This document shows, one piece after another, positions 1 through 64,000 of a DNA stretch of 64,000 bases. This DNA comes from Gammaproteobacteria bacterium (GTDB taxonomy: Bacteria; Pseudomonadota; Gammaproteobacteria; Eutrophobiales; Eutrophobiaceae). The notes under the pieces were generated by a model. It ran no database searches, had not been told where the DNA came from, and was given only the letters and a program-made list of their open reading frames with translations. The position numbers were made by a program, and so were the translations under genes. Position 1 is the first letter of the stretch. Every line of letters starts with the position of its first letter. Location of the stretch: contig OZ242265.1 in assembly GCA_965207165.1 (NCBI GenBank), positions 1,501,593 to 1,565,592 on the forward strand, given 5' to 3'.

Positions 1-989
1 CAGCCAGTATGGATGCGCGCAAAACGGAATTCGGTTATGTGGTCACATACTGGGTGCGCGGCGGTGAGCTGCTTAATGTCTGGATGGGTTACTACGAGCC
101 GAATGCGGATGAATTCGAAGGAGATGAAGGCGACTGGTTTCCCGCAGACCGTGCGGAGATGATCAGAAACATGAAAACAGCCTTCAAGGACGATGTGCGC
201 ATGGGTGATGTGGTTGCATTGGCGGGTAGCGTTGTAAAGCCTACGAAGTGGGGGTTGTACGATCTCGACGCTTTTCCGAGCTGGCATAACGGACGGGTTG
301 CCGTATTGGGCGACGCCGCCCACGCGGTACTGCCGACGTTCGGCCAGGGCGCTGCGCTGGCGATCGAAGATGGCGCTGCTCTCGGCAAATGTTTCGAGCT
401 GCATGGAAAAGACGTCTACAGTGCGTTGCTGCACTATGAGCGGGTCCGTCATTACCGCGGCACACGGGTGCAGTTTGCCTCCAAGTTCCTGCTCAGGCAT
501 CTCGAGCCGGAAGATTCCCCGGAGCGGCAAAAGATACTGAAGGCTTTGAACGAACGTGATTATCCGGTTTTTGATCACGCTCAACGCGCGGGGGGCGATG
601 ATTCCTGGTTGTATGCTTTTGATGCCCGGGATATCGGCGGCGAGATACCTGCCAAGCGACTCGGCCCCTGGGATTTCCGCTCGGTGGAAGCAGTCCGTGA
701 GGCCAGGATCGAGGTGGTGCGCAATCTCTGGGTGCCCGAGGTGTCCCTGAAGGGCGATCGCAAGGTGACCCTGGAGGAAGTTCGGCAACATAACACCTTT
801 GACGATTGCTGGATCATAATTCATGGCAAGGTCTACGACTTCAGTGAGTGGAAGGACCACCATCCGGGAGGACCTTTTGTGGCCCGGATGTATGCGGGCA
901 AGGACGCCACAGCAGAATTCGGCACCTACCACAGCAGACTGGCTGAGAAGCACATGGCCCACTTTTGCGTGGGGGACGTCGTCTACTGA
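1..989 (+). CDS. FAD-dependent aromatic-ring monooxygenase (salicylate-hydroxylase-like) C-terminal part fused to a C-terminal cytochrome b5 heme-binding domain; 5' end lies outside the window
   Basis: ORF 9..989; FAD-monooxygenase signature GDAAHAVLPTFGQGAALAIEDGAAL but no N-terminal GxGxxG, so the gene starts upstream; C-terminus has canonical cyt b5 motif (DCWIIIHGKVYDFSEWKDHHPGG...AGKDATAEF). Confidence 0.7.
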   Translation, partial: ASMDARKTEFGYVVTYWVRGGELLNVWMGYYEPNADEFEGDEGDWFPADRAEMIRNMKTAFKDDVRMGDVVALAGSVVKPTKWGLYDLDAFPSWHNGRVAVLGDAAHAVLPTFGQGAALAIEDGAALGKCFELHGKDVYSALLHYERVRHYRGTRVQFASKFLLRHLEPEDSPERQKILKALNERDYPVFDHAQRAGGDDSWLYAFDARDIGGEIPAKRLGPWDFRSVEAVREARIEVVRNLWVPEVSLKGDRKVTLEEVRQHNTFDDCWIIIHGKVYDFSEWKDHHPGGPFVARMYAGKDATAEFGTYHSRLAEKHMAHFCVGDVVY

Positions 990-1167
990 TTCTAAAATGG
1001 TTTTGGGAACGGCCACCAGCCAGCTTTGACCTCCTTAACTCCCGGCCTGCGCATTGCCGGGCAGCATCCGAACGTGTTTGTGAATTTGAAATGAACAAAG
1101 TGGATTGACAAAAACGCCTCTATAGCCTATGCTATGGCCTATGCCATGACAATAAAGGAGGAGCAAC

Positions 1168-1407
1168 ATGTTGCCTGAACGCTATGTCAGTTTATTCCGT
1201 AACGGCCGTAACCAGGCCTTGCGCATACCCCGGGAGTTTGAGTTGCCGGCCGGGAAAGCTATTATCCGCAAGGATGGTGACAAACTCATCATAGAGCCTG
1301 TCAGGACTGACGGATTACTCACCTTGCTGGCTTCCCTGGAGAATATCGAGACTACCTTTCCGGAAATGGATGAAGCATTGCTGCCTCCCGACAACGTGGA
1401 GTTGTAA
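1168..1407 (+). CDS. vapB: AbrB/MazE/SpoVT-type antitoxin (VapB-like), module 1
   Basis: 79 aa; swapped-hairpin motif LFRNGRNQALRIPREFEL; strong RBS AGGAGG 6 nt upstream; immediately followed by PIN gene. Confidence 0.8.
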   Translation: MLPERYVSLFRNGRNQALRIPREFELPAGKAIIRKDGDKLIIEPVRTDGLLTLLASLENIETTFPEMDEALLPPDNVEL

Positions 1408-1409
1408 TC

Positions 1410-1826
1410 TTGAAGCCGGCTTATCTCCTGGATACCAATGTGCTGTCGGATTTGGTGCGCCGCCCCCATGGTGTCATCACAAAGCGAATTTCGCTGGAGG
1501 GCGAAGACAATGTCTGCACCAGTATCATTGTGGCATCCGAATTACGTTTCGGCGCCCGCAAGCGTGGTTCCGAACAGTTGACCCGGCAACTTGACCTGGT
1601 CCTCTCGGCCATACAAGTCATGCCGTTCGAGGCGCCTGCCGACCATCATTACGCAAAGATTCGCGTTTATCTCGAAGAACGGGGCACGCCCATAGGCCCG
1701 AATGATATGCTCATCGCAGCACAGGCACTTGCGCTGGACTGCACACTGGTCACGAGGAATGTAAGGGAGTTTTCCCGTGTGCCCGCATTGAAAGTCGATG
1801 AATGGTCAGGAACTTCCCCGCACTAA
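1410..1826 (+). CDS. vapC: PIN-domain ribonuclease toxin (VapC-like), module 1
   Basis: 138 aa; N-terminal LLDTNVLSD PIN acidic motif; TTG start 3 nt after vapB stop. Confidence 0.8.
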   Translation: MKPAYLLDTNVLSDLVRRPHGVITKRISLEGEDNVCTSIIVASELRFGARKRGSEQLTRQLDLVLSAIQVMPFEAPADHHYAKIRVYLEERGTPIGPNDMLIAAQALALDCTLVTRNVREFSRVPALKVDEWSGTSPH

Positions 1827-1912
1827 TCGCCAAGCGCGCCATGATTTGTTGATTGATTATTCCCATGATATTATGTGGTATATGCTGTCATATACCAATG
1901 TAGGAGAAGCTC

Positions 1913-2146
1913 ATGCGCACTGCAAAAATTTTCAGGAACGGCCGCAGCCAGGCTGTCCGCATCCCCAAAGACTTCGCCTTTGAAGGTGTGACTGAGCTTA
2001 CTGTACAGAAACTAGGGCAGAAGCTGATCCTGGAACCGGTTCATGAATCCTGGTTGACGTTAAACGATGAAAGCGCGCCGGTCGGCGATGACTTCCTGGC
2101 CGAACGTCCGGATATGTTCGCGATTGATGAAAGCCGGGTAACGTGA
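1913..2146 (+). CDS. vapB: AbrB/MazE-type antitoxin (VapB-like), module 2 (paralog of 1168..1407)
   Basis: 77 aa; IFRNGRSQAVRIPKDFAF motif; upstream inverted repeat tggtatatgctgtcatatacca (candidate operator). Confidence 0.8.
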   Translation: MRTAKIFRNGRSQAVRIPKDFAFEGVTELTVQKLGQKLILEPVHESWLTLNDESAPVGDDFLAERPDMFAIDESRVT

Positions 2147-2563
2147 ATGATCTATATGCTTGATACGGACACCTGCAGCTACATCATGCGGCAGCACTCC
2201 CGGTCCGTCCTTGAGGCCCTGCAGGACAGGGCAAGCAGGGGTTATATCCTTTGTATGTCAGTAATTACCTACCAGGAGTTGCGCTTTGGCGCCGAACGGG
2301 TTGGCTCTGAGAGTTACCATGATCGTATCGATAAGGTATGCGAACGACTTGATTACGTGGCGGATTGGACAACGGAGTGTGCGGATAAGTTTGCCGTTAT
2401 ACAGTCTGTGTTGCTGAACAAGGGCAACCCTATCGGCTTCACTGATGCGATGATTGCCTCACATGCCCTGATAGTCGATGCTACGCTTGTGACGAATAAT
2501 CAAAGACATTTCTCCCAGGTAGAAGATCTCCGGCTGGAAAACTGGTTCAAGGAGGTCGTATGA
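2147..2563 (+). CDS. vapC: PIN-domain toxin (VapC-like), module 2
   Basis: 138 aa; MLDTDTCSY PIN N-terminus; start overlaps vapB2 stop (TGAATG). Confidence 0.8.
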   Translation: MIYMLDTDTCSYIMRQHSRSVLEALQDRASRGYILCMSVITYQELRFGAERVGSESYHDRIDKVCERLDYVADWTTECADKFAVIQSVLLNKGNPIGFTDAMIASHALIVDATLVTNNQRHFSQVEDLRLENWFKEVV

Positions 2564-2618
2564 AGGTGCGGCTACACGGAGTCACAGAACCGAACCTGGC
2601 CCAGCCAGAACCAAAAGG

Positions 2619-2741
2619 TAATAAACGGTGCTGGAAGGGGGAATAGAAATACACTAATAACCTATTGTTCTTAAAGTGCTTTATATTATTCCCATGCTCT
2701 ATACCCAACGTTTATCCCAACAATATTTTAACCAATAAAGT
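2619..2741. repeat. Left copy of ~120-bp imperfect direct repeat bracketing the AbiE island (50-bp core ataaacggtgcYggaagggggaatagaaatacactaataacctattgttYtta)
   Basis: Near-identical core re-occurs at 6479..6531, with a diverged but alignable ~70-bp tail (tttatcccaac...ataaag) in both copies. Confidence 0.8.
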
Positions 2742-2932
2742 CAATATTTAATGCCTGAATTCTACCAAGCCGACCAGGGCAAAGAAATGTAGTCTGAAGT
2801 TGTACATAGTAACTATATCAAAATACAATATTTTTCGTTTTTCTTTCCTGTTACTGTTATTTATAGTAGTACTATACTATTTTTCATGATATCCTCTATT
2901 ATTAGAACTAATTTGTACTATGGTATAGCACT

Positions 2933-3727
2933 ATGGGTAGCCAACCTTCAAAAAGACAACAGCGATTAGCTGCATTAATACGCGCAACGTCCGGCACAAT
3001 CCGTGGGTCTGATGCCATGCGGGTTCTTGGCGTCGATCGGCAACATGCATCCAGATTGCTGGCGGGATGGCATAAACAAGGGGTTATCAGGCGGGTTGCA
3101 CACGGCTTGTATGTTCCTGTTCAGCCGTCTGCCCTGGGTCAAAAACAGGTGCTTGAAGACCCCTGGGTGCTGGTTCCCGAGTTATACACACCAGGTTACG
3201 TCGGTGGCTGGAGCGCCTTGGAACACTGGGGGTTGACAGAACAGCTTTTCCGGTCAGTCTGTGTACTTACTCCTAAGCGCGTGGCCAATGGTGTAATCAC
3301 TCATCAAGGTGTCAACTTCTTTATCAAACATGTCGCTGAAAAGCAATTATTCGGGACAAAATCCATATGGTTGGGAAATACGAAGATACTGATTTCAGAC
3401 CCATACAAGACACTGTTGGATTGTATCGATGACCCGGACCTGGGCGCAGGCTTGCAACATGTAACAGACTGCTTGCTCGAATTTGCGCGAGTGTTCAATA
3501 AACAGAGTGATCTTAATACATTATTGAAATATGCCATCCAATTAGGTAACGGCGCATTATTCAAAAAACTGGGTTACCTGGCTGAAACGCTTGAGTTCAA
3601 GCCTTCTTTTATCAATGCATGCCGGCAACGAATTACATCGGGTTATTCCACTCTCGATAAAAAGTCTGAAAAAAATCGTCTGGTTACACGCTGGAATTTA
3701 TGGGTACCGAGAGATAGGGCGAAATGA
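2933..3727 (+). CDS. abiEi: AbiEi-family type IV TA antitoxin/transcriptional regulator (AT-rich pair)
   Basis: 264 aa; N-terminal wHTH-like region plus HGLYVP / GGWSALEHWGLTEQ motifs typical of AbiEi (COG5340-like); stop overlaps the next ORF (ATGA). Confidence 0.65.
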   Translation: MGSQPSKRQQRLAALIRATSGTIRGSDAMRVLGVDRQHASRLLAGWHKQGVIRRVAHGLYVPVQPSALGQKQVLEDPWVLVPELYTPGYVGGWSALEHWGLTEQLFRSVCVLTPKRVANGVITHQGVNFFIKHVAEKQLFGTKSIWLGNTKILISDPYKTLLDCIDDPDLGAGLQHVTDCLLEFARVFNKQSDLNTLLKYAIQLGNGALFKKLGYLAETLEFKPSFINACRQRITSGYSTLDKKSEKNRLVTRWNLWVPRDRAK

Positions 3728-4101
3728 TTGTCAAGGATGAAATACTGGCTTTTGCCGACGAGACGGGTTTAACGCCGAACGTTGTAGAGAAAGACTATGT
3801 GCTCGGTTGGTTGCTCGCTGCAGTTAATTCGAACCCTGTCTTATCGCAATCGTGGGTATTCAAGGGAGGCACTTGTCTGAAGAAATGCTACTTTGAAACT
3901 TACAGATTTTCAGAAGATTTAGATTTCACGCTTCGAGATCAGAGTCATATCAATGAGACAGTTTTGAAGGAGCAATTCGTCTCCATTTCTGAATGGCTAT
4001 ATGAAGAAACAGGAATAGAAATTCCTTCTGACAGGCTTGTATTTGACATATATGCCAATCCCAGGGGCGGACAATCCTGTCAGGGGCGCGTATATTGCTG
4101 A
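3724..4101 (+). pseudogene. abiEii: AbiEii/AbiGii (DUF1814) nucleotidyltransferase toxin, truncated to 125 aa (full length would be ~300 aa)
   Basis: Has N-terminal VFKGGTCL nucleotidyltransferase motif but ends 2 bp before the stop of the convergent GC-rich AbiEii gene; C-terminal two thirds are missing. Confidence 0.6.
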
Positions 4102-4103
4102 AG

Positions 4104-5060
4104 TCATCTGAGAATATGCCGTCTCACATTTTCGATTTTCCATAATAGTGCCGGAGATCGCGCCAATCGACCTGCCAGTTTCTCATCGTCAGGAAACAGC
4201 AACTCAGGCGATAGTTCACCGGCATGCACCAGGTCAATATATTCCCGCTCGGCCTCATCAAGCGTAACCAGCGGTTTCATAACGAACCATGCCTGTTTCT
4301 TTAACTCATTTGCAACTGGCCACACATTACCCTGAAGCATCGGTACAAGCTGTTCCTCTATGCTTCTATCGGTGACACGCGCGAAGCGATCCTGTCCGTA
4401 TTGATAAAGCGGAAGCGGCAGTGTAACCGCCAGCGCCACATGAATACGTCGCAATCGTTGGCTACCCCAAATATCCGCTCCGTATTTTGGCAATCGAATG
4501 GTATCGAATAGATCACGCGGCAGCGCCCGATCCAGAGTCGCGCGCAGCTTACCGGCATACAGTTCTTCCATAGGCACGACCCGAGTTTCGGGGGATGAAA
4601 TTCCCGGTGGTTGCCAGAGCGGCCGTGTTGTGACTTCACCGAGTGGTACGCGAAATAAAAAGTTGAGATCGATCTCAATACGGTCTCGCGTACCGACCGA
4701 ACTTGTGTAGGTGAGATAGAACTTCCGTCCGGCATGGGCATCGCGTGATTGTTGTACTCGGTATCCCTGCCCCTCTCCGATATTAGCGAGAGCCCGTTCA
4801 ACCTTCGGGCGCTCAGCTTGCATACCCGCCGGATCCTCATGCCCGATATAATTAAAATCCAGATCAACCGAAAGCCGGGCCGGGGGGCCAAACAACAGAT
4901 TCAATGCCGTACCACCTTTCAATATCAATACACGTGATAGCAACGGATGACGCCCAACATCCGCGGCTAATTCACCCAGGCGGATCACTTTCTCCAATGT
5001 CTCCGTACGAAAACCAGTCTCCGTTGCGATTCCTTCAATGAATTCAGCGCTGAGATTCAT
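4104..5060 (-). CDS. abiEii: AbiEii/AbiGii-family nucleotidyltransferase toxin (DUF1814), full length, GC-rich pair
   Basis: 318 aa; LILKGGTALNLLFG motif and DLDF nucleotidyltransferase signature; start overlaps the upstream AbiEi gene by 17 bp. Confidence 0.75.
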   Translation of the reverse strand: MNLSAEFIEGIATETGFRTETLEKVIRLGELAADVGRHPLLSRVLILKGGTALNLLFGPPARLSVDLDFNYIGHEDPAGMQAERPKVERALANIGEGQGYRVQQSRDAHAGRKFYLTYTSSVGTRDRIEIDLNFLFRVPLGEVTTRPLWQPPGISSPETRVVPMEELYAGKLRATLDRALPRDLFDTIRLPKYGADIWGSQRLRRIHVALAVTLPLPLYQYGQDRFARVTDRSIEEQLVPMLQGNVWPVANELKKQAWFVMKPLVTLDEAEREYIDLVHAGELSPELLFPDDEKLAGRLARSPALLWKIENVRRHILR

Positions 5061-5847
5061 CCGGCTCCATACCCTCCAGTATTGCGCCCGGGACGATCAG
5101 ATTCCATCGTCGTACCAGTACGCCGCCACGTTGGTCCCTGGCAAGATAAAGCGGCGCCTTTGGGACGTGCTTTTCTATTAATGCAAGATCACCATCACTG
5201 ACATAAAAGGTCTTTCGATACAGCTCAAGGAACCAGCCGACCGCTGCCCACAACACCTTTTGTCCGAAAACATCCAGAAGCTCAAGCAACAGCGGCAACT
5301 CCAGAACAGGGAACCCCGCCGCCGACTCGACAAACTCCGCAAGCCCGCCCACCAGGTCCGGCCGACGGAAACCATCGATCAAAGTACGTTCGGGCCCGGT
5401 AACTCGTAATTCACGATCAAGCCGGTGGACGGAGCGTATGCCCCGATCAAAAGCCCGATGGTGCACCAGTGATTGCGGGTGGGACAGGAAGCGCAGTTCA
5501 AGGCCATCCAGATCGAACGACTGTGAACGCCTGGCGCTGTATGCGGTGCATAGCCGCCATTCGGAATGCGCGGCGCCCAGCAGTTCAAGCGCCGAATGAT
5601 GGGAAAAGACCGCATCGGGTCGCATCGCCACTGCCACTAGAAAACGATCCGGCTGAAATTTGGCAGCATCCACCCCCGGTGGCACCGAGGCATAGACCCC
5701 CCGTGTGAGCTTCTTCAGCTTGTTTCGTGCGGCTGCGTATTTCAGGCGCTCCAACGTTGCTTTACGCCCGCCGGACGGCGCCAATACTCGTGCGGCTTCA
5801 TCGAGATTGAAGACCCGGTGCGTTTGCAAGAAGGTGCCAGTATCCAT
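5044..5847 (-). CDS. abiEi: AbiEi-family antitoxin/transcriptional regulator (GC-rich pair)
   Basis: 267 aa; RGVYASVP and SHHSALELLGA motifs of the AbiEi_4-like N-terminal domain; translationally coupled to the toxin. Confidence 0.7.
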   Translation of the reverse strand: MDTGTFLQTHRVFNLDEAARVLAPSGGRKATLERLKYAAARNKLKKLTRGVYASVPPGVDAAKFQPDRFLVAVAMRPDAVFSHHSALELLGAAHSEWRLCTAYSARRSQSFDLDGLELRFLSHPQSLVHHRAFDRGIRSVHRLDRELRVTGPERTLIDGFRRPDLVGGLAEFVESAAGFPVLELPLLLELLDVFGQKVLWAAVGWFLELYRKTFYVSDGDLALIEKHVPKAPLYLARDQRGGVLVRRWNLIVPGAILEGMEPDESQR

Positions 5848-6048
5848 GAGTCAAAACTTGTCAATATTTGCGGATATTGGGAGGATATTCCCCTTTATAT
5901 GGCATATATGTCAAGTATTTTATGCTGAAATTACTTGCCTGACCGTCTATCGCAATAAAAATTGACCCGCCTGTTACTTGACCTCTCTGGCACGGGATTC
6001 ACCCATTACCTGCTACGCCAGATGCTATTACTGACCCTCGCCCCGGAA

Positions 6049-6317
6049 CTAGTACTCTTTCAACTTAATATTGACATGTTCAGCGGGTCGGGAAGCGGTT
6101 GCGCGCAAGGCGCGCCGCGCAGGGAATGGCGCGTCCTTGCCAAGCGGCGTAACGCCGCGGGCGACCGCTTCCCGGCCCGCCCGCAGGGAGCCACACAGCG
6201 ACGCCAATACGGCGTTGCAGCCCTTGACAAGGGCGCGCCATTCTCTGCGGGCTGCGCCTTGTCTTGGCGTCGCTGTGTGGCTCTGAACATGTCAATATTA
6301 AGTTGAAAGAGTACTAG
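6049..6317. repeat. 269-bp GC-rich palindromic element with perfect 35-bp terminal inverted repeats (ctagtactctttcaacttaatattgacatgttcag) and nested internal inverted repeats; MITE-like or structured-RNA-like
   Basis: TIR 6049..6083 is the exact reverse complement of 6283..6317; internal pairs B 6084-6099/B' 6164-6179 (15/16), D 6191-6207/D' 6264-6280 (17/17), X 6120-6144/X' 6223-6247 (22/25); interior ~70% GC in an AT-rich setting. Confidence 0.85.
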
Positions 6318-6478
6318 ACACCTGTAAATTCAAGATTTCCGGTAAGTGCGTTAGATATCACTTCATGGACGACCTCCATCGTGACAACGCCGGTTAGATT
6401 GAGGTTCTTGGCTTTCACAATTTTGCCTGTATCGTTGTCTGTAACGGATTTGACCTTGCTGTTTGCCGGTAAAGAAGT

Positions 6479-6598
6479 GATAAACGGTGCCGGAAGGGGG
6501 AATAGAAATACACTAATAACCTATTGTTTTTAATGTATTTAATATCATCTCCTTGCCTTTTATCCCACGATTTTCCCAACAAGATTTGGATTGATAAA
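6479..6598. repeat. Right copy of the ~120-bp imperfect direct repeat bracketing the AbiE island
   Basis: See 2619..2741; 49/51 identity in the core. Confidence 0.8.
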
Positions 6599-6629
6599 GA
6601 CGAGCGATTTCAGAGCCAGTACTGCTATC

Positions 6630-7400
6630 TTATTCGGTGAACCGTTGCCGCAAATCTTCCAGCATAGCGGCTGAAATTGAAAATCTTTCCTCCAGGTAGC
6701 GCTCAATTGTTCCGTGATTGTCTTCCATATAGTTCAGGGCGCCCAATATATATTCTGATTTTACGCCCAGCATGGCAAGGACAGAGGCCCTGTCCATCCC
6801 GGTGCCCTCCCCGCCGCCGTACCTGGCCGAAGCCTGGGCAACCTGCTGTTCAGGCACAAAATATTTGCCGGAAAGCAGGTAATCTTCAACAACAATTTCC
6901 CTGGGTACGCCCAGGGCCGATAGCAGGAGAGTTGAGCCAAAACCCGTGCGGTCCTTGCCGGCCGAGCAATGAATGAGCATCGCCCCATGCTCAAGCTCAA
7001 ACAGGCGCCGGAACATGCCGCTGAATTCATCAACATGGCTTGAAGCAAACTCAACATATATACCACGCATCATGTCGTCTATACACTGTATGGAGATTCT
7101 CTTTCCCGGTCCTGGTTTCACATAGGATTCCATTTGTCCCGGATCGATCGCCAACTGCATAACCTGAGCGTTATCGGGCAATCGGCTGGGATCCTTTCGT
7201 CTTTCACTTTGCCCCCGGAAATCACAGCAATAGACGATATCAAGACCGGAAAGATATTTGATGTCCCTGTCTGTCAGGTCACTCAATTGGCCTGACCGGA
7301 ATAACCGGTTCCACTTGACCCGCCGCCCGTCGACCGTCGGATAACCCCCAAGGTCGCGAAAGTTGACCCCGCCCTCCAGCGGTAATAATCGTCCCGGCAT
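6630..7400 (-). CDS. Protein tyrosine/serine phosphatase family protein
   Basis: Active-site loop HCSAGKDRTG (CX5R); likely start is the ATG at 7400 (MPGRLL...), 5 bp after the upstream gene stop; the longer ORF to 7490 overlaps the upstream gene. Confidence 0.7.
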   Translation of the reverse strand: MPGRLLPLEGGVNFRDLGGYPTVDGRRVKWNRLFRSGQLSDLTDRDIKYLSGLDIVYCCDFRGQSERRKDPSRLPDNAQVMQLAIDPGQMESYVKPGPGKRISIQCIDDMMRGIYVEFASSHVDEFSGMFRRLFELEHGAMLIHCSAGKDRTGFGSTLLLSALGVPREIVVEDYLLSGKYFVPEQQVAQASARYGGGEGTGMDRASVLAMLGVKSEYILGALNYMEDNHGTIERYLEERFSISAAMLEDLRQRFTE

Positions 7401-7404
7401 TCGG

Positions 7405-9288
7405 CTATTCAACTGTTGGTGTATACCAGATCGGTGATGTATAAGCGCGCTCCTGGAGAAACATCGGCGTTTCGGCTGCAGGTTCGTCACCGAAGATCTT
7501 TACATCGTAGGCCGTCCAGCGCGGGGTCGGAATCTCTATCACGCGCGCGTAGTACACCGCCGGCTGTGATGCATCAAATTCCGGGTCCTGCCAGAAACCA
7601 ACCAGTTGTGCATCACCTATCGAATCGGTCCAACTGGCATTGGCCACGTCCACTGTGTTCCCTACCGCAGGCAGCGTGCCGTCGTGCCTTGGTTCGCGCC
7701 GGTGCGCATCACCCCAGACCACGTTGAATATCTTCTCATGGGTCATGCCGCCGCCATCCAGCCAGCCCTTCACGATCTGGATACGGTCGAGATTACCGCT
7801 CAAGGGGTCTTTCAGCGCGGCTACCAGGAAGGTGGGGGCCTGTCGTCCCGTTTCAGGGTGCAGGGTGCCTCCCATGGGCACTCCCCCGGCATACCCCTTG
7901 GGTACCAGCATCGGCGAGTTCGCATCCTCTGCGGAAAAATGCCAACCGCCGAATAAGCGTACCGTCATGCGCGGCCCGGTGGTGGCATAGACTTCCTTGC
8001 GCTGCATCGCATCCCATATGGACTCCCGGGTATTCTCTTCCGCCCATACCGCCGCATAGCCGGACGCGCTGGTTTCCCACACCCGCCACTGAGGCAGATC
8101 CGGAGCCGCCATGGGCAAAGCCATGCGGGCCGGCTTCGGCTCGTAACTCGCGAACTTGCCGAAGAAGTTGTTTTCACCGGCAGTTGAAAGTGCTGTGTGA
8201 CTGTCCGTGGACCCCACCATACCGAATTGGTACGGGTTGACGCCGAGGGCGCGCGCCAGTTTGAGGCCGTTTTTCAGCGCCTCGCGGGCGTATTCGTATT
8301 GGAGCATGCCGGGTGTTTTCAACTTCGCTAAAGTGGCGTTGCCTCTGTCCCAGGTCTCGAAATCCGCGAATTCGTCTGTGGGAGAGAGATAGGGATGGGC
8401 CTCGCCGTCCCCTTTTATCTGAGTCACTTCGTAGAGCGGTTCCCAGCGGGCACGTGTCTGCACATATTCCGCGTCAATGGCAGCCCCCGTGTTGGGGTTG
8501 GTCTCTACCGGAAACATCTGGCCGTTGCTCAGGTTGCCGTTGTGAGCAAGCGCCAGCACCTTGCCGCCGGTCTCCTTCTCGTAGCGCTGCATCCATTTCC
8601 ACAGGTCCTGAGGATTAATGCTGTCGGCGGCCGTGAACGGTTGCGGTTTGCGCGCGCTATCCGCCCCGCCCCGGTAGAGCACATTGCGATGCAGCTTGTC
8701 TCCACCTTTCATCGGCGTCCATTCGTAACCGATAAGGGCGGTAAAGCGCCCGGGATCGTTGTACCGATCCGCCGTCTCTACGTAGCGTTCCCAGACCGAG
8801 CGCATGATCGTCTGGTCCAGGAGTGGTCCTGAATAGTCACCATCGAGCACGCGCATGATCACACGCATTGCACCCTTCGCCGCCTCGCCTCCCGCCTTGA
8901 GTCCGTTGTGCATATCCAGAAGCTCGGGATGCTCCAGCAGTGCCGGGTTGCCCAGGATCAATTGGTCCATGACCCCCAGCGCATCGGAATGATCGGATAC
9001 CACCAGAAAGTCCAGGGGACGGGCGAGGCGCACGGCCTGGCCGCTGCTGGAAACTACTTTTTCACCGCGGGCAAACCGGTACGCGTCTTCGACAGTCAAA
9101 GTTACTCCCGTCGCGCGGGCATCCAGAGAGTTGGTGGTATGCAGGTGAGTATCACCCCAGAGAGGTTGTGTCGGATAGTTCACATCTGCATAGGGCGAAT
9201 AGCGCAGCTCAGCGCCTGACGCCACAAAGGGGACAATGCAGAGCAACGAACACATGGCGACCGCTATTTTCCAGACTGCAAATTTCAT
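7405..9288 (-). CDS. Large secreted protein of unknown function (DUF3604-like)
   Basis: ATG at 9288 with RBS GGAG gives signal peptide MKFAVWKIAVAMCSLLCIVPFVASGAE; ~627 aa; HLHT metal-binding-like motif; family assignment is from memory, no domain search possible. Confidence 0.5.
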   Translation of the reverse strand: MKFAVWKIAVAMCSLLCIVPFVASGAELRYSPYADVNYPTQPLWGDTHLHTTNSLDARATGVTLTVEDAYRFARGEKVVSSSGQAVRLARPLDFLVVSDHSDALGVMDQLILGNPALLEHPELLDMHNGLKAGGEAAKGAMRVIMRVLDGDYSGPLLDQTIMRSVWERYVETADRYNDPGRFTALIGYEWTPMKGGDKLHRNVLYRGGADSARKPQPFTAADSINPQDLWKWMQRYEKETGGKVLALAHNGNLSNGQMFPVETNPNTGAAIDAEYVQTRARWEPLYEVTQIKGDGEAHPYLSPTDEFADFETWDRGNATLAKLKTPGMLQYEYAREALKNGLKLARALGVNPYQFGMVGSTDSHTALSTAGENNFFGKFASYEPKPARMALPMAAPDLPQWRVWETSASGYAAVWAEENTRESIWDAMQRKEVYATTGPRMTVRLFGGWHFSAEDANSPMLVPKGYAGGVPMGGTLHPETGRQAPTFLVAALKDPLSGNLDRIQIVKGWLDGGGMTHEKIFNVVWGDAHRREPRHDGTLPAVGNTVDVANASWTDSIGDAQLVGFWQDPEFDASQPAVYYARVIEIPTPRWTAYDVKIFGDEPAAETPMFLQERAYTSPIWYTPTVE

Positions 9289-9444
9289 CTCAAGCTCCGT
9301 GTTCAGGTACAGGGTTAATGTCATGCTGTGCGAAATTCCCAGCCCGGCCCACTTCAGTTGCTGCGGCTTGGAATTTGTATTATGCACATCCGCGCCTCTA
9401 CTACAAGTCACTTGATCTTAATTGCAGGTGAGCTTATACTTAAC

Positions 9445-9452
9445 GAACGTTC
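9445..9452. promoter_or_regulatory. 8-bp palindrome GAACGTTC just upstream of the TetR gene RBS; candidate TetR auto-operator
   Basis: Perfect palindrome 17 bp upstream of the TetR ATG in the divergent intergenic region. Confidence 0.3.
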
Positions 9453-9468
9453 AGTCAGGAGACGTTTC

Positions 9469-10050
9469 ATGAAAGCCACTGCTACACACATGCTCTCGGT
9501 CGCTGCAAAGCAGTTTGCCGAAAAGGGTTATTCAGGCGCTTCCATGCGCAACATCGCCAATGCTGTCGGGACGACCCAGGCAGCGATATACCACCATTTT
9601 CCAAACAAGAACGCCCTCTACCTGGCCGTGCTGGCCAGACATTTTGATGCTAAGTCCAGTGGCATGGCTGATGATCTGGCCCAGGTCAGTGATCCGGAAG
9701 AGCGTTTGAAAATCCTGGTGCACCGTTTGCTTGAACTGGTGGAGGAAGATGAACAGTTTCGCCAGCTCTATTTTCGCGAACTGCTGGAGAATGACGAAGA
9801 GCGTTTGCGCGTACTGGCAGACAACGTGTTTGGCGAACTGGCTGTCACCCTGACTGCTCTCCTGGAAGAACTGGCGCCGCGAATGGACTCTCACCTTATG
9901 CTGCTTTCACTCGGCGGCCTGGTTTGCCACCACCTTGAGGCGCGCAAGCTCAGTCCCTTCCTGCCGGGAGGCAAACGTAAACACCAACAGCTGGATGTGC
10001 TGGCTGAACACATTACGGAACTCCTCCTGCACGGAGTACAGCGGTCATGA
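9469..10050 (+). CDS. TetR/AcrR-family transcriptional regulator
   Basis: N-terminal HTH SMRNIANAVGTTQAAIYHHFPNK; ATG at 9469 preceded by AGGAG; stop overlaps the start of the MMPL gene (ATGA). Confidence 0.8.
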   Translation: MKATATHMLSVAAKQFAEKGYSGASMRNIANAVGTTQAAIYHHFPNKNALYLAVLARHFDAKSSGMADDLAQVSDPEERLKILVHRLLELVEEDEQFRQLYFRELLENDEERLRVLADNVFGELAVTLTALLEELAPRMDSHLMLLSLGGLVCHHLEARKLSPFLPGGKRKHQQLDVLAEHITELLLHGVQRS

Positions 10051-12488
10051 GGCAGGGAAAAAACGACTATCTGCACAAGGCCGATGAGATGTTCGGTCAC
10101 CTGGGCCTTTGGATGTATGGCCACAAACTCATCGTCCTGCTGTGCGCACTGGGATTACTGGTCACCGGTCTTTACTTCGCCGGCAAGACTCGTGCCGACA
10201 ACAGTCTGGACAGTTTTTTTGATGCGACAGACACTGCCTATAACGCCTATATAACCTACCAGGATGAGTTCGGTTCAGACGAGGTGGCTTATATCCTTTA
10301 CACGGTTCCCAACAGTCCCTACGGCCCCTTTGACCTGGACGCCATGCAGCGCATAGCGCAACTGACCGAGGCCCTGGAATACGAGGTGCCTTTCGTAAGG
10401 GACGTAACCAGCCTGAGTAACGTGGAGTTCATCACTGCGGATGGCGATTTCCTTGAGATCCACGAGTTGGCGCTGGATATGCCGGAGGACCAGGCCGGCC
10501 TGCTGGAACGCGGTCAGGCGATGATGCAAAAGCCCAGTTACCGTGGCGCCATCGTCAACAACGAGGCCACCCATGGCGCTATCATCCTGGAAATGACTAT
10601 TGCCATCAACGATCCGCTGGACGAAATAAGACTGGACCCGGAAGGTGGCGACGGGCTGGCCAACCTGTATCCGCAGGCGGCCAAACACAAGATCGACGAG
10701 ATCCTGTCCCGGCCGGAATACACCGGTATTGATTTTTACCTGGGCGGTGATGTCCAGATGAGCACGGCCTACAACGAGACCATCACACGTGACACGGTCC
10801 GGCAAACCCTGTTGACACTGGCCCTGGTCAGTATCATTGCCATGATATGCTTCCGCATGCAGCTTCTGGGGCTGGCCGGGCCGCTTTCAGTTGTGATTCT
10901 CGCCCTGATCCTGACCATAGGCTTCATGGGCCTGATCGGCTACGAGATGGGGATTCTGTTCCTTATTGTGCCCACCTTCCTGACCGCCATCGGTGTTGCG
11001 CAGTCGGTACACCTGATCACCGAATTCAACCTGATGCGCGCCCGGGGCCTGGACCGGCGAGAGGCAGTAAAACAGGCCATGGAACACGTGGCCATGCCCT
11101 GCCTCCTGGCAGCATTTACCACGGCGGCAGCGTTCCTGGTCATGGCGACCTCTAAACTGCGCGCCTTGTCGGAAATAGCCGTGTACCAGAGCGTTGGTGT
11201 GATGCTTGCCTTCCTTGCCAGCATCACCGTCATGGTCTGTTACATGTCCATGGGCAAAGACAGACCGCACAAATCACTCGATCCGTCGGAGAGGAAGTCC
11301 GGCCTGTTGTATTATCTCCTCCACCGCGTTGCAGCATTGAACCTTAAGCGTCCCTTCGCCATCATGGCGGTGTTCGGTGTAATTCTGACAGGTTCCATGA
11401 TCGGGATCGGCAAACTGCACGTAGGCTTCAACTTCCTGGAGGAATTCAAACCACATACCCGGTTCCGGCTGGATACCGACCACATACAAAACGTGATGGG
11501 CGGCATGCTTAACGTGGTTTTCATCTACGACAGCGGTAAGGCCGACGGCATCAAGAGCAGCGAGATGCTTGCTCACCTTGAAGGGCTCCAGGCCTATGCT
11601 GAGCGGTCAACCATTGTCGAAAAGAGCTACTCTGTGGTCGATATTCTCAAGGATATAAACCAGAGTTTTCACGGTGATGACCCGGCCTACTACCGACTGC
11701 CGGAAAGCGGCGAGTTAATCGCACAGTACCTGTTGTTGTATGAGATCTCCGGTGGCGAAGAACTCAGTGATTTCGTAAGTGGCGACTACCGCCGGACTGC
11801 CCTGGAACTGCGGGTGGATATTACTGATTCGAGACATATCAAGGCCTTGATCGACGACCTGGAGCGCTATATGGCGGCGCACCCTGTATCCGGCGCAGAG
11901 ATCCGGATCACAGGCATGGGTTTATTATGGGTCAGGTTAGCCAGTTATATCGCCGAGAGCCAGATGTGGGGCTACGGGCTTGCCTTCATCATCATCGCCC
12001 TGGTAATGTGCCTGGCTTTCCGTTCAGTGAAAGTTGGCCTGCTTGTCATGATTCCCAACCTGTTTCCTGCTGTTCTGGTTCTGGGCTTTATGGGCTTGAA
12101 CGGCATGCAACTGGACTATTTCAAGCTGATGCTGGCGACGGTAGCCATCGGTATCGCGGTTGACGACACGGTGCACATTTCCACCCGCATACGAAAAGAG
12201 TTCCACCGTTCCGGCAACTACGAGGAAGCCATTCGGACCAGCCTGTTGAGCACGGGCCGGGCTCTTGTCATTACCACTATCATCCTTTCACTGTCCTTCC
12301 TTGTATACACGGTTTCCGATATGGCAATACTGGCAGATTTCGGGATACTGCTATCTGCCACCATGGTTTCGGCATTGGTCGCCGACCTGTTCCTGTTACC
12401 TTGCCTGGTGCTGGTGCTGAAGCCCTTTGGGCCGGAATACGAACCGGCCACTGTCAGTGATCCGGCGCCCGCAACCCACACATTATGA
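10047..12488 (+). CDS. RND-superfamily MMPL-type transporter (two 6-TM bundles plus periplasmic domains)
   Basis: 813 aa; two repeated hydrophobic blocks with periplasmic loops in the MMPL/HpnN-like architecture; in an operon with TetR and a LolA-like protein. Confidence 0.75.
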   Translation: MRQGKNDYLHKADEMFGHLGLWMYGHKLIVLLCALGLLVTGLYFAGKTRADNSLDSFFDATDTAYNAYITYQDEFGSDEVAYILYTVPNSPYGPFDLDAMQRIAQLTEALEYEVPFVRDVTSLSNVEFITADGDFLEIHELALDMPEDQAGLLERGQAMMQKPSYRGAIVNNEATHGAIILEMTIAINDPLDEIRLDPEGGDGLANLYPQAAKHKIDEILSRPEYTGIDFYLGGDVQMSTAYNETITRDTVRQTLLTLALVSIIAMICFRMQLLGLAGPLSVVILALILTIGFMGLIGYEMGILFLIVPTFLTAIGVAQSVHLITEFNLMRARGLDRREAVKQAMEHVAMPCLLAAFTTAAAFLVMATSKLRALSEIAVYQSVGVMLAFLASITVMVCYMSMGKDRPHKSLDPSERKSGLLYYLLHRVAALNLKRPFAIMAVFGVILTGSMIGIGKLHVGFNFLEEFKPHTRFRLDTDHIQNVMGGMLNVVFIYDSGKADGIKSSEMLAHLEGLQAYAERSTIVEKSYSVVDILKDINQSFHGDDPAYYRLPESGELIAQYLLLYEISGGEELSDFVSGDYRRTALELRVDITDSRHIKALIDDLERYMAAHPVSGAEIRITGMGLLWVRLASYIAESQMWGYGLAFIIIALVMCLAFRSVKVGLLVMIPNLFPAVLVLGFMGLNGMQLDYFKLMLATVAIGIAVDDTVHISTRIRKEFHRSGNYEEAIRTSLLSTGRALVITTIILSLSFLVYTVSDMAILADFGILLSATMVSALVADLFLLPCLVLVLKPFGPEYEPATVSDPAPATHTL

Positions 12489-12497
12489 GAGATCGTC

Positions 12498-13295
12498 ATG
12501 TTTGCAAAGAAATACATGTATTTGATTACCCTGGCCATGAGCTCCCCGGCGCTTGCACAGGCGGTCCATGATCGGGACGCCGTGGAAAAAGGCATCGCCA
12601 TCGCCGCCGAAGCAGATCGCCGCGACAGCGGTTACGTGGACAGCGAGGAGTCATTCACCATGGTGCTGCGGGACAGCAAGGGGCGCGAACGTTTTCGTAC
12701 CCTGCGCACGAAAACCCTGGAACGCACTGATGACGGCGACTGGAGCCTGACCATCTTCGACGAACCGGCGGACGTTAAAGGCACCGCCATGCTCACCTAC
12801 AGCCACGGCCTGGAGCCTGACGACCAGTGGCTTTACCTGCCGGCCTTAAAACGCGTGAAACGAATTTCCTCCAAAAATCGCTCCGGGCCGTTCATGGGCA
12901 GCGAGTTTGCCTTTGAGGATTTGAGCGACTTCGAGTTGGAAAAATACAGCTATCGATACCTGCGTGATGAGCCGTGTGGCGAGCACAGCTGTTTTGTCTC
13001 CGAGTGGGTGCCCGCCTATGAGCACTCCGGTTACACCCGGATCGAAGTCTGGCACGACCGGGAGGAATACCGTGAGCAGAAAATAGAGTTCTACGATAAA
13101 GTCGGCAAGCACCTGAAAACACTGGTGCTTAACGACTACTCACTTTACCGGGAACGCTTCTGGCGCCCCCTGAAGATGGAGATGACCAACCACAAGACAG
13201 GCAAGGCCACCCTGCTCCACTTCAACAATATTGAGTTGGGAGCAGGTCTGACCGAGCGTGAGTTCGACCAGAACTCCCTCAGGCGTGCCAAGTAA
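12498..13295 (+). CDS. Outer-membrane lipoprotein-sorting (LolA-like) periplasmic protein
   Basis: 265 aa; signal peptide MFAKKYMYLITLAMSSPALAQA; LolA-like family usually paired with MMPL transporters. Confidence 0.6.
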   Translation: MFAKKYMYLITLAMSSPALAQAVHDRDAVEKGIAIAAEADRRDSGYVDSEESFTMVLRDSKGRERFRTLRTKTLERTDDGDWSLTIFDEPADVKGTAMLTYSHGLEPDDQWLYLPALKRVKRISSKNRSGPFMGSEFAFEDLSDFELEKYSYRYLRDEPCGEHSCFVSEWVPAYEHSGYTRIEVWHDREEYREQKIEFYDKVGKHLKTLVLNDYSLYRERFWRPLKMEMTNHKTGKATLLHFNNIELGAGLTEREFDQNSLRRAK

Positions 13296-14514
13296 CCGTT
13301 TCGGTACGGGCGCCAGGCTATCCGGCGCTATTCTGGCCGGTATCCTGGCTACACCCGCCGCCATTGCAATGGATCCGGAGAAAATGCAGTGGTCCGGCCA
13401 CGTGGGCGGGGAGTACCGGTATTTCACGGATGCCGGCGCCGGCGGGGCGCGCTACCAGCACAATGTTTCCCTTGTCGCCGAACCGGAGCTTTACTATCCC
13501 GTCCGCGCCTCCGGCGACAGCCTGCGTCTCACGGCGTTCCTGCGCCTGGACGAGCACGATGATGAGCGCTCCCATGGTGACATACGCGAAATGAAATGGC
13601 ACAAGGTGGCGGACCGCTGGGAATTGACCCTGGGAGTCGACCGGATATTCTGGGGTGTCACCGAGACCATTCACCTGGTCAATATCATAAACCAGCAGGA
13701 CTTTGTGGAGAACCCGGATGGCGAGGACCTGCTCGGGCAACCCATGATACGCCTCGATCTTGTGCGGGACTGGGGAACACTGGGTTTATTTGTCCTGCCC
13801 TACTTCCGTGAACGTTCCTATCCCGGCACAGAAGGACGCCCGGGATCCGCCCTCGTGGTGGACACCGACAATCCCGTTTATGAGTCCGGCACGGAACAAT
13901 GGCACACGGACTTTGCCCTGCGCTGGAGCCACTATATCGGCAACTGGGACCTGGGCGCTTCCTATTTCTACGGCACCAGCCGCGAGCCGCGCTTCGACCC
14001 GATGTTCTCAAGCATAACGAAGCAAGGCGTAACAACCCTGCGGCCTGTCTACGATATCATTCACCAGGCGGGGGTTGACGTGCAGGGCACCTTCGATGCG
14101 TGGTTGTGGAAGCTGGAGGCCATCTACCGGGATGGGCAGGACGATGCGTTTTTCGCCGGCGCCGTCGGACTGGAATACACCTTCTTCGATATCTCCGGCT
14201 ACGGTATCGATATCGGCCTGGTCACCGAGTATCTCTACGATGAGCGGAATTTTTTCATCAGTACCGATAATGATCTCAGCCTGGGCATGAGACTGACGTT
14301 GAACGATATCGATTCGACCGAATTTCTGGCCGCCGTGGTGCAGGACCTGGACAATCAGTCACGCTATTTCTTTGTGGAGGCCAGCCGGCGTATCGGGGAT
14401 TCCTTCAAACTCTCCGTGGAAGCCCGCGGCATTAACAACGTCGCTGAGGGTGACCCCCTGCAATTCTATGACGGCGACAATTTTGTCCAGGTGGAGCTGG
14501 CGTACTACTTCTGA
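13258..14514 (+). CDS. Outer-membrane beta-barrel protein, partner of the MMPL/LolA-like system
   Basis: Signal-peptide-like N-terminus (...AILAGILATPAAIA); alternating beta-strand pattern; C-terminal YYF; start ambiguous between GTG 13258 and GTG 13285. Confidence 0.55.
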   Translation: MSSTRTPSGVPSNRFGTGARLSGAILAGILATPAAIAMDPEKMQWSGHVGGEYRYFTDAGAGGARYQHNVSLVAEPELYYPVRASGDSLRLTAFLRLDEHDDERSHGDIREMKWHKVADRWELTLGVDRIFWGVTETIHLVNIINQQDFVENPDGEDLLGQPMIRLDLVRDWGTLGLFVLPYFRERSYPGTEGRPGSALVVDTDNPVYESGTEQWHTDFALRWSHYIGNWDLGASYFYGTSREPRFDPMFSSITKQGVTTLRPVYDIIHQAGVDVQGTFDAWLWKLEAIYRDGQDDAFFAGAVGLEYTFFDISGYGIDIGLVTEYLYDERNFFISTDNDLSLGMRLTLNDIDSTEFLAAVVQDLDNQSRYFFVEASRRIGDSFKLSVEARGINNVAEGDPLQFYDGDNFVQVELAYYF

Positions 14515-14530
14515 AATTATGCCTCCGGTT
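14508..14530. repeat. 22/23-bp direct repeat (tatgcctccggttggctcYcagt), left copy
   Basis: Second copy at 17245..17267; together they flank a lower-GC 2.7-kb cassette. Confidence 0.7.
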
Positions 14531-14728
14531 GGCTCTCAGTGTTCTTACAATGTCGTCAACGCCGAAATTTCTCTAAGTAGTGCCGACGAAAGGTGGAAAT
14601 TTAAAATTTGGGCAAAAAATCTGTTTGAAGAAGACTATTCCATATTTACCAACACAGGTCAGTTTGGTGATCTGGTGGCATTTGCACCACCACGCGTTGC
14701 GGGTGCCGGAGTACAATTTAATTTCTAA
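14520..14728 (+). pseudogene. C-terminal remnant (~69 aa) of a TonB-dependent receptor
   Basis: YNVVNAEISLSSADERWKFKIWAKNLFEEDY...AGAGVQFNF aligns with the C-termini of the intact receptors at 18258 and 46344 (xxIWGKNLxxEEY...F); no plug or barrel upstream; AT-rich. Confidence 0.7.
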
Positions 14729-14748
14729 TATTCTTACGACATCTTCAT

Positions 14749-15843
14749 CTATTCATCCATTTTTAATATAGGTTTGATTGTTTTACCGGAATGGGTGTCG
14801 GCAACCGCTTCGTTGATCTGCTCCAACGAATAAAAACCCGCGAGCTTGTCCATTGGGAATGAACCGTCAAGATACATTTCTATCAGTTGCGGAATAATTG
14901 CAACTGGATCGCAATCACCATTTACCACACCACGAATGACTTTACCGCTTATCAGTGGTAGCACATTTAGTGTAACCTGCGGTTCCTTCGAGGCACCAAG
15001 CAAGGTCAATGTTCCACGTGTTTTTAAAGCGTCAGCCGCAGTAGAGATAAGCGCCGGTACACCGCTGGTATCAACACCTTGATCAATCCCACCCAGTTCT
15101 GCCAGTTCGCTGGCAAGATCCTGGTCCGTAGTATTAATAGAATCACTGGCTCCAAGCTCACGCGCCAAAGCAAGACGGCTCTCAACTCGGTCCACTGCAA
15201 TAATTTTGCCTGTATTCGTGGCTTTCGCAGCCATCAAGGCCGCCATACCGACGGCACCGGTGCCAAATACAGCAAGTGTCGTGTCCGGCCCTGGTTTTAA
15301 TACATTCATCACTGTACCGGCACCTGTTAAATAACCACAGCCTAGTGGCCCCATGAGCTCCAGTGGTACGTCCTTACGGATCTTGATGGCATTCCGCGCC
15401 TGCGCCAGAGAGTAAGTTGCAAAGGAAGACTGGGAAAAAAAACCACCGCCAATGGCTTCTCCACTTTCGGCATGCAATGTGGGTGAACCATCCAGACGAC
15501 GCCCCATGAAATTTAAAGGCATGTACTGCTCACAATAGGCTGGGTGTGAATCGCTACAGGGAGCACAGGCCCCGCAGGTATTGAATGTAAGAACGACGTG
15601 ATCACCCGGCTCATAGCCGCTGACATTGGCCCCCACTTTTTCGACTACACCTGCACCTTCATGTCCAAGTACAAAGGGAAGCGGCAAAGGCATGATCTGG
15701 TCGACGATTGACAAATCCGTATGACAAATTCCAGTGGCGACGATCTGCACCAATAATTCATCGTCATTTGGGTCTGCCAGATCTATTCCTTCTACACTAA
15801 ATTGACCTCCTGCCTCCCGTGCAACAGCAGCTTTTATTTTCAT
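14749..15843 (-). CDS. Zinc-dependent alcohol dehydrogenase (MDR family; aryl/benzyl-alcohol-dehydrogenase-like)
   Basis: 364 aa; GHEGAGVVEKVG, Zn-ligand C/H pattern, CxxCxxC structural-Zn motif and GTGAVG NAD-binding motif. Confidence 0.8.
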   Translation of the reverse strand: MKIKAAVAREAGGQFSVEGIDLADPNDDELLVQIVATGICHTDLSIVDQIMPLPLPFVLGHEGAGVVEKVGANVSGYEPGDHVVLTFNTCGACAPCSDSHPAYCEQYMPLNFMGRRLDGSPTLHAESGEAIGGGFFSQSSFATYSLAQARNAIKIRKDVPLELMGPLGCGYLTGAGTVMNVLKPGPDTTLAVFGTGAVGMAALMAAKATNTGKIIAVDRVESRLALARELGASDSINTTDQDLASELAELGGIDQGVDTSGVPALISTAADALKTRGTLTLLGASKEPQVTLNVLPLISGKVIRGVVNGDCDPVAIIPQLIEMYLDGSFPMDKLAGFYSLEQINEAVADTHSGKTIKPILKMDE

Positions 15844-15869
15844 ATTACTTCCCCCTGAGTCCGTCTTGC

Positions 15870-17117
15870 TTAATTACGTTCGCTTATTATCATTGGTAGT
15901 GTTTCAAGACCCCGGAAGGTCATGGGCGGTGAAAAATCCAACTCATCATTTACCAAACTAAATTCAAAACGCTCGATAAAGGCAGGAAAAAATTCACTCA
16001 ATACCATCTTTGCAAGGCGAAGACCAATACAGTGATGCATGCCCGGTGCAAATACCAGGTTTTGGCCCTGATCCCGTTCAAAATTAAATTCATGAGGCTC
16101 AGCAAACACAGACGGATCCTGGTTTGCTGCACTTTGAAAAAGCAACACAAATTGTCCTTTCTTTATTATATTTCCATCCCACTCAAAATCTTCCGCGACA
16201 ACCCGAGACATGAAGGTCGACATCTGTGCGCGCCGTTGAATCTCCATTATCGCGTCTATGTCAATATCGTCGGATTGTCGTAACTTGTCGATAGCTTCAG
16301 GCTGACGAGCCAGTTCAGCCACACCCAATGCCATGGTATTCACAGTCGTGTCATGACCGGCAATCAACACAATATGGCAAACGCCAAGCATCTCTTCCTC
16401 TGTTAACTTATCTCCCGCATCAACCGCCAATACCAATTCGGAAATAAAATCGCCGGTGGGATTTTTGCGTTTTTCCTCAAACTTGGGTTTGAATAATTCG
16501 TTCAACTCATTGATGACGCCGTCAACCTTGAATAATTGCTCAAGCGGTACATTGATGTTACCGATGGTATTCAAGTCGATTGACCAGCGTTGCATCTCGT
16601 TAATCAATGTATCGTCAAAGTCACAGACCTTCAGGATCATGCGAGCCGGAATGATGCGTGCCACGTTTTCAACAAATTCAACCGGGCCATCTATTTCTGC
16701 AACCGCATCCAGCGCCTCCTTAATATAGCGCTGCACATCAGGACGAATCGCTTCTACCACTGCGCGCCCAAATGCCCTTTGAATCAAGCGACGTATTCTC
16801 TGGTGCTCGTCACCGTCCATGTTCAGCAGCCAGGTCTTCGGCGTCTGCATCACAGCAGGAATCTGCGTCCTCTCTTCATCGCTCAGGTGTGCGGTGGCAA
16901 AAAACGGCAACCTCTCATTGGATAGTGGGAGTTTTCCCGAATAACCCCTGAGAACTTCGCGATGACCCGTCACCATCCAGGCCTGGTTGATCTCACTCCA
17001 GTATATCGGGCTGGTCTTTCGTAAATCGTCCAGGCGTTCTGTCAGGGAACTACCCAGGCTCTGTATGTCCAGTGGGAAATCCAGCTCGCTGGCAACACTT
17101 TGACTAGGACCGGTCAT
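15870..17117 (-). CDS. Cytochrome P450 monooxygenase
   Basis: 415 aa; heme-binding FAPGMHHCIGLRLA, ExxR and AGHDTT I-helix motifs. Confidence 0.85.
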   Translation of the reverse strand: MTGPSQSVASELDFPLDIQSLGSSLTERLDDLRKTSPIYWSEINQAWMVTGHREVLRGYSGKLPLSNERLPFFATAHLSDEERTQIPAVMQTPKTWLLNMDGDEHQRIRRLIQRAFGRAVVEAIRPDVQRYIKEALDAVAEIDGPVEFVENVARIIPARMILKVCDFDDTLINEMQRWSIDLNTIGNINVPLEQLFKVDGVINELNELFKPKFEEKRKNPTGDFISELVLAVDAGDKLTEEEMLGVCHIVLIAGHDTTVNTMALGVAELARQPEAIDKLRQSDDIDIDAIMEIQRRAQMSTFMSRVVAEDFEWDGNIIKKGQFVLLFQSAANQDPSVFAEPHEFNFERDQGQNLVFAPGMHHCIGLRLAKMVLSEFFPAFIERFEFSLVNDELDFSPPMTFRGLETLPMIISERN

Positions 17118-17244
17118 GTCTAAAACTCCTTGCGGGATGTTTAGGAACGAATAATTTCAGCCCATATTATAACAAACGCTATACAAAAAAGTTATCACCA
17201 GCCCGGATGTTGTGCAAGTAACTTATAAGGCGCAGTAATTGGGT

Positions 17245-17267
17245 ATGCCTCCGGTTGGCTCCCAGTA
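17245..17267. repeat. 22/23-bp direct repeat, right copy
   Basis: See 14508..14530. Confidence 0.7.
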
Positions 17268-17358
17268 CGTTCGTTGAGTTTAACGGGCAGGCGTTCAAGG
17301 CCGCGCAACGACATGGCAGGAGAGAATACAAAGTCCAGACTATCCCGTATCCGGTCAG

Positions 17359-18129
17359 TCAAAGCTGCCAACCCCCATCGACGGCCAGGTTCACACCTGA
17401 TATGTACCTGCCTTTTTCTGATGCCAGGAAGACTACCGCATTGGCGATGTCTTCAGGTGTACCCAGGTTACCCAGGGGGACTTGCGCGGTAATCGCCTTG
17501 ATGGCCTTCTCGTCCATCTGGCCGTCCATACCTCTTGCCAGTTTTCCTCCTGCCAACCAGCCCGAACGGATGCTGTTTGCCCGGATGCCATAGCGACCAT
17601 TTTCCCTGGCCACCACCTCCAGCAGGTTCTCAATGGCTGCCTTGGGCGCGCTGGACAGCACACTCTTCGGCAGGTGTCGTGTCGCCTGGGTGGTGGTCAC
17701 TGCGGTAATACTGCCGCCGCCGGTATCCTTCAATACGGGAAGCGCAGCCTGGATCAGGTTGAAACAGGCATGGGTGTCCTGCGTAAAGATGTTTTTCCAG
17801 GCTTCCAGACTTGTGGAACCGACAAAATCTATGGGTATGGCCGGACCTGCTGCATACACAACGCTATGGACGGCGACGTACTTTTCCTTGACCTGCTGCA
17901 TAAATGTATGGGTTGCAGCCTCATCATGCAAAGCCAGTTGATAGTAGTCCACTGCAATGTCTGAAGAGCCACAGGATTGTATTACCTGTCGCGCCCCCTG
18001 CTCGTTCAGGTGATAGGTGAACGCCACCGGCGATCCCGACCTCGCAAACGCCTCTACGATTGCCGCGCCGATCCCCCCGCTACCGCCGGCAACAACCGCA
18101 ACCCCCTCTTTAAACTCCTTTACACCCAT
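17359..18129 (-). CDS. SDR-family oxidoreductase
   Basis: 256 aa; VAGGSGGIGAAIVEAFA Rossmann motif; catalytic YxxxK region. Confidence 0.7.
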   Translation of the reverse strand: MGVKEFKEGVAVVAGGSGGIGAAIVEAFARSGSPVAFTYHLNEQGARQVIQSCGSSDIAVDYYQLALHDEAATHTFMQQVKEKYVAVHSVVYAAGPAIPIDFVGSTSLEAWKNIFTQDTHACFNLIQAALPVLKDTGGGSITAVTTTQATRHLPKSVLSSAPKAAIENLLEVVARENGRYGIRANSIRSGWLAGGKLARGMDGQMDEKAIKAITAQVPLGNLGTPEDIANAVVFLASEKGRYISGVNLAVDGGWQL

Positions 18130-18199
18130 TATTCATTCAGCGCCAGATACGGCGATCAATCAGCATATACTATACCTACCATACTGAGATTTCGTTTAC

Positions 18200-18240
18200 A
18201 AAAAAAGCCACCAGTGTTGCTATTGGTGGCTTCGTTATTT
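18200..18240 (-). terminator. Rho-independent terminator for the TonB-dependent receptor gene
   Basis: Hairpin gccaccag-tgttgctat-tggtggc; on the minus strand it is followed by TTTTTTT (aaaaaaa 18200-18206 on plus). Confidence 0.6.
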
Positions 18241-18257
18241 CGGATTGCGAGTTCATA

Positions 18258-20747
18258 CTAGAAATCGTATGCAATATATCCTCCAAGCTGTCTCGGATCG
18301 CCCGGGACACCAAAAAGAAGGAAGCCGTTGCCGACCGCCCCGGTTTTGAAGTAGCCCTCGTCAAACAGGTTCCTGCCATAAAAACCAAGCTTCCAGTTGC
18401 CGTTGTTGGGTATGTACTGCATGTTCAGATTAACGGTCGCATAACCGGCATCTGTCGTGCCGCCGGAACCAACGCGGTTCTCTGCGTCATACCATGACCC
18501 AACGTTGTAGCGCAGCGAAGGTGTGATGCTCAGCTCACCGCTGGTGAGAAAAGGCACCCTGTAATCCAGTCCGGCTGCCAGTGTGAAGGGCGGGGCGCCG
18601 GCAAATTTCTTACCGTTCGTCGCCGCAAAGCCTGAAGTGCCGGCAAGGGTATTGAAAAAGGGTGAATCCTGCTCATATTCAGAATCCGTAATGGTCATGT
18701 TCACATACCAGGTCAGGCCGTCATTTATCAGGCCGCTCAGATCAAGTTCCGCACCGTACAGCTCACCCTCAGGCACGTTATAGATAACCTGGCCACCGAC
18801 GTTGTTATCAATGAAGCTGATGTGGGGATTTTCGTAATCATAGTACCAGACCGCACCATTAACGAGCAGGTTACCACCCATCCATTGCGACTTGAAACCT
18901 ATTTCATAGGATGTGACTTCCTCCGGTTCGGAAACACCAAATGCGGGGCCATCCGCATTCAGGTAGGCCGATTTGAAACCGGTGGAGGTACCACCGTAGA
19001 ACATCCAGCTATCCGTCTTGTATTCCAGCCGGGCCGTATAGGTAAATTTATCGTCTTCCCTTTCAATTAGTCCGGCATTGGCATTCAATATTACCAGAAC
19101 AGGGTTGGTAAAAGGGTTGGTCAGATCGGTATGATCCTGCAACTCCAGTTCGTCCCTGTTATAGCGGCCACCCAGGGTAACGCTCCAGTTACCGGTAAAC
19201 GGATAGGTAATCTGCCCATAGACCGCGTAGGAAGTGGTTTCCCATTCATTCCGGGTACTTATGTTAAAACCACCAAAGCTGTTGCCATCCACACCATGCA
19301 ACTGCTGCTCGTTAAAATAATTAAAGCCGATAAGCCAGTCCCAGTCCCAGGTATCATTCGACACCAGACGGATTTCCTCCTGAAACATGTCGTTTTCATA
19401 CTGGCCGGTAAATCCGAGGCCGAGATTTGGCAGGCCCAACAAGCCCAGGGTCACGGCCCCCGGACTGCTTGGATCGATATTACCCACACCTGCAGCGCCG
19501 AAATAGTCGATGTCCGCATACGCGGTAATGGATGTCAGGGTAAACCGTTCAAAATCGATGTCGATACGACCGCTGAAAGCGGTCTCTTCGACTTGATGGC
19601 CGGAACCGGAAAAGGGCGATGCACTACCAAGAGTACCCGCAACCAACGCCCCGCCAGCGCCGGCGCCTGCAATTTCATTGCTGTTAATCAAGTTGGCGTG
19701 AGTGCCGCCTCTCCCCCGGGAAAAGTCGATGCCGGCTGCGGTACCGATGGCAGTGGGTATCGGACCAATCGTAGGTATAACCAAAAAGGGTGTATTCCGG
19801 TCACCGGGCGGCAGTCCGAATCCGCCTCCCAGTATCCCGGCCATAAGGACTTCACCGCTGCTCAGACCGTTTGCCGCCAAGGTATCGGCATCAAGGCCAA
19901 TTGCTGCCAATGGACCACCCGGAGCCGTGCGTGGATCAATCTGCCGGATTTGTGCCGCAGAGGGTAGCTCCCGATCGGATAATCCATAGTAGACATTAAC
20001 CCCGTCAAGCTGGTCCAAATAGCTGCCCTTGAGCAGCACCGAGATATTGTCCTGTTCAAACAATAACTTGCCGGTCAACCCCCATTCTTCCAGATCATGT
20101 ATGCCACCCCTGGCTGGGTTCTGGCTGTCGGGCAGAAAGTCGTAAAACGGGTCATGTTCCTTGAAAAAACCTTCCAGACTGAGAGCAGTGTTATCCGTCA
20201 GGCCCGTTGCTGCATAAACACTCAGGTCTATTGCGTCATGTTCGCCATAGCCGACTTTAACATTACCGGACGGTCCAACGCCGACTTCCGGTCTCCTGGT
20301 CTCAATGACGATGGAGCCGCCGGTTGAGTTTTTCCCATACAACGCTCCCTGTGGACCTTTCAGAACCTGAACGCTGGACGTGTTAACACCGACATTGCTG
20401 GCATAAGAACGTGGTATATACACACCATCCACATTGATGGTGGAACCCATATACACAGCGCCGCCCGGTATGATACTGCCCATCCCCCGGATGACCGGTA
20501 TCAGGTAGCCACCCGTATTCATCATGTTAACACCGGAAATGGCAGTGCCAAGCTCTTCCGTACGAGTAATCGCCGCTTTTTCCAGCCCTTCCTCTGTGAG
20601 TGCAGAAATCGAAATGGCTACATCCTGGATGGATTCCTCACGTTTCTGGGCGGTGACAATGATTTCTTCCAGTTGTGCCAGTGCCGGTGTCATCGACAGG
20701 CACAGACCGGTTGTAATGACAGAAATGATGTATAGTTTAATTTTCAT
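18258..20747 (-). CDS. TonB-dependent outer-membrane receptor
   Basis: 829 aa; signal peptide, TonB box/plug (EEIIVTAQKREESIQDV), C-terminal ...IAYDF; contains an unusual Gly/Ala/Pro-rich ~100-aa segment. Confidence 0.85.
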   Translation of the reverse strand: MKIKLYIISVITTGLCLSMTPALAQLEEIIVTAQKREESIQDVAISISALTEEGLEKAAITRTEELGTAISGVNMMNTGGYLIPVIRGMGSIIPGGAVYMGSTINVDGVYIPRSYASNVGVNTSSVQVLKGPQGALYGKNSTGGSIVIETRRPEVGVGPSGNVKVGYGEHDAIDLSVYAATGLTDNTALSLEGFFKEHDPFYDFLPDSQNPARGGIHDLEEWGLTGKLLFEQDNISVLLKGSYLDQLDGVNVYYGLSDRELPSAAQIRQIDPRTAPGGPLAAIGLDADTLAANGLSSGEVLMAGILGGGFGLPPGDRNTPFLVIPTIGPIPTAIGTAAGIDFSRGRGGTHANLINSNEIAGAGAGGALVAGTLGSASPFSGSGHQVEETAFSGRIDIDFERFTLTSITAYADIDYFGAAGVGNIDPSSPGAVTLGLLGLPNLGLGFTGQYENDMFQEEIRLVSNDTWDWDWLIGFNYFNEQQLHGVDGNSFGGFNISTRNEWETTSYAVYGQITYPFTGNWSVTLGGRYNRDELELQDHTDLTNPFTNPVLVILNANAGLIEREDDKFTYTARLEYKTDSWMFYGGTSTGFKSAYLNADGPAFGVSEPEEVTSYEIGFKSQWMGGNLLVNGAVWYYDYENPHISFIDNNVGGQVIYNVPEGELYGAELDLSGLINDGLTWYVNMTITDSEYEQDSPFFNTLAGTSGFAATNGKKFAGAPPFTLAAGLDYRVPFLTSGELSITPSLRYNVGSWYDAENRVGSGGTTDAGYATVNLNMQYIPNNGNWKLGFYGRNLFDEGYFKTGAVGNGFLLFGVPGDPRQLGGYIAYDF

Positions 20748-20768
20748 CGAATTCCCCCGTCGTCAGAC

Positions 20769-20850
20769 ATTGATATACGTACACGCTCTTGACCTACGCA
20801 AGAGTATATAATAGTTGTAGAACGTTTGCTATACTAGCAGATGTTATAAG
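20769..20850. promoter_or_regulatory. ~82-bp promoter/operator module, copy 1: IR ctcttgacctacgcaagag + TATATAAT + degenerate palindrome operator
   Basis: ~85% identical to 23493..23575; lies 22 bp upstream of the receptor start. Confidence 0.55.
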
Positions 20851-20933
20851 AAAAAACAGCAGCTGAGCATGAGCATAGCCGAGCATGTTGTCAACAATTA
20901 GAATTGTCCGGTTTAGAGCGTTGTTGATGTGCG

Positions 20934-22106
20934 TCACAAACTTCTTGCGATTGTTGAACGCATAATTTCGGAGGTGCCTAAAAATATCCGGTGAACCCGT
21001 GCGAAAGAATACATTTTGGAAATCGGCATCTCGTCGCTGTACCCCATGCCTCCATGCAATTGCAAGCACTCATCCATAACCCTCGCCTCAAGTTCACTGC
21101 CCCAGAGCTTGGCAATCGCTGATTCATCAGCGCCGAGTTGATTCTTGTTCAGTTTCTTCAAATAACTGTCAATCAGGGCTCTCCCTGCCGCAATGTCAGC
21201 TCTTACGGATGCCAGTTTGAATTGGGTATTCTGGAACTCAAATATCCGTTGCCCGAAGGCCTTGCGCTCTTTTGTATAGTCTATCGTCAAAGCCATCGCC
21301 AACTCGCAGGCGGCGACACAACGTGCCGCTGTTGCCATCCTGCCCGTTGCGATAGAGCCCATGGCGCAGCGCAAGCCCCTCCCCTCCACACCCCCCATAA
21401 GGTTGCGGGCAGGAATACGGACGTCATCAAAAAATATCTCCGCCACACCACCGCAGCCCTTCGTCATCAGTGGTGTTGGTTTACTCACGGTTATACCTTT
21501 TGTTCCCTCAAACGGAACGATAAACATCGAAATAGCGTCGCTGTTGCCCTCTGTTTCCGTCTTGGCCACAACAAACAACACAGAAATGAGCGGCCCATTC
21601 GACATCCACATTTTTGAACCATTAATGACATAATCATCCCCATCTCTGCGGGCAAATGTCTTAATGGCTCGAGCATCACTTCCGGCGCCGGATTCAGAAA
21701 GGCCAACTTCAGCGATTCCCTTTCCTGATGCAAAAAATGGCAGCCATTCTTTCTTTTGCTCTTCGGTTCCTCCATCGAGCAGCACATAACTTGCTAATTC
21801 CGTACATAACCCAGCTTCAAGTGAAGCGCCGCTTGCAGAAAAACCGTGCTCTTCGTGAAGTATTACCTGATGCAGTAGATCACCACCGCCACCGCCATAC
21901 TCTTCAGGTATTCCGGCACAGAGAATCCCGTATTCGGCAGCTGTTTTGAACAGTGCTGCCGGGAAAAAGCCATCCTTCTCCCATTGCCGGTAATTCGGCT
22001 CAACCTCCTGTTGAAAAAATCGTCGCACTACTTCACGAAAGGCTTCGTGTTCAGGCTGAAATACTTCCCGGTTATAACCTAAGGATGCAACATCACTCAT
22101 TTTCAT
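20934..22106 (-). CDS. Acyl-CoA dehydrogenase
   Basis: 390 aa; ACAD N/M/C domains, catalytic-base region ...GGMGYSDEMPISKMYSFARVHRIFLGTSEI. Confidence 0.85.
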   Translation of the reverse strand: MKMSDVASLGYNREVFQPEHEAFREVVRRFFQQEVEPNYRQWEKDGFFPAALFKTAAEYGILCAGIPEEYGGGGGDLLHQVILHEEHGFSASGASLEAGLCTELASYVLLDGGTEEQKKEWLPFFASGKGIAEVGLSESGAGSDARAIKTFARRDGDDYVINGSKMWMSNGPLISVLFVVAKTETEGNSDAISMFIVPFEGTKGITVSKPTPLMTKGCGGVAEIFFDDVRIPARNLMGGVEGRGLRCAMGSIATGRMATAARCVAACELAMALTIDYTKERKAFGQRIFEFQNTQFKLASVRADIAAGRALIDSYLKKLNKNQLGADESAIAKLWGSELEARVMDECLQLHGGMGYSDEMPISKMYSFARVHRIFLGTSEIMRSTIARSL

Positions 22107-22190
22107 TACCGCTACCAGTCGTTCACCACGTTACAGGGAGGCCGAATCAACGACATAACCGTTATATCCATCGGAGACCTCATTTTTTTA

Positions 22191-23441
22191 TTACCGGGGA
22201 TGAAACCTGACATTAAGTTCATATAAACCCCGAAAAAAAGCCATGGGCATAAAATTAAGCTTATCGTCTTGAACATCAACACCTTTGAACATTTTGACCA
22301 TAGCCAATAAAAACTCGCCAACCTCCATTTTTGCCAGCATATGCCCTACACAGTGGTGTACTCCAGGAGCGAAAACCATGGAGTTGGTATTGTCACGACT
22401 AAAATCGAGACCTAAAGGGTTATCATAAACTCTCGGATCGCGATTAGCCGCCGCCACGCAAAGCATGACCATATCACCTGCTTTAATTTGTTTACCGTGC
22501 CATTCAAAATCGTAACTGGCCACACGTAATTGGCCCGCATTCATGCAAACATAGCGCATGAATTCATTAACAATGTCGGTGATTTTATCGGGGCACTCCT
22601 CGATATACTGCCATGCTTCGGGGTGTCGACTCAGTGCTTCAACGATCATGGTAATTGTGCTGGAGGTACTCTCATGACCGGCAACAATCAAAATCTGCAT
22701 CTGAGCAAAAAATTCATCTTCTGTGAGTTTTTCACCTTCATCACTTGCCTGGGCTAAGGCAGTAATGAGGTCATCCTTTGGCTCTAACAATCGCTTTTCT
22801 CTTTCAATTCGGCCAAGCTCATTCATTTCTGAGGCACATTTTTCAGCGCGTGTTATCTGTTTTTCTGTGGACCCAATCGAGGAAGTCACCTCCATTATGG
22901 CGTTAGACCATTCACGCATATTGGCGAACTGCTCTTCAGGAATTCCCAGCATTTTGAAAATAACAAAGCCGGGTAGGGGTCTTGAAATCTGTTCCTGAAA
23001 TTCAATTTCAGGGGAGTCAACTGCTTTTCTCAAGAGATCTCGAACCTTTTCTCGAACGATGGGGCGAATTTGTTCTACGGCTTTTTTGGTGACAGCTTTC
23101 ATCAACAACTTTCTAAGGCGTGTATGCTCAGGCGCTTCGGTATCGACAATAACCAGTGGAAGGTATTTTGAAAGCACTGGAAATTTCTTGGAGCGCTCAT
23201 CAGGGGGGATTTTCGACATTACGCTGGAAACCAAACGACCTTTACAGGACAAGGCGGGGTACTTGTAGTTAAAAGCATCAGCAACATCCTGATGGCGAGT
23301 TATCATCCAGCAATTGGCTGTTTTATTCCAATAGACCGGGTCATATTCACGCAATTCATCCAAAAGTGTCAGGAACTCATTTCCCATTTCTGCAGGCCCT
23401 GCTGAAAGATTGATATCAAAAACACCTTCATTTGTGCGCAT
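22191..23441 (-). CDS. Cytochrome P450 monooxygenase (paralog of 48662..49906)
   Basis: Heme motif FAPGVHHCVGHMLA, AGHESTS, ExxR; ATG 23441 with RBS preferred over GTG 23453. Confidence 0.85.
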   Translation of the reverse strand: MRTNEGVFDINLSAGPAEMGNEFLTLLDELREYDPVYWNKTANCWMITRHQDVADAFNYKYPALSCKGRLVSSVMSKIPPDERSKKFPVLSKYLPLVIVDTEAPEHTRLRKLLMKAVTKKAVEQIRPIVREKVRDLLRKAVDSPEIEFQEQISRPLPGFVIFKMLGIPEEQFANMREWSNAIMEVTSSIGSTEKQITRAEKCASEMNELGRIEREKRLLEPKDDLITALAQASDEGEKLTEDEFFAQMQILIVAGHESTSSTITMIVEALSRHPEAWQYIEECPDKITDIVNEFMRYVCMNAGQLRVASYDFEWHGKQIKAGDMVMLCVAAANRDPRVYDNPLGLDFSRDNTNSMVFAPGVHHCVGHMLAKMEVGEFLLAMVKMFKGVDVQDDKLNFMPMAFFRGLYELNVRFHPR

Positions 23442-23492
23442 AGAAAACTCCACTTAACTTGGTTAACACATCCGACATCAAAAATTAGTATG

Positions 23493-23575
23493 GATATACG
23501 TACAACAGCCTCTTGACCTGCGCAAGAGCATATAATAGGTTTATATCGATTGCTATACTAGCATATGCTATAAGG
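23493..23575. promoter_or_regulatory. ~82-bp promoter/operator module, copy 2 (IR ctcttgacctgcgcaagag, CATATAAT, palindrome site 23557..23572)
   Basis: Divergent intergenic region between the P450 (minus) and the dehydrogenase (plus). Confidence 0.6.
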
Positions 23576-23680
23576 ATAAAGGCCGATGAAAAGGCAGCTA
23601 ATGTTGCGGGTGCATTGCATTCACCTGCTAAAACCAGTTATATTTCAGAAAAAACAATCGGTTACGCGGGAGGATATAGC

Positions 23681-24571
23681 GTGGAAAGAGTAGGTTTTAT
23701 AGGCGTGGGTATGATGGGAGGCGCTATCGCTGCGCGAATGATCGAAAACGGGGTGCCCGTGCTGGCCTACGACAACAATCCCGGTACACTCAAGGCAGTG
23801 GCATCCAGCGGGGTGACACCCGCAGCATCCGTCAAGGAAGTTGCTGATAATGTTGAAATTATATTTGCCTGCCTGCCGGACGCAGGGATCTGCCGTAGCG
23901 TCGCGCTGGACCCCGGCGGCATCGCCGATGGTGACAGGGTGACAATTTATATCGAGACCTCCACCATGGGTGGTGAAGCGGTCATCGAAATTGCCGAAGG
24001 CCTCGCGAAACGCGGCATTACCCTGCTTGACTCACCAATCGTCGGTGGCGTACCGGCCCTGGAGGCCGGTACACTGGGCGTACTGGCCTCCGGGCCCGCA
24101 AAGGCCTTTGAACAAGCGAAATATGCGCTGGAAACGTTTGCCGGCCGACTGTTTCACCTCGGAGAACAGGCCGGCATGGGACAGGCCGGAAAAGTGGTGA
24201 ACAACTCCGTTGCCTACGCGGCCTTACTGGCCACCTGCGAGGCCGTTGCCGTCGGGATGAAAGCGGGCTTAAGCATGCAAACGGCCGTCGACATTATCAA
24301 TCAGGGCAGTGGCGCGAATTTCTTTTCCCAAATTGTTGTTCCCAATTTCATACTGCAGGGAAAATTCGAAGGCACCGGTGCAGTCGAAATCGGCGTGAAG
24401 GACGTCAAGCTGTTCCTCGCTGAGGCAGCGCGGCTGGGCATCGACCCGCCGGTGGCCAACGCAGTATCCGCCCTTCAGAAAGCAGTTGTCGAGTCCGGCC
24501 CCCCCGGACGGGACACCATGACCTACTTCCACTATTTCAGTGACCTGGCGGGTTTGCCTCGCCAGGGTTAA
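23681..24571 (+). CDS. NAD(P)-dependent 3-hydroxyisobutyrate-dehydrogenase-family oxidoreductase
   Basis: GTG 23681 after GGAGG; GFIGVGMMGGAIAARM Rossmann motif; 6PGDH-like NAD-binding and C-terminal domains. Confidence 0.75.
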   Translation: MERVGFIGVGMMGGAIAARMIENGVPVLAYDNNPGTLKAVASSGVTPAASVKEVADNVEIIFACLPDAGICRSVALDPGGIADGDRVTIYIETSTMGGEAVIEIAEGLAKRGITLLDSPIVGGVPALEAGTLGVLASGPAKAFEQAKYALETFAGRLFHLGEQAGMGQAGKVVNNSVAYAALLATCEAVAVGMKAGLSMQTAVDIINQGSGANFFSQIVVPNFILQGKFEGTGAVEIGVKDVKLFLAEAARLGIDPPVANAVSALQKAVVESGPPGRDTMTYFHYFSDLAGLPRQG

Positions 24572-24582
24572 CGTTGTAGCGT

Positions 24583-24876
24583 CTAGTCCAGCCCTTCAGC
24601 CAGTACGAACTGGACCTCGGCAGCATCTATCCGCGTATCCTTCGCTTCACTGTACTCAGGACTGTTATACCAGTTTACAGCCTGTTCATAACTGGGAAAT
24701 TTGTACACGATTACGCAAACGCCCTGTTTACCTTCAACGAACTGCTGATTGCCCCTCGATGTAACGAGCGCTTCCCCGCCAAACTGCTTTATAATCGGCA
24801 CAGCCGCTTCACGGTACAACTGCAGTTTCTCGATATCGTTGATACCTTGTATCGTTACTATTGCATAACCTGCCAT
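24583..24876 (-). CDS. DUF1330-family small protein
   Basis: ~97 aa; MAGYAIVT... pattern of DUF1330; start chosen at an ATG with RBS (the longer ORF begins with TTG). Confidence 0.5.
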   Translation of the reverse strand: MAGYAIVTIQGINDIEKLQLYREAAVPIIKQFGGEALVTSRGNQQFVEGKQGVCVIVYKFPSYEQAVNWYNSPEYSEAKDTRIDAAEVQFVLAEGLD

Positions 24877-24906
24877 TCTCATTTCTCCTGCAAGGTTTGA
24901 CAAACT

Positions 24907-25788
24907 CTATGCATCACTGCTTCTTCCTGAGCCGATGAATATCAGGATAAATGCCGTGGACATCATGACCAGGCTGTAAACACTCGGGACCACGGCCCAC
25001 TCAGGTTGCTCCAGGATATTCAGTGCGATCATGGCGCCCAATGCGACATTCTGGATACCGACTTCGATAGCAACGGTGAGCCGTCGTACTCTATCCAGAC
25101 CAAATGCAAAAGCCAGTGCATACCCGCCCAGTAAGGTTGCAAGGTTGAAGACCAGCAGCAAAGACCAGAGACGATTCAGGTTTTGCATGAAGAAGTCAAA
25201 TTCCAGCGCCACCGACCCAATGAGTAATACCAGCAGGATGAGAATACCCGCACCCCGCATCCAGCGGTCAGATCTGACTGCAAAGCCGCGCACATATCGG
25301 CGCACCGCCATCCCGGCCAGCAGCGGAACAAATACCAGTACGAGCAATTGTATTACGGTGCTCCGGACAGGCAACGCAACTATGTCTGCTTCACCTGCCA
25401 CCTGCCGCGCACTCTGGAGAAGGTCCAGTCCAAAATGCAGCACCAGTGGTACGGTGACCAGGGCCAGGATACTGGACATGGCTGTCAGCGTGACCGACAG
25501 GGGGATATCCGCACGGGCGAGATAGGAGACCGTATTGGAAACGACACCCCCCGGGCACACCGCCAGGATAAGAACACCAGCAGAAACGGCCAGCGGGAGT
25601 GACGTGCCGTAAAGCAGCACCATGGCAATGGCGGGTAACAATACAAACTGGCCAAACAAACCCACGAAAACCGCGCGCGGATAACGTACTACCCTGCGCC
25701 AGTCTTCGGGCACGAGTTGCATACCCATACCAAACATCAGAAGTATCAACCCTGAAGGCACAAAGATTTTATAGATCGATTCCAGCAT
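24907..25788 (-). CDS. Bile acid:sodium symporter (BASS/SBF) family transporter
   Basis: Multi-TM protein with CPGGVVSN signature; start uncertain (25788 or 25851). Confidence 0.65.
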   Translation of the reverse strand: MLESIYKIFVPSGLILLMFGMGMQLVPEDWRRVVRYPRAVFVGLFGQFVLLPAIAMVLLYGTSLPLAVSAGVLILAVCPGGVVSNTVSYLARADIPLSVTLTAMSSILALVTVPLVLHFGLDLLQSARQVAGEADIVALPVRSTVIQLLVLVFVPLLAGMAVRRYVRGFAVRSDRWMRGAGILILLVLLIGSVALEFDFFMQNLNRLWSLLLVFNLATLLGGYALAFAFGLDRVRRLTVAIEVGIQNVALGAMIALNILEQPEWAVVPSVYSLVMMSTAFILIFIGSGRSSDA

Positions 25789-25860
25789 ATATTGTCGCCC
25801 ATCGTGTGGTTGCAGACTTTGTATTAATTCCGGCTTGCAGGTTTCCAACAATAAGTTTAT

Positions 25861-25876
25861 TGTAGCATGTGCTATA
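25861..25876. promoter_or_regulatory. Palindrome operator site (tgtagcatgtgctata; 14/16 to TATAGCATATGCTATA)
   Basis: Divergent intergenic region between the BASS transporter and the CoA-transferase. Confidence 0.5.
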
Positions 25877-25912
25877 TTCGTTACAACCCGTGAGGCCGGG
25901 AGAAAAAATCAA

Positions 25913-26941
25913 GTGAGCCGTTCTGCATCAGTACTGGAGGGTCTTTCTGTTGCCGATTTCGGGCTGGGCATGCCGGCCGCCCTGGTGTGCAAGTTCCTGC
26001 GGGAGGCCGGCGCAAAGGTCAGCCGGATTGAACCCCCGGCGGGCGACCCGTTCTACGACATTTACCCGGCTTACCAGGTCTGGCAACAGCACAAGGAGAT
26101 ACTACCCGCCGGCGCGGGTGCTGATGCCGCAATACAACTTGCCGCAGATGTCGACATTTGCGTTATCGGCGGTGAGGGCCATCCGGACATGGAATGGAGT
26201 TTTGACCCGCTTGAACTTGTCGAGACCAATCCGCGCCTGGTGGTGGTCAACATCGAAGCCGCACCTGAAATCACAGGGGAAGCGCCCCTGCCCGCGGACG
26301 AATTGCTTGCACAGGCCCGGTCTGGCTTCAGTTACGAACATTTCAGTGATCGACCTGTAATGTTCAACTTTCCGGTGGCAACCTACGGGGCTGTTCTTAA
26401 TGCCTTATTCGGCGTATTTGCCGCACTTGTCCACCGTGAGCAAAGCGGCGAGGGACAGGTGGTTTCCGTCTCGCTGGTAGAAGGCGCTCTTGATGCATGC
26501 CGCTCCAGTTGGTTCACGGCTGAAAATCCAGACCGACGTTTCATGGCTGCCGTCCCCAAGAACTCGCGCATGACCATATTCAGATGTGCCGACGGAAAAT
26601 ACGTCCACCTGATGATGGGAACGCCGGGCGCGAAGGAACGATTTTACAAGCTGCTTGATCTTAAATCCGGCGAATTCACCGATACACTCGATGACCGGGG
26701 TATGCCGACCGGCATGGGCGACCCATCCACGTTCTGGGGCGATATTGACGCATTCTCTATGCCGATTTCGAAGTACAACAGTGACGAATTTATCAAGTTG
26801 TTATGGGACAACGGGTTCCCATGCTCTCTCGCACAAAAACCAGGCGAATGCTGGGACGATGCCCAGGTCGCTGCCAATGAAATTCTTGAGACAGATGAAG
26901 CCGATCGTCAGTACGTGGGATTTCCACTCAAGGGGCTATAA
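25913..26941 (+). CDS. Family III CoA-transferase (CaiB/BaiF)
   Basis: LSVADFGLGMPAALVCKFLREAGAKVSRIEP N-terminal signature; GTG 25913 chosen so the palindrome stays intergenic. Confidence 0.75.
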   Translation: MSRSASVLEGLSVADFGLGMPAALVCKFLREAGAKVSRIEPPAGDPFYDIYPAYQVWQQHKEILPAGAGADAAIQLAADVDICVIGGEGHPDMEWSFDPLELVETNPRLVVVNIEAAPEITGEAPLPADELLAQARSGFSYEHFSDRPVMFNFPVATYGAVLNALFGVFAALVHREQSGEGQVVSVSLVEGALDACRSSWFTAENPDRRFMAAVPKNSRMTIFRCADGKYVHLMMGTPGAKERFYKLLDLKSGEFTDTLDDRGMPTGMGDPSTFWGDIDAFSMPISKYNSDEFIKLLWDNGFPCSLAQKPGECWDDAQVAANEILETDEADRQYVGFPLKGL

Positions 26942-26987
26942 CGTTGAAGCGATCATTATCACAGACGGCTAGCGAGGATGGTTCCCG

Positions 26988-28145
26988 GTGAATGCACCTT
27001 TGAAAGGACTGCGTATTGTTGACCTTGGCATGTATGTGGCCGGACCATATGCCTCGGTACCCATAGCGGACCTGGGCGCTGACGTCATCAAGATCGAACC
27101 CCTGACCGGTGACCCCAACCGGGTCATGTGGCGCCCGTTTGCCAGTTGTAACCGGGGCAAGCGGTCCATTCTCATCGATCTGAAACAAGCGGGGGGAATC
27201 GAGATAGCCAAAAAAATCTGTATCGCTGCAGACGTGGTCTCCCACAATTTTCGGCCGGGAGTCGCCGAGCGCCTGGGACTGGGATACGAACAACTCAGCA
27301 AACAAAACCCGGGGCTGACTTACATGGAATCCTGTGCGTACGGCGATACCGGTCCCATGTCAAAGATGCCGGGTTTCGACATGATGATACAGGCCATGTG
27401 CGGCCTGGAAGCCCATTGCGGTGGTGAAGGTAACGAACCCCTGTGGATGCGCTGGGCGCCTGTTGATTTTACCTGCGCTTACCTGAGCACAATCGGTATG
27501 ATGGCAGGGCATTACCGAAAGTTGCGATCGGGCAAGGGCAGCCGCGTTACCACGAATTTACTCGACGCTGGGATATTCCTGTTCTCGGAGCTGCTGCGGG
27601 ACGGCCGGGATAAGGCCAGCCAACTGGCTCAGATGAATTCCAGCATGACAGGCGTCCACCCGGCGCGCTCGATTTACCGGACACAGGATGGCTGGGTGGC
27701 GATCGTTGCACGAACCGATGAACAAGGTTTGGCCCTGGCAGAAGCGCTGGGCGCTGCAACGGCATCCACTGCACTACTGGATGACTGGGGTGATGAAGAA
27801 TACCAGGAAATATCAACCGCTGCGGCCCGCCACAATAACCGGGACCTGATTGCACTATTGAATGAGGCCGGTGTGTGGGCAGAGGCATGCCGCGACGATT
27901 TCAATGACACATTGTTTAACTCCGGGGCATGGAAAGATTCCGGATTGCTGCGCGAATACCCGCACGGAGAGCGCGGCAACATCAAGCAGATAGGTAACTG
28001 CGTACGGTTTTCCGGCATGGAGCCTGACCTGGAAAGCACCGGCCGTGCGGCAATTCCGGGGGAGGACACCAGGGAAATACTTGCCGAATTCGATTATTCC
28101 GACGCACAGATCGACGATTTGTACAGCCGGAATATCGTTGCCTAG
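26988..28145 (+). CDS. Family III CoA-transferase (CaiB/BaiF)
   Basis: LRIVDLGMYVAGPYASVPIADLGADVIKIEP; GTG start. Confidence 0.8.
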   Translation: MNAPLKGLRIVDLGMYVAGPYASVPIADLGADVIKIEPLTGDPNRVMWRPFASCNRGKRSILIDLKQAGGIEIAKKICIAADVVSHNFRPGVAERLGLGYEQLSKQNPGLTYMESCAYGDTGPMSKMPGFDMMIQAMCGLEAHCGGEGNEPLWMRWAPVDFTCAYLSTIGMMAGHYRKLRSGKGSRVTTNLLDAGIFLFSELLRDGRDKASQLAQMNSSMTGVHPARSIYRTQDGWVAIVARTDEQGLALAEALGAATASTALLDDWGDEEYQEISTAAARHNNRDLIALLNEAGVWAEACRDDFNDTLFNSGAWKDSGLLREYPHGERGNIKQIGNCVRFSGMEPDLESTGRAAIPGEDTREILAEFDYSDAQIDDLYSRNIVA

Positions 28146-28155
28146 GAGTTGTCAT

Positions 28156-29298
28156 TTGGGACCGCTGGAAGGCATTAGGGTCATCGAGATGGCAGGCATC
28201 GGGCCCGGCCCGTTCTGCGCAATGCTGCTTGCCGACCTGGGGGCAGACGTGGTACGCGTGGACCGCATGGCCGGTAACAGCGATGCAGTTGATCGCGACA
28301 CCCGCTTCCAGCTCATGAACCGTAACCGCCGCTCAATCAAAATGGATATCAAGAATCCCGAGGCGGTTGCCACCGTGCTCGACATGTTCCGGAACGCGGA
28401 TGCGTTGCTGGAGGGGTTCCGGCCGGGCGTTATGGAGCGGTTGGGACTGGGTCCGGATGTATGCCTGGAAGCAAATCCCGCCCTGGTGTACGCACGCATG
28501 ACGGGCTGGGGGCAGGACGGGCCTCTGTCCAGGCGGGCCGGGCACGACATCAATTACGTGGCTATCTCCGGTATCCTCAGCATGCTGGGGCGCAGTAATG
28601 AAAACCCCCTCCCCCCCCTGAACATCATCGGCGACATGGCAGGCGGCGGACTGTTGATGGCTTACGGCATAGTCTGCGCGCTACTGAATGCAAAACTGAC
28701 CGGTAAAGGTCAAATCGTCGATACGGCCATGACCGAAGGATCGGCACTGATGGCGGCCGCAATTTATGGCCTTCGGGGTGCGGGAATCTGGCAGGACGAG
28801 CGGGGCGTCAATTTGCTTGACGGCGCCCCCCATTTTTACGATGTGTACGCAACTGCCGATGCTGGCTTCATGGCGGTTGGCGCAATCGAGCCGCAATTCT
28901 ATGCCGAGCTGCTGGATGGCCTCGAACTGGACCCGGCCGACTTGCCCAAACAAATGGACAGCACGCACTGGCCGGAAATGAAACGACGCTTCACGCACCT
29001 GTTCAGGCAAAAGACAAGAGACGAGTGGACCTCGATATTCGAGAACAAGGATGCCTGCGTTACCCCGGTTTTAAGTCTGACCGAAGCCGCTGAGCACCCC
29101 CACAACAGGCACCGGGGGACCTATGCAAGCCCGGATGGTGTACTGCAGGCAGTGCCTGCGCCCAAATTCAGCCGTACTCCCGGAGGCCTCGAGTCGCTTC
29201 CACCGCAACCCGGGGAGCACACGGAGTCCGTACTCCTGGCCTATGGCTTTGCGGACGCAGAGATCGCCAGGCTCAGGAGCGCCGGCGCAATCGGATAA
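28156..29298 (+). CDS. Alpha-methylacyl-CoA racemase-like family III CoA-transferase
   Basis: Near-collinear similarity to AMACR/Mcr (IRVIEMAGIGPGPFCAMLLADLGADVVRVDR ... AGHDINYVAISG ... FMAVGAIEPQFYAELL ... DACVTPVL); TTG 28156 after AGGAG. Confidence 0.8.
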   Translation: MGPLEGIRVIEMAGIGPGPFCAMLLADLGADVVRVDRMAGNSDAVDRDTRFQLMNRNRRSIKMDIKNPEAVATVLDMFRNADALLEGFRPGVMERLGLGPDVCLEANPALVYARMTGWGQDGPLSRRAGHDINYVAISGILSMLGRSNENPLPPLNIIGDMAGGGLLMAYGIVCALLNAKLTGKGQIVDTAMTEGSALMAAAIYGLRGAGIWQDERGVNLLDGAPHFYDVYATADAGFMAVGAIEPQFYAELLDGLELDPADLPKQMDSTHWPEMKRRFTHLFRQKTRDEWTSIFENKDACVTPVLSLTEAAEHPHNRHRGTYASPDGVLQAVPAPKFSRTPGGLESLPPQPGEHTESVLLAYGFADAEIARLRSAGAIG

Positions 29299-29307
29299 CG
29301 GCAAGGG

Positions 29308-29757
29308 TCAGTGTCCGCTTTTGGAATTATGAACATGCTTCAGGTACCAGTTGCCATCCTGTTTGATCCAGACGGAAGTGACGCGGGCAGTGTGCGGGGG
29401 CACATTGTTGTCTTTATCAGGGCGTTCTATCGTTCCGGTGCGATAATAGACGGCATAGGCCATGTTTCCGGATACATAGGTTTCGATATGCTGCAGGGCG
29501 ACATTTACCGCAAGTCCGTTTTCAATAAGGTTTTTCAGCAGGTTGACCGGGATGTCGATTATAACTCCACCGCGGCTGGAAAACTCGGTAAACCCTTCAG
29601 GTAACAGATAGCCTTCGACGGTCTTGAAGTCACCATTATTCAAGGCCGTATAAAAGTCAGACACTGCCTGCTGGACCTCTTCCTTGTCAGCAGCGGCGCC
29701 GGGAAATGAAAATGTTAATGAAAGAAAGAAACCTGTGAGCAGCTTTTTCAAATTCAA
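29308..29757 (-). CDS. Secreted NTF2/SnoaL-like (DUF4440-like) protein
   Basis: 149 aa; signal peptide; SnoaL-like pattern. Confidence 0.5.
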   Translation of the reverse strand: MNLKKLLTGFFLSLTFSFPGAAADKEEVQQAVSDFYTALNNGDFKTVEGYLLPEGFTEFSSRGGVIIDIPVNLLKNLIENGLAVNVALQHIETYVSGNMAYAVYYRTGTIERPDKDNNVPPHTARVTSVWIKQDGNWYLKHVHNSKSGH

Positions 29758-29876
29758 TCCCTATTGTCGGCCTCGCTCCAGAATAGCCATTGAATGCAGG
29801 GAATACAAGGAAGGAGGCTAAGCATTATACCCGGGGTGTAACAAATGATCGGTAGCGACACAGTAGTTTTACAGAC

Positions 29877-30626
29877 ATGAATAAGCAATTACAAACCTTG
29901 CCGGACAAACAGGCCATTGGTGAAATGATGTGTGTCTGGGCGGGGTTCGTCAGTATTACGCTCTTTGTAATTACATGGATAGTCGCTGTGGAATGGCTAT
30001 TTCCGCCACCGCCAGACTTGAACGCGACTGAAATAACGGATGTATACCTGAAAAATACAATCGGGATAAAAATCGGCACTGCGGTAATAACCAATTTTGC
30101 CGCACCGTTAACACTCGTATTTGCGGCAATTATCACAATTTACATGTTGCGAATGAAAGGCCCATCTCCCGTACTTGCGTATATTAACCTCGCTACCTCA
30201 GCCATACAGGTATTGATCTTTATTATCCCGACGGAAATTTTTGCAGCGACGGCATTTCGTCTCGACAGGACCCAGGAGATTACCCAGTTTGGCAATGACC
30301 TGGGCTGGCTCATTTTTGACAACGTGGTGGGCCCAACCCAGGTGCAGTGGCTGGCGATTGCCCTGGCAATCCTTTGGGATAAAAGTGAGCAGCCACTATT
30401 TCCCCGTTGGTTTGCCTGGTTCAACATATGGGGCGCCACGGTTATCCTGCTTAATAATCTTGTCCTCTTTTTTAAGACCGGGCCCTTTGCCTGGAATGGT
30501 TTACTCGGCTGGTGGCCAGGCGCCGGTATATTTTGTTTGTGGTACTACGTCGCTTTTTATGTCATGTTCAAGGCAGTGCAAAAGCACCATCGTCTAATCG
30601 CAAATCAAACAACGCATAAAAACTGA
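29877..30626 (+). CDS. Integral membrane protein of unknown function (~6-7 TM)
   Basis: 249 aa, strongly hydrophobic, no recognised motif. Confidence 0.5.
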   Translation: MNKQLQTLPDKQAIGEMMCVWAGFVSITLFVITWIVAVEWLFPPPPDLNATEITDVYLKNTIGIKIGTAVITNFAAPLTLVFAAIITIYMLRMKGPSPVLAYINLATSAIQVLIFIIPTEIFAATAFRLDRTQEITQFGNDLGWLIFDNVVGPTQVQWLAIALAILWDKSEQPLFPRWFAWFNIWGATVILLNNLVLFFKTGPFAWNGLLGWWPGAGIFCLWYYVAFYVMFKAVQKHHRLIANQTTHKN

Positions 30627-30845
30627 AGCTTAAGGAAAATATATAAATGTTTCGCCTGTAGTACGCATACCCACCTTTTTTTTGAGTAGTTTCCCGACTC
30701 TTGAAATCGGCAACAGCCTGGTCTTTTAATGTTCGGGGATTATATCCGTCACTAATATAACAACTGCTATATAATATTCCATCACTCGGTGAAAATAAGC
30801 AAAGTGACATTGCTCTCATAGAGCATTTGATATATTATTGTCCAG

Positions 30846-31463
30846 ATGAATGGAAGCACGATTATAAAGATATACGGTTCTGTCCTGTCTCGTGCGAATC
30901 GATGCCTATGGGTGCTTGAAGAGCTGGGGCTGGATTACGAACACCTAAACATTGACCCCCGGTCCGGGGAAACCCGGTCGGCAGCATACCTGGCGCTGAA
31001 TCCAAGCGGTAAGGTTCCGGTTATGGTGGAAGAAAAGTTTGTCCTGACCGAATCCATGGCCATTACCCGCTATCTTGCCGGCAAGTTACCCACACGGTTA
31101 TTGCCGGCCGATCCCGTGTCGCGGGCTAAGATTGATCAATGGACCCTCTGGGCCGTCACCGAAGTCGAACCATTTGCCACTTTGGTGGTACGGGAAATGA
31201 GACTTGGCGACTCAGCTGATCCGGGCCTCACCGGCAAATGCAAAGAACATGTAAGCAAGGCGCTTGAAACTATCGAATCCTGCCTGACGGACAGCGGTGA
31301 TTATTTAATGGGCGACAATTTCTGCCTGGCGGATCTGAATGTCGCCGCTGTGGTCTATATGGTCCCCGTGATCGGAATCGATATGGAGACAGCGCCGAGG
31401 ACTTCCGCATGGTTGCAACGCTGTCTGAAGCGTCCCGCCTGGCTCAAGCTCCAGGACCTGTAG
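30846..31463 (+). CDS. Glutathione S-transferase
   Basis: 205 aa; thioredoxin-like N-domain ...LNPSGKVPVMVEE... and GST C-domain. Confidence 0.8.
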   Translation: MNGSTIIKIYGSVLSRANRCLWVLEELGLDYEHLNIDPRSGETRSAAYLALNPSGKVPVMVEEKFVLTESMAITRYLAGKLPTRLLPADPVSRAKIDQWTLWAVTEVEPFATLVVREMRLGDSADPGLTGKCKEHVSKALETIESCLTDSGDYLMGDNFCLADLNVAAVVYMVPVIGIDMETAPRTSAWLQRCLKRPAWLKLQDL

Positions 31464-31524
31464 CACTTGCAGCACGCCTCGTTATGAGTCCCCCTGCGAA
31501 AAAACAATGACTCGGGAGGGAGTT

Positions 31525-31831
31525 ATGCCTGAATATAATCTTGCGGGTAAACGAGTCATCGTCACAGGCGCCGCCCGGGGGCTTGGGCGGCCCGGCAAAT
31601 ACACGAATGATTCCTGAAGATATGGGGCTGCCCAAGGATCAGTTAATCAGCGCAGACTGTTTGGTTGGGCCGGCATTATGGCTGGCTTCTGATTTTTCTG
31701 ACGGGGTGACCGCCTGCCGTTTTAGAGGTGTTGCCTGGGGCAGTAATGCTTCTTTGGAGGAAGCTTTGGCCGCATCCAAAGCGCCCATTGCCTGGGCCGG
31801 GTTCGGCGCACAGGCGATTATACCTGACTGA
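31525..31831 (+). pseudogene. SDR pseudogene: intact N-terminal TGAARGLG motif, then frameshift/internal deletion; C-terminal remnant in another frame
   Basis: MPEYNLAGKRVIVTGAARGLGRPGKYTNDS* then, in the +1 frame, ...VGPALWLASDFSDGVTA... (SDR C-terminal-like); central ~170 aa missing. Confidence 0.6.
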
Positions 31832-31931
31832 GTTATTTACCTGTTCCTAATAACAAAGCAGAACACAAATCACGAACCTGCGGCAAATGGGCTGTTGAAA
31901 GCGGCAACACTTTATCAGAGGGACCTGGAAA

Positions 31932-32921
31932 TCATGCAATTGCCCTGGTGGGACGGATCCGCTCCAGCCAGCCGTAGCCCGTTTCACCATCCCAGGTATA
32001 GATAGCGGGACATTCTATGGCCGTCATGTACCCGGCATTCGAAAGATCGAGACCGGGTCTCAGGCCCGTTGGCGGCAGCAGGTTGAACGGTACGAACCGG
32101 GCATTCGGCACTTCACACTTGAGCTCCGCCTGTCCGGCATCCGTTTGCAGTCGCACCACTCCGATATGTGGGTTGCCGGCGGTATCCACCAGGTCGGGAT
32201 AGCAATCGGAGGCGGCAATCCGCATCTGTCCTTTTTCAAATACCTGACCCTTCAATATCTGCACTTCCTGCCGGCTGACCTGCAACAGGCTGAAAACCTT
32301 TCCGCTGGGAAAGGCGCAATGTGCCCAGGTTTCGGAGTCCAGGGTCCTGAACGTTCGACGGCTGACCGAGTGATCGCGATAACCGGTACAGCTGACCTCG
32401 ATACGTTTACCTCCAATAACAAAGTATCCCCTGACCAGGGCACCCTGTTCCAGGTGCATACGTTCCGAGCCCAGGTTGGAATCGTGCATATTGTAAACAG
32501 GTTGGACTGCATCATAGACCAGGTGATACGACACGGCTTCTGACGGTTCGACACCAATCGGGCGCGTACGTAGCACGTTGGCATCCGCCCGCTGCATGGT
32601 GCCTTCAAAGCGGTATTGCCATACCTTGTTGGCGATGATCGGTTTACATTCGTATTCACTGTTTCGCGCCTGGCTTGTGTTGACGCCCAGGCTGCGATTG
32701 ACCAGCACCCCGCCTTCCGGCAGAAAGACCAGGGACAAGCCTTCCCACATGGACCGGTCCGGCTGCATCCGTCCCATATGACCATACAGGCAAATGCCGG
32801 TGCCGGGGTCGTGCATGGTCCAGCAAATATTCTCCGTCCAGTCAGGCTTATCTGACGGGATTTCGGTGCGGATCAGATCAATGGCAATGTCGACCTTGTT
32901 GTGTAATTCTGTACTGTTCAT
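31932..32921 (-). CDS. Conserved hypothetical protein; paralog of 35382..36386 (shared GYRDHSxxxRxW motif)
   Basis: 329 aa; the two ORFs align over most of their length; possibly lipocalin/AttH-CrtC-like hydratase family (low confidence). Confidence 0.5.
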   Translation of the reverse strand: MNSTELHNKVDIAIDLIRTEIPSDKPDWTENICWTMHDPGTGICLYGHMGRMQPDRSMWEGLSLVFLPEGGVLVNRSLGVNTSQARNSEYECKPIIANKVWQYRFEGTMQRADANVLRTRPIGVEPSEAVSYHLVYDAVQPVYNMHDSNLGSERMHLEQGALVRGYFVIGGKRIEVSCTGYRDHSVSRRTFRTLDSETWAHCAFPSGKVFSLLQVSRQEVQILKGQVFEKGQMRIAASDCYPDLVDTAGNPHIGVVRLQTDAGQAELKCEVPNARFVPFNLLPPTGLRPGLDLSNAGYMTAIECPAIYTWDGETGYGWLERIRPTRAIA

Positions 32922-33001
32922 CTGGATTAGACTTGTACTCCGTTATTTAAATGACAGTTTATTTGTTACTGACAGATCCTGACATCCCGCTTGACCGTGA
33001 G

Positions 33002-33017
33002 TATAGCATATGCTATA
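33002..33017. promoter_or_regulatory. Perfect 16-bp palindrome TATAGCATATGCTATA (operator candidate)
   Basis: In the divergent intergenic region 32922..33091. Confidence 0.65.
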
Positions 33018-33091
33018 TTTAATAAACGGCGGGACCAATCAGCGCATCCTCCACCGGACTTTATTTTACATGGCTTTCCCGGAGACAACTG

Positions 33092-33865
33092 ATGAACCAT
33101 ATCGAGACCTACGCGAAATTTGCCGTCCACGAAGGCTGCCTGACTGAGTTCCAGTCCCGTGTCAAAACCCTGGTTGATGTGGTGCAGGAGAAGGACCCCG
33201 GCACGCTGCGTTACGACTGGTTTATCAATAGCGATAAACTGGAGTGTGTGGCAATGGACGCCTACATCGATGAGGAATCCATGTACGCCCACCAGAGAAA
33301 TGCCGCAAAGTATATGGGGGCGGTGCTGGAATGCTCGGATATATCTGTCGTATTCCTGGGCCTGCCTTCTGAACCCGCGCGTGAAAAAGTCATGAAATTC
33401 AAGCCCCGTCTGTTTGATTTCCATAGCGGTCTGGGAAACGAGTCAGCCGCTTCAGGATTTTCACCCGTTGAGATACCCGGCGGCAGCAGTCACATCGAGG
33501 TATACGCCCAATTCACCGTTGAACCGGAGCATTATGATTTATTCAAACAAACCGCTTCAGAACTCCTTGAAATTGTAAAACGGGATGATTTGGAGACGCT
33601 ACGTTACGACTGGTTCTACGATGATGAAAACTTTCAGTGCACTACCATGGATATCTATAAGGACGCGGAAGGCATGTTCGCCCATATGAAAAACGCCCAT
33701 GAAAAGCACAGCGAACTCATGCAGTTCTCCACTCTCTATACTGAATTTCTGGGCGAACTGCCGGAGGAGGCCCGGTCAGCGGTCGCGAAGTATGACCCGA
33801 ATATCCTGCCGTTTTTTAAAGGACTGAAATCCTGCTCCTCGGGAGGGCTAAACCGGGCAGGTTAA
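33092..33865 (+). CDS. Tandem (di-domain) antibiotic-biosynthesis-monooxygenase (ABM/Dabb-like) protein
   Basis: 257 aa; two internally repeated ~95-aa units (IETYAKFAV...LRYDWF... / IEVYAQFTV...LRYDWF...). Confidence 0.6.
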   Translation: MNHIETYAKFAVHEGCLTEFQSRVKTLVDVVQEKDPGTLRYDWFINSDKLECVAMDAYIDEESMYAHQRNAAKYMGAVLECSDISVVFLGLPSEPAREKVMKFKPRLFDFHSGLGNESAASGFSPVEIPGGSSHIEVYAQFTVEPEHYDLFKQTASELLEIVKRDDLETLRYDWFYDDENFQCTTMDIYKDAEGMFAHMKNAHEKHSELMQFSTLYTEFLGELPEEARSAVAKYDPNILPFFKGLKSCSSGGLNRAG

Positions 33866-33927
33866 ATGGTCTGTTAAAATCACTGTCACTTTACAGCAAC
33901 CTTGAGGTAAGCACAGGTAAAACGAAT

Positions 33928-35337
33928 ATGGAAAATTTTCAATTATTGATTAATGGGAAACTCACTCCCGGCGCTTCCAGCATGGATGTTATCAATCCGG
34001 CAAACGGTCAGGTTATCGCCGAATGCCCCCGGGCGGATGAAAATCAGCTTAATGCAGCCGTGGCAGCGGCTAAAGCAGCTTTTCCCGCCTGGTCAATGCT
34101 GGATATCGGAGACAGGCGCCAAAAATTGATGGCCATCGCTGACGGTCTTGAGGCAAAGACCGGGCAGTTCGCGTCATTGCTGACAGCAGAGCAAGGCAAG
34201 CCGATTAAAGAGGCTACTGAAGAAATTATCGGGACGTCGATGATGATGCGGGCGCTTGCGAGCATGGAATTGCCGGAAAAAGTTGTGATGGACGATGAAT
34301 CAGGAAAATTTATCGAGCATCGCTCACCACTAGGCGTAGTGGCCGCGATTACGCCCTGGAATATGCCGGTAACCCTGCTGGCAATTAAAATGACGTCGGC
34401 CCTGCTCACCGGCAATACCGTGGTGGCAAAACCGGCTCCCACCACCCCGCTGACTTCATTGTTATTCGCAGAAATGGCGGACGCGCATCTGCCCCCGGGC
34501 GTGTTTAATATTATCACTGACCGGAACGACCTGGGTACGGCCCTCACACGTCATCCGGACGTGGCAAAAATTTCCTTCACAGGTTCTTGCGCTACCGGAA
34601 AGAAGGTAATGGAAAGTGGTTCACAAAGCCTGAAGCGGGTTACTCTCGAACTTGGGGGAAACGATGCTGCGATCGTGCTTGACGACGTCGACCCCAGGGA
34701 TGTTGCGGCGAAACTTTTCGCCGGCGCCATGTTCAACTGTGGCCAGATTTGCCTCGCCACCAAGCGAGCCTATGTCCCTGCATCTATCTATGACGAGGTC
34801 TGCGATGAACTGGCTCGCATGGCCAATGAAACCAGGGTAGGAGACGGCAGCCAGCCTGATACCGAGATGGGTCCTGTCCAGAATAAGATGCAATTCGAAA
34901 AGGTGAAAGACTTAATCGAATCCGCGAAGGCGGAAGGGACAATCATCGCCGGTGGTGAAACCATGGATGGCCCCGGTTACTTCATTCGCCCCACGATAGT
35001 CCGTGATGTCGACGAGGATGCACGTATCGTTAAGGAGGAACAGTTTGGGCCGGTTCTGCCGGTTCTCCGCTACGATGATCTGGAAGACGCCATCGCCAGG
35101 GCAAATGACACGCACTACGGCCTGGGTGGTACGGTCTGGACCTCCGATGCAACACGAGGCGCCGAGGTCGCCAGGCAAATCCACACCGGCATCTGCTGGG
35201 TGAATGCCCATCTGGCTGTCCATCCTGCTGTCTCGGTAGGCGGTGCCAAACAATCCGGCCACGGCACGGAACTGGGCGCTGAAGGCCTGGAAGAATTCAC
35301 GCAACGCCACATTGTCTACGTCGCCAAGCAGGGCTAG
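33928..35337 (+). CDS. NAD(P)+-dependent aldehyde dehydrogenase
   Basis: 469 aa; ELGGNDAAIV and FNCGQICLATKR catalytic Glu/Cys motifs. Confidence 0.85.
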   Translation: MENFQLLINGKLTPGASSMDVINPANGQVIAECPRADENQLNAAVAAAKAAFPAWSMLDIGDRRQKLMAIADGLEAKTGQFASLLTAEQGKPIKEATEEIIGTSMMMRALASMELPEKVVMDDESGKFIEHRSPLGVVAAITPWNMPVTLLAIKMTSALLTGNTVVAKPAPTTPLTSLLFAEMADAHLPPGVFNIITDRNDLGTALTRHPDVAKISFTGSCATGKKVMESGSQSLKRVTLELGGNDAAIVLDDVDPRDVAAKLFAGAMFNCGQICLATKRAYVPASIYDEVCDELARMANETRVGDGSQPDTEMGPVQNKMQFEKVKDLIESAKAEGTIIAGGETMDGPGYFIRPTIVRDVDEDARIVKEEQFGPVLPVLRYDDLEDAIARANDTHYGLGGTVWTSDATRGAEVARQIHTGICWVNAHLAVHPAVSVGGAKQSGHGTELGAEGLEEFTQRHIVYVAKQG

Positions 35338-35381
35338 TCACTCAACTCCGGAGTTGCCCAACACGCAATGGGTGGACCAGG

Positions 35382-36386
35382 CTACTCCGGGGGAAAACTC
35401 AACATTTCGAATGGGGAGAATCCCTCCCCGGTATCGGCATTGAGCGCCAAGTGTACCGGCCCGGTGCCACTTCGAGCATTGGAGGAGATCTCGGCATCGC
35501 AGTATCCCTGCATGCCATGGCCTTCCACCTCACACATCATCTCCACCATCACAACAGTACCGCGCTGGAACAGCACTCCGGCCATAGCAGTCAGTTCAAG
35601 GTAAATTTTCTCTCCACCTTCAAGGGTCAGGCGGATCTCACCCCCGCGGTGGGTCAACCCATCCGGTTCCATATAGGCAATCACGTCTATCCCGGTTGCT
35701 CTCGACAGCCGGTTATCACGCACAACATAACCTACACGAACCAGCTTGCCCGTGGGCGCCTGCGCAGTGATGGCCGCGAATGAGAAGGCTTCACCCATAG
35801 TGCCGGTGAACCAGCGATGGTTTAGCATGCCCCGTTCCCAGTCACGGGTTCCCCAGCTATGATCTCTGTAACCCAGACCTTTTATCGGGATTAATTGCCC
35901 CTGGTATCTGACCTCACCAGTGACCTGTCCTGCCACTTCAAAATGGTGGGGGAAGCGCCTGGCAGCCAATTCGTCGCCTGGCGGGAAAGGGTCCACGAGG
36001 TCAAAGAAATTACGGCATGACAGTCGGGCAATCAGGTCGCCATCGTTAATCAACCAGATGGACGCATCATCCTCATACTGGCAGCGGAGTCGTTCGCCGG
36101 CGCCGAACCCGTTGGCAAATTCGTCTCCTGCGGCCAAGCGCATATCGGTGCAGCAACGATACTGCCAACCGGTTTTGCTGAACAGGTAACTCCATATGAC
36201 CGCGCGACCGCCCTGGTTATTGGGTTCGTGGCCGACCCGGTGCCATCCGCCGATTCCGTGATCGCGGTCATACCAGTGCAACAAGGCACTTTCCTGCCAT
36301 ATGGACTCCTCTCCCGCCAGGTGGCGAAGTTCATCGCGCACAGTGAATGGAGAGTGTGTGAGAGGGGCAGCATTGGTCATTGGCAT
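35382..36386 (-). CDS. Conserved hypothetical protein, paralog of 31932..32921
   Basis: 334 aa; shared motifs GYRDHSWGTRDW etc. Confidence 0.5.
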   Translation of the reverse strand: MPMTNAAPLTHSPFTVRDELRHLAGEESIWQESALLHWYDRDHGIGGWHRVGHEPNNQGGRAVIWSYLFSKTGWQYRCCTDMRLAAGDEFANGFGAGERLRCQYEDDASIWLINDGDLIARLSCRNFFDLVDPFPPGDELAARRFPHHFEVAGQVTGEVRYQGQLIPIKGLGYRDHSWGTRDWERGMLNHRWFTGTMGEAFSFAAITAQAPTGKLVRVGYVVRDNRLSRATGIDVIAYMEPDGLTHRGGEIRLTLEGGEKIYLELTAMAGVLFQRGTVVMVEMMCEVEGHGMQGYCDAEISSNARSGTGPVHLALNADTGEGFSPFEMLSFPPE

Positions 36387-36423
36387 TCTCCCTGGGTTGT
36401 GGCAGCATAGCCACCAGGTTTAA

Positions 36424-36439
36424 ATATAACACATGCTAT
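36424..36439. promoter_or_regulatory. Palindrome operator site (tataacacatgctata; 14/16)
   Basis: Divergent intergenic region 36387..36456. Confidence 0.4.
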
Positions 36440-36456
36440 AGAAAGGGGAATATATC

Positions 36457-37968
36457 ATGCGGGACGTTTCTGCATTATTGCTGCGTGCAATCAGCGATCA
36501 ACTGAGGGAAAGGATTATTCCGGACCTCACGGCTGCCGACGCCATAGAACGAGCCACCCTTTCGACCCAGGTCCTTGAGTTACTGGCGTCTGATATCGAT
36601 ACACTGGCTGATGTAGCCGAGGTCCACACCCCTGAGTTTCGGAAAACGATTAAAACGGTACTTGGAACCCTGCCACGGGAGGTGTTTACGGAACTTCTGG
36701 AGAACTGGCTCAGCCGTCTTGACGCAATTGCACCTGAGACAGGCCTTGCCTGCCAACGGGAAATTCGCACCTTGCGCGATCTTTCCGCACATATTCTGCG
36801 AGCCTGCGCCGATCGATGCGATGAACTACCAGAGGGTGATACGCATAGCACGATATCAACCGTGGCGGCGACCCTGGGGGCGCAGGACCGGCGCTTGCTG
36901 GATGCTGTTGCCGCGGCCGGTTCCGTACGGGAAGAAAAGCAGCAGGATGTCAATGGCGGCCAGGACAAGGACTCTGCCGCACCGGCCGGTATCGAGTTAA
37001 GCCCCGAATCCGTTACGGGGTATCTCCGTCAACGCTACCCGGACTCTCCCGCCGTTAAGGCTACCGGTGTCGTAGCAATTCCCGGCGGCAGGTCGAAAAA
37101 AACCTGGATCATTTCCATTGAAAATACGGACGCCCTTCCGGGCGAAGTGGTCATGCGCCAGGATTATCAATTGCATTACGAGGGAACCAAGGTTCGGAAT
37201 GAATATGAGCCGCTGGCGACATTCTCTGGCCTTGGACTGCCAGTGCCGGCGCCACTGCTGTTGGAAACCGAAGAGACCAGCCTGGGACAGCCCTTTATGT
37301 TGATGGAAAAGCGCGCAGGCGCGCCGCCAGGCACCTATTTCGGCTTACGCGATAAATGTCCCGGCGCATTCGCCGACCTCGCCAATACCCTGGCCTGTAT
37401 TCATCAGACTGCTCCGGATGGATTGGGGTTTACTCCCGACGGGGACCCGGAACAAAGCCTCATGCGCCTCATCGGCAGCTACCAGGAAAAATGGCGAAAA
37501 TATTCCAATAAACCGTCGCCGATCATCGACTTCGCCTGTTGCTGGGCAAAACAAATGTGCCGCCAGGACCCGGGAACGGTTGCGGTTGTACATGGTGACG
37601 TCGGGCCTCACAATATGCTGGTGGCAAATGACCGGCTCACTGCGCTGTTGGACTGGGAGTTCTCCCACCTGGGTGATCCCGCGGAAGACCTGGGGATAGC
37701 GAGGGTCTATGCCGAAGATGTTATGGCCTGGGAGGAATTCATCCACCTGTACAGGGAAGCCGGCGGCCCGCCTGTGCCGGCGCGGCGAATTGAACTGGCG
37801 ATGGTTCTGCATTTTTTGAAAGGCGCCAGTCTTGTGGCCGTGTCGAGCCGTAATTTCGAGGAAGGCTGGACCAGTGAGTTCATTAAGGGAGCCACGTCAT
37901 TTGCCGGTTTGAGACAGATTGAACTTGTAATCGGATCCTTACTGCAGCGCTTTAATGCAATCCCGTGA
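36457..37968 (+). CDS. APH/choline-kinase-like phosphotransferase family protein with ~180-aa N-terminal helical extension
   Basis: 503 aa; VVHGDVGPHNMLV...LLDWEFSHLGDPAEDL kinase catalytic/DxD motifs; paralog at 50002..51339. Confidence 0.7.
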   Translation: MRDVSALLLRAISDQLRERIIPDLTAADAIERATLSTQVLELLASDIDTLADVAEVHTPEFRKTIKTVLGTLPREVFTELLENWLSRLDAIAPETGLACQREIRTLRDLSAHILRACADRCDELPEGDTHSTISTVAATLGAQDRRLLDAVAAAGSVREEKQQDVNGGQDKDSAAPAGIELSPESVTGYLRQRYPDSPAVKATGVVAIPGGRSKKTWIISIENTDALPGEVVMRQDYQLHYEGTKVRNEYEPLATFSGLGLPVPAPLLLETEETSLGQPFMLMEKRAGAPPGTYFGLRDKCPGAFADLANTLACIHQTAPDGLGFTPDGDPEQSLMRLIGSYQEKWRKYSNKPSPIIDFACCWAKQMCRQDPGTVAVVHGDVGPHNMLVANDRLTALLDWEFSHLGDPAEDLGIARVYAEDVMAWEEFIHLYREAGGPPVPARRIELAMVLHFLKGASLVAVSSRNFEEGWTSEFIKGATSFAGLRQIELVIGSLLQRFNAIP

Positions 37969-38011
37969 ACCAGGAGGCCGCTGCTGGGAAATACTTTGAT
38001 TGATTCCGGTA

Positions 38012-39244
38012 TCAGGCGTTTACCAAAACTGCCTTCTTTATATTGGCCTTGCTGTCCGCCAGGATAGCGACGTCGACCTGTGAACCGGACTTGATCACAT
38101 TCTGCGTCATGCGCATGAGTTTCGGCTGATTGACACCCAGCACCCCGACTACAACATCTTTTCGCAGGTAAAATATCATAAAGTTACCGGAGTCCATATC
38201 TCCCCGTATGACTTCCTGGTCCCCGGAGATGACCCCCGCCAACTGTAGCTTGAAATTATACTGATCGGTCCACAGAGACTGTATGTCGGTATACGGGTTT
38301 TTTTCACCATTCATATTCAAGGCAGCGCATTCGGCCTGCTTCTGGGCATGCATCCAGTTTTCACTACGCATGATCCTGCCCTCCCAGGCATCCGGGTAAC
38401 AGGCGACATCGCCGATGGCGAATATATCTTCGGCGCTGGTCCGGCAATATTCATCCACGATCACACCGTTATCGCATTCAATGCCGCATTCCCGGGCCAG
38501 CCGGGTAGCCGGCGCAACCCCCACGCAAATCAGCATCAGGTCTGCAGGCAGGCTCATTCCACTGGACAGTTGAAGGCGGGGACCCGCATTCTGATCCTGA
38601 ATCCCGGCAACCGAATCTTCCATGAAAAACTTCACACCCCGGTTCTCATGTTGTTCCTGCAACCATGCCGAGATATGTTCCGGCACCGACCGGGCCATGA
38701 CGCGGTCTGCGACCTCGATGACGGAAACCTCACTGCCGCATTGTCGCGCGCTGGCTGCCACTTCAAGGCCAATGACCCCGGCGCCTATCAACACCAAACG
38801 CTTGCCGGAGCCGAGTCCGGCTTTCAATGCAAGGGCATCCTGGTAACTGCGCAGGTAATGGTAAGGTATCCTGTCCTGCTCCAGTTCTGGTATTCGGCGC
38901 ACGTCCGCACCGGTCGCCAGCAGGAGCTTGTCGTATGCGAGGGCAGATCCATCTTCCAATACGAGTCGACGGGTACCTGGTTCAATACTCACAACCTGAG
39001 CGCCGGAAAGCAGCTCCAGGTTGTTTTCTTCATACCAGGTATCCGGCTTGAGATAGATGTCAGCCAAGGCATCGGCGCCCTGGAGAACGCTTTTAGAAAG
39101 TGGCGGGCGATCATAGGGTAATTCAGTCTCACCATTTATCAGAATTATGCGTCCGCTGTATCCCGCCTGCCTGAGCGCCCCTGCCGCCGCGACTCCGCCA
39201 AGCCCCGCACCGATAATTATTATGGTTTCCGGCTGATCCACCAA
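38012..39244 (-). CDS. FAD-dependent ferredoxin/rubredoxin-NAD(P)+ reductase (GR-type, putidaredoxin-reductase-like)
   Basis: 410 aa; two Rossmann motifs IIIIGAGLGGV and LVLIGAGVIGLE. Confidence 0.8.
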   Translation of the reverse strand: MVDQPETIIIIGAGLGGVAAAGALRQAGYSGRIILINGETELPYDRPPLSKSVLQGADALADIYLKPDTWYEENNLELLSGAQVVSIEPGTRRLVLEDGSALAYDKLLLATGADVRRIPELEQDRIPYHYLRSYQDALALKAGLGSGKRLVLIGAGVIGLEVAASARQCGSEVSVIEVADRVMARSVPEHISAWLQEQHENRGVKFFMEDSVAGIQDQNAGPRLQLSSGMSLPADLMLICVGVAPATRLARECGIECDNGVIVDEYCRTSAEDIFAIGDVACYPDAWEGRIMRSENWMHAQKQAECAALNMNGEKNPYTDIQSLWTDQYNFKLQLAGVISGDQEVIRGDMDSGNFMIFYLRKDVVVGVLGVNQPKLMRMTQNVIKSGSQVDVAILADSKANIKKAVLVNA

Positions 39245-39258
39245 CGTATTCCAGCTCC

Positions 39259-40281
39259 TTAGATTTCTTCTATGGCCTTGACAATGTCATACTGAATTTC
39301 ATTATCAACCAGCTCAAGATTACATTGAATGGTGTCAATAAAATCACCAAAGCGTTGTTTGACTACCGGCGCAATGTCTTTTGGTTCACCCCTGACCGTG
39401 AAGGTATCCATCATTTCATCAGTAATGGGCTTCCACAAGTCGTCCCATTTCCCTTCCTTGGTCATTTTCCTGCATTCCGGATGGATGTCGCTCCAGCCGT
39501 GCATATCGAGTACGACCTTGTAAGCCGGCGTAGAGGCATAAAAACCGAGGCGTTGGCGATGCCAGTCATCGTTAAACTTAAACTCATCCTCATTACTGCC
39601 GGTGACGATGTAAAGAGGCACCTGTATTTCAAATTCCGAGCGCGGTTTATTGTTCTTTTTCAGTCTTTCCCGTATTGCCGCATAGTTGATTTCCCGCAGG
39701 GTTTTTTCAGATACAAAAGAATGGGTCATCAGGCCATCTGCTACATCCACGGCAGCCCTGGTCATGCCCGGTCCCACGGCGCCAAGCATTACTTTGGGCC
39801 GCCCAAAACCACCAATCCACGGTTTAAATTCCGGGGTAATTAACGTGTGTCGATACGTCTCCCCGATAAAATTCAAGGGATCGTCACTCTCGAATGAGTC
39901 CCAGATAGCGTGTAAGGCATTTACATATTCCCGCATTTGACTCGCCGGTTTATCGCTCCATGGCATACCAAAGCGGCGGGAGATATGAGGTTTTATCTGG
40001 GAACCCAGACCTAAAGTAAAGCGCCCTTCGCAATACTGATTCAATGAATACGACTCCATAGCCATTACCATCGGCGGTTTTGAAAAAGCCACGGCAATGG
40101 CAGTCGCAAATTCGGCCTCTTTATCATGGCTTGCGCACATCAATGGAAGGAAAAACGGATTTGTTTTGTTTTCGAAACCGAAGAATGATTTATATCCCAG
40201 TTTTCTTTTGTGTAAAAAATCGGGCAACACATTGTTCAGATTGCCGGAGTGATTACTACGCAGCCTTTGTATCACTTTCAT
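39259..40281 (-). CDS. Luciferase-like (LLM) flavin-dependent oxidoreductase
   Basis: 340 aa; TIM-barrel LLM-like pattern; assigned from memory, moderate confidence. Confidence 0.55.
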   Translation of the reverse strand: MKVIQRLRSNHSGNLNNVLPDFLHKRKLGYKSFFGFENKTNPFFLPLMCASHDKEAEFATAIAVAFSKPPMVMAMESYSLNQYCEGRFTLGLGSQIKPHISRRFGMPWSDKPASQMREYVNALHAIWDSFESDDPLNFIGETYRHTLITPEFKPWIGGFGRPKVMLGAVGPGMTRAAVDVADGLMTHSFVSEKTLREINYAAIRERLKKNNKPRSEFEIQVPLYIVTGSNEDEFKFNDDWHRQRLGFYASTPAYKVVLDMHGWSDIHPECRKMTKEGKWDDLWKPITDEMMDTFTVRGEPKDIAPVVKQRFGDFIDTIQCNLELVDNEIQYDIVKAIEEI

Positions 40282-40312
40282 ACTCTCTACCTCGCTGTAT
40301 CTGTTGACTCAT

Positions 40313-41068
40313 TTATGCCGGCGAAGACGCCACAAGTATTCCGTTCAGCGCTCGTTTTAAATGTTGGAGGTCATCCGGCCCGGACAGGCGATGATCGCCG
40401 TTCTTAACCAGTTGCAAGACCACATCCCTACTTTCCAGTTTTTCCACCAGTTCCATGGAGCGCTGCCAGGGCACTTCCTGATCATCCAGCCCGTGCAATA
40501 TTTGCACAGGAATATTGAGCGGAATAGCACGGTGTAATACATAGTGTCTTTTTGCTTCTTCAAAAAAGGATTTCCTCACCCGATAGGGTGCCCTGTCATC
40601 ATAGTTATTGGGTATATCCAGCCACCCTTGCTCATCAAGCAATGCCTGTTGATGCCCGGGTAGGCGCCTTAACTGGAATCCTGTCATATCCGGGGCAGGC
40701 GCAATGCCCACTAATGCGGATATTTTCATCGGCCTGTTCTTCGCAGCCAGCAACATCAGCCAGCCACCCATGGAAGAGCCGACCAGGTGTTGCTCGCCTT
40801 CTGTAACCGTGTCGAGGATATCCAGCGTGTTTTGCAGCCAGAGTCCGATCGTACCGTCCTCAACATTTCCGGATGATTGCCCGTGGCCATAGTAATCGAA
40901 CCGGCAAAATTGGCGTCCCTGCTCCCGGCAATGTCGTTCGAGAAACAAGGCTTTATTACCCGACATCTCCGAATGAAAACCCGGGCAGAACACAACGCCG
41001 GGCGTTGTGCCTGGCGAGTGTTCATAAGCAAGGAAGTTATTATCCGGTTGATCCAGGAACAAGGGCAT
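40313..41068 (-). CDS. Alpha/beta-fold hydrolase
   Basis: 251 aa; nucleophile elbow GSSMGG, catalytic His near the C-terminus. Confidence 0.7.
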   Translation of the reverse strand: MPLFLDQPDNNFLAYEHSPGTTPGVVFCPGFHSEMSGNKALFLERHCREQGRQFCRFDYYGHGQSSGNVEDGTIGLWLQNTLDILDTVTEGEQHLVGSSMGGWLMLLAAKNRPMKISALVGIAPAPDMTGFQLRRLPGHQQALLDEQGWLDIPNNYDDRAPYRVRKSFFEEAKRHYVLHRAIPLNIPVQILHGLDDQEVPWQRSMELVEKLESRDVVLQLVKNGDHRLSGPDDLQHLKRALNGILVASSPA

Positions 41069-41228
41069 GACAGGGTTTAACGCGCAGTGTCCCCGCCTGG
41101 TCAGGCGACGGTAACGCCTGGTTCCGTGCTTCGGGCATTTCCATATCGTAAGGGGGATTGACGAGATTGAAATTCGGGGTCATGGGTTTTGCTCCTCGAT
41201 CACATGACCACGGGTTACGAGTACAGGT

Positions 41229-42041
41229 TCATACAGAATTGAAGTTCGCCTTGCGCTTTTCCAGGAATGCAGTTACACCCTCGACAAAGTCGGGATGTGC
41301 CGCGCAGTCACTGAATTTTTCGACTTCCAACTGCAGTTGCTCCGCCAGGACATTATGGAAAGACTGGCCAAACAGTGACTTGATGTTACGGACAGCCGAT
41401 GCAGGCAGTGCAACAATACGGGCAACCAGCGACTCGACTTCGGCATCCAGTTGTTCCGGAGTAACCAGGGTATTGACGAGGCCCCACTCGTAGGCCTCCC
41501 GGGCCGATACCTTCCTGCCCAGCATCGCCATTTCCAGCGCCCTGGCCGGACCAATCCTGCGCGGCAGCGCATAGCTGGTCGCGCCATCGGGACTGGTTGC
41601 GATATTCACGTGAGCGACCAGGAACAACGCAGTCTCATCGGCAATAACAAAATCACTGCTCGCGGCGAATCCCACGGCAGCGCCGGCACAGGCGCCCCGT
41701 ACCCGCGTAATGACCGGTTGCGGCATGGTCAGCAGGTTCCTGAAGATAGGTATCGAAGCGGCAACCTTCTGTTGAAATACTTCACGCCGCTCGTCCGGCG
41801 ACATTTCGAGGACCTGTCCAAAACCGGCAACATCACCACCCGCCATGAAATGGTCACCCGCCCCGGTCAACACCACACAGCGTATGCTGCCATCGGCGGC
41901 CACCCTGTCGAGAAATACCGCCATGTCCAGCACCATCTGCGAGGTGATGGCATTCCTTGCCCCCGGCCGATTAAAGGTGATGCGCGCGACCGGCCCGTCG
42001 ACGACGGTCAACAAGTCTGCATTCGGTCCCGATTTATCCAT
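41229..42041 (-). CDS. Enoyl-CoA hydratase/isomerase (crotonase)
   Basis: 270 aa; ARITFNRPGARNAI ... FMAGGDV crotonase motifs. Confidence 0.8.
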   Translation of the reverse strand: MDKSGPNADLLTVVDGPVARITFNRPGARNAITSQMVLDMAVFLDRVAADGSIRCVVLTGAGDHFMAGGDVAGFGQVLEMSPDERREVFQQKVAASIPIFRNLLTMPQPVITRVRGACAGAAVGFAASSDFVIADETALFLVAHVNIATSPDGATSYALPRRIGPARALEMAMLGRKVSAREAYEWGLVNTLVTPEQLDAEVESLVARIVALPASAVRNIKSLFGQSFHNVLAEQLQLEVEKFSDCAAHPDFVEGVTAFLEKRKANFNSV

Positions 42042-42070
42042 GAACTCTCCCCAATAATTGTGCTTTATGA

Positions 42071-42856
42071 TTAACGGCCGCTGAACCGGGGTCGGCGCCT
42101 TTCCTTGAAACCGGCCACCGCTTCCAGCACATCCTCCGAAGCCAGGGATATCTGCTCATAAGCCATCCCGATGGCAAATACCTCGTTCGCCCGGGCTTTG
42201 CTCAACTGATTGAGCGCCTTTTTGGTACCCTTGACGGCAAGCGGCGCCAGGGCGGCAATTTCCTCAGCCAGGGCCTTTGCCGCAGGCAATGCCTCCTCCG
42301 GCGTATCCACCAAGTCGGTTATCAGCCCAAACTCACAGGCTTCTTCCGCCGACAGCATCTTCCCGGTGAGAAGGTAGCGCTTGGCGCGATTCAACCCCAT
42401 GGCCATGGGCCAGGTCAGGCAGCCGCCATCACCGGCGACCAGCCCCACTTTCACATGGGTATCCGCCAGGTGCGCGGTCCTGCTTGCCACAATAATATCT
42501 GCGCACAAGGCCACGGACGCCCCAAGGCCGATGGCATCCCCCTGCAATGCTGCGACAACAGGTACGGGAGTGTCGAGCAATGCCTCGATTAACCGTATGC
42601 CGACATCACACGTCTGCTCCCGCAATTGCGCATCCTCCTGAAGACGCACAATCTGGTTGAGGTCACCACCCGCTGAGAATGCCCTTCCCTCGGCGGCCAA
42701 GAGTATCACGCGGACATCCGGGGAGTTGCGTACCTCCAGCAACGAATCGACCAGGGCGATATGCGTCGCTTCATCGATGGCATTGAGTGTGTCAGGGCGA
42801 TTCAAGGTGATGGTCGCCACATGGTCATCAACGGAATACAGCAGCGGTTCGTTCAT
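42071..42856 (-). CDS. Enoyl-CoA hydratase/isomerase (crotonase)
   Basis: 261 aa; ATITLNRPDTLNAID ... FSAGGDL. Confidence 0.8.
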   Translation of the reverse strand: MNEPLLYSVDDHVATITLNRPDTLNAIDEATHIALVDSLLEVRNSPDVRVILLAAEGRAFSAGGDLNQIVRLQEDAQLREQTCDVGIRLIEALLDTPVPVVAALQGDAIGLGASVALCADIIVASRTAHLADTHVKVGLVAGDGGCLTWPMAMGLNRAKRYLLTGKMLSAEEACEFGLITDLVDTPEEALPAAKALAEEIAALAPLAVKGTKKALNQLSKARANEVFAIGMAYEQISLASEDVLEAVAGFKERRRPRFSGR

Positions 42857-42934
42857 ATTAAACCTCGGAAACTATTAAACCAGGTACCATAAAAAATGCC
42901 CACGCAAGCACGGGCCGTCTTCGGTATGATTGTC

Positions 42935-43864
42935 TTACAGATCGTGGAACATGTCCCGTTCATAATGAACCGGCGTCTGTGAGTTACGCACAATCCCATG
43001 AACAGGCTCATTCAGGCTTGCCGGGTCGTCAAGCGTCGCATCACAGCGCGCACCGTGACTTGTTCCCTGTAATACTGAATAACCATTCCCCCAGGCTTCA
43101 AAGTAACGTCCGGTAATATCTGCAGATTCCGTACTTGCCAACCAGGTAACCAGGGAAGCAACGTAATCAGGGTTTCGACGGGCCAACTGCTCTTCCGTAC
43201 GCTCAATCAAACCTTCGGTCAAACGGCTTTCTGCACGAGGCGCCAGGGCATTAACGGTGACACCCATGCGCTTGAGCTCCAGGGCAGCCACAACACTCAG
43301 GATAGCCACACCCCCCTTCGCGGCGGCATAGTTGGTCTGGCCGATATTGCCGAACAAACCGGTACCCGAAGTTGTATTAATAATGCGGGCGTCTAATTTC
43401 TCGCCGGTCTTCTTGTACTGGCGGCGCCAGTAGTTCACCGCGTGATACATTGGGGCAAAAGTGCCTTTGAGGTTCACTTCTACAACGGCATCAAAATTCT
43501 GTTCCGAGACGTTCCACAGCATGCTGTCCCGAAGGATGGCGGCATTGTTTACCAGTACGTCCAGGCGCCCATAGGTATCGATCGCCTGCTGTATCATGGC
43601 CCCGGCTTCATCCCACTTTGCTACGTTGGCTCCATTGGCAACGGCCTCACCACCGGCGGAGGTAATTTCCTCGACTACCTCCTGCGCCGGCCCTTTATCC
43701 TGTCCTGTGCCGTCTTTCTCCCCACCCAGGTCGTTCACAACTACTTTTGCGCCATGCCTGGCAAGCATAAGCGCGTGCGCCCTGCCTACTCCTCTACCTG
43801 CACCGGTAACAACTGCAACTCTACCATCGCATAAACTCATTAATCTTCTCCTCTCCTGTGTCAT
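42935..43864 (-). CDS. SDR-family (hydroxyacyl-CoA-dehydrogenase-type, MFE-2-like) oxidoreductase
   Basis: 309 aa; VAVVTGAGRGVGRAHALMLARHGAKVVVNDLGG; YxxxK. Confidence 0.75.
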   Translation of the reverse strand: MTQERRRLMSLCDGRVAVVTGAGRGVGRAHALMLARHGAKVVVNDLGGEKDGTGQDKGPAQEVVEEITSAGGEAVANGANVAKWDEAGAMIQQAIDTYGRLDVLVNNAAILRDSMLWNVSEQNFDAVVEVNLKGTFAPMYHAVNYWRRQYKKTGEKLDARIINTTSGTGLFGNIGQTNYAAAKGGVAILSVVAALELKRMGVTVNALAPRAESRLTEGLIERTEEQLARRNPDYVASLVTWLASTESADITGRYFEAWGNGYSVLQGTSHGARCDATLDDPASLNEPVHGIVRNSQTPVHYERDMFHDL

Positions 43865-44004
43865 CAGGAATCATGGCTCTTTTAACTTCAACGTAACAAG
43901 GTGCAGTGATAGCCATACCAGCGCATGCGGCTCGGGCCATATTTAAGCCGGTATGCCACCTGACAGGCGAGAGATGCAATCCTGTCCGGGCCTTGTTTTG
44001 TTAA

Positions 44005-44020
44005 TATAGCATATGCTATA
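44005..44020. promoter_or_regulatory. Perfect 16-bp palindrome TATAGCATATGCTATA
   Basis: Divergent intergenic region between the SDR operon (minus) and the receptor (plus). Confidence 0.65.
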
Positions 44021-44148
44021 ATTATTGCGATAGTTAAGCAATCGTCTGGATAATACCAAACTTATTGCTGTATCAAATACCCAGGGGTACACAAGACGTT
44101 TAACGACAATGCATGGTTAATATATACAAAAGCAAATTGGGGGTTTAC

Positions 44149-46344
44149 ATGAAAACTAAAACGTCCGGAAACATAGTCGCTTCAGCTACCATACTTATTA
44201 CCTGCCTGTCAGTTTCCTTTAATGTGCCGGCGCAATTGGAAGAGATCATCGTCACGGCACAAAAACGTTCGGAAAATATCATGGCGGTACCGATCTCCAT
44301 TACCGCGATCAGCGGTGAAAGCCTGCTGGATGCCGGGGTCAGAACAACAGATGATCTGCAAGCAGTGGTGCCTGCTGCTTCATTTCGAAAGCAGATATCG
44401 GCCTTCGTACCGTTTATACGTGGTATTGGCTCTCAGAATACTGCAATCGGTACGGAAGCCTCGGTCGCGATGTATGTGGACGGAATATACCAGTCTTTAC
44501 CGGTTTCCAACGCAATCGGGTTTAATAACATCGAGCGCATCGAAGTTCTTAAAGGCCCGCAAGGCACCCTGTTCGGACGTAATGCTACGGGGGGAGCAAT
44601 CAATATATTCACCAAAGATCCGGAGCATGAGAGCTCGGGCACCCTCAAACTGGGTTATGGCAATTATGAAACGTTTAATGTTGACTTTTTTGGAACAACG
44701 GGCCTAACTGAAGATCTGGCCGTCAATGCCGCTGTACAATATGAAGATCAGGGTGAGGGATATTTTAACGATACCATTAACGACACCGATGTCAGTAAAA
44801 AAGACGGGTATTCCGCAAGAGTCAAACTGCTCTGGACGCCAGGCGAAAATACGGAAGTCAGGCTATCCGCAAGTTTTGAAGACACAGAAGGTGGCGTAGG
44901 AGGACAACGCGTCATTTCATCAGGGACAAATGTACTGGGAAACATGCCATTGGCCGGAAATAAACAGATCCAGCAGAACTACACGTACGGCACGAACACC
45001 GGATCAGAGTTTGAGGGAGCTGACCTGGAGCTCGAAAGCAGGGCTGTCACGTTGCGTATCGATCATGATATCGGCAACCATTCACTGGTCAGCATTACCG
45101 GCTGGCTTGACCAGGACTCATTTTACATCGTCGATCAGGACGTTGGCCCACTACCGGGCATTGATGCCGATCTTACTCACCGCAACAAACAAGTCAGCCA
45201 GGAGATCCAGGTGCTGTCAAATTATGACGGCCGGTTCAACTGGATTGCCGGTTATTACTTCTTGAATGCTGAACACGACTATGATCCGTTGCGGCTGAAG
45301 GGAATCTTCTTTCTGCCGTTGGACTTTATCGACATCAGAAATACTGCCGAGACAACATCCCATGCGGGTTTCGTGGAAGGTAATTATAAATTTACAGATG
45401 CAACCAACTTTACAGTTGGCTTTCGTTATACTGAAGACAAAAAGGAGTTGCGCGGACGAACTGACTACGGTGCAGGCGGTTTCATTGCCAACAGTGTCCC
45501 ATACTCAGGCAGCAAAACCTGGTCTGAACCGACATGGCGCGCCGTTCTCGATCACTGGATTACCGATGACGTCATGGCGTATGCCAGCTACACCCGCGGT
45601 TTCAAAGCAGGTTCGTTTAATGGTGTTGTTACATCCGGAGTGCTGGGTGCGCCGGTGAACCCGGAAACCATGGATGGTTACGAGATAGGTTTTAAAGGGC
45701 AATTTCTTAATAATTCATTGGCGCTTACGGGGGCTGTCTATTACTACGAAATTGATGATCTTCAATATTCGCAGCAGATTGTCGGTGGAAGCATACAACG
45801 TAATGCGGCAGAAGCCGAAGTTAAAGGTTTTGAATTATCGGGGCAGCTTGTTATGACTGGGGGTTTCAGTCTGTCCGGGGGGCTAGCCTATACCGACGCT
45901 GAATTTGTGGATTTCCCTAATGGCCTGGCGACAATCCCTAATCCCGCCGGTGTTGGAAATATCCCAGATGAAGATGTGCCGGGGCAGGGAAAGGATCTGA
46001 CTGGCAACACAGTACCAAGAACGTCTGACTGGACATTGAACCTGGCCCTTGGTCATGAGTGGGTCCTGGATAACAACGCTGGTGCCGTAAACTCTACGTT
46101 GACCTATTACTACAATGATGGCCACCCCTGGGAAGCGGATAACAGGGTTCGGGAGGATTCCTATTCACTGGTCAATGCCAAAATCGGTTATACCAATCCC
46201 ACCGGTAGGTATACTGTGGAAATCTGGGGCAAGAATCTTACTGAGGAGGAGTATTCATCGTATGCTACCTCGTCACTGCTTCAGGATGCTACAACGCCAT
46301 CTGTACCGAGAACCTATGGCGTCAGTTTGACGGTCAGTTTCTGA
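44149..46344 (+). CDS. TonB-dependent outer-membrane receptor
   Basis: ATG 44149 after GGGGG; signal peptide, plug (EEIIVTAQKRSENIMAVPISITAISGESL), C-terminal ...SLTVSF. Confidence 0.85.
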   Translation: MKTKTSGNIVASATILITCLSVSFNVPAQLEEIIVTAQKRSENIMAVPISITAISGESLLDAGVRTTDDLQAVVPAASFRKQISAFVPFIRGIGSQNTAIGTEASVAMYVDGIYQSLPVSNAIGFNNIERIEVLKGPQGTLFGRNATGGAINIFTKDPEHESSGTLKLGYGNYETFNVDFFGTTGLTEDLAVNAAVQYEDQGEGYFNDTINDTDVSKKDGYSARVKLLWTPGENTEVRLSASFEDTEGGVGGQRVISSGTNVLGNMPLAGNKQIQQNYTYGTNTGSEFEGADLELESRAVTLRIDHDIGNHSLVSITGWLDQDSFYIVDQDVGPLPGIDADLTHRNKQVSQEIQVLSNYDGRFNWIAGYYFLNAEHDYDPLRLKGIFFLPLDFIDIRNTAETTSHAGFVEGNYKFTDATNFTVGFRYTEDKKELRGRTDYGAGGFIANSVPYSGSKTWSEPTWRAVLDHWITDDVMAYASYTRGFKAGSFNGVVTSGVLGAPVNPETMDGYEIGFKGQFLNNSLALTGAVYYYEIDDLQYSQQIVGGSIQRNAAEAEVKGFELSGQLVMTGGFSLSGGLAYTDAEFVDFPNGLATIPNPAGVGNIPDEDVPGQGKDLTGNTVPRTSDWTLNLALGHEWVLDNNAGAVNSTLTYYYNDGHPWEADNRVREDSYSLVNAKIGYTNPTGRYTVEIWGKNLTEEEYSSYATSSLLQDATTPSVPRTYGVSLTVSF

Positions 46345-46371
46345 ATTATCATTCTTATTGGCGAAGCTACT

Positions 46372-47241
46372 CTACTCTTCCCGGAGCAAGTCCGAATGTC
46401 CGATTCTTTCCCGGGCAGGGTTGGGTCTCATCATAATGGACATGCCGCCATCTACGATGACCTCCGTACCGGTAACGTAGCTACCGGCGTCACTGGCCAA
46501 TAGCTGGACCTGGCCTTCAACTTCCTCGGGACGACCCAACCGGCCAAGGGCCGAATTACCGGCAAAATCCTTAACAAAAGCCTCGCCGGCGCCCGGGCCA
46601 TCCATTTGATCAAGGAGTTCAACTACGTTGGTTTGCATCATGTCTGTGTGGAAGGCGCCCAGGATCAGGCTGTTCACGGTAATACCATCATGGCCCAGTT
46701 CAGCCGCGGCCATCCGGGTGTAGGCATTAATCGCCCCTTTCGACGCTGCATACATCGACTGGCCGATTGATACAGCTCTGAGGGAAGATTCTGATGAACT
46801 GAAAATAATTCTGCCCCATTGTTTTTTTTTCATATGGGGTAGAAAACGTGTTACCAGGGAGACATTCGCGGCAAAGTTGACCTGCATCAGGTTTGCCATT
46901 ATTTTCTCCTGGTCATCACTGACGCCAAGTCTTGCTTCCTGTCCCGCATTACCGATAAAGATATCAACACCACCGAGTGTATCAATAACATAGTCCACCG
47001 AGTGCTCAATGTCTTCCCTGTCCGACAGATCGATCTTGCGGTAAATTACGGCATTGCCGGAATCCTCAGAAAGTTGTTTTGCCGCATCTTTAAGGACTGT
47101 TTCACGACGGGCGGCTATCATCACACCCGCACCGGATCGGGCCAGGCCCCTGGCCATATAATATCCCAGGCCGGTGGCTCCCCCGGTGACAAAGGCTGTT
47201 TTACCGGTCAGATCAAACTTTTTAAACGCATCGATATTCAC
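46372..47241 (-). CDS. SDR-family oxidoreductase
   Basis: 289 aa; KTAFVTGGATGLGYYMARGLARSGAGV. Confidence 0.75.
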   Translation of the reverse strand: MNIDAFKKFDLTGKTAFVTGGATGLGYYMARGLARSGAGVMIAARRETVLKDAAKQLSEDSGNAVIYRKIDLSDREDIEHSVDYVIDTLGGVDIFIGNAGQEARLGVSDDQEKIMANLMQVNFAANVSLVTRFLPHMKKKQWGRIIFSSSESSLRAVSIGQSMYAASKGAINAYTRMAAAELGHDGITVNSLILGAFHTDMMQTNVVELLDQMDGPGAGEAFVKDFAGNSALGRLGRPEEVEGQVQLLASDAGSYVTGTEVIVDGGMSIMMRPNPARERIGHSDLLREE

Positions 47242-47251
47242 GTTCGATTGA

Positions 47252-48418
47252 TCAGATTGTACGGCTGATTATCAAACGCATTATTTCGGATGTGCCGGCG
47301 AAAATACGGTGCAGGCGAGCCCCTGTATATAAACGGGAGACATTATATTCATCCATATAGCCTGCCCCACCATGGAATTGAACACATTGATCGATAATCC
47401 TGCCTTCCATCTCGCATACCCAGAGTTTCGCCATGGCACAAAGTTCCATGTCCAGCTTGCCATTTGCCCTGTAGTTGCGAATGATTTCGTCAAGGAAGGC
47501 GCGGCCAACAGCTAACTCCGTCTTGATTTCCGCCAGTTTGAACCGGGTATTCTGGAACTCAAAAACAGGTTGACCAAAGCTGTTGCGGTTCTTTACAAAT
47601 TCAACAGTTTCATGAAACGCCCGAGTCGCTGCAGCGTGACCAATGAGGGGCCATGTTATGCGATCCATGTTGACACCGCCGAGCAGAATACCCATACCCT
47701 TGCCTTCAACCCCCATCAAATTACCGGCTGGAACATGAACATTATCAAAAAATATTTCTGCCGTATTACTGGCATGATTACCCATCTTGTGCAGGTCACG
47801 TCCCAATTGAAATCCCCCGCGATCAGCCTCAACAATGATGACCGAGATACCCTGGGCGCCCGCTGCCGGATCGGTTTTACAACCCACCATAAAGAATTTG
47901 GCGTCCTTCGCATTGGAGATATAGGTTTTGGAGCCGTTGATTACCCATTCATCCCCTTTCCGCACAGCCGTGGTCCGCATGGAGGCAACATCGCTACCGG
48001 AAGCGGGTTCTGTGATGGCAAGACCGGCGCGCGCTTCCCCTTTGACCATAGCCGGCAACCATTTCCTGCGTTGTTCTTCGGTACCGTTTCGATAGAGAAT
48101 TTCACTGCAGCCATCGCCAATCAAAGCGGGACCCATGCTGGCCCCGGCCGGGCTGTATCCCAACTCTTCAGCAATCACCATCCGGTACATGAAGTCCCCA
48201 CCAGGTCCACCGTATTCTTCGGGAATATCCACACCTAAAATGCCGACCTCGCCGGCTTTCAACCAGAACTCAGGTTCCGGGCCACCAATTTCTATCCAAC
48301 GGTCAACGTTGGGCTCTACCTCTTCTTCCAGAAAGCGCCGGAATGTCTGGCGGAAAATTTCGTGTTCCTCATCCCAGAGAGCTGGGTTGTGTGGGTAATA
48401 CATTGCTGTTATCTCCAA
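47252..48418 (-). CDS. Acyl-CoA dehydrogenase (paralog of 20934..22106)
   Basis: 388 aa; ACAD domains. Confidence 0.85.
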   Translation of the reverse strand: MEITAMYYPHNPALWDEEHEIFRQTFRRFLEEEVEPNVDRWIEIGGPEPEFWLKAGEVGILGVDIPEEYGGPGGDFMYRMVIAEELGYSPAGASMGPALIGDGCSEILYRNGTEEQRRKWLPAMVKGEARAGLAITEPASGSDVASMRTTAVRKGDEWVINGSKTYISNAKDAKFFMVGCKTDPAAGAQGISVIIVEADRGGFQLGRDLHKMGNHASNTAEIFFDNVHVPAGNLMGVEGKGMGILLGGVNMDRITWPLIGHAAATRAFHETVEFVKNRNSFGQPVFEFQNTRFKLAEIKTELAVGRAFLDEIIRNYRANGKLDMELCAMAKLWVCEMEGRIIDQCVQFHGGAGYMDEYNVSRLYTGARLHRIFAGTSEIMRLIISRTI

Positions 48419-48527
48419 CTATTGAAATCGGCCCGGATACCGAGCTGTAATCAGTGTGCTACGCGTACATGGAGCACATTACCGCGTTTCCCTGTTCCAT
48501 TGTCTATTCCTGGTTGGCGGTTAATTA

Positions 48528-48543
48528 TATAGCATATGCTATA
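48528..48543. promoter_or_regulatory. Perfect 16-bp palindrome TATAGCATATGCTATA (embedded in the 18-bp ATATAGCATATGCTATAT)
   Basis: Intergenic region 48419..48661 upstream of the ACAD. Confidence 0.65.
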
Positions 48544-48661
48544 TTTAACAAGCAACAGGCTTAACAGGCAGACAGCCTGCTACGGCGGAATCCATACACA
48601 ACCGGGTTATCGGTAACCCGAAAATCAGTTCCTTTGTCAGGTAAAACCTTCGGGTTGCTAT

Positions 48662-49906
48662 TCAGGTACGCGGGTGAAACCTGACGTTCATGCCGTACAG
48701 GCCGCGAAAAACTCCCACAGGCATAAAATCCAGTTTCCTGTCCAGGATTTCCACCGACTCAAACCGGTTCACCAGTGCCGTGAAGAACTCAACCAATTGC
48801 AGCTTGGCCAGCAGATGCCCGATACAATGATGCACGCCAGGGGCAAAAACCTGTGAATTGGAATTGTTCCGGAAAAAATCCAGCTTGTCCGGCTCACTCC
48901 ATTCCCGCGGGTCGAAATTCGCTCCGATAACGGACAGGAACACGATATCGCCTTTTTTCAACTGTTTACCATGCCACTTGAAGTCTTCGCCGACAATTCG
49001 AGGCTGGCCGGATGACATGCCAATGTAGCGCATCAACTCGAGAATACAGTCCTGCATCCTGTCCGGGTGTTCATACATGTATTGCCAGGCCTCCGGGTGC
49101 CGGCTCAGTGCTTCGACACCCATGGTCATGGTATTGCTGGTGGTATCGTGCCCGGCGATAATCACGACATTCATTGTCGCGAGCAGTTCGTCCATGGTAA
49201 GCCTGTCACCTTCTTCCGTCGCCTGCAGCAACGCGGTCAATAAATCATCCTTAGGATCGGTCTTGCGCTTTTCCAGTTCCACCTTGCATACCTCCCCCAT
49301 TTCCACGGTTGCCTTCTCGGTTTTTTCTAGGACCTCAGGCGGCGGCATGGATGAGGTCATGCCTTCGACAACCGCGTTCGCCCATTCCCTCAGTGACGCA
49401 AAATGTTCTTCCGGGATCCCGGCCATTTTAAATATCACATAACCCGGCAGCGGACGGGCAATCTGCTCATTGAATTCGATTTCCGGGGATTCCATTGCCT
49501 TGTCCAAAAGAAAGTTGACACGCTCCCTTACATAGGGCCGCAATTTTTCCACCATTTTTTTGGTAAAGGCCTTCATCACCAGTTTTCTCAAACGCGCATG
49601 TTCTTCGCCATCTACACCGACAATCCAATGATTTACATAATGCGATATAGTCGGTATGCGCAGTTCTCGTTCCTCGACCGGGATGGACGCCAGTGAAAAT
49701 TCATTCCGGCCCGCATTTAACAACGGGACCCGGCATTCAAAGCCATCGCTGACGTCTTCGAACCGGGTGACTATCCAGCAATTGGAGGCTTTACTCCAAT
49801 GGACCGGCTCCATCTCCCGCAACTGGTTAACGTCATTGATAAAATCCAGACCGCCGCGCTGGGGATCGCTCAGCAGGTCGATATCGAAATCCTGTCGTGC
49901 CGTCAT
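48662..49906 (-). CDS. Cytochrome P450 monooxygenase (paralog of 22191..23441)
   Basis: FAPGVHHCIGHLLA heme motif; ATG 49906 with RBS GGAGAG. Confidence 0.85.
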   Translation of the reverse strand: MTARQDFDIDLLSDPQRGGLDFINDVNQLREMEPVHWSKASNCWIVTRFEDVSDGFECRVPLLNAGRNEFSLASIPVEERELRIPTISHYVNHWIVGVDGEEHARLRKLVMKAFTKKMVEKLRPYVRERVNFLLDKAMESPEIEFNEQIARPLPGYVIFKMAGIPEEHFASLREWANAVVEGMTSSMPPPEVLEKTEKATVEMGEVCKVELEKRKTDPKDDLLTALLQATEEGDRLTMDELLATMNVVIIAGHDTTSNTMTMGVEALSRHPEAWQYMYEHPDRMQDCILELMRYIGMSSGQPRIVGEDFKWHGKQLKKGDIVFLSVIGANFDPREWSEPDKLDFFRNNSNSQVFAPGVHHCIGHLLAKLQLVEFFTALVNRFESVEILDRKLDFMPVGVFRGLYGMNVRFHPRT

Positions 49907-50001
49907 AAATGCTCTCCAGAAAAATTGCCTAAACAATCCCCGTAACACCTGGTTTGTTTACCGGATATCACGGGTTTATCATTGTTCGATCAGGTCTGCG
50001 A

Positions 50002-51339
50002 TCAGTTCGTAAAACCGGCAAGATCCGATGCCAGGTCGTTCAATATCTTGGGGAACGAATTAAAGCCAATGGCGGCTATTCGCAGGTCCCGGTCAACACC
50101 GGATGTGTACATGGAATGAGCGCCACCCATTTGAATTGCAAGCATCACCGATCGCCAGATGGTGAAAAATTGCATGCGGATATCTGCTATCTTCCAGCCC
50201 CCATTGCTGCGATAGACCTCCATAAACTCGGACCACGGCATAATGGATTCAATCAGTCCCTTACAATAGCAGAGATCTTCTGCCGGGTCACCGGCGTGGG
50301 CGAACTCCCAGTCAAGAAGACCTGTCACTTGGTCGCCCTCCCCCATCACATTGTGCAACCCGGCATCACCATGCACCAGCTTGCGCTCATTGCCTATGTT
50401 ATTCATTTGCAGGTATAACCAGGCAAAAGCAGTATCGAGTATCGGCGTCGGGGCTACTTTTTCCGTGTAACGCCGGTAGAAACTGTCAACCATGGCCCTG
50501 ACGGGGTGTTGTTCCTCGCCCCAGTTCAAGTTGCCGGCGAGACTGCTGCGTTTTATATCAATTGAGTGTACCCGGGCCAATGTGGCGGCGAAAGCTCTTG
50601 CGATTGCCGGCGGGGCATCGCTCTGAAACAGGGTTCCCATGGCCTGGCCCGGCACCCTGGAAAAGGCGATGAATGCCCCCCCGATGACGGAGGTGTCCGT
50701 TTCAATCCACAGGGGTTCCGGGACCTGGATGCCGGCCTTCCATAATGCCACGATAACGGGGTATTCATAGGTGACGGAAACCCCTGTGACCATATGGGAG
50801 AAGTCGCGCCGAATGACGATGGAACGCGCGCCATTTTGATCCTGTACATCTAGTAACATCGTACCCTTTGACCTCCCGCCGGGTATCACTTTCACGCCGG
50901 AGACTTCGATAACAGGATCGTCCGGGAATTTCTCTTTAAGGTATTTACTGAAGGTTTCGTTCGGAATGTTCAGTTCGTCACCCGAACTGCCTTCGGGCGC
51001 GGTACTGTCGGCGATCTCCACCAGGCGTTGTTCAACAGCATCACGGCGGGTCCGGTCTGCAGCGGCAAACCGAGCGATGGTTGCCGCCAGTTCCGGGATT
51101 CTGCTCCGGTCGATTGATTTATCATAAAGCGCAGCGAGGTCTGCCGTAGATATGCCCTGGGGACAGTTGGCGCCATGTTCTTCCGATGAAACTTCAACCT
51201 CGGCGGCAACACGTACCAGCATCATGTCGATTAATTCTGCCCGGTGCCTGGCCTGCGCTGTAGTCACATTGGTTTTTATGTCTTCACGCAGGGCCGTTAA
51301 CAGGCTTCGTATCAGGTCAACCAGAACGGATGGGTTCAT
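50002..51339 (-). CDS. APH-like phosphotransferase family protein (paralog of 36457..37968)
   Basis: 445 aa; LVHGDAGLHNVM...LLDWEFAHAGDPAEDL. Confidence 0.7.
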   Translation of the reverse strand: MNPSVLVDLIRSLLTALREDIKTNVTTAQARHRAELIDMMLVRVAAEVEVSSEEHGANCPQGISTADLAALYDKSIDRSRIPELAATIARFAAADRTRRDAVEQRLVEIADSTAPEGSSGDELNIPNETFSKYLKEKFPDDPVIEVSGVKVIPGGRSKGTMLLDVQDQNGARSIVIRRDFSHMVTGVSVTYEYPVIVALWKAGIQVPEPLWIETDTSVIGGAFIAFSRVPGQAMGTLFQSDAPPAIARAFAATLARVHSIDIKRSSLAGNLNWGEEQHPVRAMVDSFYRRYTEKVAPTPILDTAFAWLYLQMNNIGNERKLVHGDAGLHNVMGEGDQVTGLLDWEFAHAGDPAEDLCYCKGLIESIMPWSEFMEVYRSNGGWKIADIRMQFFTIWRSVMLAIQMGGAHSMYTSGVDRDLRIAAIGFNSFPKILNDLASDLAGFTN

Positions 51340-51359
51340 ATAAACGATTTACCAGGGCT

Positions 51360-51899
51360 TTACAGAAGAATGGTCAAGGCCCCCATTGTGGCCAGACGAT
51401 ACAGGTCCAGTTCGACACGCTTTTTGACCAGACGCAGTCCGCCAGGTGTCCGGGCCAGCGTGGCCCGGACCAGGGATGGATAGATCACGGTCTCACTACC
51501 TTTACTGCGATAAACCGAAGCATTGAACTGAACTTCAGCCTGGCGCGCATCCTGGTGAATAATTCTTACATGCCCGTACATGTGACGGGTGCGAGACCGG
51601 ACATACTCGGCATGGAAACTGTTCTTCTTCATGCGCACGATGCGCTGTTCCAGACGATAGCGATTGTCCGAAATCAGGAACATGGTACTCGAAGATTCCA
51701 GGGATCCAGGGTCGTCTTCACCCGTCGGCGCCACCTGGTAGCTCAGTTCGCCGCTCTCCGACCAAAGCCCCAACCATTCGTCCAGTGCCCATTGGTCGAG
51801 ATGGTCCGCTTCAAGGTACAGAAAATCCTCTACTTCAGACCGGTTCAATCCACAAATTTGTTGTTGCACGTTCTGTTCACCCCGCTGATGTTCAGGCAT
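51360..51899 (-). CDS. Aromatic ring-hydroxylating dioxygenase beta subunit
   Basis: 179 aa; NTF2-like beta-subunit pattern; overlaps the alpha-subunit stop by 8 bp. Confidence 0.75.
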   Translation of the reverse strand: MPEHQRGEQNVQQQICGLNRSEVEDFLYLEADHLDQWALDEWLGLWSESGELSYQVAPTGEDDPGSLESSSTMFLISDNRYRLEQRIVRMKKNSFHAEYVRSRTRHMYGHVRIIHQDARQAEVQFNASVYRSKGSETVIYPSLVRATLARTPGGLRLVKKRVELDLYRLATMGALTILL

Positions 51900-53178
51900 T
51901 CATCATGCGGTCCCACTCGAGCCAGTAAGCACGCATCTGCAACTCATCGTACAGATCAGCCTCAGCGCCTTCACGGGTAATCTCTTCTGCACTGAAACCT
52001 TTTGAGAAATCATTCCATTCCACGTCCGTCGCCTCATAGGCCCGCTGGCATAATTCCAGCATGGCCACATCATCGGGGGTAGCAAAGCCTCCCGGGCCGA
52101 GGAATGACAACATGTTATCCAGCCGTATCTCTCGCAGGGTGTCCGATTCGTCAATGGGACCCAGTGTCCAGGCCCTCACCATCATCCTGTTATACGCCGT
52201 GGGTACAATCGAACGTACAAGCACTGACTGCTGATCATTGATGACGGAATTGGGAAAGATCACCATGTTGCGGTGGGTATCACAGATGACATTTCCGCGC
52301 TCCTCACCCACGCGTGCGATGACTTCCTCACGTTTGGCCTCTACCTCTTCCCTGACCTTTTCACCCATGCTGGGGATCCATTGCGCCACCGCCCTGCCCG
52401 CCTTGATGGCAATTTCAAAACAGGCATGTCCGTGACCAAATGAACGGGCGGCACCGACAGGCTTCAGCTCCATTCCGGAGCCCTTCATCGTTTCCACCAG
52501 GTACTCTACATAGCTTGCGTGAACAGATGAAAGGTGGTACCCGTCGTAACTGTTCTCGCACAGCAATTTATAGTTGGCATTAATTTCATATTCATGAACA
52601 CCGCTTATGACTTCCATCCCCACTGCGGAGTGTTCACTGATCATTTGCAGGCAGTCGGCTGCTCCACCCAGGAACGACTCCAGTGAGTGCGCATCCGGAT
52701 CGAAATTAACGAAGTAAAAACCCGCATACTGCTGCAGGTTCGGCACGCTCAGCAGTGTAGTACGGCCATCGCAGAAACCGTCGGGAAAGGCCGCGTCGGC
52801 TTCGGGTGAACCGGTGGAAACCAGAACACCATCATCGCGATAGACCCAACCGTGATACGGACAGACAAAGGATTTCCTGTTGCCGCCCCGGTCCCGGCAG
52901 ACCGCCGCTCCGCGATGCCGGCAACTGTTATAAAACGCACGAACCACCCCGTTTCTGTCGCGGTTCAAAACCAGGTCCTTGTCAACCACCGTTCGGGTTA
53001 TAAAATCACCCGGTTTGGCGATTTCCGCTTCGTGGGCCAGTGCGATCCAGCTCTTGCGCAGGACTTTTTTCTGCTCCAATGCAAAGACTTCCGGGTCCCT
53101 GTAGGCGTCGCGGTGAACCAGAAAAGTCTTTTCTGCCGGATTGATATTCAGGAAGCGTGATTTATAGCATTTATCCAT
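51892..53178 (-). CDS. Rieske non-heme-iron ring-hydroxylating dioxygenase alpha subunit
   Basis: 428 aa; Rieske CRHRG...CPYHGW and catalytic His/Asp domain. Confidence 0.85.
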   Translation of the reverse strand: MDKCYKSRFLNINPAEKTFLVHRDAYRDPEVFALEQKKVLRKSWIALAHEAEIAKPGDFITRTVVDKDLVLNRDRNGVVRAFYNSCRHRGAAVCRDRGGNRKSFVCPYHGWVYRDDGVLVSTGSPEADAAFPDGFCDGRTTLLSVPNLQQYAGFYFVNFDPDAHSLESFLGGAADCLQMISEHSAVGMEVISGVHEYEINANYKLLCENSYDGYHLSSVHASYVEYLVETMKGSGMELKPVGAARSFGHGHACFEIAIKAGRAVAQWIPSMGEKVREEVEAKREEVIARVGEERGNVICDTHRNMVIFPNSVINDQQSVLVRSIVPTAYNRMMVRAWTLGPIDESDTLREIRLDNMLSFLGPGGFATPDDVAMLELCQRAYEATDVEWNDFSKGFSAEEITREGAEADLYDELQMRAYWLEWDRMMNA

Positions 53179-53197
53179 ATTATCCTGTCCGATTCAG

Positions 53198-54034
53198 TCA
53201 TGAAAGATGCTCCGCCAGGTACGCCTGCAGTCCACAGGCCGGCCTCCCCAGTATTGCCGTTACGGTTTCGGTCACGTTTTCATAAAGCCCCTCACGCATG
53301 CCGCGCGCCATTTGCAGCATCTGCTCCACGCGATAAGGACGAAGCCCTGCTGAGAGCAACGTATCACGCCATTGTTTTTCTGTTACCTCTTCATAACAGA
53401 CTGTCCCGCCATAAGCAGCGGAGAGCAAACCGGTCGTTTCATCCCAGGAGAGTGACTCAGGCCCTGTCAATGTGAACTCGCCACCCAACAGGTCATCGTC
53501 GCACAAGGCAACTTTCGCAACGCCGGCGATGTCCCGGGTATCAATAAAGCTGAGCCTGCTCCCGCGTCCTGCAGGGAAGGCAATAAGACCGCTCTTGACG
53601 CTTTGACTGAGAAAGCCGCGGGTAAAGTTCTGCATGAACCATCCCGGTCGCAGGATCGTATATTCAAGACCGGATTTGATCAGGTGGTCCTCGGCAGCAC
53701 AGAGGACCCGCCAATCCTTATCGAGACCCATGGCAGTGGAAAACACGATCCTTTCTGCGCCGGCAGCGGCAGCCGCATCAATAAAAGGCAAAAGCGTCTC
53801 GTCCGGACAGGGATCGCCTGCCTTGGGAATCATGAAGATGCGCGTAACACCGGACAGGGCCGTAATCCAGCTGGTTGGATCATCGTAGTCAAAAACGACC
53901 TTATCCAGCGCGCCCTGTACATGGATTCCTTGTACGTTTCTTGACGCCGCACAAACATGCCGACCTTCCCCACTTAACTGCTCGGCGAGGCTTGAGCCGA
54001 TATTGCCGGTTGCCCCGATGACAAGAAATTTCAT
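53198..54034 (-). CDS. NmrA-like/atypical SDR NAD(P)H-binding protein
   Basis: 278 aa; MKFLVIGATGNIGSSLAEQL. Confidence 0.65.
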   Translation of the reverse strand: MKFLVIGATGNIGSSLAEQLSGEGRHVCAASRNVQGIHVQGALDKVVFDYDDPTSWITALSGVTRIFMIPKAGDPCPDETLLPFIDAAAAAGAERIVFSTAMGLDKDWRVLCAAEDHLIKSGLEYTILRPGWFMQNFTRGFLSQSVKSGLIAFPAGRGSRLSFIDTRDIAGVAKVALCDDDLLGGEFTLTGPESLSWDETTGLLSAAYGGTVCYEEVTEKQWRDTLLSAGLRPYRVEQMLQMARGMREGLYENVTETVTAILGRPACGLQAYLAEHLS

Positions 54035-54046
54035 TCCGGACCAGGA

Positions 54047-57000
54047 TCAGGCCGCCGAGGCCATAATCCGCTGCGGATACTTATCCCATTCCTTCAGTTT
54101 ATTACGCAATTGGGCGTCGTAGTGACGGATATTATCCTCCTTGATGTGGCCATAACCCTTTATCATTTCCGGTAGCGCGGCAATTTCTCCTGCCAGCGCG
54201 TAGTTGTCTTTGTTCAATGTCTCAATGATACGCTCAATATGCCTGCGGTACTCAACGACAAGCGCTCTTTCGCGTTGCCGTTCCTTGCTGTACCCGAAGA
54301 TATCGAAAGCCGTTCCCCGCAGCCGCTTTAGCTTTGCAAGAACACCGAATAGCGTGAACATCCATGGGCCAAACTCAATCTTCCCGGGCTGACCCGTGCG
54401 CTTGCTCCTGAATGATAGCAGGGGTGGCGCCAGATTGAATTTCAGCTTGTAGTTACCTTCAAACTGCTGCTTCAACCTGCGTTCGAAATCACCTGATGTA
54501 TACAGACGGGCAACCTCGTACTCATCCTTGTAGGCCATAAGTTTATAGAGATAGCGGCCCACGGATTCTGCCAGTTCCGTACTGTCACCGCCCAGGGCAT
54601 CTTCCGCAGCCCGCACCTTGTCAATGAGTTGTTTGTACTCACCGGCGTAGCCTGCTCCCTGATAGTCCGTCAGGTCACTGATACGCCGCTCGATCAATTC
54701 GTCCACAGATTCGGGTAACTGCAGTTCACCATCATCCAGAGATGATTCTGCTATATAACGCTCCACCGCCTCCGGATCATGGGCAGCCATTCTACCCCAC
54801 GCAAGGGTATGCAGATTGGTTGTAACGGCCACGCCATTGAGTTCAATTGCTGTCTCTACCGATTCTACGGTGAGGGGAACCAGTCCTTTTTGCAAGGCGA
54901 AACCCAGCATAAATACGTTGGTGGCAATGCTGTCGCCCGTCAGCCTGGTTGCCAGGGTGGTTGCCGCAACATCTGACAGGCTATCATCACCGACCAGTTG
55001 CCGTAGCACGGCCAGCATGGAATCCTTGCCGAAATCGATATTCATGTTGCGCTGGAACTGGGCGGTAGGAACAACATCATTATTAACAAGAATACTGGCG
55101 GACTCGGAACGTACCAGGTCGGTTACCTGGGCGCCGGATGTCACCACCAGGTCACAACCGATAACCAGGTCGGCTGCCCCGCTCCACAATCTTGGGGCAT
55201 TGATACTCTTTGTGTCGGGCGCAATACGTATGTGGCTCAATACCGCACCGCCTTTCTGGGCCATGCCGGTAATATCAAGAACGCTGCAGGCTTTTTCTTC
55301 CACGTGGGCTGCCATACCGAGAATTGCCCCGACAGTGAGTACTCCCGTACCGCCAATCCCGGTAATCAGGATGTTATAGGCGCCATCTCCTGACACGGTT
55401 TCCGGTGTAGGCAAGCCGGCAAAGATCTGTTCCTGTTCCGTGCGGGCTTGCTCTGCCTTGCGTAGCTGTCCTCCTTCCACGGTCACAAAGGAGGGGCAGA
55501 ACCCGTACTGGCAACTGTAATCCTTGTTACAACTGGATTGATCAATTCGACGCTTGCGGCCGTACTCGGTATCCACCGGCTGGATGCTTATACAATTGGA
55601 CTGCGTAGAACAGTCGCCGCAACCTTCACAGACATCCTGGTTGATATACAGCCGCTTGTCCGGATCGGGGAAAAGGCCGCGTTTGCGGCGGCGACGTTTC
55701 TCAGCCGCACAGGTCTGGTCATAGATAATGGCCGAAACACCTTTCTGTTTTTGCATCTCCCGCTGAACAGATTCCAGTTCATCACGGTGATAGACCCTGG
55801 TCTGGGGCGGCCAGTGCACGGATGCAGGGTATTTTTCGGGCTCATCGGTGACAACGGCAATCGGTTTGACCCCTTCCCAATAGATCTGGTTGGCCATCAT
55901 CTCCACCGTAAGCTCACCATCGATTGGCTGCCCTCCGGTCATGGCAACAGCATCGTTATACAATAGCTTGTAAGTGATATTTGCTCCGGCGGCCAGGGCT
56001 GAACGTATGGCCAGGAGGCCGGAATGAAAATAAGTCCCGTCCCCCAGATTCTGGAAGGAGTGTTCCAGATCCATAAAGTGGTGCAAACCTACCCAAAGTG
56101 AGCCTTCCGCTCCCATTTGCGCCGCGTATTCCGTTTCACGGTCAGGCATCACCAGGGGCACGATGCCATAACAACCCACACCCGTGAACGTCAGACTGCC
56201 ATCAATGGTTTTGGTGGATGTGTTGTGGGGGCACCCCGAACAGAAGTAGGCGGTGCGAAAAGCATTGACCGGAGGCAATTGTGCAACCTTGCTGCGACGA
56301 TTTTCAATTTCAGCCACCTTGGCATGCATTTGTGGATAGTTGATATCCAGTACCTTTAACCGGCGTACCAGTACGTCAACCATGAGGTTAACATTGGTTT
56401 CGCCGAACTCAGGGACCAGGGTGTTACCTTCATTATCCTTTTTACCGGTGATAACAGGACGCTGCGCCTGGGGTAATGCATAAAGCAGGCGCGTTAACTG
56501 ATCTTCAATAATCGGGTTTTTGTCTTCCACCACCATTATTTCATCGTGATCGAGACAAAACTCCCTGATGCCTTGCGGCTCCAAGGGCCATGTGACGGCC
56601 AATTTGTAGATGCGGATACCCAGGTCAGAAGCCATGGCCGTATCGATGCCCAGCTCATGTAATGCTTCCATCAGGTCAAGATAGGGCTTGCCGGCTGTGA
56701 CAATGCCTAACTTGCGCTTGGCGCTATCCTGCACCACCTTGTTCAAGCCATTGGCGTGGACAAATGCATCGACAAGGGGCAGCTTGAATTGAACCAGCCG
56801 GCGTTCCTGAACGAGGGGCATGAAGTCGTTGTGAACGGCATTGACACCTTCAGGCGGGAAGGTGCATCCTTCCGGTGTGATAATTTCCAGTTTTTCCGAA
56901 TCGGCCTCGGCAGTGGAAGTCAACTCAATTGTATCGGTCACGCCCTTAAGAGCTACCCAGAGCCCTGAAAACCTTGAAAGCGCCCAGCCGTACAGGCCGT

Positions 57001-57550
57001 ATTCAATATACTCCTGTGTGGAGGAAGGATAAAAAATCGGCACATAGGCGCCCACCAGCATGGGGTCCGATGAGGCAGAGGTAATCGATGACTTGGCGCC
57101 GATATCATCCCCCGTAAAAATCAGGGCACCGCCATACCTGGAAGTACCGGTAGTGAAGTTACCCGCTTTGATGGCCTCTATCGCCCGTTCTGTACCCAGC
57201 ATTTTTCCGTACCACAGGGAAAAAACACCATCGTATTTTTTCTTGTCCGGATAAAAATCCAGCCACTGGGAACCCTTGATGGCTGACGCAGCCAGTTCTT
57301 CGTTCACTGCGGGCATAAACCTGATGTGATGTTCCTCCAACAGATCGCCTGCAGACCACAATGCCGTATCATAAGTCCCGATGGGTGATCCCCGATAACC
57401 GCTGATAAAGCCTGCCGTATTCAACCCCGCGGCAACGTCACGCCGCCGTTGAATCATGGGCAAACGCGTCATGGCCTGCAGAGTGTTGAGGTAAATCCGT
57501 CCTTGAGTTCGGGTATATTTGTCGTTCAGTTGAACAGCTGTTTTAGTCAT
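54047..57550 (-). CDS. Indolepyruvate ferredoxin oxidoreductase-family (fused IorA/IorB) 2-oxoacid:ferredoxin oxidoreductase
   Basis: 1167 aa; TPP-binding and PFOR domains; 4Fe-4S CEGCGDCSTQSNC. Confidence 0.75.
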   Translation of the reverse strand: MTKTAVQLNDKYTRTQGRIYLNTLQAMTRLPMIQRRRDVAAGLNTAGFISGYRGSPIGTYDTALWSAGDLLEEHHIRFMPAVNEELAASAIKGSQWLDFYPDKKKYDGVFSLWYGKMLGTERAIEAIKAGNFTTGTSRYGGALIFTGDDIGAKSSITSASSDPMLVGAYVPIFYPSSTQEYIEYGLYGWALSRFSGLWVALKGVTDTIELTSTAEADSEKLEIITPEGCTFPPEGVNAVHNDFMPLVQERRLVQFKLPLVDAFVHANGLNKVVQDSAKRKLGIVTAGKPYLDLMEALHELGIDTAMASDLGIRIYKLAVTWPLEPQGIREFCLDHDEIMVVEDKNPIIEDQLTRLLYALPQAQRPVITGKKDNEGNTLVPEFGETNVNLMVDVLVRRLKVLDINYPQMHAKVAEIENRRSKVAQLPPVNAFRTAYFCSGCPHNTSTKTIDGSLTFTGVGCYGIVPLVMPDRETEYAAQMGAEGSLWVGLHHFMDLEHSFQNLGDGTYFHSGLLAIRSALAAGANITYKLLYNDAVAMTGGQPIDGELTVEMMANQIYWEGVKPIAVVTDEPEKYPASVHWPPQTRVYHRDELESVQREMQKQKGVSAIIYDQTCAAEKRRRRKRGLFPDPDKRLYINQDVCEGCGDCSTQSNCISIQPVDTEYGRKRRIDQSSCNKDYSCQYGFCPSFVTVEGGQLRKAEQARTEQEQIFAGLPTPETVSGDGAYNILITGIGGTGVLTVGAILGMAAHVEEKACSVLDITGMAQKGGAVLSHIRIAPDTKSINAPRLWSGAADLVIGCDLVVTSGAQVTDLVRSESASILVNNDVVPTAQFQRNMNIDFGKDSMLAVLRQLVGDDSLSDVAATTLATRLTGDSIATNVFMLGFALQKGLVPLTVESVETAIELNGVAVTTNLHTLAWGRMAAHDPEAVERYIAESSLDDGELQLPESVDELIERRISDLTDYQGAGYAGEYKQLIDKVRAAEDALGGDSTELAESVGRYLYKLMAYKDEYEVARLYTSGDFERRLKQQFEGNYKLKFNLAPPLLSFRSKRTGQPGKIEFGPWMFTLFGVLAKLKRLRGTAFDIFGYSKERQRERALVVEYRRHIERIIETLNKDNYALAGEIAALPEMIKGYGHIKEDNIRHYDAQLRNKLKEWDKYPQRIMASAA

Positions 57551-57597
57551 TGGTTGTTGTCATTGGTTTTTACTCGGTGGATATTCCGGTTACTGGC

Positions 57598-57960
57598 TCA
57601 CTTGACAGTAATGTAAACTTCGCCATCTATTACTGTGACGGGATACACCTTGATTGGCTCCGTACAGGGTAAGGCAACAGGTTCGCCAGTGCGGATATCG
57701 AACTTGCCATCATGCCATGTGCACTCGATAATGTGTCCTTCCAGGTAACCCTCATCACCCAGTGATGCCTTGCCATGAGTGCAAAAATCATCGCTGACAT
57801 AAATCTCATCTCCCTGGACACGGTAAACCGCGAGGGCAGACAGGTCTTCACCTTCTACTTCAACCTGTAAAGTATCTTCTTCATCGACGTCCTCAACTGC
57901 GCACACGCGCACGAGGCGCGTTTTTGCAGCGGATGTCGTTTTCATGTCGTCGTCAGTCAT
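57598..57960 (-). CDS. Rieske [2Fe-2S] ferredoxin component
   Basis: ~120 aa; CTHGKASL...CTWHDGKF Rieske motifs; start ambiguous (57960/57978). Confidence 0.75.
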   Translation of the reverse strand: MTDDDMKTTSAAKTRLVRVCAVEDVDEEDTLQVEVEGEDLSALAVYRVQGDEIYVSDDFCTHGKASLGDEGYLEGHIIECTWHDGKFDIRTGEPVALPCTEPIKVYPVTVIDGEVYITVK

Positions 57961-57989
57961 CAGGTTGCCCTCTCTCACGCATTTCCTGT

Positions 57990-58982
57990 TTACAGTGACA
58001 GGAGTTGCTTTGCATTTTCATGAGTGACCAGCGCACTTTCACTCGCTGACAGGCCAGCCCGGGACAGGAACCCGGGAAGATCTTTCTGCCCAATCTCGGT
58101 AGGTCCGTCGGTCCCTGCAACAAAACGACCTGCTCCCAGCCGGCGTACCAGGTAACCCAGATAGTCGGAACTGAATGTCACCGTGTCATAGTAAAACCGT
58201 TTGGCATAGTCCAGGGGTCTGATGTCTCCGTTTACTTTCATCACGTCGAACTTGTTCCAGACCATATCGAAACGATCCAGGACCGCGCCGATACCACCGC
58301 CTCCGTGGCTGAAAACAAGCTTCAGGCGCGGAAAGCTCCCTAAAATATCAGTCATGATAAAAGAGCCAATTAACGCTGTTGTCTCATGGGGCACACCCAG
58401 CACCGGTCCCATAAGCGGAGAACCCAGCAGCCTGTCCAGAGATCCCGGTTTGATCCCATGGATAAACAGGACAAGACCAAGATCTTCCGCTGTTTCAAAA
58501 ACGGGATAGAAACGCTCATCGGCCAGTGAGCAACCATTGATATGGCTGCCCAGGTGAACGCCCTTCAGACCGTGCTCGGAATGAAGACGTTCCAGTTGTC
58601 CAACCGCTTGCTGAGGATCCTGCATCGCAATGCAGCCAAGCCCCTGGAAACGGTCCGGCGCCTTTCGCACCATGTTTCCCACGAATTCATTCATAAAGTC
58701 CGTAAGGACTACGGCAGCGTCAGCATCCAGCCAGTAGGAAAGCAACTCAGGCAGGGGCGATAACAACTCCATGTCAATGCCATTATTTCCCATTTGCTCA
58801 ATGCGTGCGTCCACATCCCAGTAAAAACTCTCGAACTTTCGATATTCCTTGCCATTAATAATCATGCTGGACAGGCTTTCATTAACAGGCGCCATCTCAG
58901 GCCAGGCCGGCTCACTCACACCACCGGGCCGGGCAGGATAACTGTCCGGTACAATGTGTGCGTGAAAATCGATGATGGTCAT
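57990..58982 (-). CDS. Amidohydrolase-2-family metal-dependent hydrolase/decarboxylase
   Basis: 330 aa; N-terminal IDFHAHIVP. Confidence 0.7.
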   Translation of the reverse strand: MTIIDFHAHIVPDSYPARPGGVSEPAWPEMAPVNESLSSMIINGKEYRKFESFYWDVDARIEQMGNNGIDMELLSPLPELLSYWLDADAAVVLTDFMNEFVGNMVRKAPDRFQGLGCIAMQDPQQAVGQLERLHSEHGLKGVHLGSHINGCSLADERFYPVFETAEDLGLVLFIHGIKPGSLDRLLGSPLMGPVLGVPHETTALIGSFIMTDILGSFPRLKLVFSHGGGGIGAVLDRFDMVWNKFDVMKVNGDIRPLDYAKRFYYDTVTFSSDYLGYLVRRLGAGRFVAGTDGPTEIGQKDLPGFLSRAGLSASESALVTHENAKQLLSL

Positions 58983-59023
58983 GCCTGGCTTCCCCTGTCC
59001 GATGAATTGACTAAGCCTTTAAT

Positions 59024-59039
59024 ATAGCGCATGCTATAC
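59024..59039. promoter_or_regulatory. Palindrome operator site (tatagcgcatgctata; 14/16)
   Basis: Divergent intergenic region 58983..59080. Confidence 0.5.
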
Positions 59040-59080
59040 AAGTTACGCAAGCCATAAAATCGGAATGTCATTATCCGACA

Positions 59081-60268
59081 ATGAGTAAAGTCTTGAATAA
59101 CGTACGAGTGATAGATATCACCAGGTACGTGGCGGGTCCTATTTGCACAGCCCAGTTGGCTGATCTCGGCGCTGAAGTGATTCACATCGAAAATGTGGGT
59201 GGCAGTGAAGACCGCACCCCATTGCCATTTGATCCGGATTATCCCGCCGGTGTTGGCTTCGTACAGTGTAATCGCAATAAAAAAAGCCTTGGTCTCGATC
59301 TCGCCTGCCAGGAAGGAAGGGATATACTTTACAGGCTTGTGGAGAATGCCGACATCCTGGTGGCAAATATGCCCGGCAAAGCAATGGCCCGTCTGGGAAT
59401 TGACTACGACACAATTCAAGGCATCAAGCCGGATATTATCTTTACCCACGTGACTACCTTCGGTAATGAAGGACCATACGCCGACCGTACGGGATTTGAT
59501 GCCATCGCCCAGGTCATGTCCGGCGCTACCTATCTTTCCGGCTGGCCGGAAGAACCTATGAAGAATGCGGCTGCCTGGGTTGACATGACAACAGGAAACC
59601 ATGCAGTGACGGGCATTCTTGCTGCGCTTCTTCACCGGCAGAAAACAGGAAACGGACAAAAAGTTGAAGTCAATCTGCTGCAATCGGCCATGTCCATCAT
59701 CAATTACTTCCTGATCGAGGAAGAGCTCACCGGTATGGGCCGGACCGGAATAGGAAACCGCGCGCCATCAGGCGCCCCCTGTGACCTGATCAAAACCCGG
59801 GACGGCGCTTTTTATATTGCCATCCTCGGGCAGCCTATGTTCAAACGCTTCAGTAAAATGATCGGTCAACCTGAACTGTCCGAAGAACCCCGGTTCGCCA
59901 CGGATGAACTGCGGGCAGACAATGGTGTTGAACTCAGCGGGCTGGCCGCCGGCTGGGCGGCAGATAAATCGACTGACGAGTGTCTGGACATACTGGCTGA
60001 GTTTCGAATTCCGGCAGGGCCGATGTTGAGTCCGCGCCAGGCCCTGGACGACCCCCATGTTCAATCAGCCGGATTCCTGCACAAGGTAAATGTGCCGGGC
60101 ATTAAAAAACCCGTGCCTTATATCATGCCGCCTTACCGACTCAGCGACGCACCTGCAACCATTGAAAACGGACCGCCGCTTCCGGGCGAGCATACAGACG
60201 AAATACTGGCAGAGCTGGGATACTCGGGCGAAGAAATCGCCGGCTTACGGGACCGGGCTGTCGTTTAG
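59081..60268 (+). CDS. Family III CoA-transferase (CaiB/BaiF), fourth copy
   Basis: 395 aa; VRVIDITRYVAGPICTAQLADLGAEVIHIE. Confidence 0.8.
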   Translation: MSKVLNNVRVIDITRYVAGPICTAQLADLGAEVIHIENVGGSEDRTPLPFDPDYPAGVGFVQCNRNKKSLGLDLACQEGRDILYRLVENADILVANMPGKAMARLGIDYDTIQGIKPDIIFTHVTTFGNEGPYADRTGFDAIAQVMSGATYLSGWPEEPMKNAAAWVDMTTGNHAVTGILAALLHRQKTGNGQKVEVNLLQSAMSIINYFLIEEELTGMGRTGIGNRAPSGAPCDLIKTRDGAFYIAILGQPMFKRFSKMIGQPELSEEPRFATDELRADNGVELSGLAAGWAADKSTDECLDILAEFRIPAGPMLSPRQALDDPHVQSAGFLHKVNVPGIKKPVPYIMPPYRLSDAPATIENGPPLPGEHTDEILAELGYSGEEIAGLRDRAVV

Positions 60269-60340
60269 CGGTAATAATTTTATTAAGTCTCACACAAGGA
60301 AAATCACCAATGAGCTTACAAAATAAGGTGATAATCATAA

Positions 60341-60387
60341 CCTGGAGTAGACCGTCTCCAGGGAAACTCTGAGACTTAATCTCAGAG
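60341..60387. terminator. Two adjacent hairpins (ctggagtagaccgtctccag; tctgagacttaatctcagag) between convergent genes; likely bidirectional terminator
   Basis: Perfect 6-7-bp stems, no strong T-tract. Confidence 0.35.
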
Positions 60388-60392
60388 ATTCC

Positions 60393-60893
60393 CTAGATGA
60401 TAATTGTCATCTGCCCCGCATCGTTGAGGCTGTTAAGGTCCAGGGCAATGCGTTTACTCTTGATCCTGATGTCGGTCCCCTCCCGCACCAGCACATAACG
60501 CATCTCACCCATAAAATTCGTGGTTTTATCGTTGCCGGTGCGGTATACCACGACATTCGCCCGGACCCTGGTTTCATTACCCCGGGTACCGGCAATTCGA
60601 ACATTGGTGTACAGGTGTCGCGTTTTGGAGTGTGGATACTCACAGTGTGCGGCGCGCTTCATCAGGCGAACAGCCCTTGCGTCAATCCGGCTTTTCTTAT
60701 CGGCAAGCACGAACAGCGACCTGGCTGGATCGGCATTAAAAGGATCTTCACAGTCAGTTGATGCGACTTCATAACTGCTGTCATCTGTATATAGCTCTTT
60801 CCACTCCAGCAAACGCCAGTCATCCAGAAGCTCAGCTTCGTAGTAAAGGAAGTCTTCTGCTTCCTGGCGTGTAATCATATGATTCTGCGACAT
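60393..60893 (-). CDS. Ring-hydroxylating dioxygenase beta subunit (second system)
   Basis: 166 aa; paralog of 51360..51899. Confidence 0.75.
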   Translation of the reverse strand: MSQNHMITRQEAEDFLYYEAELLDDWRLLEWKELYTDDSSYEVASTDCEDPFNADPARSLFVLADKKSRIDARAVRLMKRAAHCEYPHSKTRHLYTNVRIAGTRGNETRVRANVVVYRTGNDKTTNFMGEMRYVLVREGTDIRIKSKRIALDLNSLNDAGQMTIII

Positions 60894-60910
60894 AATTTAC
60901 TCCTGATGGC

Positions 60911-62239
60911 TTATATCTGCTGTTCCAGGCTCACAGCGCCGCGCATCAGCATGTCCCATTGTGTCCAGTATCCCTGCATATGGGTCTCGTCGTCCGTCAT
61001 GCCGGATGCAACACGCAGGTCGTCGACACCCTGCATACCCTTGGATAATTCGGTCCACTCTGTCGGGCAGGCAGTTATGGATTTCTGGGCGCTGTTCAAC
61101 ATTGAACCATCGTCCGGGGACCCAAACCCGGAAGGGCCCAGGAAGGACACAAAATTGTCCAGCCGAATTTCCTTCAATTCATCGGATTCTTCCTTTGGCG
61201 CTAGGCACCAGGCATTGACTTTCATGGCTGTAGGCGAAACCGGCTCGATAACCCGTATGGTCAGGGCTAATATGTCGTTGATAACGAGATTGGGAAATAT
61301 CACCGAGTTTTTTTGCATATCGCAAATGTAGTCGGCCCTTTCCTGACCAAGCTGATCGGTCAACCGTTGCCTGTTGGCGCCGATCTCCTTCTTTATGTCC
61401 GGGCCCCATTCCTCGATCCAGTAACCGACGGGACGTCCGGTCGGCACATTAGATGACAACAGGAAATGTCCGTTGCCCATAGCATACGCCCCGCCCTTCT
61501 CCTGGAAGTTGGCCATCTTTGCGAAGACCCCGGATTCCTTGGTGCCGCTGTACTTATCGGCAAGAAACTCAAGATAGGTCTGGTGTACGGGACCAAGGTG
61601 ATAACCGTCCGCGCTGTTTTCTATCAGGAATTTGTAATTTGCATTGATCGAATAGGCGTGCTCACCCGGCAATATGATCATTTCTTCCGCCGACTGGGCA
61701 TTTATCGAGTCCAGCAAGTCTCTGACCTGTTCACCAAGGAAATCGTAGAGCGATATGGCATTGTCGTTAAAGTTTACGAAGTTGAGGCCACCGTATTCCT
61801 CTACTCGCACACGGGGCAGGTCCAGGTGCCCATCTGCGTTGATATCTTCCGGATAGCCTGTCTCGGTATTCATCGATTTCAGCTTTCCTTCCGTATCGTA
61901 TACCCACCCGTGATATCGACAGGAGTGTACCTTACTATTACCTTTTCTATCCCAGCAGACAGCCGCGCCACGATGGGTACAGGTGTTGTAGAAGGCCACC
62001 AGTTCCCCCTTCCGGCTGTGCTGGAATATCAGGTTTCGTCCCATGACCGTGCGGGTCAGGAAATCGCCCTTATTGGGAATTTCGGAGCGGTGCCCCAGAT
62101 ACAACCAGCATTTGTCGAATATCAGCGCCTTCTCCATTTCAAACACTTCCTGGCTGTAATATGCTTCCCTGTTGATACGGAAGGTCCTGCAGTCTTTGTC
62201 AACCTCTATCAGCGATTCTTGAATGGCTTTGGTATTCAC
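60911..62239 (-). CDS. Rieske ring-hydroxylating dioxygenase alpha subunit (second system)
   Basis: 442 aa; CTHRG...CRYHGW. Confidence 0.85.
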   Translation of the reverse strand: MNTKAIQESLIEVDKDCRTFRINREAYYSQEVFEMEKALIFDKCWLYLGHRSEIPNKGDFLTRTVMGRNLIFQHSRKGELVAFYNTCTHRGAAVCWDRKGNSKVHSCRYHGWVYDTEGKLKSMNTETGYPEDINADGHLDLPRVRVEEYGGLNFVNFNDNAISLYDFLGEQVRDLLDSINAQSAEEMIILPGEHAYSINANYKFLIENSADGYHLGPVHQTYLEFLADKYSGTKESGVFAKMANFQEKGGAYAMGNGHFLLSSNVPTGRPVGYWIEEWGPDIKKEIGANRQRLTDQLGQERADYICDMQKNSVIFPNLVINDILALTIRVIEPVSPTAMKVNAWCLAPKEESDELKEIRLDNFVSFLGPSGFGSPDDGSMLNSAQKSITACPTEWTELSKGMQGVDDLRVASGMTDDETHMQGYWTQWDMLMRGAVSLEQQI

Positions 62240-62262
62240 GGTTTGATTACCTTCTTTTCGAT

Positions 62263-63189
62263 TTATTCATCTGGACCGGCTGTGACTATATTTCCCGACT
62301 TTCCAAAAGCTTCATGGGGCCTGGCTCCCCAGAGATCATAATCCTCCGGGGCAGGGGACATATAGCGGGCGCGCCGGTAATTTTGCTCGGGAAACTGTTC
62401 CATACCCTGCGAATATTCCCAGGACATCCCATCAGGATCATGTATATAAGTGTGGACACTACCCGACGTGGGGTGTCGCCCGATACCAAAGCCAACGGTA
62501 ATCCCGCTGTTCTTGGCTCGATTGTAGAATCGACCTATGTCATCGATTGTCTTGACCTTCCAGGCCACATGGTTAAAACCGGGCGGACCGCCGAATGTGG
62601 GCAAGAACGCAAACGTATGGTGGTGCGGTATGGGGTACGCCCGGACCAGCGTGCCGATGTAATCACCCAGGATATCCGATACGACAAACCCCATGTTCTC
62701 CACCGCGAATTCGGTACTGGCCTTCACGTCCGGGACGTTTACAGCCGAATGAAGAAAACCCTCAAACTCGGTACCCCGGATAGGCAATGGTGAGGAAATC
62801 TTCAACATATCGGAATAATATTCGAAGTAAATGCCCGCAGTGGGTTCCCGTACGCGAAAGACCGGATTAAGGCCCAGGCCCAGCACCTGGCTTTCTTCCT
62901 TCGAAAGCCATTTTGGTTTGAGCCCGATACTTTCATAATGACGATAGGCCTTTTGCACATCCTCCTCAGATTCCATTTCCCAGGCATGTCGAACAAAACC
63001 GGGTTGGTCATTCTGGTGCAGCACGACATCGTGGTGTTGTGGCCCGCTGCGAAAAAAACGCTCTCCACCCGGTCCTTCTCCCGCGGGACTTATCCAGAAT
63101 ATATTGGTAAGAAATTCGCTGGTTCGATCCAGGTCCGTGACATTAAGTACCGTATAACCCGGTTTACCGTATCTGAAATCTACCGTCAT
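62263..63189 (-). CDS. Type I extradiol ring-cleavage dioxygenase (VOC superfamily, two-domain)
   Basis: 308 aa; GRHPTSGSVHTYIHDPDGMSWE matches the extradiol dioxygenase signature region. Confidence 0.7.
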   Translation of the reverse strand: MTVDFRYGKPGYTVLNVTDLDRTSEFLTNIFWISPAGEGPGGERFFRSGPQHHDVVLHQNDQPGFVRHAWEMESEEDVQKAYRHYESIGLKPKWLSKEESQVLGLGLNPVFRVREPTAGIYFEYYSDMLKISSPLPIRGTEFEGFLHSAVNVPDVKASTEFAVENMGFVVSDILGDYIGTLVRAYPIPHHHTFAFLPTFGGPPGFNHVAWKVKTIDDIGRFYNRAKNSGITVGFGIGRHPTSGSVHTYIHDPDGMSWEYSQGMEQFPEQNYRRARYMSPAPEDYDLWGARPHEAFGKSGNIVTAGPDE

Positions 63190-63242
63190 GGTTTTGCCCT
63201 CTTAATTGGTTTAAGTCACATTTTGTTCAATAAGGTCTTTCA

Positions 63243-64000
63243 TTACAGCGATTTTGCGATGGATATTTTGCCGATCTCGGTCGTACCGGCGTAAATAGTC
63301 TGCAACCGTGCATTGGTATAGATGCGCGATATGGTGTACTCGTCCATATAACCGGCGCCCCCATGTAACTGCAGGCACTCATTGGCCACTCGCTGTTCCA
63401 TCTCACAGATCCAGGTTTTTGCCATGGTAGCAATGTTTAAATCAAGTTCTGAATTGGCATAACGCACCAGGCAGGCGTCTAAAAAATCGCGGCCGACCGT
63501 AAGATCGGTCTTCATTTCCGCCAGCTTGAACTGAGTATTCTGAAATTCGAAAACCGTTTTACCAAATGCTTTTCGGTTCTTTACAAAATCCAGTGTCAGG
63601 TCGAATGCCAGTTCTGCGGCCGCCAGAGACCTTGCTGCAAGTTGTATACGATCCAGAGCGAATGTAGACAACAGGACTTTGAATGCACCATTTTCCCTGC
63701 CAAGCATGTCATCCGCACTCACGCGCACATCATCGAGGAAAATCTCGCCCACGGGATAGAGGGCGGCCCCCATTAATTTCAACGGCCGGATATCAACGCC
63801 CCTGGTACGTGTATCAACCAGGAAAATACTCATATCATGTGGGCCAGTGGCTGCCTCCGTCTTCACCACCACATAGAGCAAATCAGCAATCGGCGCATTA
63901 CTGATATAAGTTTTATTGCCATTGATCACAAACTCATCGCCGTCTCGTCGCGCTGTGGCAGTAATGCCCGACACGTCGCTACCCGCCCCCGGCTCAGTTA
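63243..64000 (-). CDS. Acyl-CoA dehydrogenase, 3' part (N-terminus lies beyond the window end)
   Basis: ACAD middle/C-terminal domains; ORF open to the window edge. Confidence 0.8.
   Translation of the reverse strand, partial: TEPGAGSDVSGITATARRDGDEFVINGNKTYISNAPIADLLYVVVKTEAATGPHDMSIFLVDTRTRGVDIRPLKLMGAALYPVGEIFLDDVRVSADDMLGRENGAFKVLLSTFALDRIQLAARSLAAAELAFDLTLDFVKNRKAFGKTVFEFQNTQFKLAEMKTDLTVGRDFLDACLVRYANSELDLNIATMAKTWICEMEQRVANECLQLHGGAGYMDEYTISRIYTNARLQTIYAGTTEIGKISIAKSL

What the first reader, a model, noticed from the sequence alone, without database searches (positions are those of the whole stretch)
2933..5847. Nested AbiE type IV toxin-antitoxin modules: a GC-rich AbiEii/AbiEi pair sits exactly where an AT-rich AbiEii toxin gene is truncated
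The AT-rich AbiEi (2933-3727) is followed by an AbiEii that stops after 125 aa at 4101. This is 2 bp from the stop (4104) of a full-length, convergently oriented, clearly GC-richer AbiEii/AbiEi pair (4104-5847). The arrangement looks like insertion of one Abi module into the toxin gene of another. That disarms the first toxin and leaves an orphan AbiEi regulator. It is an example of defence or addiction modules displacing each other.
Basis: partly seen in the sequence, partly recalled or inferred. Interest (0 to 1): 0.6.

Follow-up and report, generated by a model that had tools for sequence, protein, structure and literature searches.

The report
Half-deleted AbiE module fused to intact one
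Two unrelated AbiE toxin–antitoxin (phage-defence) gene pairs lie tail to tail in a variable gene island, and one has lost two-thirds of its toxin gene at an old, inherited breakpoint; this is ordinary decay and reshuffling of such modules, not one module nested inside another.

Summary
AbiEi-1 (2933-3727) is intact. AbiEii-1 (3724-4101) is a 125-aa stub of a 403-406-aa AbiEii+WYL toxin. It abuts a complete convergent AbiEii-2/AbiEi-2 pair (4104-5847). Module 1 is 46.2% GC and module 2 is 54.7%.

Related contigs place the breakpoint at 4096|4097, 7 nt beyond the AbiEii-2 stop. The identical junction occurs in six contigs besides the window, in several flanking contexts, so it is one old inherited event. 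Intact module 1 exists in relatives (L010, L003b, L013-15). There is no natural 125-aa family.

The nested-insertion reading is not supported:
- No 3' part of AbiEii-1 lies beyond module 2 or anywhere else in the 64 kb.
- Only one illegitimate joint exists. Both outer ends are natural element boundaries: a 128-nt att-like repeat whose first 13 nt match the tRNA-Thr(CGT) 3' end.
- Module 2, not module 1, has host-like composition.

My preferred model is a single deletion, or a homology-anchored replacement, that fused two neighbouring elements in a tRNA-Thr-derived toxin-antitoxin island. Relatives show further independent toxin-killing lesions, while the AbiEi genes usually stay intact.

The finding is ordinary biology and of low to moderate interest.

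The parts
1168..2563 (+). Two VapB/VapC (MazE-like antitoxin + PIN toxin) modules directly upstream. They are variable members of the same island.
   Evidence: Pfam MazE_antitoxin/PIN hits. Both are absent in L001, VapBC-2 is absent in L016, and both are present in L009.
2613..2740 (+). DR1, the left copy of a 128-nt att-like direct repeat. Its core GGTGCYGGAAGGG matches the 3' end of tRNA-Thr(CGT).
   Evidence: the repeat finder D1, 80% identical to 6472-6599. There are 0 chance matches. Alignment with the tRNA-Thr 3' end is. The left edge is sharp in all contexts.
2801..2933 (+). Likely abiE-1 promoter/operator region: a sigma-70-like site (2801-2829) and the inverted repeat TAGTACTATACTAT / ATGGTATAGCACTA (2867-2880 / 2920-2933).
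   Evidence: Function is inferred by analogy with AbiEi operators (PMC3985639) and was not tested.
2933..3727 (+). AbiEi-1, an intact antitoxin/autorepressor with no cognate toxin in this window.
   Evidence: The 264-aa ORF is intact in the window, L002, L006, L011 and L016.
3724..4101 (+). AbiEii-1 stub: codons 1-124 of a 403-406-aa AbiEii+WYL toxin, then Cys and a stop supplied by the module-2 flank. It keeps NTase motifs I (FKGGT, aa 46) and II (EDLDF, aa 64). It lacks motif III (aa 182), motif IV (aa 193) and the WYL domain (aa 316-380).
4090..4106 (.). Fusion junction at 4096|4097. Module-1 homology ends at ...GTATATT. The native 3' flank of module 2 (GCTGAAG) starts at 4097, 7 nt from the AbiEii-2 stop codon.
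   Evidence: Intact copies in L003b, L001 and L010 continue ACAGAAGC. Independent module-2 homologues L007/L008 read GCTGGAATCATCTGG.
4104..5060 (-). AbiEii-2, a complete DUF1814 NTase toxin with motifs I-IV (aa 47, 65, 170, 181).
5044..5847 (-). AbiEi-2, the complete cognate antitoxin. It overlaps abiEii-2 by 17 nt.
   Evidence: PDLC02270, 1.4e-64.
5900..5992 (.). Candidate abiE-2 operator: inverted repeat TGGCATATATGTCAAGTA / TACTTGACCTCTCTGGCA.
   Evidence: A third, inverted copy of the 18-mer lies at 4040-4057 inside the AbiEii-1 stub.
6049..6317 (.). MITE-like insertion with 35-nt perfect terminal inverted repeats, a GC-rich palindromic interior and a TAG target duplication. It is specific to this window's lineage.
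   Evidence: The empty site is seen in L002, L003 and L005.
6318..6471 (.). Segment 'f', the sequence that in L011 lies directly beside the 3' end of the intact tRNA-Thr gene. It is the natural outer end of the module-2 element.
6472..6599 (+). DR2, the right copy of the att-like repeat, immediately before the 3' end of the Y_phosphatase3 gene (6630-7490, minus strand). In L003 and L010 an intact module 1 sits in or after this repeat.

Best explanation
The locus is a composite cassette in a variable toxin-antitoxin island built on att-like repeats derived from the tRNA-Thr(CGT) 3' end. It consists of the left part of a module-1 element (repeat, AbiEi-1, first 124 codons of an AbiEii+WYL toxin) joined by one illegitimate joint (4096|4097) to the right part of a module-2 element (complete AbiEii-2/AbiEi-2 and the tRNA-proximal end 'f'). 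The most economical origin is a single deletion across the boundary of two adjacent, convergently oriented elements. That deletion removed the 3' two-thirds of AbiEii-1, its downstream flank, the intervening repeat and any spacer. The event is old and inherited. The composite has since been carried into different neighbourhoods and has decayed further in some lineages. As for present function, AbiE-2 is a complete toxin-antitoxin/abortive-infection pair. The AbiEii-1 stub should be harmless because it lacks motifs III and IV. AbiEi-1 survives as an autoregulated orphan antitoxin. The structure, the junction and the comparative states are shown. The deletion mechanism and the present functions are inferred.
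For: The junction is pinned by two independent homology series. The identical junction occurs in the window, L003a, L005, L006, L011 and L016, and its flanks are present in L002. No 3' remnant of AbiEii-1 exists in the 64 kb. Intact repeat-AbiEi-1-AbiEii-1(403-406 aa) beside the phosphatase is seen in L010 (full repeat on both sides) and L003b (only the right half of the repeat downstream). Module 1's natural left boundary (about 2781, behind the repeat) is shared with L001, L013 and L014. The natural right end of module 2 ('f' plus core) abuts the real tRNA-Thr in L011. The repeat is low copy and confined to this island in four GTDB genomes (MAGs). Independent lesions are: an internal toxin deletion in L001, two deletions that destroy AbiEii-2 in L002, loss of AbiEi-1 plus 20 codons in L005, and a 35-aa AbiEi-1 fragment in L009. 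Motifs III and IV are required for toxicity in S. agalactiae AbiEii (PMC3985639), and the stub lacks them.
Against: No genome with the predicted pre-fusion state (intact module 1 convergent with module 2) was found. A replacement event anchored in the repeat, with one illegitimate end, would give the same product. No integrase was found in or next to the island, so the att interpretation of the repeat rests on sequence alone. The right endpoint lies only 7 nt past a stop codon, which is a tidy coincidence for a random deletion. Copy 'a' in L003 carries 12 single-base indels that may be assembly errors, so that contig should be read with caution.
Confidence: 0.6

Rival explanations
1. Insertion with replacement, the closest salvage of the first reader's idea. 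Incoming DNA carrying module 2, 'f' and the att-like repeat recombined with a resident module-1 element. One end recombined homologously in the repeat downstream of module 1, and the other joined illegitimately inside abiEii-1. The toxin's 3' part was replaced in a single step, in the manner of homology-facilitated illegitimate recombination.
For: L010 shows repeat - module 1 (intact) - repeat - phosphatase. The window shows repeat - module-1 stub | module 2 - f - repeat - phosphatase. Relative to L010, only the toxin's 3' part is exchanged for module 2 plus f. There is one illegitimate joint and one repeat-anchored side. The joint lies 7 nt past the AbiEii-2 stop, as expected for a compact incoming fragment.
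Against: This model also needs module 2 to have been next to a repeat elsewhere first. No donor context with at least 95% identity was found. Composition makes module 2 host-like rather than the newcomer. The model cannot be distinguished from deletion with the present data.
Confidence: 0.25
2. True nested insertion: a discrete mobile module-2 cassette transposed into abiEii-1, and the distal toxin fragment was later deleted.
For: The adjacency is exact and the composition differs.
Against: There is no distal fragment in any of the seven junction-lineage contigs (the window plus six relatives). No flanking repeats of at least 18 nt (from 11-nt exact seeds) bound module 2; a short target-site duplication could not be assessed because the right end of any insert is undefined. 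No transposase or integrase is present. This model needs at least two events where one suffices.
Confidence: 0.07
3. The composite is a selected functional unit rather than debris. Orphan AbiEi-1 (with or without the stub) would give immunity against AbiE-1-type toxins on incoming or resident elements (anti-addiction). Alternatively, convergent read-through could tune abiEii-2 by antisense transcription.
For: The composite is conserved in seven contigs counting the window, in several contexts. The AbiEi-1 ORF is intact in five of them, with dN/dS of 0.16-0.39. L003 carries the composite plus an intact module 1, while the window and L002 have exactly that copy missing between repeat halves. No terminator-like site lies between the convergent operons.
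Against: AbiEi-1 is deleted in L005, reduced to 35 aa in L009 and possibly frameshifted in L003a. Substitution counts are too small to separate selection from recent origin. The stub shows the same low dN/dS although it is presumably non-functional. AbiEi-1 and AbiEi-2 are only 19% identical, so cross-protection of AbiEii-2 is unlikely.
Confidence: 0.08

Closest known systems
AbiE (AbiEi/AbiEii) toxin-antitoxin / abortive-infection systems (Dy et al. 2014, PMC3985639; MenAT of M. tuberculosis, PMC7450476, PMC7205606)
   Same: Both modules are antitoxin-first bicistronic operons with overlapping genes. Each has a COG5340-type wHTH+CTD antitoxin and a DUF1814 NTase toxin. Module 2 has all four NTase motifs. 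Inverted repeats lie upstream of both antitoxin genes.
   Different: Module 1 here has only a 125-aa toxin stub. Its intact relatives carry a C-terminal WYL domain that the characterised S. agalactiae and lactococcal toxins lack. The 'type IV' label may be outdated: a 2026 preprint (10.64898/2026.01.19.700257) reports AbiEi binding and antitoxin-induced toxin auto-phosphorylation, which would make the system type VII.
Orphan antitoxins and anti-addiction modules in decaying chromosomal toxin-antitoxin loci (general TA literature, from my own knowledge)
   Same: The toxin is inactivated first and the antitoxin is kept. Several independent toxin lesions are seen across relatives.
   Different: No functional test was done here. 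AbiEi-1 is itself lost in some relatives.
tRNA-linked genomic islands with tandem accretion, bounded by direct repeats of the tRNA 3' end
   Same: The 128-nt repeats begin with 13 nt identical to the tRNA-Thr(CGT) 3' end. An intact tRNA-Thr borders the island in L005, L006 and L011. Segments between repeats are gained and lost as units.
   Different: No integrase was found in or beside the island. In this window the tRNA itself is absent and the repeat abuts a phosphatase gene. The segments are very small, at 0.8-3.9 kb.
Chromosomal integron cassette arrays rich in toxin-antitoxin cassettes
   Same: Small toxin-antitoxin cassettes are separated by similar repeats of about 110-130 nt.
   Different: The repeats do not fold as attC hairpins (z about -0.9). 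There are only 1-2 copies per locus found (8-kb stretches) and no IntI, and gene orientation is mixed. The locus is not a member of this class.

Membership tests
AbiE system (module 2, 4104-5847) | DUF1814/AbiEii NTase toxin of full length with motifs I (hGG/S), II (DhD), III (K...R) and IV (+DxxD) | tested here: met
   PF08843 at 1.3e-27. PDLC02305 matches 1-306/306. Motifs lie at aa 47, 65, 170 and 181. Homologues are 317-321 aa.
AbiE system (module 2, 4104-5847) | Upstream, overlapping AbiEi (COG5340-type) antitoxin gene in a bicistronic operon | tested here: met
   PADLOC AbiEi PDLC02270 at 1.4e-64, covering 2-259/265. There is a 17-nt overlap with abiEii-2. Pfam finds nothing for this protein.
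AbiE system (module 2, 4104-5847) | Inverted repeats in the promoter, bound by AbiEi for autorepression | tested here: inconclusive
   An inverted-repeat pair lies at 5900-5917 / 5975-5992, 78% complementary. Binding was not testable.
AbiE system (module 2, 4104-5847) | Toxicity neutralised by the antitoxin; abortive infection against phage | not testable with these tools
   This needs expression and phage assays.
AbiE system (module 1, 2933-4101) | AbiEi antitoxin | tested here: met
   Pfam AbiEi_4 (34.1 bits) and AbiEi_1 (27.9 bits), both above their cut-offs. PDLC02271 at 1.8e-92.
AbiE system (module 1, 2933-4101) | Complete AbiEii toxin with motifs I-IV | tested here: not met
   Only 125 aa of about 403-406 are present. 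Motifs III and IV and the WYL domain are absent. Module 1 is therefore a remnant, not a functional AbiE pair.
Natural short (about 125 aa) AbiEii-like family | Homologues that end at a conserved position with a stop codon inside long contigs | tested here: not met
   Short hits end at scattered positions, or by frameshift or contig end. Unbiased and full-length searches give proteins of 390-490 aa.
Nested insertion (gene split by an inserted element) | The distal part of the interrupted gene is present beyond the insert | tested here: not met
   tblastn with seven longer homologues of the toxin (five of them complete) finds no hit to residues beyond 130 anywhere in the window. None is seen in the other junction-bearing contigs either.
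Integron attC cassette array | The repeat folds as an imperfect hairpin (R''-L''/L'-R'); there are many copies; IntI is nearby | tested here: not met
   ssDNA folds give z of -0.3 to -0.9. There are 2 copies in 64 kb and 1-2 per GTDB locus found (8-kb stretches). No integrase was seen among the ORFs examined.
tRNA-linked island att repeat | The direct repeat contains a copy of the tRNA 3' end, and an intact tRNA lies at one island end | tested here: met
   GGTGCCGGAAGGG matches the tRNA-Thr(CGT) 3' end. tRNA-Thr is adjacent to 'f' in L011, and tRNA-Thr lies at one end of the island in L005 and L006.
tRNA-linked island att repeat | A cognate tyrosine or serine integrase | tested here: inconclusive
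   None lies within 1-6630 or among nine downstream ORFs. The rest of the genome was not available.

The most novel reading that the evidence does not exclude
The fused cassette is maintained as a unit because orphan AbiEi-1 works as an anti-addiction immunity gene against AbiEii+WYL toxins. This would let the host shed or resist intact module-1 elements: L003 still has one, and the window and L002 have lost exactly that segment between repeat halves. In addition, terminator-less convergent transcription from the abiE-1 promoter, possibly gated by the AbiEi-2-operator-like 18-mer at 4040-4057, would modulate abiEii-2 expression.
Probability: 0.12. Interest if true: 0.5.

Novelty: new member of a known kind. 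Interest (0 to 1): 0.27.

Why it matters
The locus is a clean, comparatively resolved example of how chromosomal toxin-antitoxin and defence modules decay. Toxins are hit first and repeatedly by independent deletions, while antitoxin genes usually persist. It also shows how small modules are shuffled between att-like repeats in a tRNA-derived hotspot. For annotation it is a caution: adjacency plus a GC step does not show which module arrived second, or that one was inserted into the other. It has no obvious bearing on an open question in the field.

Tried and rejected
1. Natural short AbiEii family. The first search returned only proteins of 219 aa or fewer, which looked like support. This was an artefact of the short query. 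The exhaustive search and the full-length query show relatives of 390-490 aa, and the short ones end at scattered points.

2. A 3' remnant of AbiEii-1 beyond module 2. There is none in the 64 kb.

3. Integron attC nature of the 128-nt repeat. Rejected: no hairpin, low copy number and no IntI.

4. High-copy REP or MITE nature of the repeat. Rejected: only 4 GTDB genomes carry it, at 1-2 copies per locus found.

5. Inversion between the 18-nt inverted copies (4040-4057 / 5900-5917) as the origin of the arrangement. Re-inverting the segment does not restore abiEii-1. The 4040 copy is native coding sequence, also present in L001 and L010, which lack module 2.

6. Tandem duplication followed by deletions. 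This is possible but needs at least three events.

7. Search for the pre-fusion state, through close full-length AbiEii-1 homologues (L013-L015) and a metagenome scan for the AbiEii-2 3' end. These found only intact module 1 alone, or the same junction again (L016).

8. The 267-aa ORF in L014 as an orphan AbiEi-2. There is no similarity.

9. Rfam on 1-10000. No matches.

10. dN/dS to test selection on orphan AbiEi-1. The counts are too small to decide.
Full report
**1. The observation**

- AbiEi-1 (2933-3727, 264 aa) hits Pfam AbiEi_4 and AbiEi_1, and a PADLOC AbiEi model over its full length.
- The next ORF (3724-4101, 125 aa) starts by ATGA overlap with the AbiEi-1 stop. It matches only positions 1-123 of a 396-position PADLOC AbiEii model, and 1-52 of 238 of Pfam PF08843.
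- On the other strand, AbiEii-2 (4104-5060, 318 aa) matches its PADLOC model end to end. AbiEi-2 (5044-5847, 267 aa) matches an AbiEi model at 2-259/265.
- Almost all AbiEii-2 homologues are 317-321 aa.
- The two stop codons are 2 nt apart.
- Module 1 is 46.2% GC and module 2 is 54.7%. The window background is 52.9 +/- 3.4%. Module 1 is therefore the outlier (z = -1.9; 3.5% of background windows are as low) and module 2 is host-like (z = +0.6). Tetranucleotide distance ranks them the same way.

**2. Is 125 aa a natural length?**

No. The first homology search listed only short proteins, but that came from using a short query.
- The exhaustive representative search gave many relatives of 390-480 aa, all aligned to query residues 1-123.
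- A full-length query returned more than 7000 proteins, mostly 395-490 aa with AbiEii+WYL domains.
- The short entries end at scattered positions, by contig end or frameshift.
- Orthologues whose first 124 residues are identical or nearly identical to the window's are 403 aa (L003b) and 406 aa (L010).
- The 406-aa protein has the AbiEii domain at 29-268 and a WYL domain at 316-380.
- NTase motifs I, II, III and IV sit at residues 46, 64, 182 and 193, so the stub keeps only I and II.
- In S. agalactiae AbiEii, substitutions in motifs III and IV abolish toxicity (PMC3985639). I infer, without a test, that the stub is non-toxic.

**3. The junction**

Intact module-1 copies (L001, L003b, L010) read ...GGGCGCGTATATT|ACAGAAGCTATTTC. 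The window reads ...GGGCGCGTATATT|GCTGAAGTCATCTGAG. Independent module-2 homologues in an unrelated context (L007/L008, about 90% nt identity) read GCTGGAATCATCTGG from exactly that point. The breakpoint is therefore 4096|4097. The stub's last codon and its stop come from the native 3' flank of module 2, 7 nt from the AbiEii-2 stop.

**4. The same junction elsewhere**

The identical junction is present in L003 (copy a), L005, L006, L011 (GTDB MAG CBDBPJ010000001.1) and L016 (a JGI contig). L002 has its flanks but has deleted the junction itself. The flanking genes differ among these contigs:
- window and L003: VapBC-2 on the left
- L016: VapC-1 on the left
- L006: a TacAT-like gene on the left and HigBA plus tRNA-Thr on the right
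- L011: tRNA-Thr directly on the right

This is one old event whose product has since moved or been re-contextualised.

**5. No nested structure**

tblastn with seven longer homologues of the toxin (five of them complete, 391-475 aa) finds nothing corresponding to residues beyond 130 anywhere in the 64 kb. The only other hit is the paralogous AbiEii-2. Beyond module 2 come:
- its own upstream region, with a candidate operator inverted repeat (5900-5992)
- a MITE-like element (6049-6317)
- a segment 'f' (6318-6471)
- the second copy of a 128-nt direct repeat (6472-6599; the first copy is at 2613-2740, 80% identical)

**6. What the repeat is**

- It starts sharply in every context with (C/T)GGTGCYGGAAGGGGG.
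- Its first 13 nt match the 3' end of tRNA-Thr(CGT). That tRNA is intact at the island edge in L005, L006 and L011. In L011 segment 'f' runs directly into it.
- The repeat is not a hairpin-forming attC (z about -0.9).
- It is not a dispersed repeat either. A scan of 185,579 species genomes found it in four uncultured gammaproteobacterial MAGs only, at one or two copies in each locus found.

I read it as an att-type scar of tandem element accretion at tRNA-Thr. No integrase was seen in the island or among nine downstream ORFs.

**7. Intact module 1 in relatives**

- L010 (chromosome OY282354.1) has repeat - AbiEi-1 - AbiEii-1 (406 aa) - repeat - phosphatase.
- L003 has the composite, followed by f - repeat - AbiEi-1 - AbiEii-1 (403 aa) - right half of the repeat - phosphatase.
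- The window and L002 have f - repeat - phosphatase. That is exactly what is left if the intact copy is lost, or was never gained, between the repeat halves.
- L001, L013 and L014/15 carry module 1 alone in other places. Their homology to the window starts at about 2781-2799.

Module 1 in the composite therefore keeps its natural left boundary, and module 2 keeps its natural right boundary. Only 4096|4097 is an unnatural joint.

**8. Origin**

One unnatural joint between two natural outer ends is what a single deletion across two neighbouring convergent elements would leave. I prefer this model (about 0.55-0.6).

A homology-anchored replacement has one crossover in the repeat and one illegitimate end inside abiEii-1. 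It gives the same product and cannot be excluded (about 0.25).

A true transposition-like insertion followed by loss of the distal fragment needs more events and has no supporting feature (about 0.07).

I could not find the predicted pre-fusion array.

**9. Decay pattern in relatives**

- L001: AbiEii-1 has an internal deletion of about 49 codons and a frameshift, but keeps its C-terminal part.
- L002: one deletion (window 4032-4331) removes the junction and the AbiEii-2 3' end, and a second (4581-4936) lies inside AbiEii-2. Both AbiEi genes remain intact and no toxin is left.
- L005: window 2801-3783 (AbiEi-1 and 20 codons of the stub) is deleted, which is permissible because the toxin was already dead.
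- L009: only 35 codons of AbiEi-1 remain.
- AbiEi-1 is an intact 264-aa ORF in the window, L002, L006, L011 and L016. dN/dS among orphan copies is 0.16-0.39, based on 4-16 substitutions of each class (synonymous or nonsynonymous) per pair, which is too few to prove selection.

**10. How the locus probably works now (inferred)**

AbiE-2 is a complete pair. By homology it is a DUF1814 NTase toxin held in check by its AbiEi. The mechanism has classically been called type IV. A 2026 preprint now reports antitoxin-induced toxin auto-phosphorylation.

AbiEi-1 probably still represses its own promoter, given the inverted repeat at 2867-2933. It is only 19% identical to AbiEi-2, and the toxins are 30% identical, so cross-neutralisation is unlikely.

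No terminator-like site separates the convergent operons, so antisense read-through is possible. This was not tested.

**11. Verdict**

The truncation, the orphan antitoxin and the disarmed toxin all stand. The nesting, the insertion polarity and the 'displacement' story do not. Both modules belong to known families, and the arrangement is ordinary island plasticity and toxin-antitoxin decay. Interest is low to moderate.

Noticed in passing
window 2613-2740 and 6472-6599; also L003, L005, L006, L010, L011, L012, L014: This is a 128-nt direct repeat whose first 13 nt match the 3' end of tRNA-Thr(CGT). It bounds small toxin-antitoxin cassettes (VapBC-2, TacAT, AbiE-1, the AbiE composite) in several relatives. 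It is low copy and specific to this island in four GTDB MAGs. No integrase was found.
   Followed up: yes
window 6049-6317: A MITE-like element of about 262-269 bp has 35-nt perfect terminal inverted repeats, a GC-rich interior with nested palindromes (61% GC) and a TAG target duplication. It sits 200 bp upstream of abiEi-2. The empty site (CCGGAATTAGACACC) is seen in L002, L003 and L005. There is no other copy in the window or the fetched loci.
   Followed up: partly
window 4040-4057 and 5900-5917: The 18-mer TGGCATATATGTCAAGTA in the abiEi-2 promoter is half of an inverted-repeat pair with 5975-5992. It recurs, inverted and with one mismatch, inside the AbiEii-1 coding sequence about 40 nt from the junction. 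Only 0.05 matches with up to 3 mismatches are expected by chance in the window. The copy in abiEii-1 is native, because it is also present in L001 and L010, which lack module 2. This is unexplained.
   Followed up: partly
L010 4350-5570 versus L003 (reverse complement 9620-10831): AbiEii-1 is mosaic between close relatives. Nucleotide identity is 97-100% through AbiEi-1 and about the first 150 codons of the toxin, then drops to 71-87% over the C-terminal (WYL) part. L003b's C-terminal part matches L001 instead. Breakpoints of four independent lesions also fall between codons about 103 and 190.
   Followed up: partly
window 1168-2563: Two tandem VapBC (MazE-like/PIN) modules lie directly upstream of the AbiE region. 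They vary among relatives: both are absent in L001, only VapC-1 is present next to the repeat in L016, and both are present in L009. TacAT-like, HigBA-like and RelE/MqsA-like modules occupy the same island in other relatives.
   Followed up: partly
L003 (reverse complement 3681-4005): A second, internally deleted copy of the Y_phosphatase3 gene (equivalent to window 6580-6818 plus 7319-7413) lies upstream of VapBC-2 in L003. This suggests an older segmental duplication in the island.
   Followed up: no
L003 (reverse complement 5083-6405): The truncated module-1 copy in L003 carries 12 single-base indels relative to all other copies, while the rest of the contig is clean. These may be real pseudogenisation or a consensus error in a duplicated region of a long-read assembly.
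   Followed up: no
window 6630-7490 (minus strand); L010, L003: A tyrosine-phosphatase-family gene (Y_phosphatase3) lies convergent to, and about 250-270 bp from, the intact AbiEii-1 in L010 and L003. A 2026 preprint reports that AbiEii is neutralised by phosphorylation and reactivated by a phosphatase. The adjacency may be coincidental, since the gene belongs to a conserved DUF3604/TetR/MMPL block.
   Followed up: no
L007 4708-6957: The 86%-identical module-2 homologue in an unrelated genome also sits about 400 nt downstream of a tRNA gene (tRNA-Ser GGA). This is the same geometry as module 2 next to tRNA-Thr in L011.
   Followed up: no

Follow-up and report, generated by a model that had tools for sequence, protein, structure and literature searches.

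A non-coding inverted-repeat element with a GC-rich, two-hairpin core in uncultured sponge-symbiont Gammaproteobacteria, probably mobilised by an IS5/IS427-type transposase

The element and its locus

The stretch of DNA analysed here (64 kb, hereafter the window) carries a strongly folded inverted-repeat element in intergenic DNA. It is located 313 bp downstream of a tyrosine-phosphatase gene and, on its other side, 201 bp upstream of where an AbiE-like toxin-antitoxin operon (a 267-aa ORF and AbiEii) begins; there is no indication at the locus of an effect on the neighbouring window genes. Its parts are listed in Table 1.

Table 1 Parts of the element and of its target site, in window coordinates
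Feature	Position	Strand	Details
Window element	6052-6314		263 bp, 32-bp perfect TIRs; from empty-site comparison and flanks
Left TA target copy (TSD)	6050-6051	.	Forms CTAG with C at 6049 and G at 6052
Left TIR	6052-6083	+	32 bp, GTACTCTTTCAACTTAATATTGACATGTTCAG; perfect complement of 6283-6314
Hairpin module 1	6083-6180	+	Stem 6083-6106/6157-6180, loop X 6106-6157
Junction mini-hairpin	6181-6187	+	CC-GCA-GG within CCCGCAGGG; in all folds
Hairpin module 2	6188-6283	+	Stem 6188-6210/6261-6283, loop X' 6210-6261
Right TIR	6283-6314	-	32 bp; complementarity and covariation with the left TIR
Right TA target copy	6315-6316	.	From empty-site comparison and flanks

The initial annotation described perfect inverted arms at 6049-6083 and 6283-6317, and these are indeed complementary at 35/35 positions. 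The 35-bp extent given to the terminal inverted repeats (TIRs) has to be shortened, because the outer three nucleotides of each arm are the duplicated TA plus the C or G of a CTAG target and therefore target DNA, which leaves the element with the limits and the TIR length of Table 1. The 35-mer occurs at two places only in the 64-kb window (0 expected, 100 shuffles), and the element is the single copy of its family there. Both internal stem pairs (B/B' and D/D') are real and longer than first noted, measuring 24 nt with 88% complementarity in hairpin 1 and 23 nt with 96% in hairpin 2, and so is the complementarity between loops X and X', which extends over 52 nt (81%). The interior is GC-rich as described (72%), the TIRs having 31% GC; the low-GC surroundings hold only for the adjoining intergenic DNA (41-44%), and since the whole window has 52.7% GC, the contrast is only local. 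Predicted folding energies lie far below those of shuffled controls, with -197 kcal/mol for the RNA (z = -16.6), -185 kcal/mol for the RNA of the opposite strand (both strands z about -16) and -124 kcal/mol for ssDNA, and an outer stem enclosing two hairpins is obtained for RNA of either strand as well as for ssDNA.

The view that no credible ORF lies inside the element was upheld, as no reading frame carries an excess of synonymous change and a Pfam search of the internal ORFs of the window element gave zero matches. Two minus-strand frames are open in 13/13 full-length copies (see below), which is expected at 72% GC. A coding role for them is not supported by the substitutions, of which 27 distinct ones are known and 26-33% (7-9/27) are synonymous in all six frames, with a neutral expectation of about 30% and hence without synonymous excess. 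No Rfam family could be assigned to the window element: the whole window gave 0 matches at the gathering threshold, the element at E<=10 matched nothing but generic hairpin models (miRNA precursors), with scores much lower than the cut-offs, and the loci of a sister family described below gave 0 matches at E<=1. The TTGACA facing inward in each TIR is present, but a -10 partner was not found; the sole match resembling a promoter, the hybrid TTGAAA(16)TAAATT at 6303-6330, faces outward. An independently promoted ncRNA gene, one of the options first raised, is thus left with neither promoter nor Rfam family to support it.

Other short repeats were seen around the locus. Directly upstream of the 267-aa ORF start, at 5852-5868, CAAAACTTGTCAATATT matches the inner TIR (CTGAACATGTCAATATT) at 14/17 positions; 0.17 such matches are expected window-wide and one is seen within 200 bp of the element, and CAAAACTTGTCAATATT is also present at the empty site of the metagenome contig L001 (see below). 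The motif TGGCATATATGTCAA / TTGACATATATGCCA, probably an antitoxin operator, lies upstream of AbiE-like operons at 4043-4057 and 5900-5914, also at 5975-5992, and has three copies in L001. A 16-bp perfect palindrome core, TATAGCATATGCTATA, occurs in five intergenic copies (23557, 25861, 33002, 44005 and 48528) and looks like the operator of one regulator acting over several operons.

Insertion, dispersed copies and a sister family

The metagenome contig L001, reached via the 267-aa ORF flanking the window element, has flanks 98.6-99% identical to the window on both sides and is devoid of the element. The empty site reads ggaaTTAGacacc, compared with ggaaCTA[GTACTC...GAGTAC]TAGacacc in the window, so that exactly 265 bp are missing, corresponding to the 263-bp element and one TA; the only other change is one adjacent T/C difference. 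This is the one empty site recovered. Taken with the TA duplication and the dispersed copies described below, it identifies the window element as a mobile MITE, bearing out one of the possibilities of the initial annotation, and the window copy is a recent insertion at its present site.

More than 35 further insertion sites were recovered from three sponge-symbiont gammaproteobacterial MAGs and two Mediterranean sponge metagenomes, confirming multiple copies. A TIR 20-mer search gave 21 loci in the three MAGs, and a second 20-mer search gave 21 metagenome loci, mostly at contig ends and mainly from Sarcotragus foetidus (LXNI) and Aplysina aerophoba (MKWU) (PMC5099237); one metagenome match (L031) was rejected as a chance 20-mer. 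Diverged copies are held by further assemblies. Copy number in this sponge family is low, at about 5-10 per genome. Thirteen full-length copies each measure 269 nt between the outer C and G, with zero indels, 98% mean column identity and conserved ends (GTACTC...GAGTAC), and TIR positions 4-25 are invariant in all 13. Of the 11 copies first tabulated, seven are flanked by TA on both sides (TA/GTAC...GTAC/TA, slashes marking the element ends), and the flanks of the remainder are nearly all one transition from TA. A target duplication of 3 or 4 bases is ruled out by copies such as L013 (TTA/.../TAA) and L008.

Decayed copies were also observed, namely a 62-bp internally deleted copy (L018), truncated copies (L006, L007, L016 and L017) and remnants at orthologous sites of genomes about 94% identical (L003/L032). 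Decayed and shared old copies together with a polymorphic site imply that the family has been long resident and has also been recently mobile. A 164-bp TIR-hairpin 2-TIR form in a short-read MAG (L014, 2097-2260) was rejected as a true one-module variant; it is probably an assembly fold-back or chimera, because the long contig L037, 100% identical on that side, has a full copy.

Side observations concern the CTAG target itself. CTAG is the most under-represented palindromic tetramer of the window (19 observed, 42 expected), and CCAG and CTGG are over-represented. Decayed MITE junctions mostly changed from CTA/G to CTG/G or CCA/G, and from C/TAG to C/CAG or C/TGG (seen in L002, L009, L010, L012, L018, L038, L042, L045, L048, L052 and L053), a pattern that very-short-patch-type repair is reportedly expected to give. 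At two MITE copies of chromosome OZ220696.1, a 1.62-kb IS (L004 5915-7534 and L015 2616-4236; TIR CAGTCTGTCGGACTTRGG; 452-aa DUF772 + DDE_Tnp_1 transposase; CTAG-flanked) occupies precisely the CTAG that the MITE end makes with its TA, so that MITE ends make rare CTAG targets for another IS. Perfect 27-bp TIRs (GTGATTTTACTCTGACCCCGGAATTCC) bound a further IS-like unit, about 1.45 kb long, on a Sarcotragus metagenome contig (L029 5716-7165).

A BLAST search of the window element gave zero matches in phages and one weak Halomonas match in plasmids, which led to a sister family of TA-flanked elements of 267-315 bp with members in Halomonas (L067), Pseudomonas aeruginosa (L068), Azotobacter (L069), Catenovulum (L070) and IMG/VR (L076). 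The element of Halomonas sp. PA16-9 is 267 bp long and TA-flanked, with a 20-bp perfect TIR (TAGGGCCTGTTGACGTTTCA), two hairpins with 19-bp stems and 51-nt loops, and a CCC-NNN-GGG mini-hairpin between them. On a P. aeruginosa PA83 plasmid the sister element fills the spacer from an acyl-CoA dehydrogenase gene to a CaiB-family gene; Azotobacter chroococcum plasmids (pAcX50f) also carry it, and the AT-rich Catenovulum adriaticum has a 315-bp version. These elements fold as the window element does, into an outer stem, hairpin 1, mini-hairpin and hairpin 2, and this shared architecture spans hosts of about 35% to about 66% GC while the TIRs differ. The CCC-NNN-GGG mini-hairpin motif is common to both families, its loop being reversed between sponge and Catenovulum elements on the one hand and Pseudomonas-type elements on the other. 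A sponge-family profile (nhmmer, 0.72 Mb) matched sister loop 2 with E = 3e-7 in L067, 6e-5 in L076, 2e-4 in L068 and 1e-3 in L069, and no spurious match of comparable score was seen in that search; by this similarity, loop 2 is homologous in the two families.

The parent of the sister family emerged from a scan for the sister TIR: a complete IS with this type of TIR occupies L077 7983-8844, with the structure C-TA-[858 bp]-TA-G and a single 249-aa ORF encoding an IS5-family transposase (NF033580, 277 bits; DUF4096 + DDE_Tnp_1). The transposase of a second IS (L075) is 76% identical to it, and this IS shares a contig with the L076 MITE, the termini being identical at 21/21 and 20/20 positions. 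Common sequence of sister IS and MITE is limited to the 18-25 terminal bases, so that the core did not arise from the IS by deletion, and the earlier suggestion that the window element is a remnant of a larger IS is not right, the core of the sister family being unrelated to its parent IS. Homologues of the sister-IS transposase are abundant in Pseudomonas, Azotobacter and Halomonas. A full-text literature search with the TIR strings of both families returned unrelated primers only, and no description of the sponge family or of the Pseudomonas-type sister family was found in the searchable literature. Among the primers listed in PMC12457610, a deletion primer for Legionella pneumophila lpg2920-21 ends in ...TTAGGGTCTGTTGAC, the sister-family/IS427-type terminus, and the deletion primers with this ending lie downstream of a Legionella toxin-antitoxin locus, which suggests that an IS427-type IS or MITE copy may adjoin lpg2921. 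A plasmid of Marinobacter sp. M3C has a solo TAGGGGCTGTTGACGTTTGG terminus (L071 3002-3300). From its opposite-strand translation, judged by eye, we take the sequence abutting this terminus to be a truncated IstB-like ATPase pseudogene (GPTGVGKT Walker A).

Conserved fold, possible role of the core and the candidate transposase

The outer stem and both hairpins are kept in diverged copies through compensatory change. Such copies (70-91% identity) were found via a protein-collection search with the translated open frame, which returned spuriously called ORFs, and ten copies from six subfamilies were aligned for covariation. The three-way fold is paired in 93% of the cells of this alignment, slid controls reaching only about 40%, and 30 of the 109 pairs are changed on both sides, a level reached by 0/500 shuffles. 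Compensatory pairs make up 15/31 of the TIR/TIR helix across subfamilies, 4/23 of the hairpin 1 stem (95% of cells paired) and 9/20 of the hairpin 2 stem (96% of cells paired), and RNAalifold independently gives the identical fold with 32 compensatory pairs. The kissing-loop or pseudoknot-like architecture first proposed for loops X and X' was not supported by this analysis, since two independent hairpins are the better reading by RNAalifold and by pair counts, and pairing of X with X' is weaker, with 82% of its cells paired and 6/47 pairs compensatory. It is also contradicted by one copy (L045 3974-4242) which, compared with its sibling L053 3974-4242 (MAG GCA_028823865.1), has hairpin 2 flipped with identical loop sequence. 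The flip affects the segment between the stem arms and turns X and X' into direct repeats, so kissing-loop pairing is not something that the family conserves.

Across subfamilies the inner five TIR bases are invariant and the TIR middle is the least conserved part (62-71% identity); hairpin 2 stems have 75%, loops 80-83% and hairpin 1 stems 85-88%, so loops and junction are conserved as much as, or more than, the TIR middle. G.U and A.C pairs occupy 45 and 36 cells, respectively, giving no strand preference. L046 3132-3390 and L047 2029-2343 are orthologous insertions, placed between the genes for T2SS E and F, and differ by internal indels bounded by a 24-nt repeat, ACCRAAAGTAGGCGCTTTAGGCGA, which is also present inverted inside hairpin 2 of L046 and resembles a nested mini-repeat in the MITE core.

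Insertions are intergenic and often fill the entire spacer between co-directional genes, leaving gaps of 2-10 bp. With gene sense taken from the longest flanking ORFs rather than curated genes, it agrees with the element minus strand (the element being oriented as in the window) in 19 cases and with the plus strand in five, two being mixed, and the 19:5 bias has a two-sided binomial P of about 0.007. Perfect TIRs cannot set the orientation of integration, therefore the bias would have to be post-insertion or linked to replication; the GC skew of the surrounding DNA leans the same way (22:11), so that transcription- and replication-linked explanations are confounded. Read outwards, the TIR ends are purine-rich (GAAAGAG, and GAAGGAG/GAGAGAG in other subfamilies), and the start codon of the downstream gene follows 1-4 nt past the element, 7-10 nt after the purine-rich motif, in six or more independent insertions. 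This spacing suggests that the element may replace the displaced ribosome-binding site of the downstream gene, its outward purine-rich ends acting as replacement Shine-Dalgarno sequences. More speculatively, the core might matter when co-transcribed in operons, as a long RNA duplex or a processing site.

It was considered whether the core is a functional structured RNA, such as a riboregulator, processing site or sRNA, or cis-acting folded DNA, under selection and merely spread by the TIRs. This possibility overlaps with the MITE explanation and does not exclude it, and we regard it as rather unlikely. The compensatory change in the outer stem and both hairpins of copies 70-91% identical, on which RNAalifold agrees, would fit such a role, as would an architecture persisting in hosts of about 35% to about 66% GC despite differing TIRs and the conservation of loops and junction at or above that of the TIR middle. 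The many copies filling operon spacers and an orientation bias that perfect TIRs cannot set point the same way. However, template-switch correction of quasipalindromes could preserve the complementarity of a DNA palindrome without selection and yield the same compensatory change. G.U and A.C pairs show no strand asymmetry, no Rfam match appeared even at E<=10, and no promoter was found in the element; moreover, one copy has an inverted hairpin 2, the sister family has the mini-hairpin loop the other way round, and the orientation tally comes from ORF-based calls and is confounded with replication direction. In a wider and equally doubtful proposal, the GC-rich three-way-junction core would be a selected, structure-dependent module of a TA-targeting MITE superfamily across Gammaproteobacteria, with hosts including sponge symbionts, Halomonas, Pseudomonas, Azotobacter and Catenovulum, the TIRs having been exchanged or having diverged and the fold and loop 2 having been retained. 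Such a module would act when co-transcribed, for example as a site processed by RNase III or in another way, or as an insulator, with the GAAAGAG/GAAGGAG ends giving the downstream gene a ribosome-binding site. If true, the proposal would account for the compensatory changes, for how closely copies fit the spacers of operons and for the 19:5 bias.

As to mobility, we consider it probable that the window element is a 263-bp MITE with a non-coding core which is moved in trans, most likely by a DDE transposase of the IS5/IS427 group. Movement in trans is proposed because the element encodes nothing; the transposase would recognise the 32-bp TIRs and insert the element at the TA of a CTAG-like site, duplicating the TA. 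The mobilising enzyme would most likely come from the IS427 group of the IS5 family, ISs of about 850 bp with 2-bp duplications, an assignment drawn from the core homology, equal size, TA-in-CTAG targeting and common architecture shared with the sister family. IS427-group ISs measure 832-865 bp and almost all have 2-bp direct repeats (PMC3281130), and the window element likewise has a 2-bp TA direct repeat at its insertion. A TIR match to an IS427-type IS holds for the sister family only (L076 with L075); BLAST of the window TIR with the L075 and L077 IS termini gave no significant similarity. No IS with sponge-type ends (GTACTCTTTCAAC.../...GTTGAAAGAGTAC) was seen in the window, about 0.7 Mb of related loci or viral contigs. 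Inverted-repeat scans of the window and all loci for a parent IS were negative, as was the inspection of ORFs adjoining solo TIRs for a parent transposase; tblastn of the 249-aa IS5-type transposase against the window and the sponge-symbiont loci gave no match, and degenerate-TIR scans of viral contigs were negative or gave chance matches. The 1.62-kb IS adjoining copies in L004 and L015 is ruled out as parent by its unrelated TIRs.

Mobilisation by an IS630/Tc1-mariner-family transposase, which we consider distinctly unlikely, would also account for the TA duplication within CTAG/NTAN sites at the window element and its copies, and IS630 itself prefers CTAG. TA duplication is a signature of that superfamily (PMC2170065), and the bacterial MITE RUP has been attributed to IS630-Spn1 (PMC2229807). 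However, IS427-group ISs too make 2-bp duplications (PMC3281130), an IS630-type gene was seen near none of the copies, and the termini of the related sister family are identical to those of an IS5-family IS, not of IS630; the IS630 reading was downgraded because the parent IS of the sister family belongs to the IS5 family.

The defence island around the window element has itself been rearranged. A direct repeat of about 128 bp (80%; window 2613-2740 and 6472-6599) bounds AbiEi/AbiEii cassettes, and in L001 (3210-5526) an additional 2.3-kb cassette, AbiEii(403 aa)/AbiEi, separates the phosphatase gene from the MITE target, where the window instead has a truncated AbiEii (3724-4101); AbiE cassettes are gained or lost here independently of the MITE. 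That the element is a cruciform or site-specific recombination site driving these rearrangements, as the initial annotation had allowed, is highly improbable, because the nearby 2.3-kb difference between window and L001 and the ability of hairpin 2 to invert are outweighed by cassette bounds lying in the separate repeat rather than in the element, and by the presence of the element at >35 unrelated sites, adjoining housekeeping genes.

Comparison with known systems

The window element has the hallmarks of a MITE, namely TIRs bounding a short (<~500 bp) element, a TSD with empty/filled polymorphism, dispersed copies and no coding capacity. The usual description of bacterial MITEs (PMC2229807, PMC10969869) is of AT-rich elements that end in TA and give stable hairpins in transcripts, whereas the window element has a GC-rich two-hairpin core.

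Similar to the window element, Correia/NEMIS of Neisseria are short non-coding repeats that are bounded by TIRs and end in TA, and they are often co-transcribed with neighbour genes, forming long hairpins that reportedly serve as substrates for RNase III (PMC2229807). Unlike it, Correia elements are 105-155 bp long and AT-rich and do not have a two-hairpin GC-rich core. Their TIR is presumably unrelated in sequence to the window TIR. RUP of Streptococcus pneumoniae is likewise a MITE inserted at TA and was assigned to IS630-Spn1 through TIR identity (PMC2229807). It differs in its length of 107 bp, its IS family and its unrelated sequence, while the window element has no TIR-to-IS match. REP/BIME (RAYT/Y1 transposases) resemble the window element as GC-rich extragenic hairpins forming mosaics in intergenic DNA, and REP stems carry a conserved GTAG-type 5' motif. 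As described in PMC2817692, REPs have no long TIRs, no TA duplication, stems of about 12-15 bp and copies in the hundreds; the window element, by comparison, has long TIRs, a TA TSD and a low copy number. The window element is thus neither a Correia element nor a RUP or REP/BIME.

The closest known systems are IS427-group ISs of the IS5 family and the MITEs that carry their ends, here the sister family. Like the sponge family, these MITEs have a 2-bp TA duplication in CTAG, a length of about 265 bp, an outer stem, two hairpins with roughly 20-bp stems and about 51-nt loops, the CCC-NNN-GGG mini-hairpin and a homologous loop 2. The TIRs, GTACTCTTTCAACTTAATATTGACATGTTCAG of 32 bp in the sponge family and GGGYCTGTTGACGTTT of about 18-21 bp in the sister family, have no BLAST-level similarity, and the sponge family, unlike its sister, is hosted by uncultured sponge symbionts. 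The transposase of the sponge family is accordingly likely, by this likeness, to be of IS5/IS427 type.

For annotation, the element is useful as a repeat that breaks sponge-metagenome assemblies, and it marks recent mobile-DNA activity in uncultured sponge symbionts. It also links an undescribed repeat of sponge symbionts to a MITE superfamily which is widespread, seems not to have been described before, and occurs on Pseudomonas aeruginosa and Azotobacter plasmids as well; the parent of this superfamily is an IS5/IS427-type IS. The sponge family is a new family of a known kind, ordinary as a MITE, and its only unusual features are the conserved structured core and the orientation bias. The folded GC-rich core shows unusually high conservation across distant bacteria. 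The superfamily conserves its core fold and not its TIRs, which is testable in cultivable hosts such as Pseudomonas and Halomonas and is the reverse of the usual MITE pattern.

Follow-up and report, generated by a model that had tools for sequence, protein, structure and literature searches.

A palindrome at the promoters of a gammaproteobacterial catabolic island and its probable TetR-family regulator

Introduction

KstR of mycobacteria and rhodococci is a TetR-family repressor of cholesterol/lipid catabolism with a 14-bp palindromic operator, TnnAACnnGTTnnA, which is found in 16 to 31 intergenic regions, covers about 74 to 83 genes and is concentrated in one large genomic region with many ACAD, P450, oxygenase and beta-oxidation genes (PMC1995591). 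KstR is autoregulated, and its gene adjoins an acyl-CoA dehydrogenase gene (PMC1995591). In Pseudomonas, AtuR is the TetR-family repressor of a cluster for acyclic terpene/naphthenic-acid utilization; its inverted-repeat operator overlaps the -10/-35 elements of the divergent atuA/atuR promoters and those of an additional ACAD gene, and the repressor is released by carboxylic-acid ligands (bioRxiv 10.1101/2025.09.24.678253).

The DNA analyzed here, a stretch of 64,000 nucleotides referred to as the window, belongs to an unstudied marine bacterium. A palindrome in it proved genuine and is found at nearly all promoters of an extensive catabolic gene island, which also encodes a candidate TetR-family regulator, TetR_B. 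The architecture is shared with the KstR system, with at least 16 sites and about 50 genes, but the operator sequence differs, the host is a gammaproteobacterium, and the island includes Rieske oxygenases of the two-subunit type as well as TonB receptors and family-III CoA-transferases. TetR_B was rejected as a KstR orthologue, with 29.5 bits on the NCBIfam KstR equivalog model against a cutoff of 280 bits, and the motif (TATAGCRTAYGCTATA) was rejected as the KstR operator (TnnAACnnGTTnnA; PMC1995591). Like AtuR, TetR_B belongs to the TetR family, and at one locus, L162, its orthologue likewise faces away from an AtuA-family operon, the region between the two having two sites. However, the AtuR operator, TACAAACCAAGCGCTTGCTTGGTA, is unrelated in sequence to the present motif, and the AtuR regulon is small, with two promoters (bioRxiv 10.1101/2025.09.24.678253).

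Results

Perfect copies of the 16-bp palindrome TATAGCATATGCTATA lie at 33002-33017, 44005-44020 and 48528-48543, at the very coordinates given in a first-pass annotation of the window; none was found in 100 shuffles. Up to three mismatches were tolerated in 11 matches, with 0.13 expected in the 64-kb window, and with up to two mismatches about 0.017 matches are expected in 64 kb; the chance estimates made earlier were of the right order of magnitude. A PWM scan of the window yielded 14 sites scoring ≥15, with a runner-up of only 9.6. All 14 are intergenic, as had been said of the earlier matches, in a window that is ~91% coding. The consensus is T-A-T-A-G-C-R-T-A-Y-G-C-T-A-T-A (logo, TATAGCRTAYGCTATA). 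The dyad-symmetric G5/C6 and G11/C12 are the most conserved positions in the logo, position 1 is T in 97% of the sites, and the central RTAY is conserved; the flanks show A/T bias only (A-rich context aaTATAGC....GCTATAtt).

The imperfect sites of the first-pass annotation were recovered with small corrections. Those at 1121, 23557 and 25861 have 14/16 matches as described, whereas those placed at 36424 and 59024 were off by one, their best registers being 36425-36440 and 59023-59038; the weaker ones at 17168 (13/16), 30756 (13/16) and 20833 (12/16) stood. Three sites had been missed, at 30819-30834 (13/16), 20818-20833 and 23542-23557, the latter two forming tandem pairs with the sites at 20833 and 23557 at a 15-bp offset. 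Altogether, at least 13 putative operators within the window and 3 past its end cover about 45 to 50 genes.

By Pfam and NCBIfam annotation, the in-window part of the island spans 14749..64000. It contains 3 P450s, at least 3 ACADs, 4 family-III CoA-transferases and 2 Rieske alpha/beta oxygenases, together with an extradiol dioxygenase, an IOR-family oxidoreductase, 2 TonB receptors, an SBF transporter and SDR and ECH genes. The island extends past the window end (readable as L125/L128), and this extension has the candidate TetR gene and three further sites. Within the island (about 14.7 to 64 kb), a site is present in 6 of 7 divergent and in most long tandem intergenic regions but in 0 of 5 convergent ones, and none lies in a coding region of the window. 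The claim that the motif marks promoter regions is borne out by this placement and by the overlap with -10 boxes described below; a similar density in coding regions, which would have spoken against it, was not seen in the window. All promoters referred to here are consensus predictions only.

At the left end of the island, TATAACAAACGCTATA (17168..17183; PWM score ~21) is located 50 bp upstream of a P450-ADH operon (15870-17117 and 14749-15843, minus strand), and a predicted minus-strand -10 box, TATAAT, overlaps it. A weak site, ATCAGCATATACTATA (18159..18174), upstream of an SDR gene (17359-18129, minus strand) is the top match of its intergenic region, yet its score of 6.6 to 8.3 is far below the main set and its membership is doubtful. 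The tandem double site TAGAACGTTTGCTATA/ACTAGCAGATGTTATA (20818..20848) precedes the gene of a TonB-dependent receptor (18258-20747, minus strand). It belongs to a duplicated 76-bp promoter block (20781-20856 and 23505-23580, 83% identical), and a second tandem double site, TATATCGATTGCTATA/ACTAGCATATGCTATA (23542..23572), lies between a P450-ACAD operon (minus) and a NAD_binding_2 gene (plus). TGTAGCATGTGCTATA (25861..25876) separates the SBF transporter gene (minus) from three CoA-transferase genes (plus), and a predicted minus-strand -10 box overlaps it; at the distant locus L160, a site is also present in the equivalent divergent region between SBF and TonB-receptor genes. A GST gene (30846-31463, plus strand) is preceded by two sites: TATAACAACTGCTATA (30756..30771), where a predicted -10 box, TATAAT, begins at site position 15 (30770), and TAGAGCATTTGATATA (30819..30834), 63 bp further downstream and 11 bp before the start codon, which is kept in L002 and L003.

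The perfect site at 33002..33017 is flanked by a DUF7064 gene (minus) and an ABM-ALDH operon (plus). Its predicted promoter consists of TTGACC at 32991, a 17-bp spacer and TATATT at 33014, so that the -10 box begins at site position 13. The same register is seen at the perfect site at 44005..44020 (TTGTTT, 18-bp spacer, TATAAT at 44017), between an SDR-ECH-ECH-hydrolase-LLM-FdR operon (minus) and a TonB-dependent receptor gene (44113-46344, plus). The third perfect copy, at 48528..48543, is upstream of an ACAD-SDR operon (47252-48403 and 46372-47241, minus) and coincides with a predicted minus-strand promoter (TTGTTA, 16-bp spacer, TATAAT); here, as at 17168 and 25861, the -10 box overlaps the opposite end of the site. 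TATAACACATGCTATA (36425..36440) occupies a 76-bp divergent region between DUF7065/7064 genes (minus) and an APH-family kinase gene (plus). Finally, TATAGCGCATGCTATA (59023..59038) lies between the long amidohydrolase...P450 operon (58982 down to 48662, minus) and a CoA-transferase gene (59081-60268, plus). In alignment A3 of this region, which compares the window species with two distant genomes, an 18-nt block with the site is invariant between diverging flanks; site and -10 box overlap in the same manner within the conserved blocks of A3 and of alignment A4. Thus, as in TetR systems, whose operators are short (about 15 to 17 bp), a dyad-symmetric putative operator of 16 bp is present at target promoters and overlaps predicted core promoter elements.

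The site at 1121 is a different case. There, the tandem 14-bp palindromes ATAGC-CTAT-GCTAT and ATGGC-CTAT-GCCAT, offset by 12 bp (1121..1148, plus strand), overlap a promoter (TTGACA, 17-bp spacer, TATGCT) 32 bp upstream of vapB (MazE-type antitoxin, 1168-1407) and vapC (PIN toxin, 1410-1826). Tandem inverted repeats on a toxin-antitoxin promoter are the arrangement of VapB/antitoxin operators, and the site is 16 kb from the island, with defence and mobile-type genes between. The position upstream of vapB had been noted correctly, but the sequence is probably the antitoxin's own operator and outside the regulon.

The first-pass annotation stated that the regulator is not obviously encoded in the window. 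This is literally true but misleading, since a search for a regulator gene adjoining a site, which it had itself proposed, found a strong candidate, TetR_B, about 0.5 kb past the 3' end. This TetR-family protein of 223 amino acids is encoded on the minus strand at window-equivalent positions of about 64,536-65,208 (L125:7985-8656); one site lies between its gene and a neighbouring ACAD gene, and two lie upstream of the preceding ACAD-ACAD-MaoC genes. PF00440 (the TetR_N helix-turn-helix) was found in TetR_B and in 15 of 15 homologues. The AlphaFold model has the all-helical canonical TetR fold (pLDDT 80.5), and Foldseek returned exclusively TetR-family structures, e.g., PhlH, PfmR, BkaR and FasR. 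Only 15 homologues were found at E < 1e-10, all from MAGs of Halieaceae and Porticoccaceae. Despite overall identities as low as 47%, the recognition region of the helix-turn-helix (..SMPTLYHxF..) is invariant in all 15, which matches the unchanged motif. The only TetR gene inside the window (about 9468-10050) has its own palindrome, AACGAACGTTC, as had been pointed out, and no motif site.

Comparative genomics, also proposed earlier, revealed that the motif co-occurs with TetR_B orthologues at loci whose DNA is essentially unalignable to the window: every long orthologue locus fetched (TetR identity 47 to 70%) has the motif nearby. L159 (68%) has 9 sites, 8 of them scoring ≥19 and one ~130 bp upstream of the TetR start; L130, L131 and L162 (70%) have two, immediately before the TetR gene; L160 (69%) and L158 (62%) have 3 sites each at orthologous promoters; and L134 and L161 (47 to 50%) have one, at the promoter of a Rieske-alpha/Rieske-beta/TetR operon. 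L157 has a single site in 20 kb. The putative operator therefore precedes the TetR gene directly in L159 and L130/L131/L162 and through the operon promoter in L134/L161. In L158, no site was found directly upstream of the TetR gene, and in the window species this position has a low-scoring variant lengthened by 5 bases at its centre, TATATCA-N7-TGCTATA (L125 7843-7863; L129). In 160 kb around non-orthologous TetR genes, no match scoring ≥15 was detected. TetR_B is a conserved island gene in most of the loci, and the co-occurrence is in part confounded by synteny.

Discussion

We consider the palindrome to be the operator of a dimeric TetR-family repressor, TetR_B, encoded in the same island, with a probability of about 0.78 on the sequence evidence. 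Nearly all promoter regions of the island have one or two of the sites. An operator would typically extend over the spacer and the -10 hexamer of a predicted promoter of the sigma-70 type, with its outer TATA supplying the first four bases of the TATAAT or TATATT box, and TetR_B bound there would thus exclude RNA polymerase. Release of TetR_B, and with it expression of the whole island together, would be brought about by a substrate or an intermediate of the pathway, possibly an acyl-CoA. Binding to the sites, repression and the nature of the ligand are what we infer from this arrangement.

Could the sites be something other than operators? Several features would suit a dispersed repeat such as a REP, a MITE or an IS terminus, a hairpin in a transcript or an extended -10 element: the palindrome is rich in A and T, predicted -10 boxes overlap it, pairing of its arms could give a 6-bp stem closed by a 4-nt loop, and one pair of sites is inside the 76-bp duplicated block. 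However, apart from the duplicated promoter, similarity between copies stops within ~4 bp of the 16-mer, the repeat family (D2) extends over ≤24 nt, and coding and convergent regions have no site; the dispersed repeat or IS terminus that the first-pass annotation had named as a possible refutation was rejected. Among 30 arm pairs departing from the consensus, none is compensatory and 25 are broken, and arms are expected to decay independently under protein recognition but not in a hairpin. Unconserved flanks and the lack of compensatory changes thus argue against both a mobile repeat and a hairpin. The top-conserved G5/C6 and G11/C12 are outside any -10 consensus, and positions are kept at orthologous promoters of genomes with otherwise unalignable DNA, which makes this group of explanations hardly credible. 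It is unlikely that the sites are operators of another regulator (of the TetR, IclR, MarR or GntR type) encoded elsewhere and that TetR_B controls something local. No canonical site is directly upstream of TetR_B in the window species, synteny alone could produce the co-occurrence in most loci, and the scan covered the window and the fetched loci, so that further sites or regulators may exist elsewhere in the genome. Against this, no regulator gene other than TetR_B is shared by all loci with the motif (the window extension, L157 to L162 and L134), the in-window TetR gene with its AACGAACGTTC palindrome is absent from L158, L159 and L160, and all five 8-kb chunks of this species' genomes among the matches listed in a public-genome scan are inside the island. 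Moreover, in L162 the TetR_B orthologue lies outside any large island and the motif is still present, which indicates that the motif travels with the TetR gene.

The first-pass annotation saw no match to the operators of FadR, KstR/KstR2, PaaX or LiuR. The KstR operator is indeed different, but the motif does resemble a known operator, that of MntR. The published enterobacterial MntR box is AACATAGCnnnnGCTATGTT (PMC1698941), and the motif core, ATAGC-N4-GCTAT, equals the core of this DtxR-family box, AACATAGC-N4-GCTATGTT, with matching A/T in the A-rich flanks; the MntR box upstream of mntH thus resembles the island sites in core and flanks alike. Indeed, the identical 16-mer TATAGCATATGCTATA is found in the mntH-mntR divergent region of at least 10 alphaproteobacterial genomes. 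A DtxR/MntR-family metalloregulator that binds the sites, and thereby ties the oxygenase-rich island to manganese or iron status, is nevertheless very improbable. In a tblastn search with MntR and MntH, the window and all fetched island loci were free of DtxR-family and Nramp genes, matches being confined to the 10 alphaproteobacterial loci, so that at the loci examined the island sites have neither a DtxR regulator nor a manganese transporter nearby. Metal homeostasis is absent among the flanking genes, the targets being all catabolic or transport genes; position 1 is T here, whereas the enterobacterial box has C; RTAY is conserved at the centre of the island sites, where that box has N4; and the motif tracks TetR_B orthologues instead. 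Operator sequences of unrelated DNA-binding folds seem to have converged here.

The system is a genuine, KstR-like local regulon and an ordinary kind of switch. It is also undescribed, as the first-pass annotation had suggested: we found no account of this motif or regulator in the literature. There is a slim chance that the island promoters are read both by TetR_B, sensing an organic substrate, and by a DtxR/MntR-type metal sensor encoded elsewhere that recognizes the same core. If so, manganese or iron status would gate an oxygenase-rich, metal-demanding pathway, and such sharing of one sequence by a TetR operator and an MntR box would be a form of regulation so far undescribed.

Gene content of the island

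The gene map was drawn from precomputed Pfam calls and our own scans. The window matches contig ena:ERZ18545412:contig_28, and several complete MAG chromosomes of the same species are about 99% identical to it. Two vapBC modules, a TetR-MMPL transporter unit and AbiEii-like genes are found in its first 14.7 kb. The island, a dense catabolic gene cluster, follows and extends from about 14.7 kb as far as the window reaches; it encodes three P450s, several acyl-CoA dehydrogenases (ACADs), four family-III CoA-transferases, two alpha/beta Rieske oxygenases, a Rieske ferredoxin, a ferredoxin reductase, an extradiol dioxygenase, a 1167-aa protein of the indolepyruvate-ferredoxin oxidoreductase family, SDRs, enoyl-CoA hydratases and an aldehyde dehydrogenase, together with two TonB-dependent receptors and an SBF-family transporter for transport. 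Ten key island enzymes were compared with NCBIfam to name the pathway; none reached an equivalog cutoff, and all matches were at the family level.

Two DUF7064/DUF7065 proteins (31932-32921 and 35382-36380) and two APH-family phosphotransferases (36457-37968 and 50002-51339) are each encoded behind an operator-like site. No Pfam match was obtained for a 249-aa protein (29877-30626) or for one of about 409 aa (13285-14514). In relatives, an SDR gene coding for 278 aa separates the genes for a glutathione S-transferase (GST) and DUF7064 (fetched locus L002, 7007-8004), whereas the corresponding gap in the window (31464-31931) measures 468 bp, about 530 bp less, the SDR gene being truncated or lost. 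Neither the GST nor the SDR gene is present in locus L001, which has a transposase insertion (Transposase_mut) at 15530-16783.

A palindrome in the promoter regions of the island

The first-pass annotation had described three perfect copies of a 16-bp palindrome, TATAGCATATGCTATA, and these were indeed found at 33002, 44005 and 48528, with none in 100 dinucleotide-preserving shuffles. With up to three mismatches allowed, the window contains 11 matches, compared with 0.13 expected. A symmetrised weight matrix built from the listed sites gave 14 positions in the window with a score of at least 15, the next best scoring 9.6. All 14 are intergenic in a window that is about 91% coding, in line with the earlier observation that no site lies inside a gene. 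Two of the earlier coordinates were off by one base and should read 36425-36440 and 59023-59038, and the matrix scan added sites at 30819, 20818 and 23542. The latter two complete tandem double sites (20818/20833 and 23542/23557), in which the new member lies 15 bp before the one already listed. The resulting logo is T-A-T-A-G-C-R-T-A-Y-G-C-T-A-T-A, with A4, C6, G11 and T13 invariant.

The proposed association with promoters was borne out by the placement of the sites: six of the seven divergent intergenic regions of the island have a strong site and none of the five convergent ones does, and most long same-strand gaps upstream of operons have a site too. Simple -35/-10 matching found a TATAAT-like hexamer that overlaps one end of the site. 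In the predicted promoters at 33002 (TTGACC, 17 bp, TATATT) and 44005 (TTGTTT, 18 bp, TATAAT), the hexamer starts at site position 13, and the predicted -10 hexamer at 30756 starts at position 15. On the minus strand, the hexamers predicted at 48528 (TTGTTA, 16 bp, TATAAT), 17168 and 25861 lie over the other end of the site. This overlap of site and predicted -10 region recurs in the cross-species alignments A3 and A4, described below. The motif is thus real, strongly non-random and promoter associated.

A further match at 1121, upstream of vapB as had been reported, is judged from its layout and its distance of 16 kb from the island to be a look-alike rather than a site of the island. Here, two tandem palindromes of 14 bp each (1121-1148; ATAGC-CTAT-GCTAT and ATGGC-CTAT-GCCAT, offset by 12 bp) overlap the predicted promoter (TTGACA, 17 bp, TATGCT) of a gene pair for a MazE-type antitoxin and a PIN toxin. 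Tandem palindromes over a promoter are the typical layout of antitoxin autoregulation. The island regulator may nevertheless cross-bind at 1121. A second vapBC-like pair follows the first at 1913-2563.

Mobile-repeat and hairpin/RNA readings of the motif were also weighed. Outside the 16-mer, similarity among the copies is lost within a few bases and only an A/T bias (taa/ttA) is left, and so a dispersed repeat or IS terminus, which the first-pass annotation had named as a reading that would undermine its proposal, was rejected. Only in a promoter block of 76 bp, duplicated at 20781-20856 and 23505-23580 as part of paralogous P450/ACAD modules, does the similarity extend further. The arms of the palindrome were compared in 36 sites from seven species-level lineages, and of 30 arm pairs off the consensus, 25 were broken and none was compensatory. 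The half-sites therefore decay independently, as expected for recognition by a protein, and the hairpin reading was rejected as well.

The two copies of the 76-bp block are 83% identical, and each includes an inverted repeat, CTCTTG...CAAGAG, as well as the double operator. L001, a related genome, also has two copies of the block (402-756), but there they lie just 324 bp apart and the intervening ACAD and P450 genes are missing, which suggests that the P450/ACAD module was gained or lost by recombination between the copies.

A candidate regulator just beyond the window

The window ends within an ACAD gene, and its continuation was read from the rest of the contig and from relatives. The first-pass annotation had seen no obvious cognate regulator in the window, and the candidate does lie outside it, yet only about 0.5 kb beyond its end. 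This gene, TetR_B, encodes a TetR-family protein of 223 aa (L125, a locus of the window species, 7985-8656; equivalent to window positions of about 64.5 to 65.2 kb). Three further motif sites lie past the window end, one between TetR_B and the ACAD gene at the window end and two in the divergent region that lies ahead of the ACAD-ACAD-MaoC genes, which in turn precede TetR_B.

TetR_B matched no named equivalog in NCBIfam, and a search of 5.8 billion proteins yielded only 15 homologues with an E value of 1e-10 or lower, those with a named source being from Halieaceae and Porticoccaceae MAGs. The recognition region of the helix-turn-helix (..MPTxYH.F..) is invariant in the 15 homologues although overall identity drops to 47%, which is consistent with an operator that has not changed. 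TetR_B is predicted to adopt a standard TetR fold (pLDDT of 80.5) with a disordered, basic N-terminal extension of about 30 residues. PDB sequence and fold searches for a ligand of TetR_B returned only generic TetR matches of at most 25% identity and no hint of a ligand.

Upstream of its TetR_B gene, the window species has an element (L125, 7843-7863; L129, 15-37) with good outer half-sites and five extra central bases (TATATCA-N7-TGCTATA); a 70%-identical orthologue has a normal 16-bp site there (L130, 745). In the window's own assembly, TetR_B is split by a 1-nt insertion (L128, 7982-8654; GACTTACG versus GACTACG in relatives), and the neighboring ACAD and MaoC genes are in fragments as well (L128, 4608-7832). 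This could be a long-read assembly error or real decay; if the split is real, the island would be derepressed, i.e., constitutively on, in that strain.

Two other genes in the window were considered as the regulator. The in-window TetR gene (about 9468-10050) was rejected because it has its own palindrome, AACGAACGTTC, as described earlier (9441-9452, in its promoter), has no motif site and is absent from distant motif-bearing loci. The GST gene (30846-31463) encodes a protein of TetR-like size just downstream of two sites but was rejected on its Pfam assignment; a look-up of the protein itself returned no entry. The in-window TetR gene belongs to a unit (9388-14514) with genes for an 813-aa MMPL/sterol-sensing-type transporter, a TP_0789-like protein and a 409-aa protein with no assigned family. 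The MMPL-TP_0789 trio also adjoins the island in the distant locus L158, there without the in-window type of TetR.

The motif accompanies TetR_B across species

The DNA around eight TetR_B orthologues (47 to 70% protein identity), essentially unalignable to the window, was fetched and searched for the motif, which turned up wherever the locus was long enough to take in promoters. Locus L159 (TetR 68% identical) has nine sites in 20 kb, eight of them scoring at least 19 and all in gaps between called genes; one is found just past the preceding gene, about 130 bp ahead of the TetR start, and another just after the TetR gene. Two sites lie directly upstream of the TetR gene in L130, L131 and L162 (70%). 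The three sites in L160 (69%) are at orthologous promoters (TetR to ACAD, SBF/TonB receptor and SDR/ACAD), as are the three in L158 (62%; TetR to ACAD, the amidohydrolase operon and the ACAD-Rieske operon), where no site was found upstream of the TetR gene itself. L157 (64%) has one site, and in L134 and L161 (47 to 50%) one site is found at the promoter of a three-gene operon for Rieske alpha, Rieske beta and TetR. No site was seen in L132 and L133, whose contigs most likely end short of the operon promoter. In a metagenome scan with the TetR_B alignment, 6 of 28 loci contained true orthologues, several of them too short to include promoters.

Alignment A3 covers the amidohydrolase/CoA-transferase region in four sequences from three species; all four share the block TATAGCATGCGCTATATT without change, between flanks that diverge. 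Alignment A4, of the TetR-to-ACAD region, has the same pattern. The most informative locus is L162, where the TetR gene is flanked by an AtuA-family operon, one ACAD gene and then housekeeping genes, with no large island; since the motif is present there, it follows the TetR gene and not the island. As a control, 160 kb around 22 nonorthologous TetR genes gave no match scoring 15 or more.

Most of the perfect 16-mer matches listed in a scan of all GTDB genomes were chance ones from AT-rich Firmicutes. Among those listed, all five genome chunks of the window species lie inside the island. The scan also bears on a rival regulator, a DtxR-family MntR. The first-pass annotation had seen no match of the consensus to the operators of FadR, KstR/KstR2, PaaX or LiuR. 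The consensus does resemble a known operator: its core, ATAGC-N4-GCTAT, is that of the MntR box, published as AACATAGCnnnnGCTATGTT (PMC1698941). Moreover, among the matches listed, TATAGCATATGCTATA lies beside an Nramp/MntH gene in at least 10 high-GC alphaproteobacterial genomes, including Labrys, Rhizobiaceae, Parvibaculaceae, Phyllobacteriaceae, Oricola and Rhodomicrobium (L008 [6889-6904], L010, L011, L015, L024, L035, L036, L066, L092 and L116), in 9 of 10 cases in the region that separates mntH from a divergent DtxR-family regulator gene; in these bacteria the 16-mer is evidently the MntR box. Motif identity alone thus does not identify the regulator, a caution for motif-based transfer of regulons. 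However, neither a DtxR-family nor an Nramp gene is present in the window or in any island locus, no metal homeostasis genes are among the targets, and the motif tracks TetR_B. Binding of an MntR to the island sites is therefore unlikely. From these comparisons of sequence and gene neighborhood, TetR_B is likely to be the regulator that acts on the motif.

Proposed regulation of the island

A classical TetR-type repressor/operator switch is the best-supported reading; the binding itself and the sign of regulation are inferences, as is the ligand. A TetR_B dimer on each 16-bp dyad would cover the spacer and the -10 region and so block RNA polymerase, and a substrate or intermediate of the pathway would free TetR_B from the DNA, derepressing at least 13 promoter regions and about 45 to 50 genes simultaneously. 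In divergent regions with two sites (30756/30819; L125, 4413/4484) and at the tandem double sites (20818/20833 and 23542/23557), a single regulator might cover both promoters or bind cooperatively.

The closest functional analogue is the regulon of KstR, a TetR repressor with a 14-bp palindrome and 16 to 31 intergenic sites that controls 74 to 83 lipid and cholesterol catabolic genes in one region (PMC1995591). TetR_B is not a KstR orthologue (29.5 bits with the NCBIfam KstR model, against a cutoff of 280), and the motifs differ. AtuR resembles the system in promoter geometry and, as far as L162 is concerned, in synteny with atuA. The motif is unrelated to the AtuR operator, however, and an identity of TetR_B with AtuR was rejected. 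A literature search on the motif and on Halieaceae TetR/P450 clusters found nothing relevant except the MntR box, and neither motif nor regulator was found described there or in protein family searches, in agreement with the undescribed regulon proposed earlier. In kind, the system is a KstR-type regulon, with an ordinary TetR repressor and its operators, in a little-studied lineage.

The finding delimits a co-regulated unit of about 45 to 50 genes, comprising P450s, Rieske and extradiol oxygenases, beta-oxidation enzymes, TonB receptors and the SBF transporter, in an uncultured marine gammaproteobacterium of the Halieaceae/Porticoccaceae type. It is useful mainly as a way into a marine catabolic pathway: with the pair of operator and repressor, a promoter/TetR_B reporter could reveal the inducer, and the inducer could tell what these abundant marine heterotrophs degrade.
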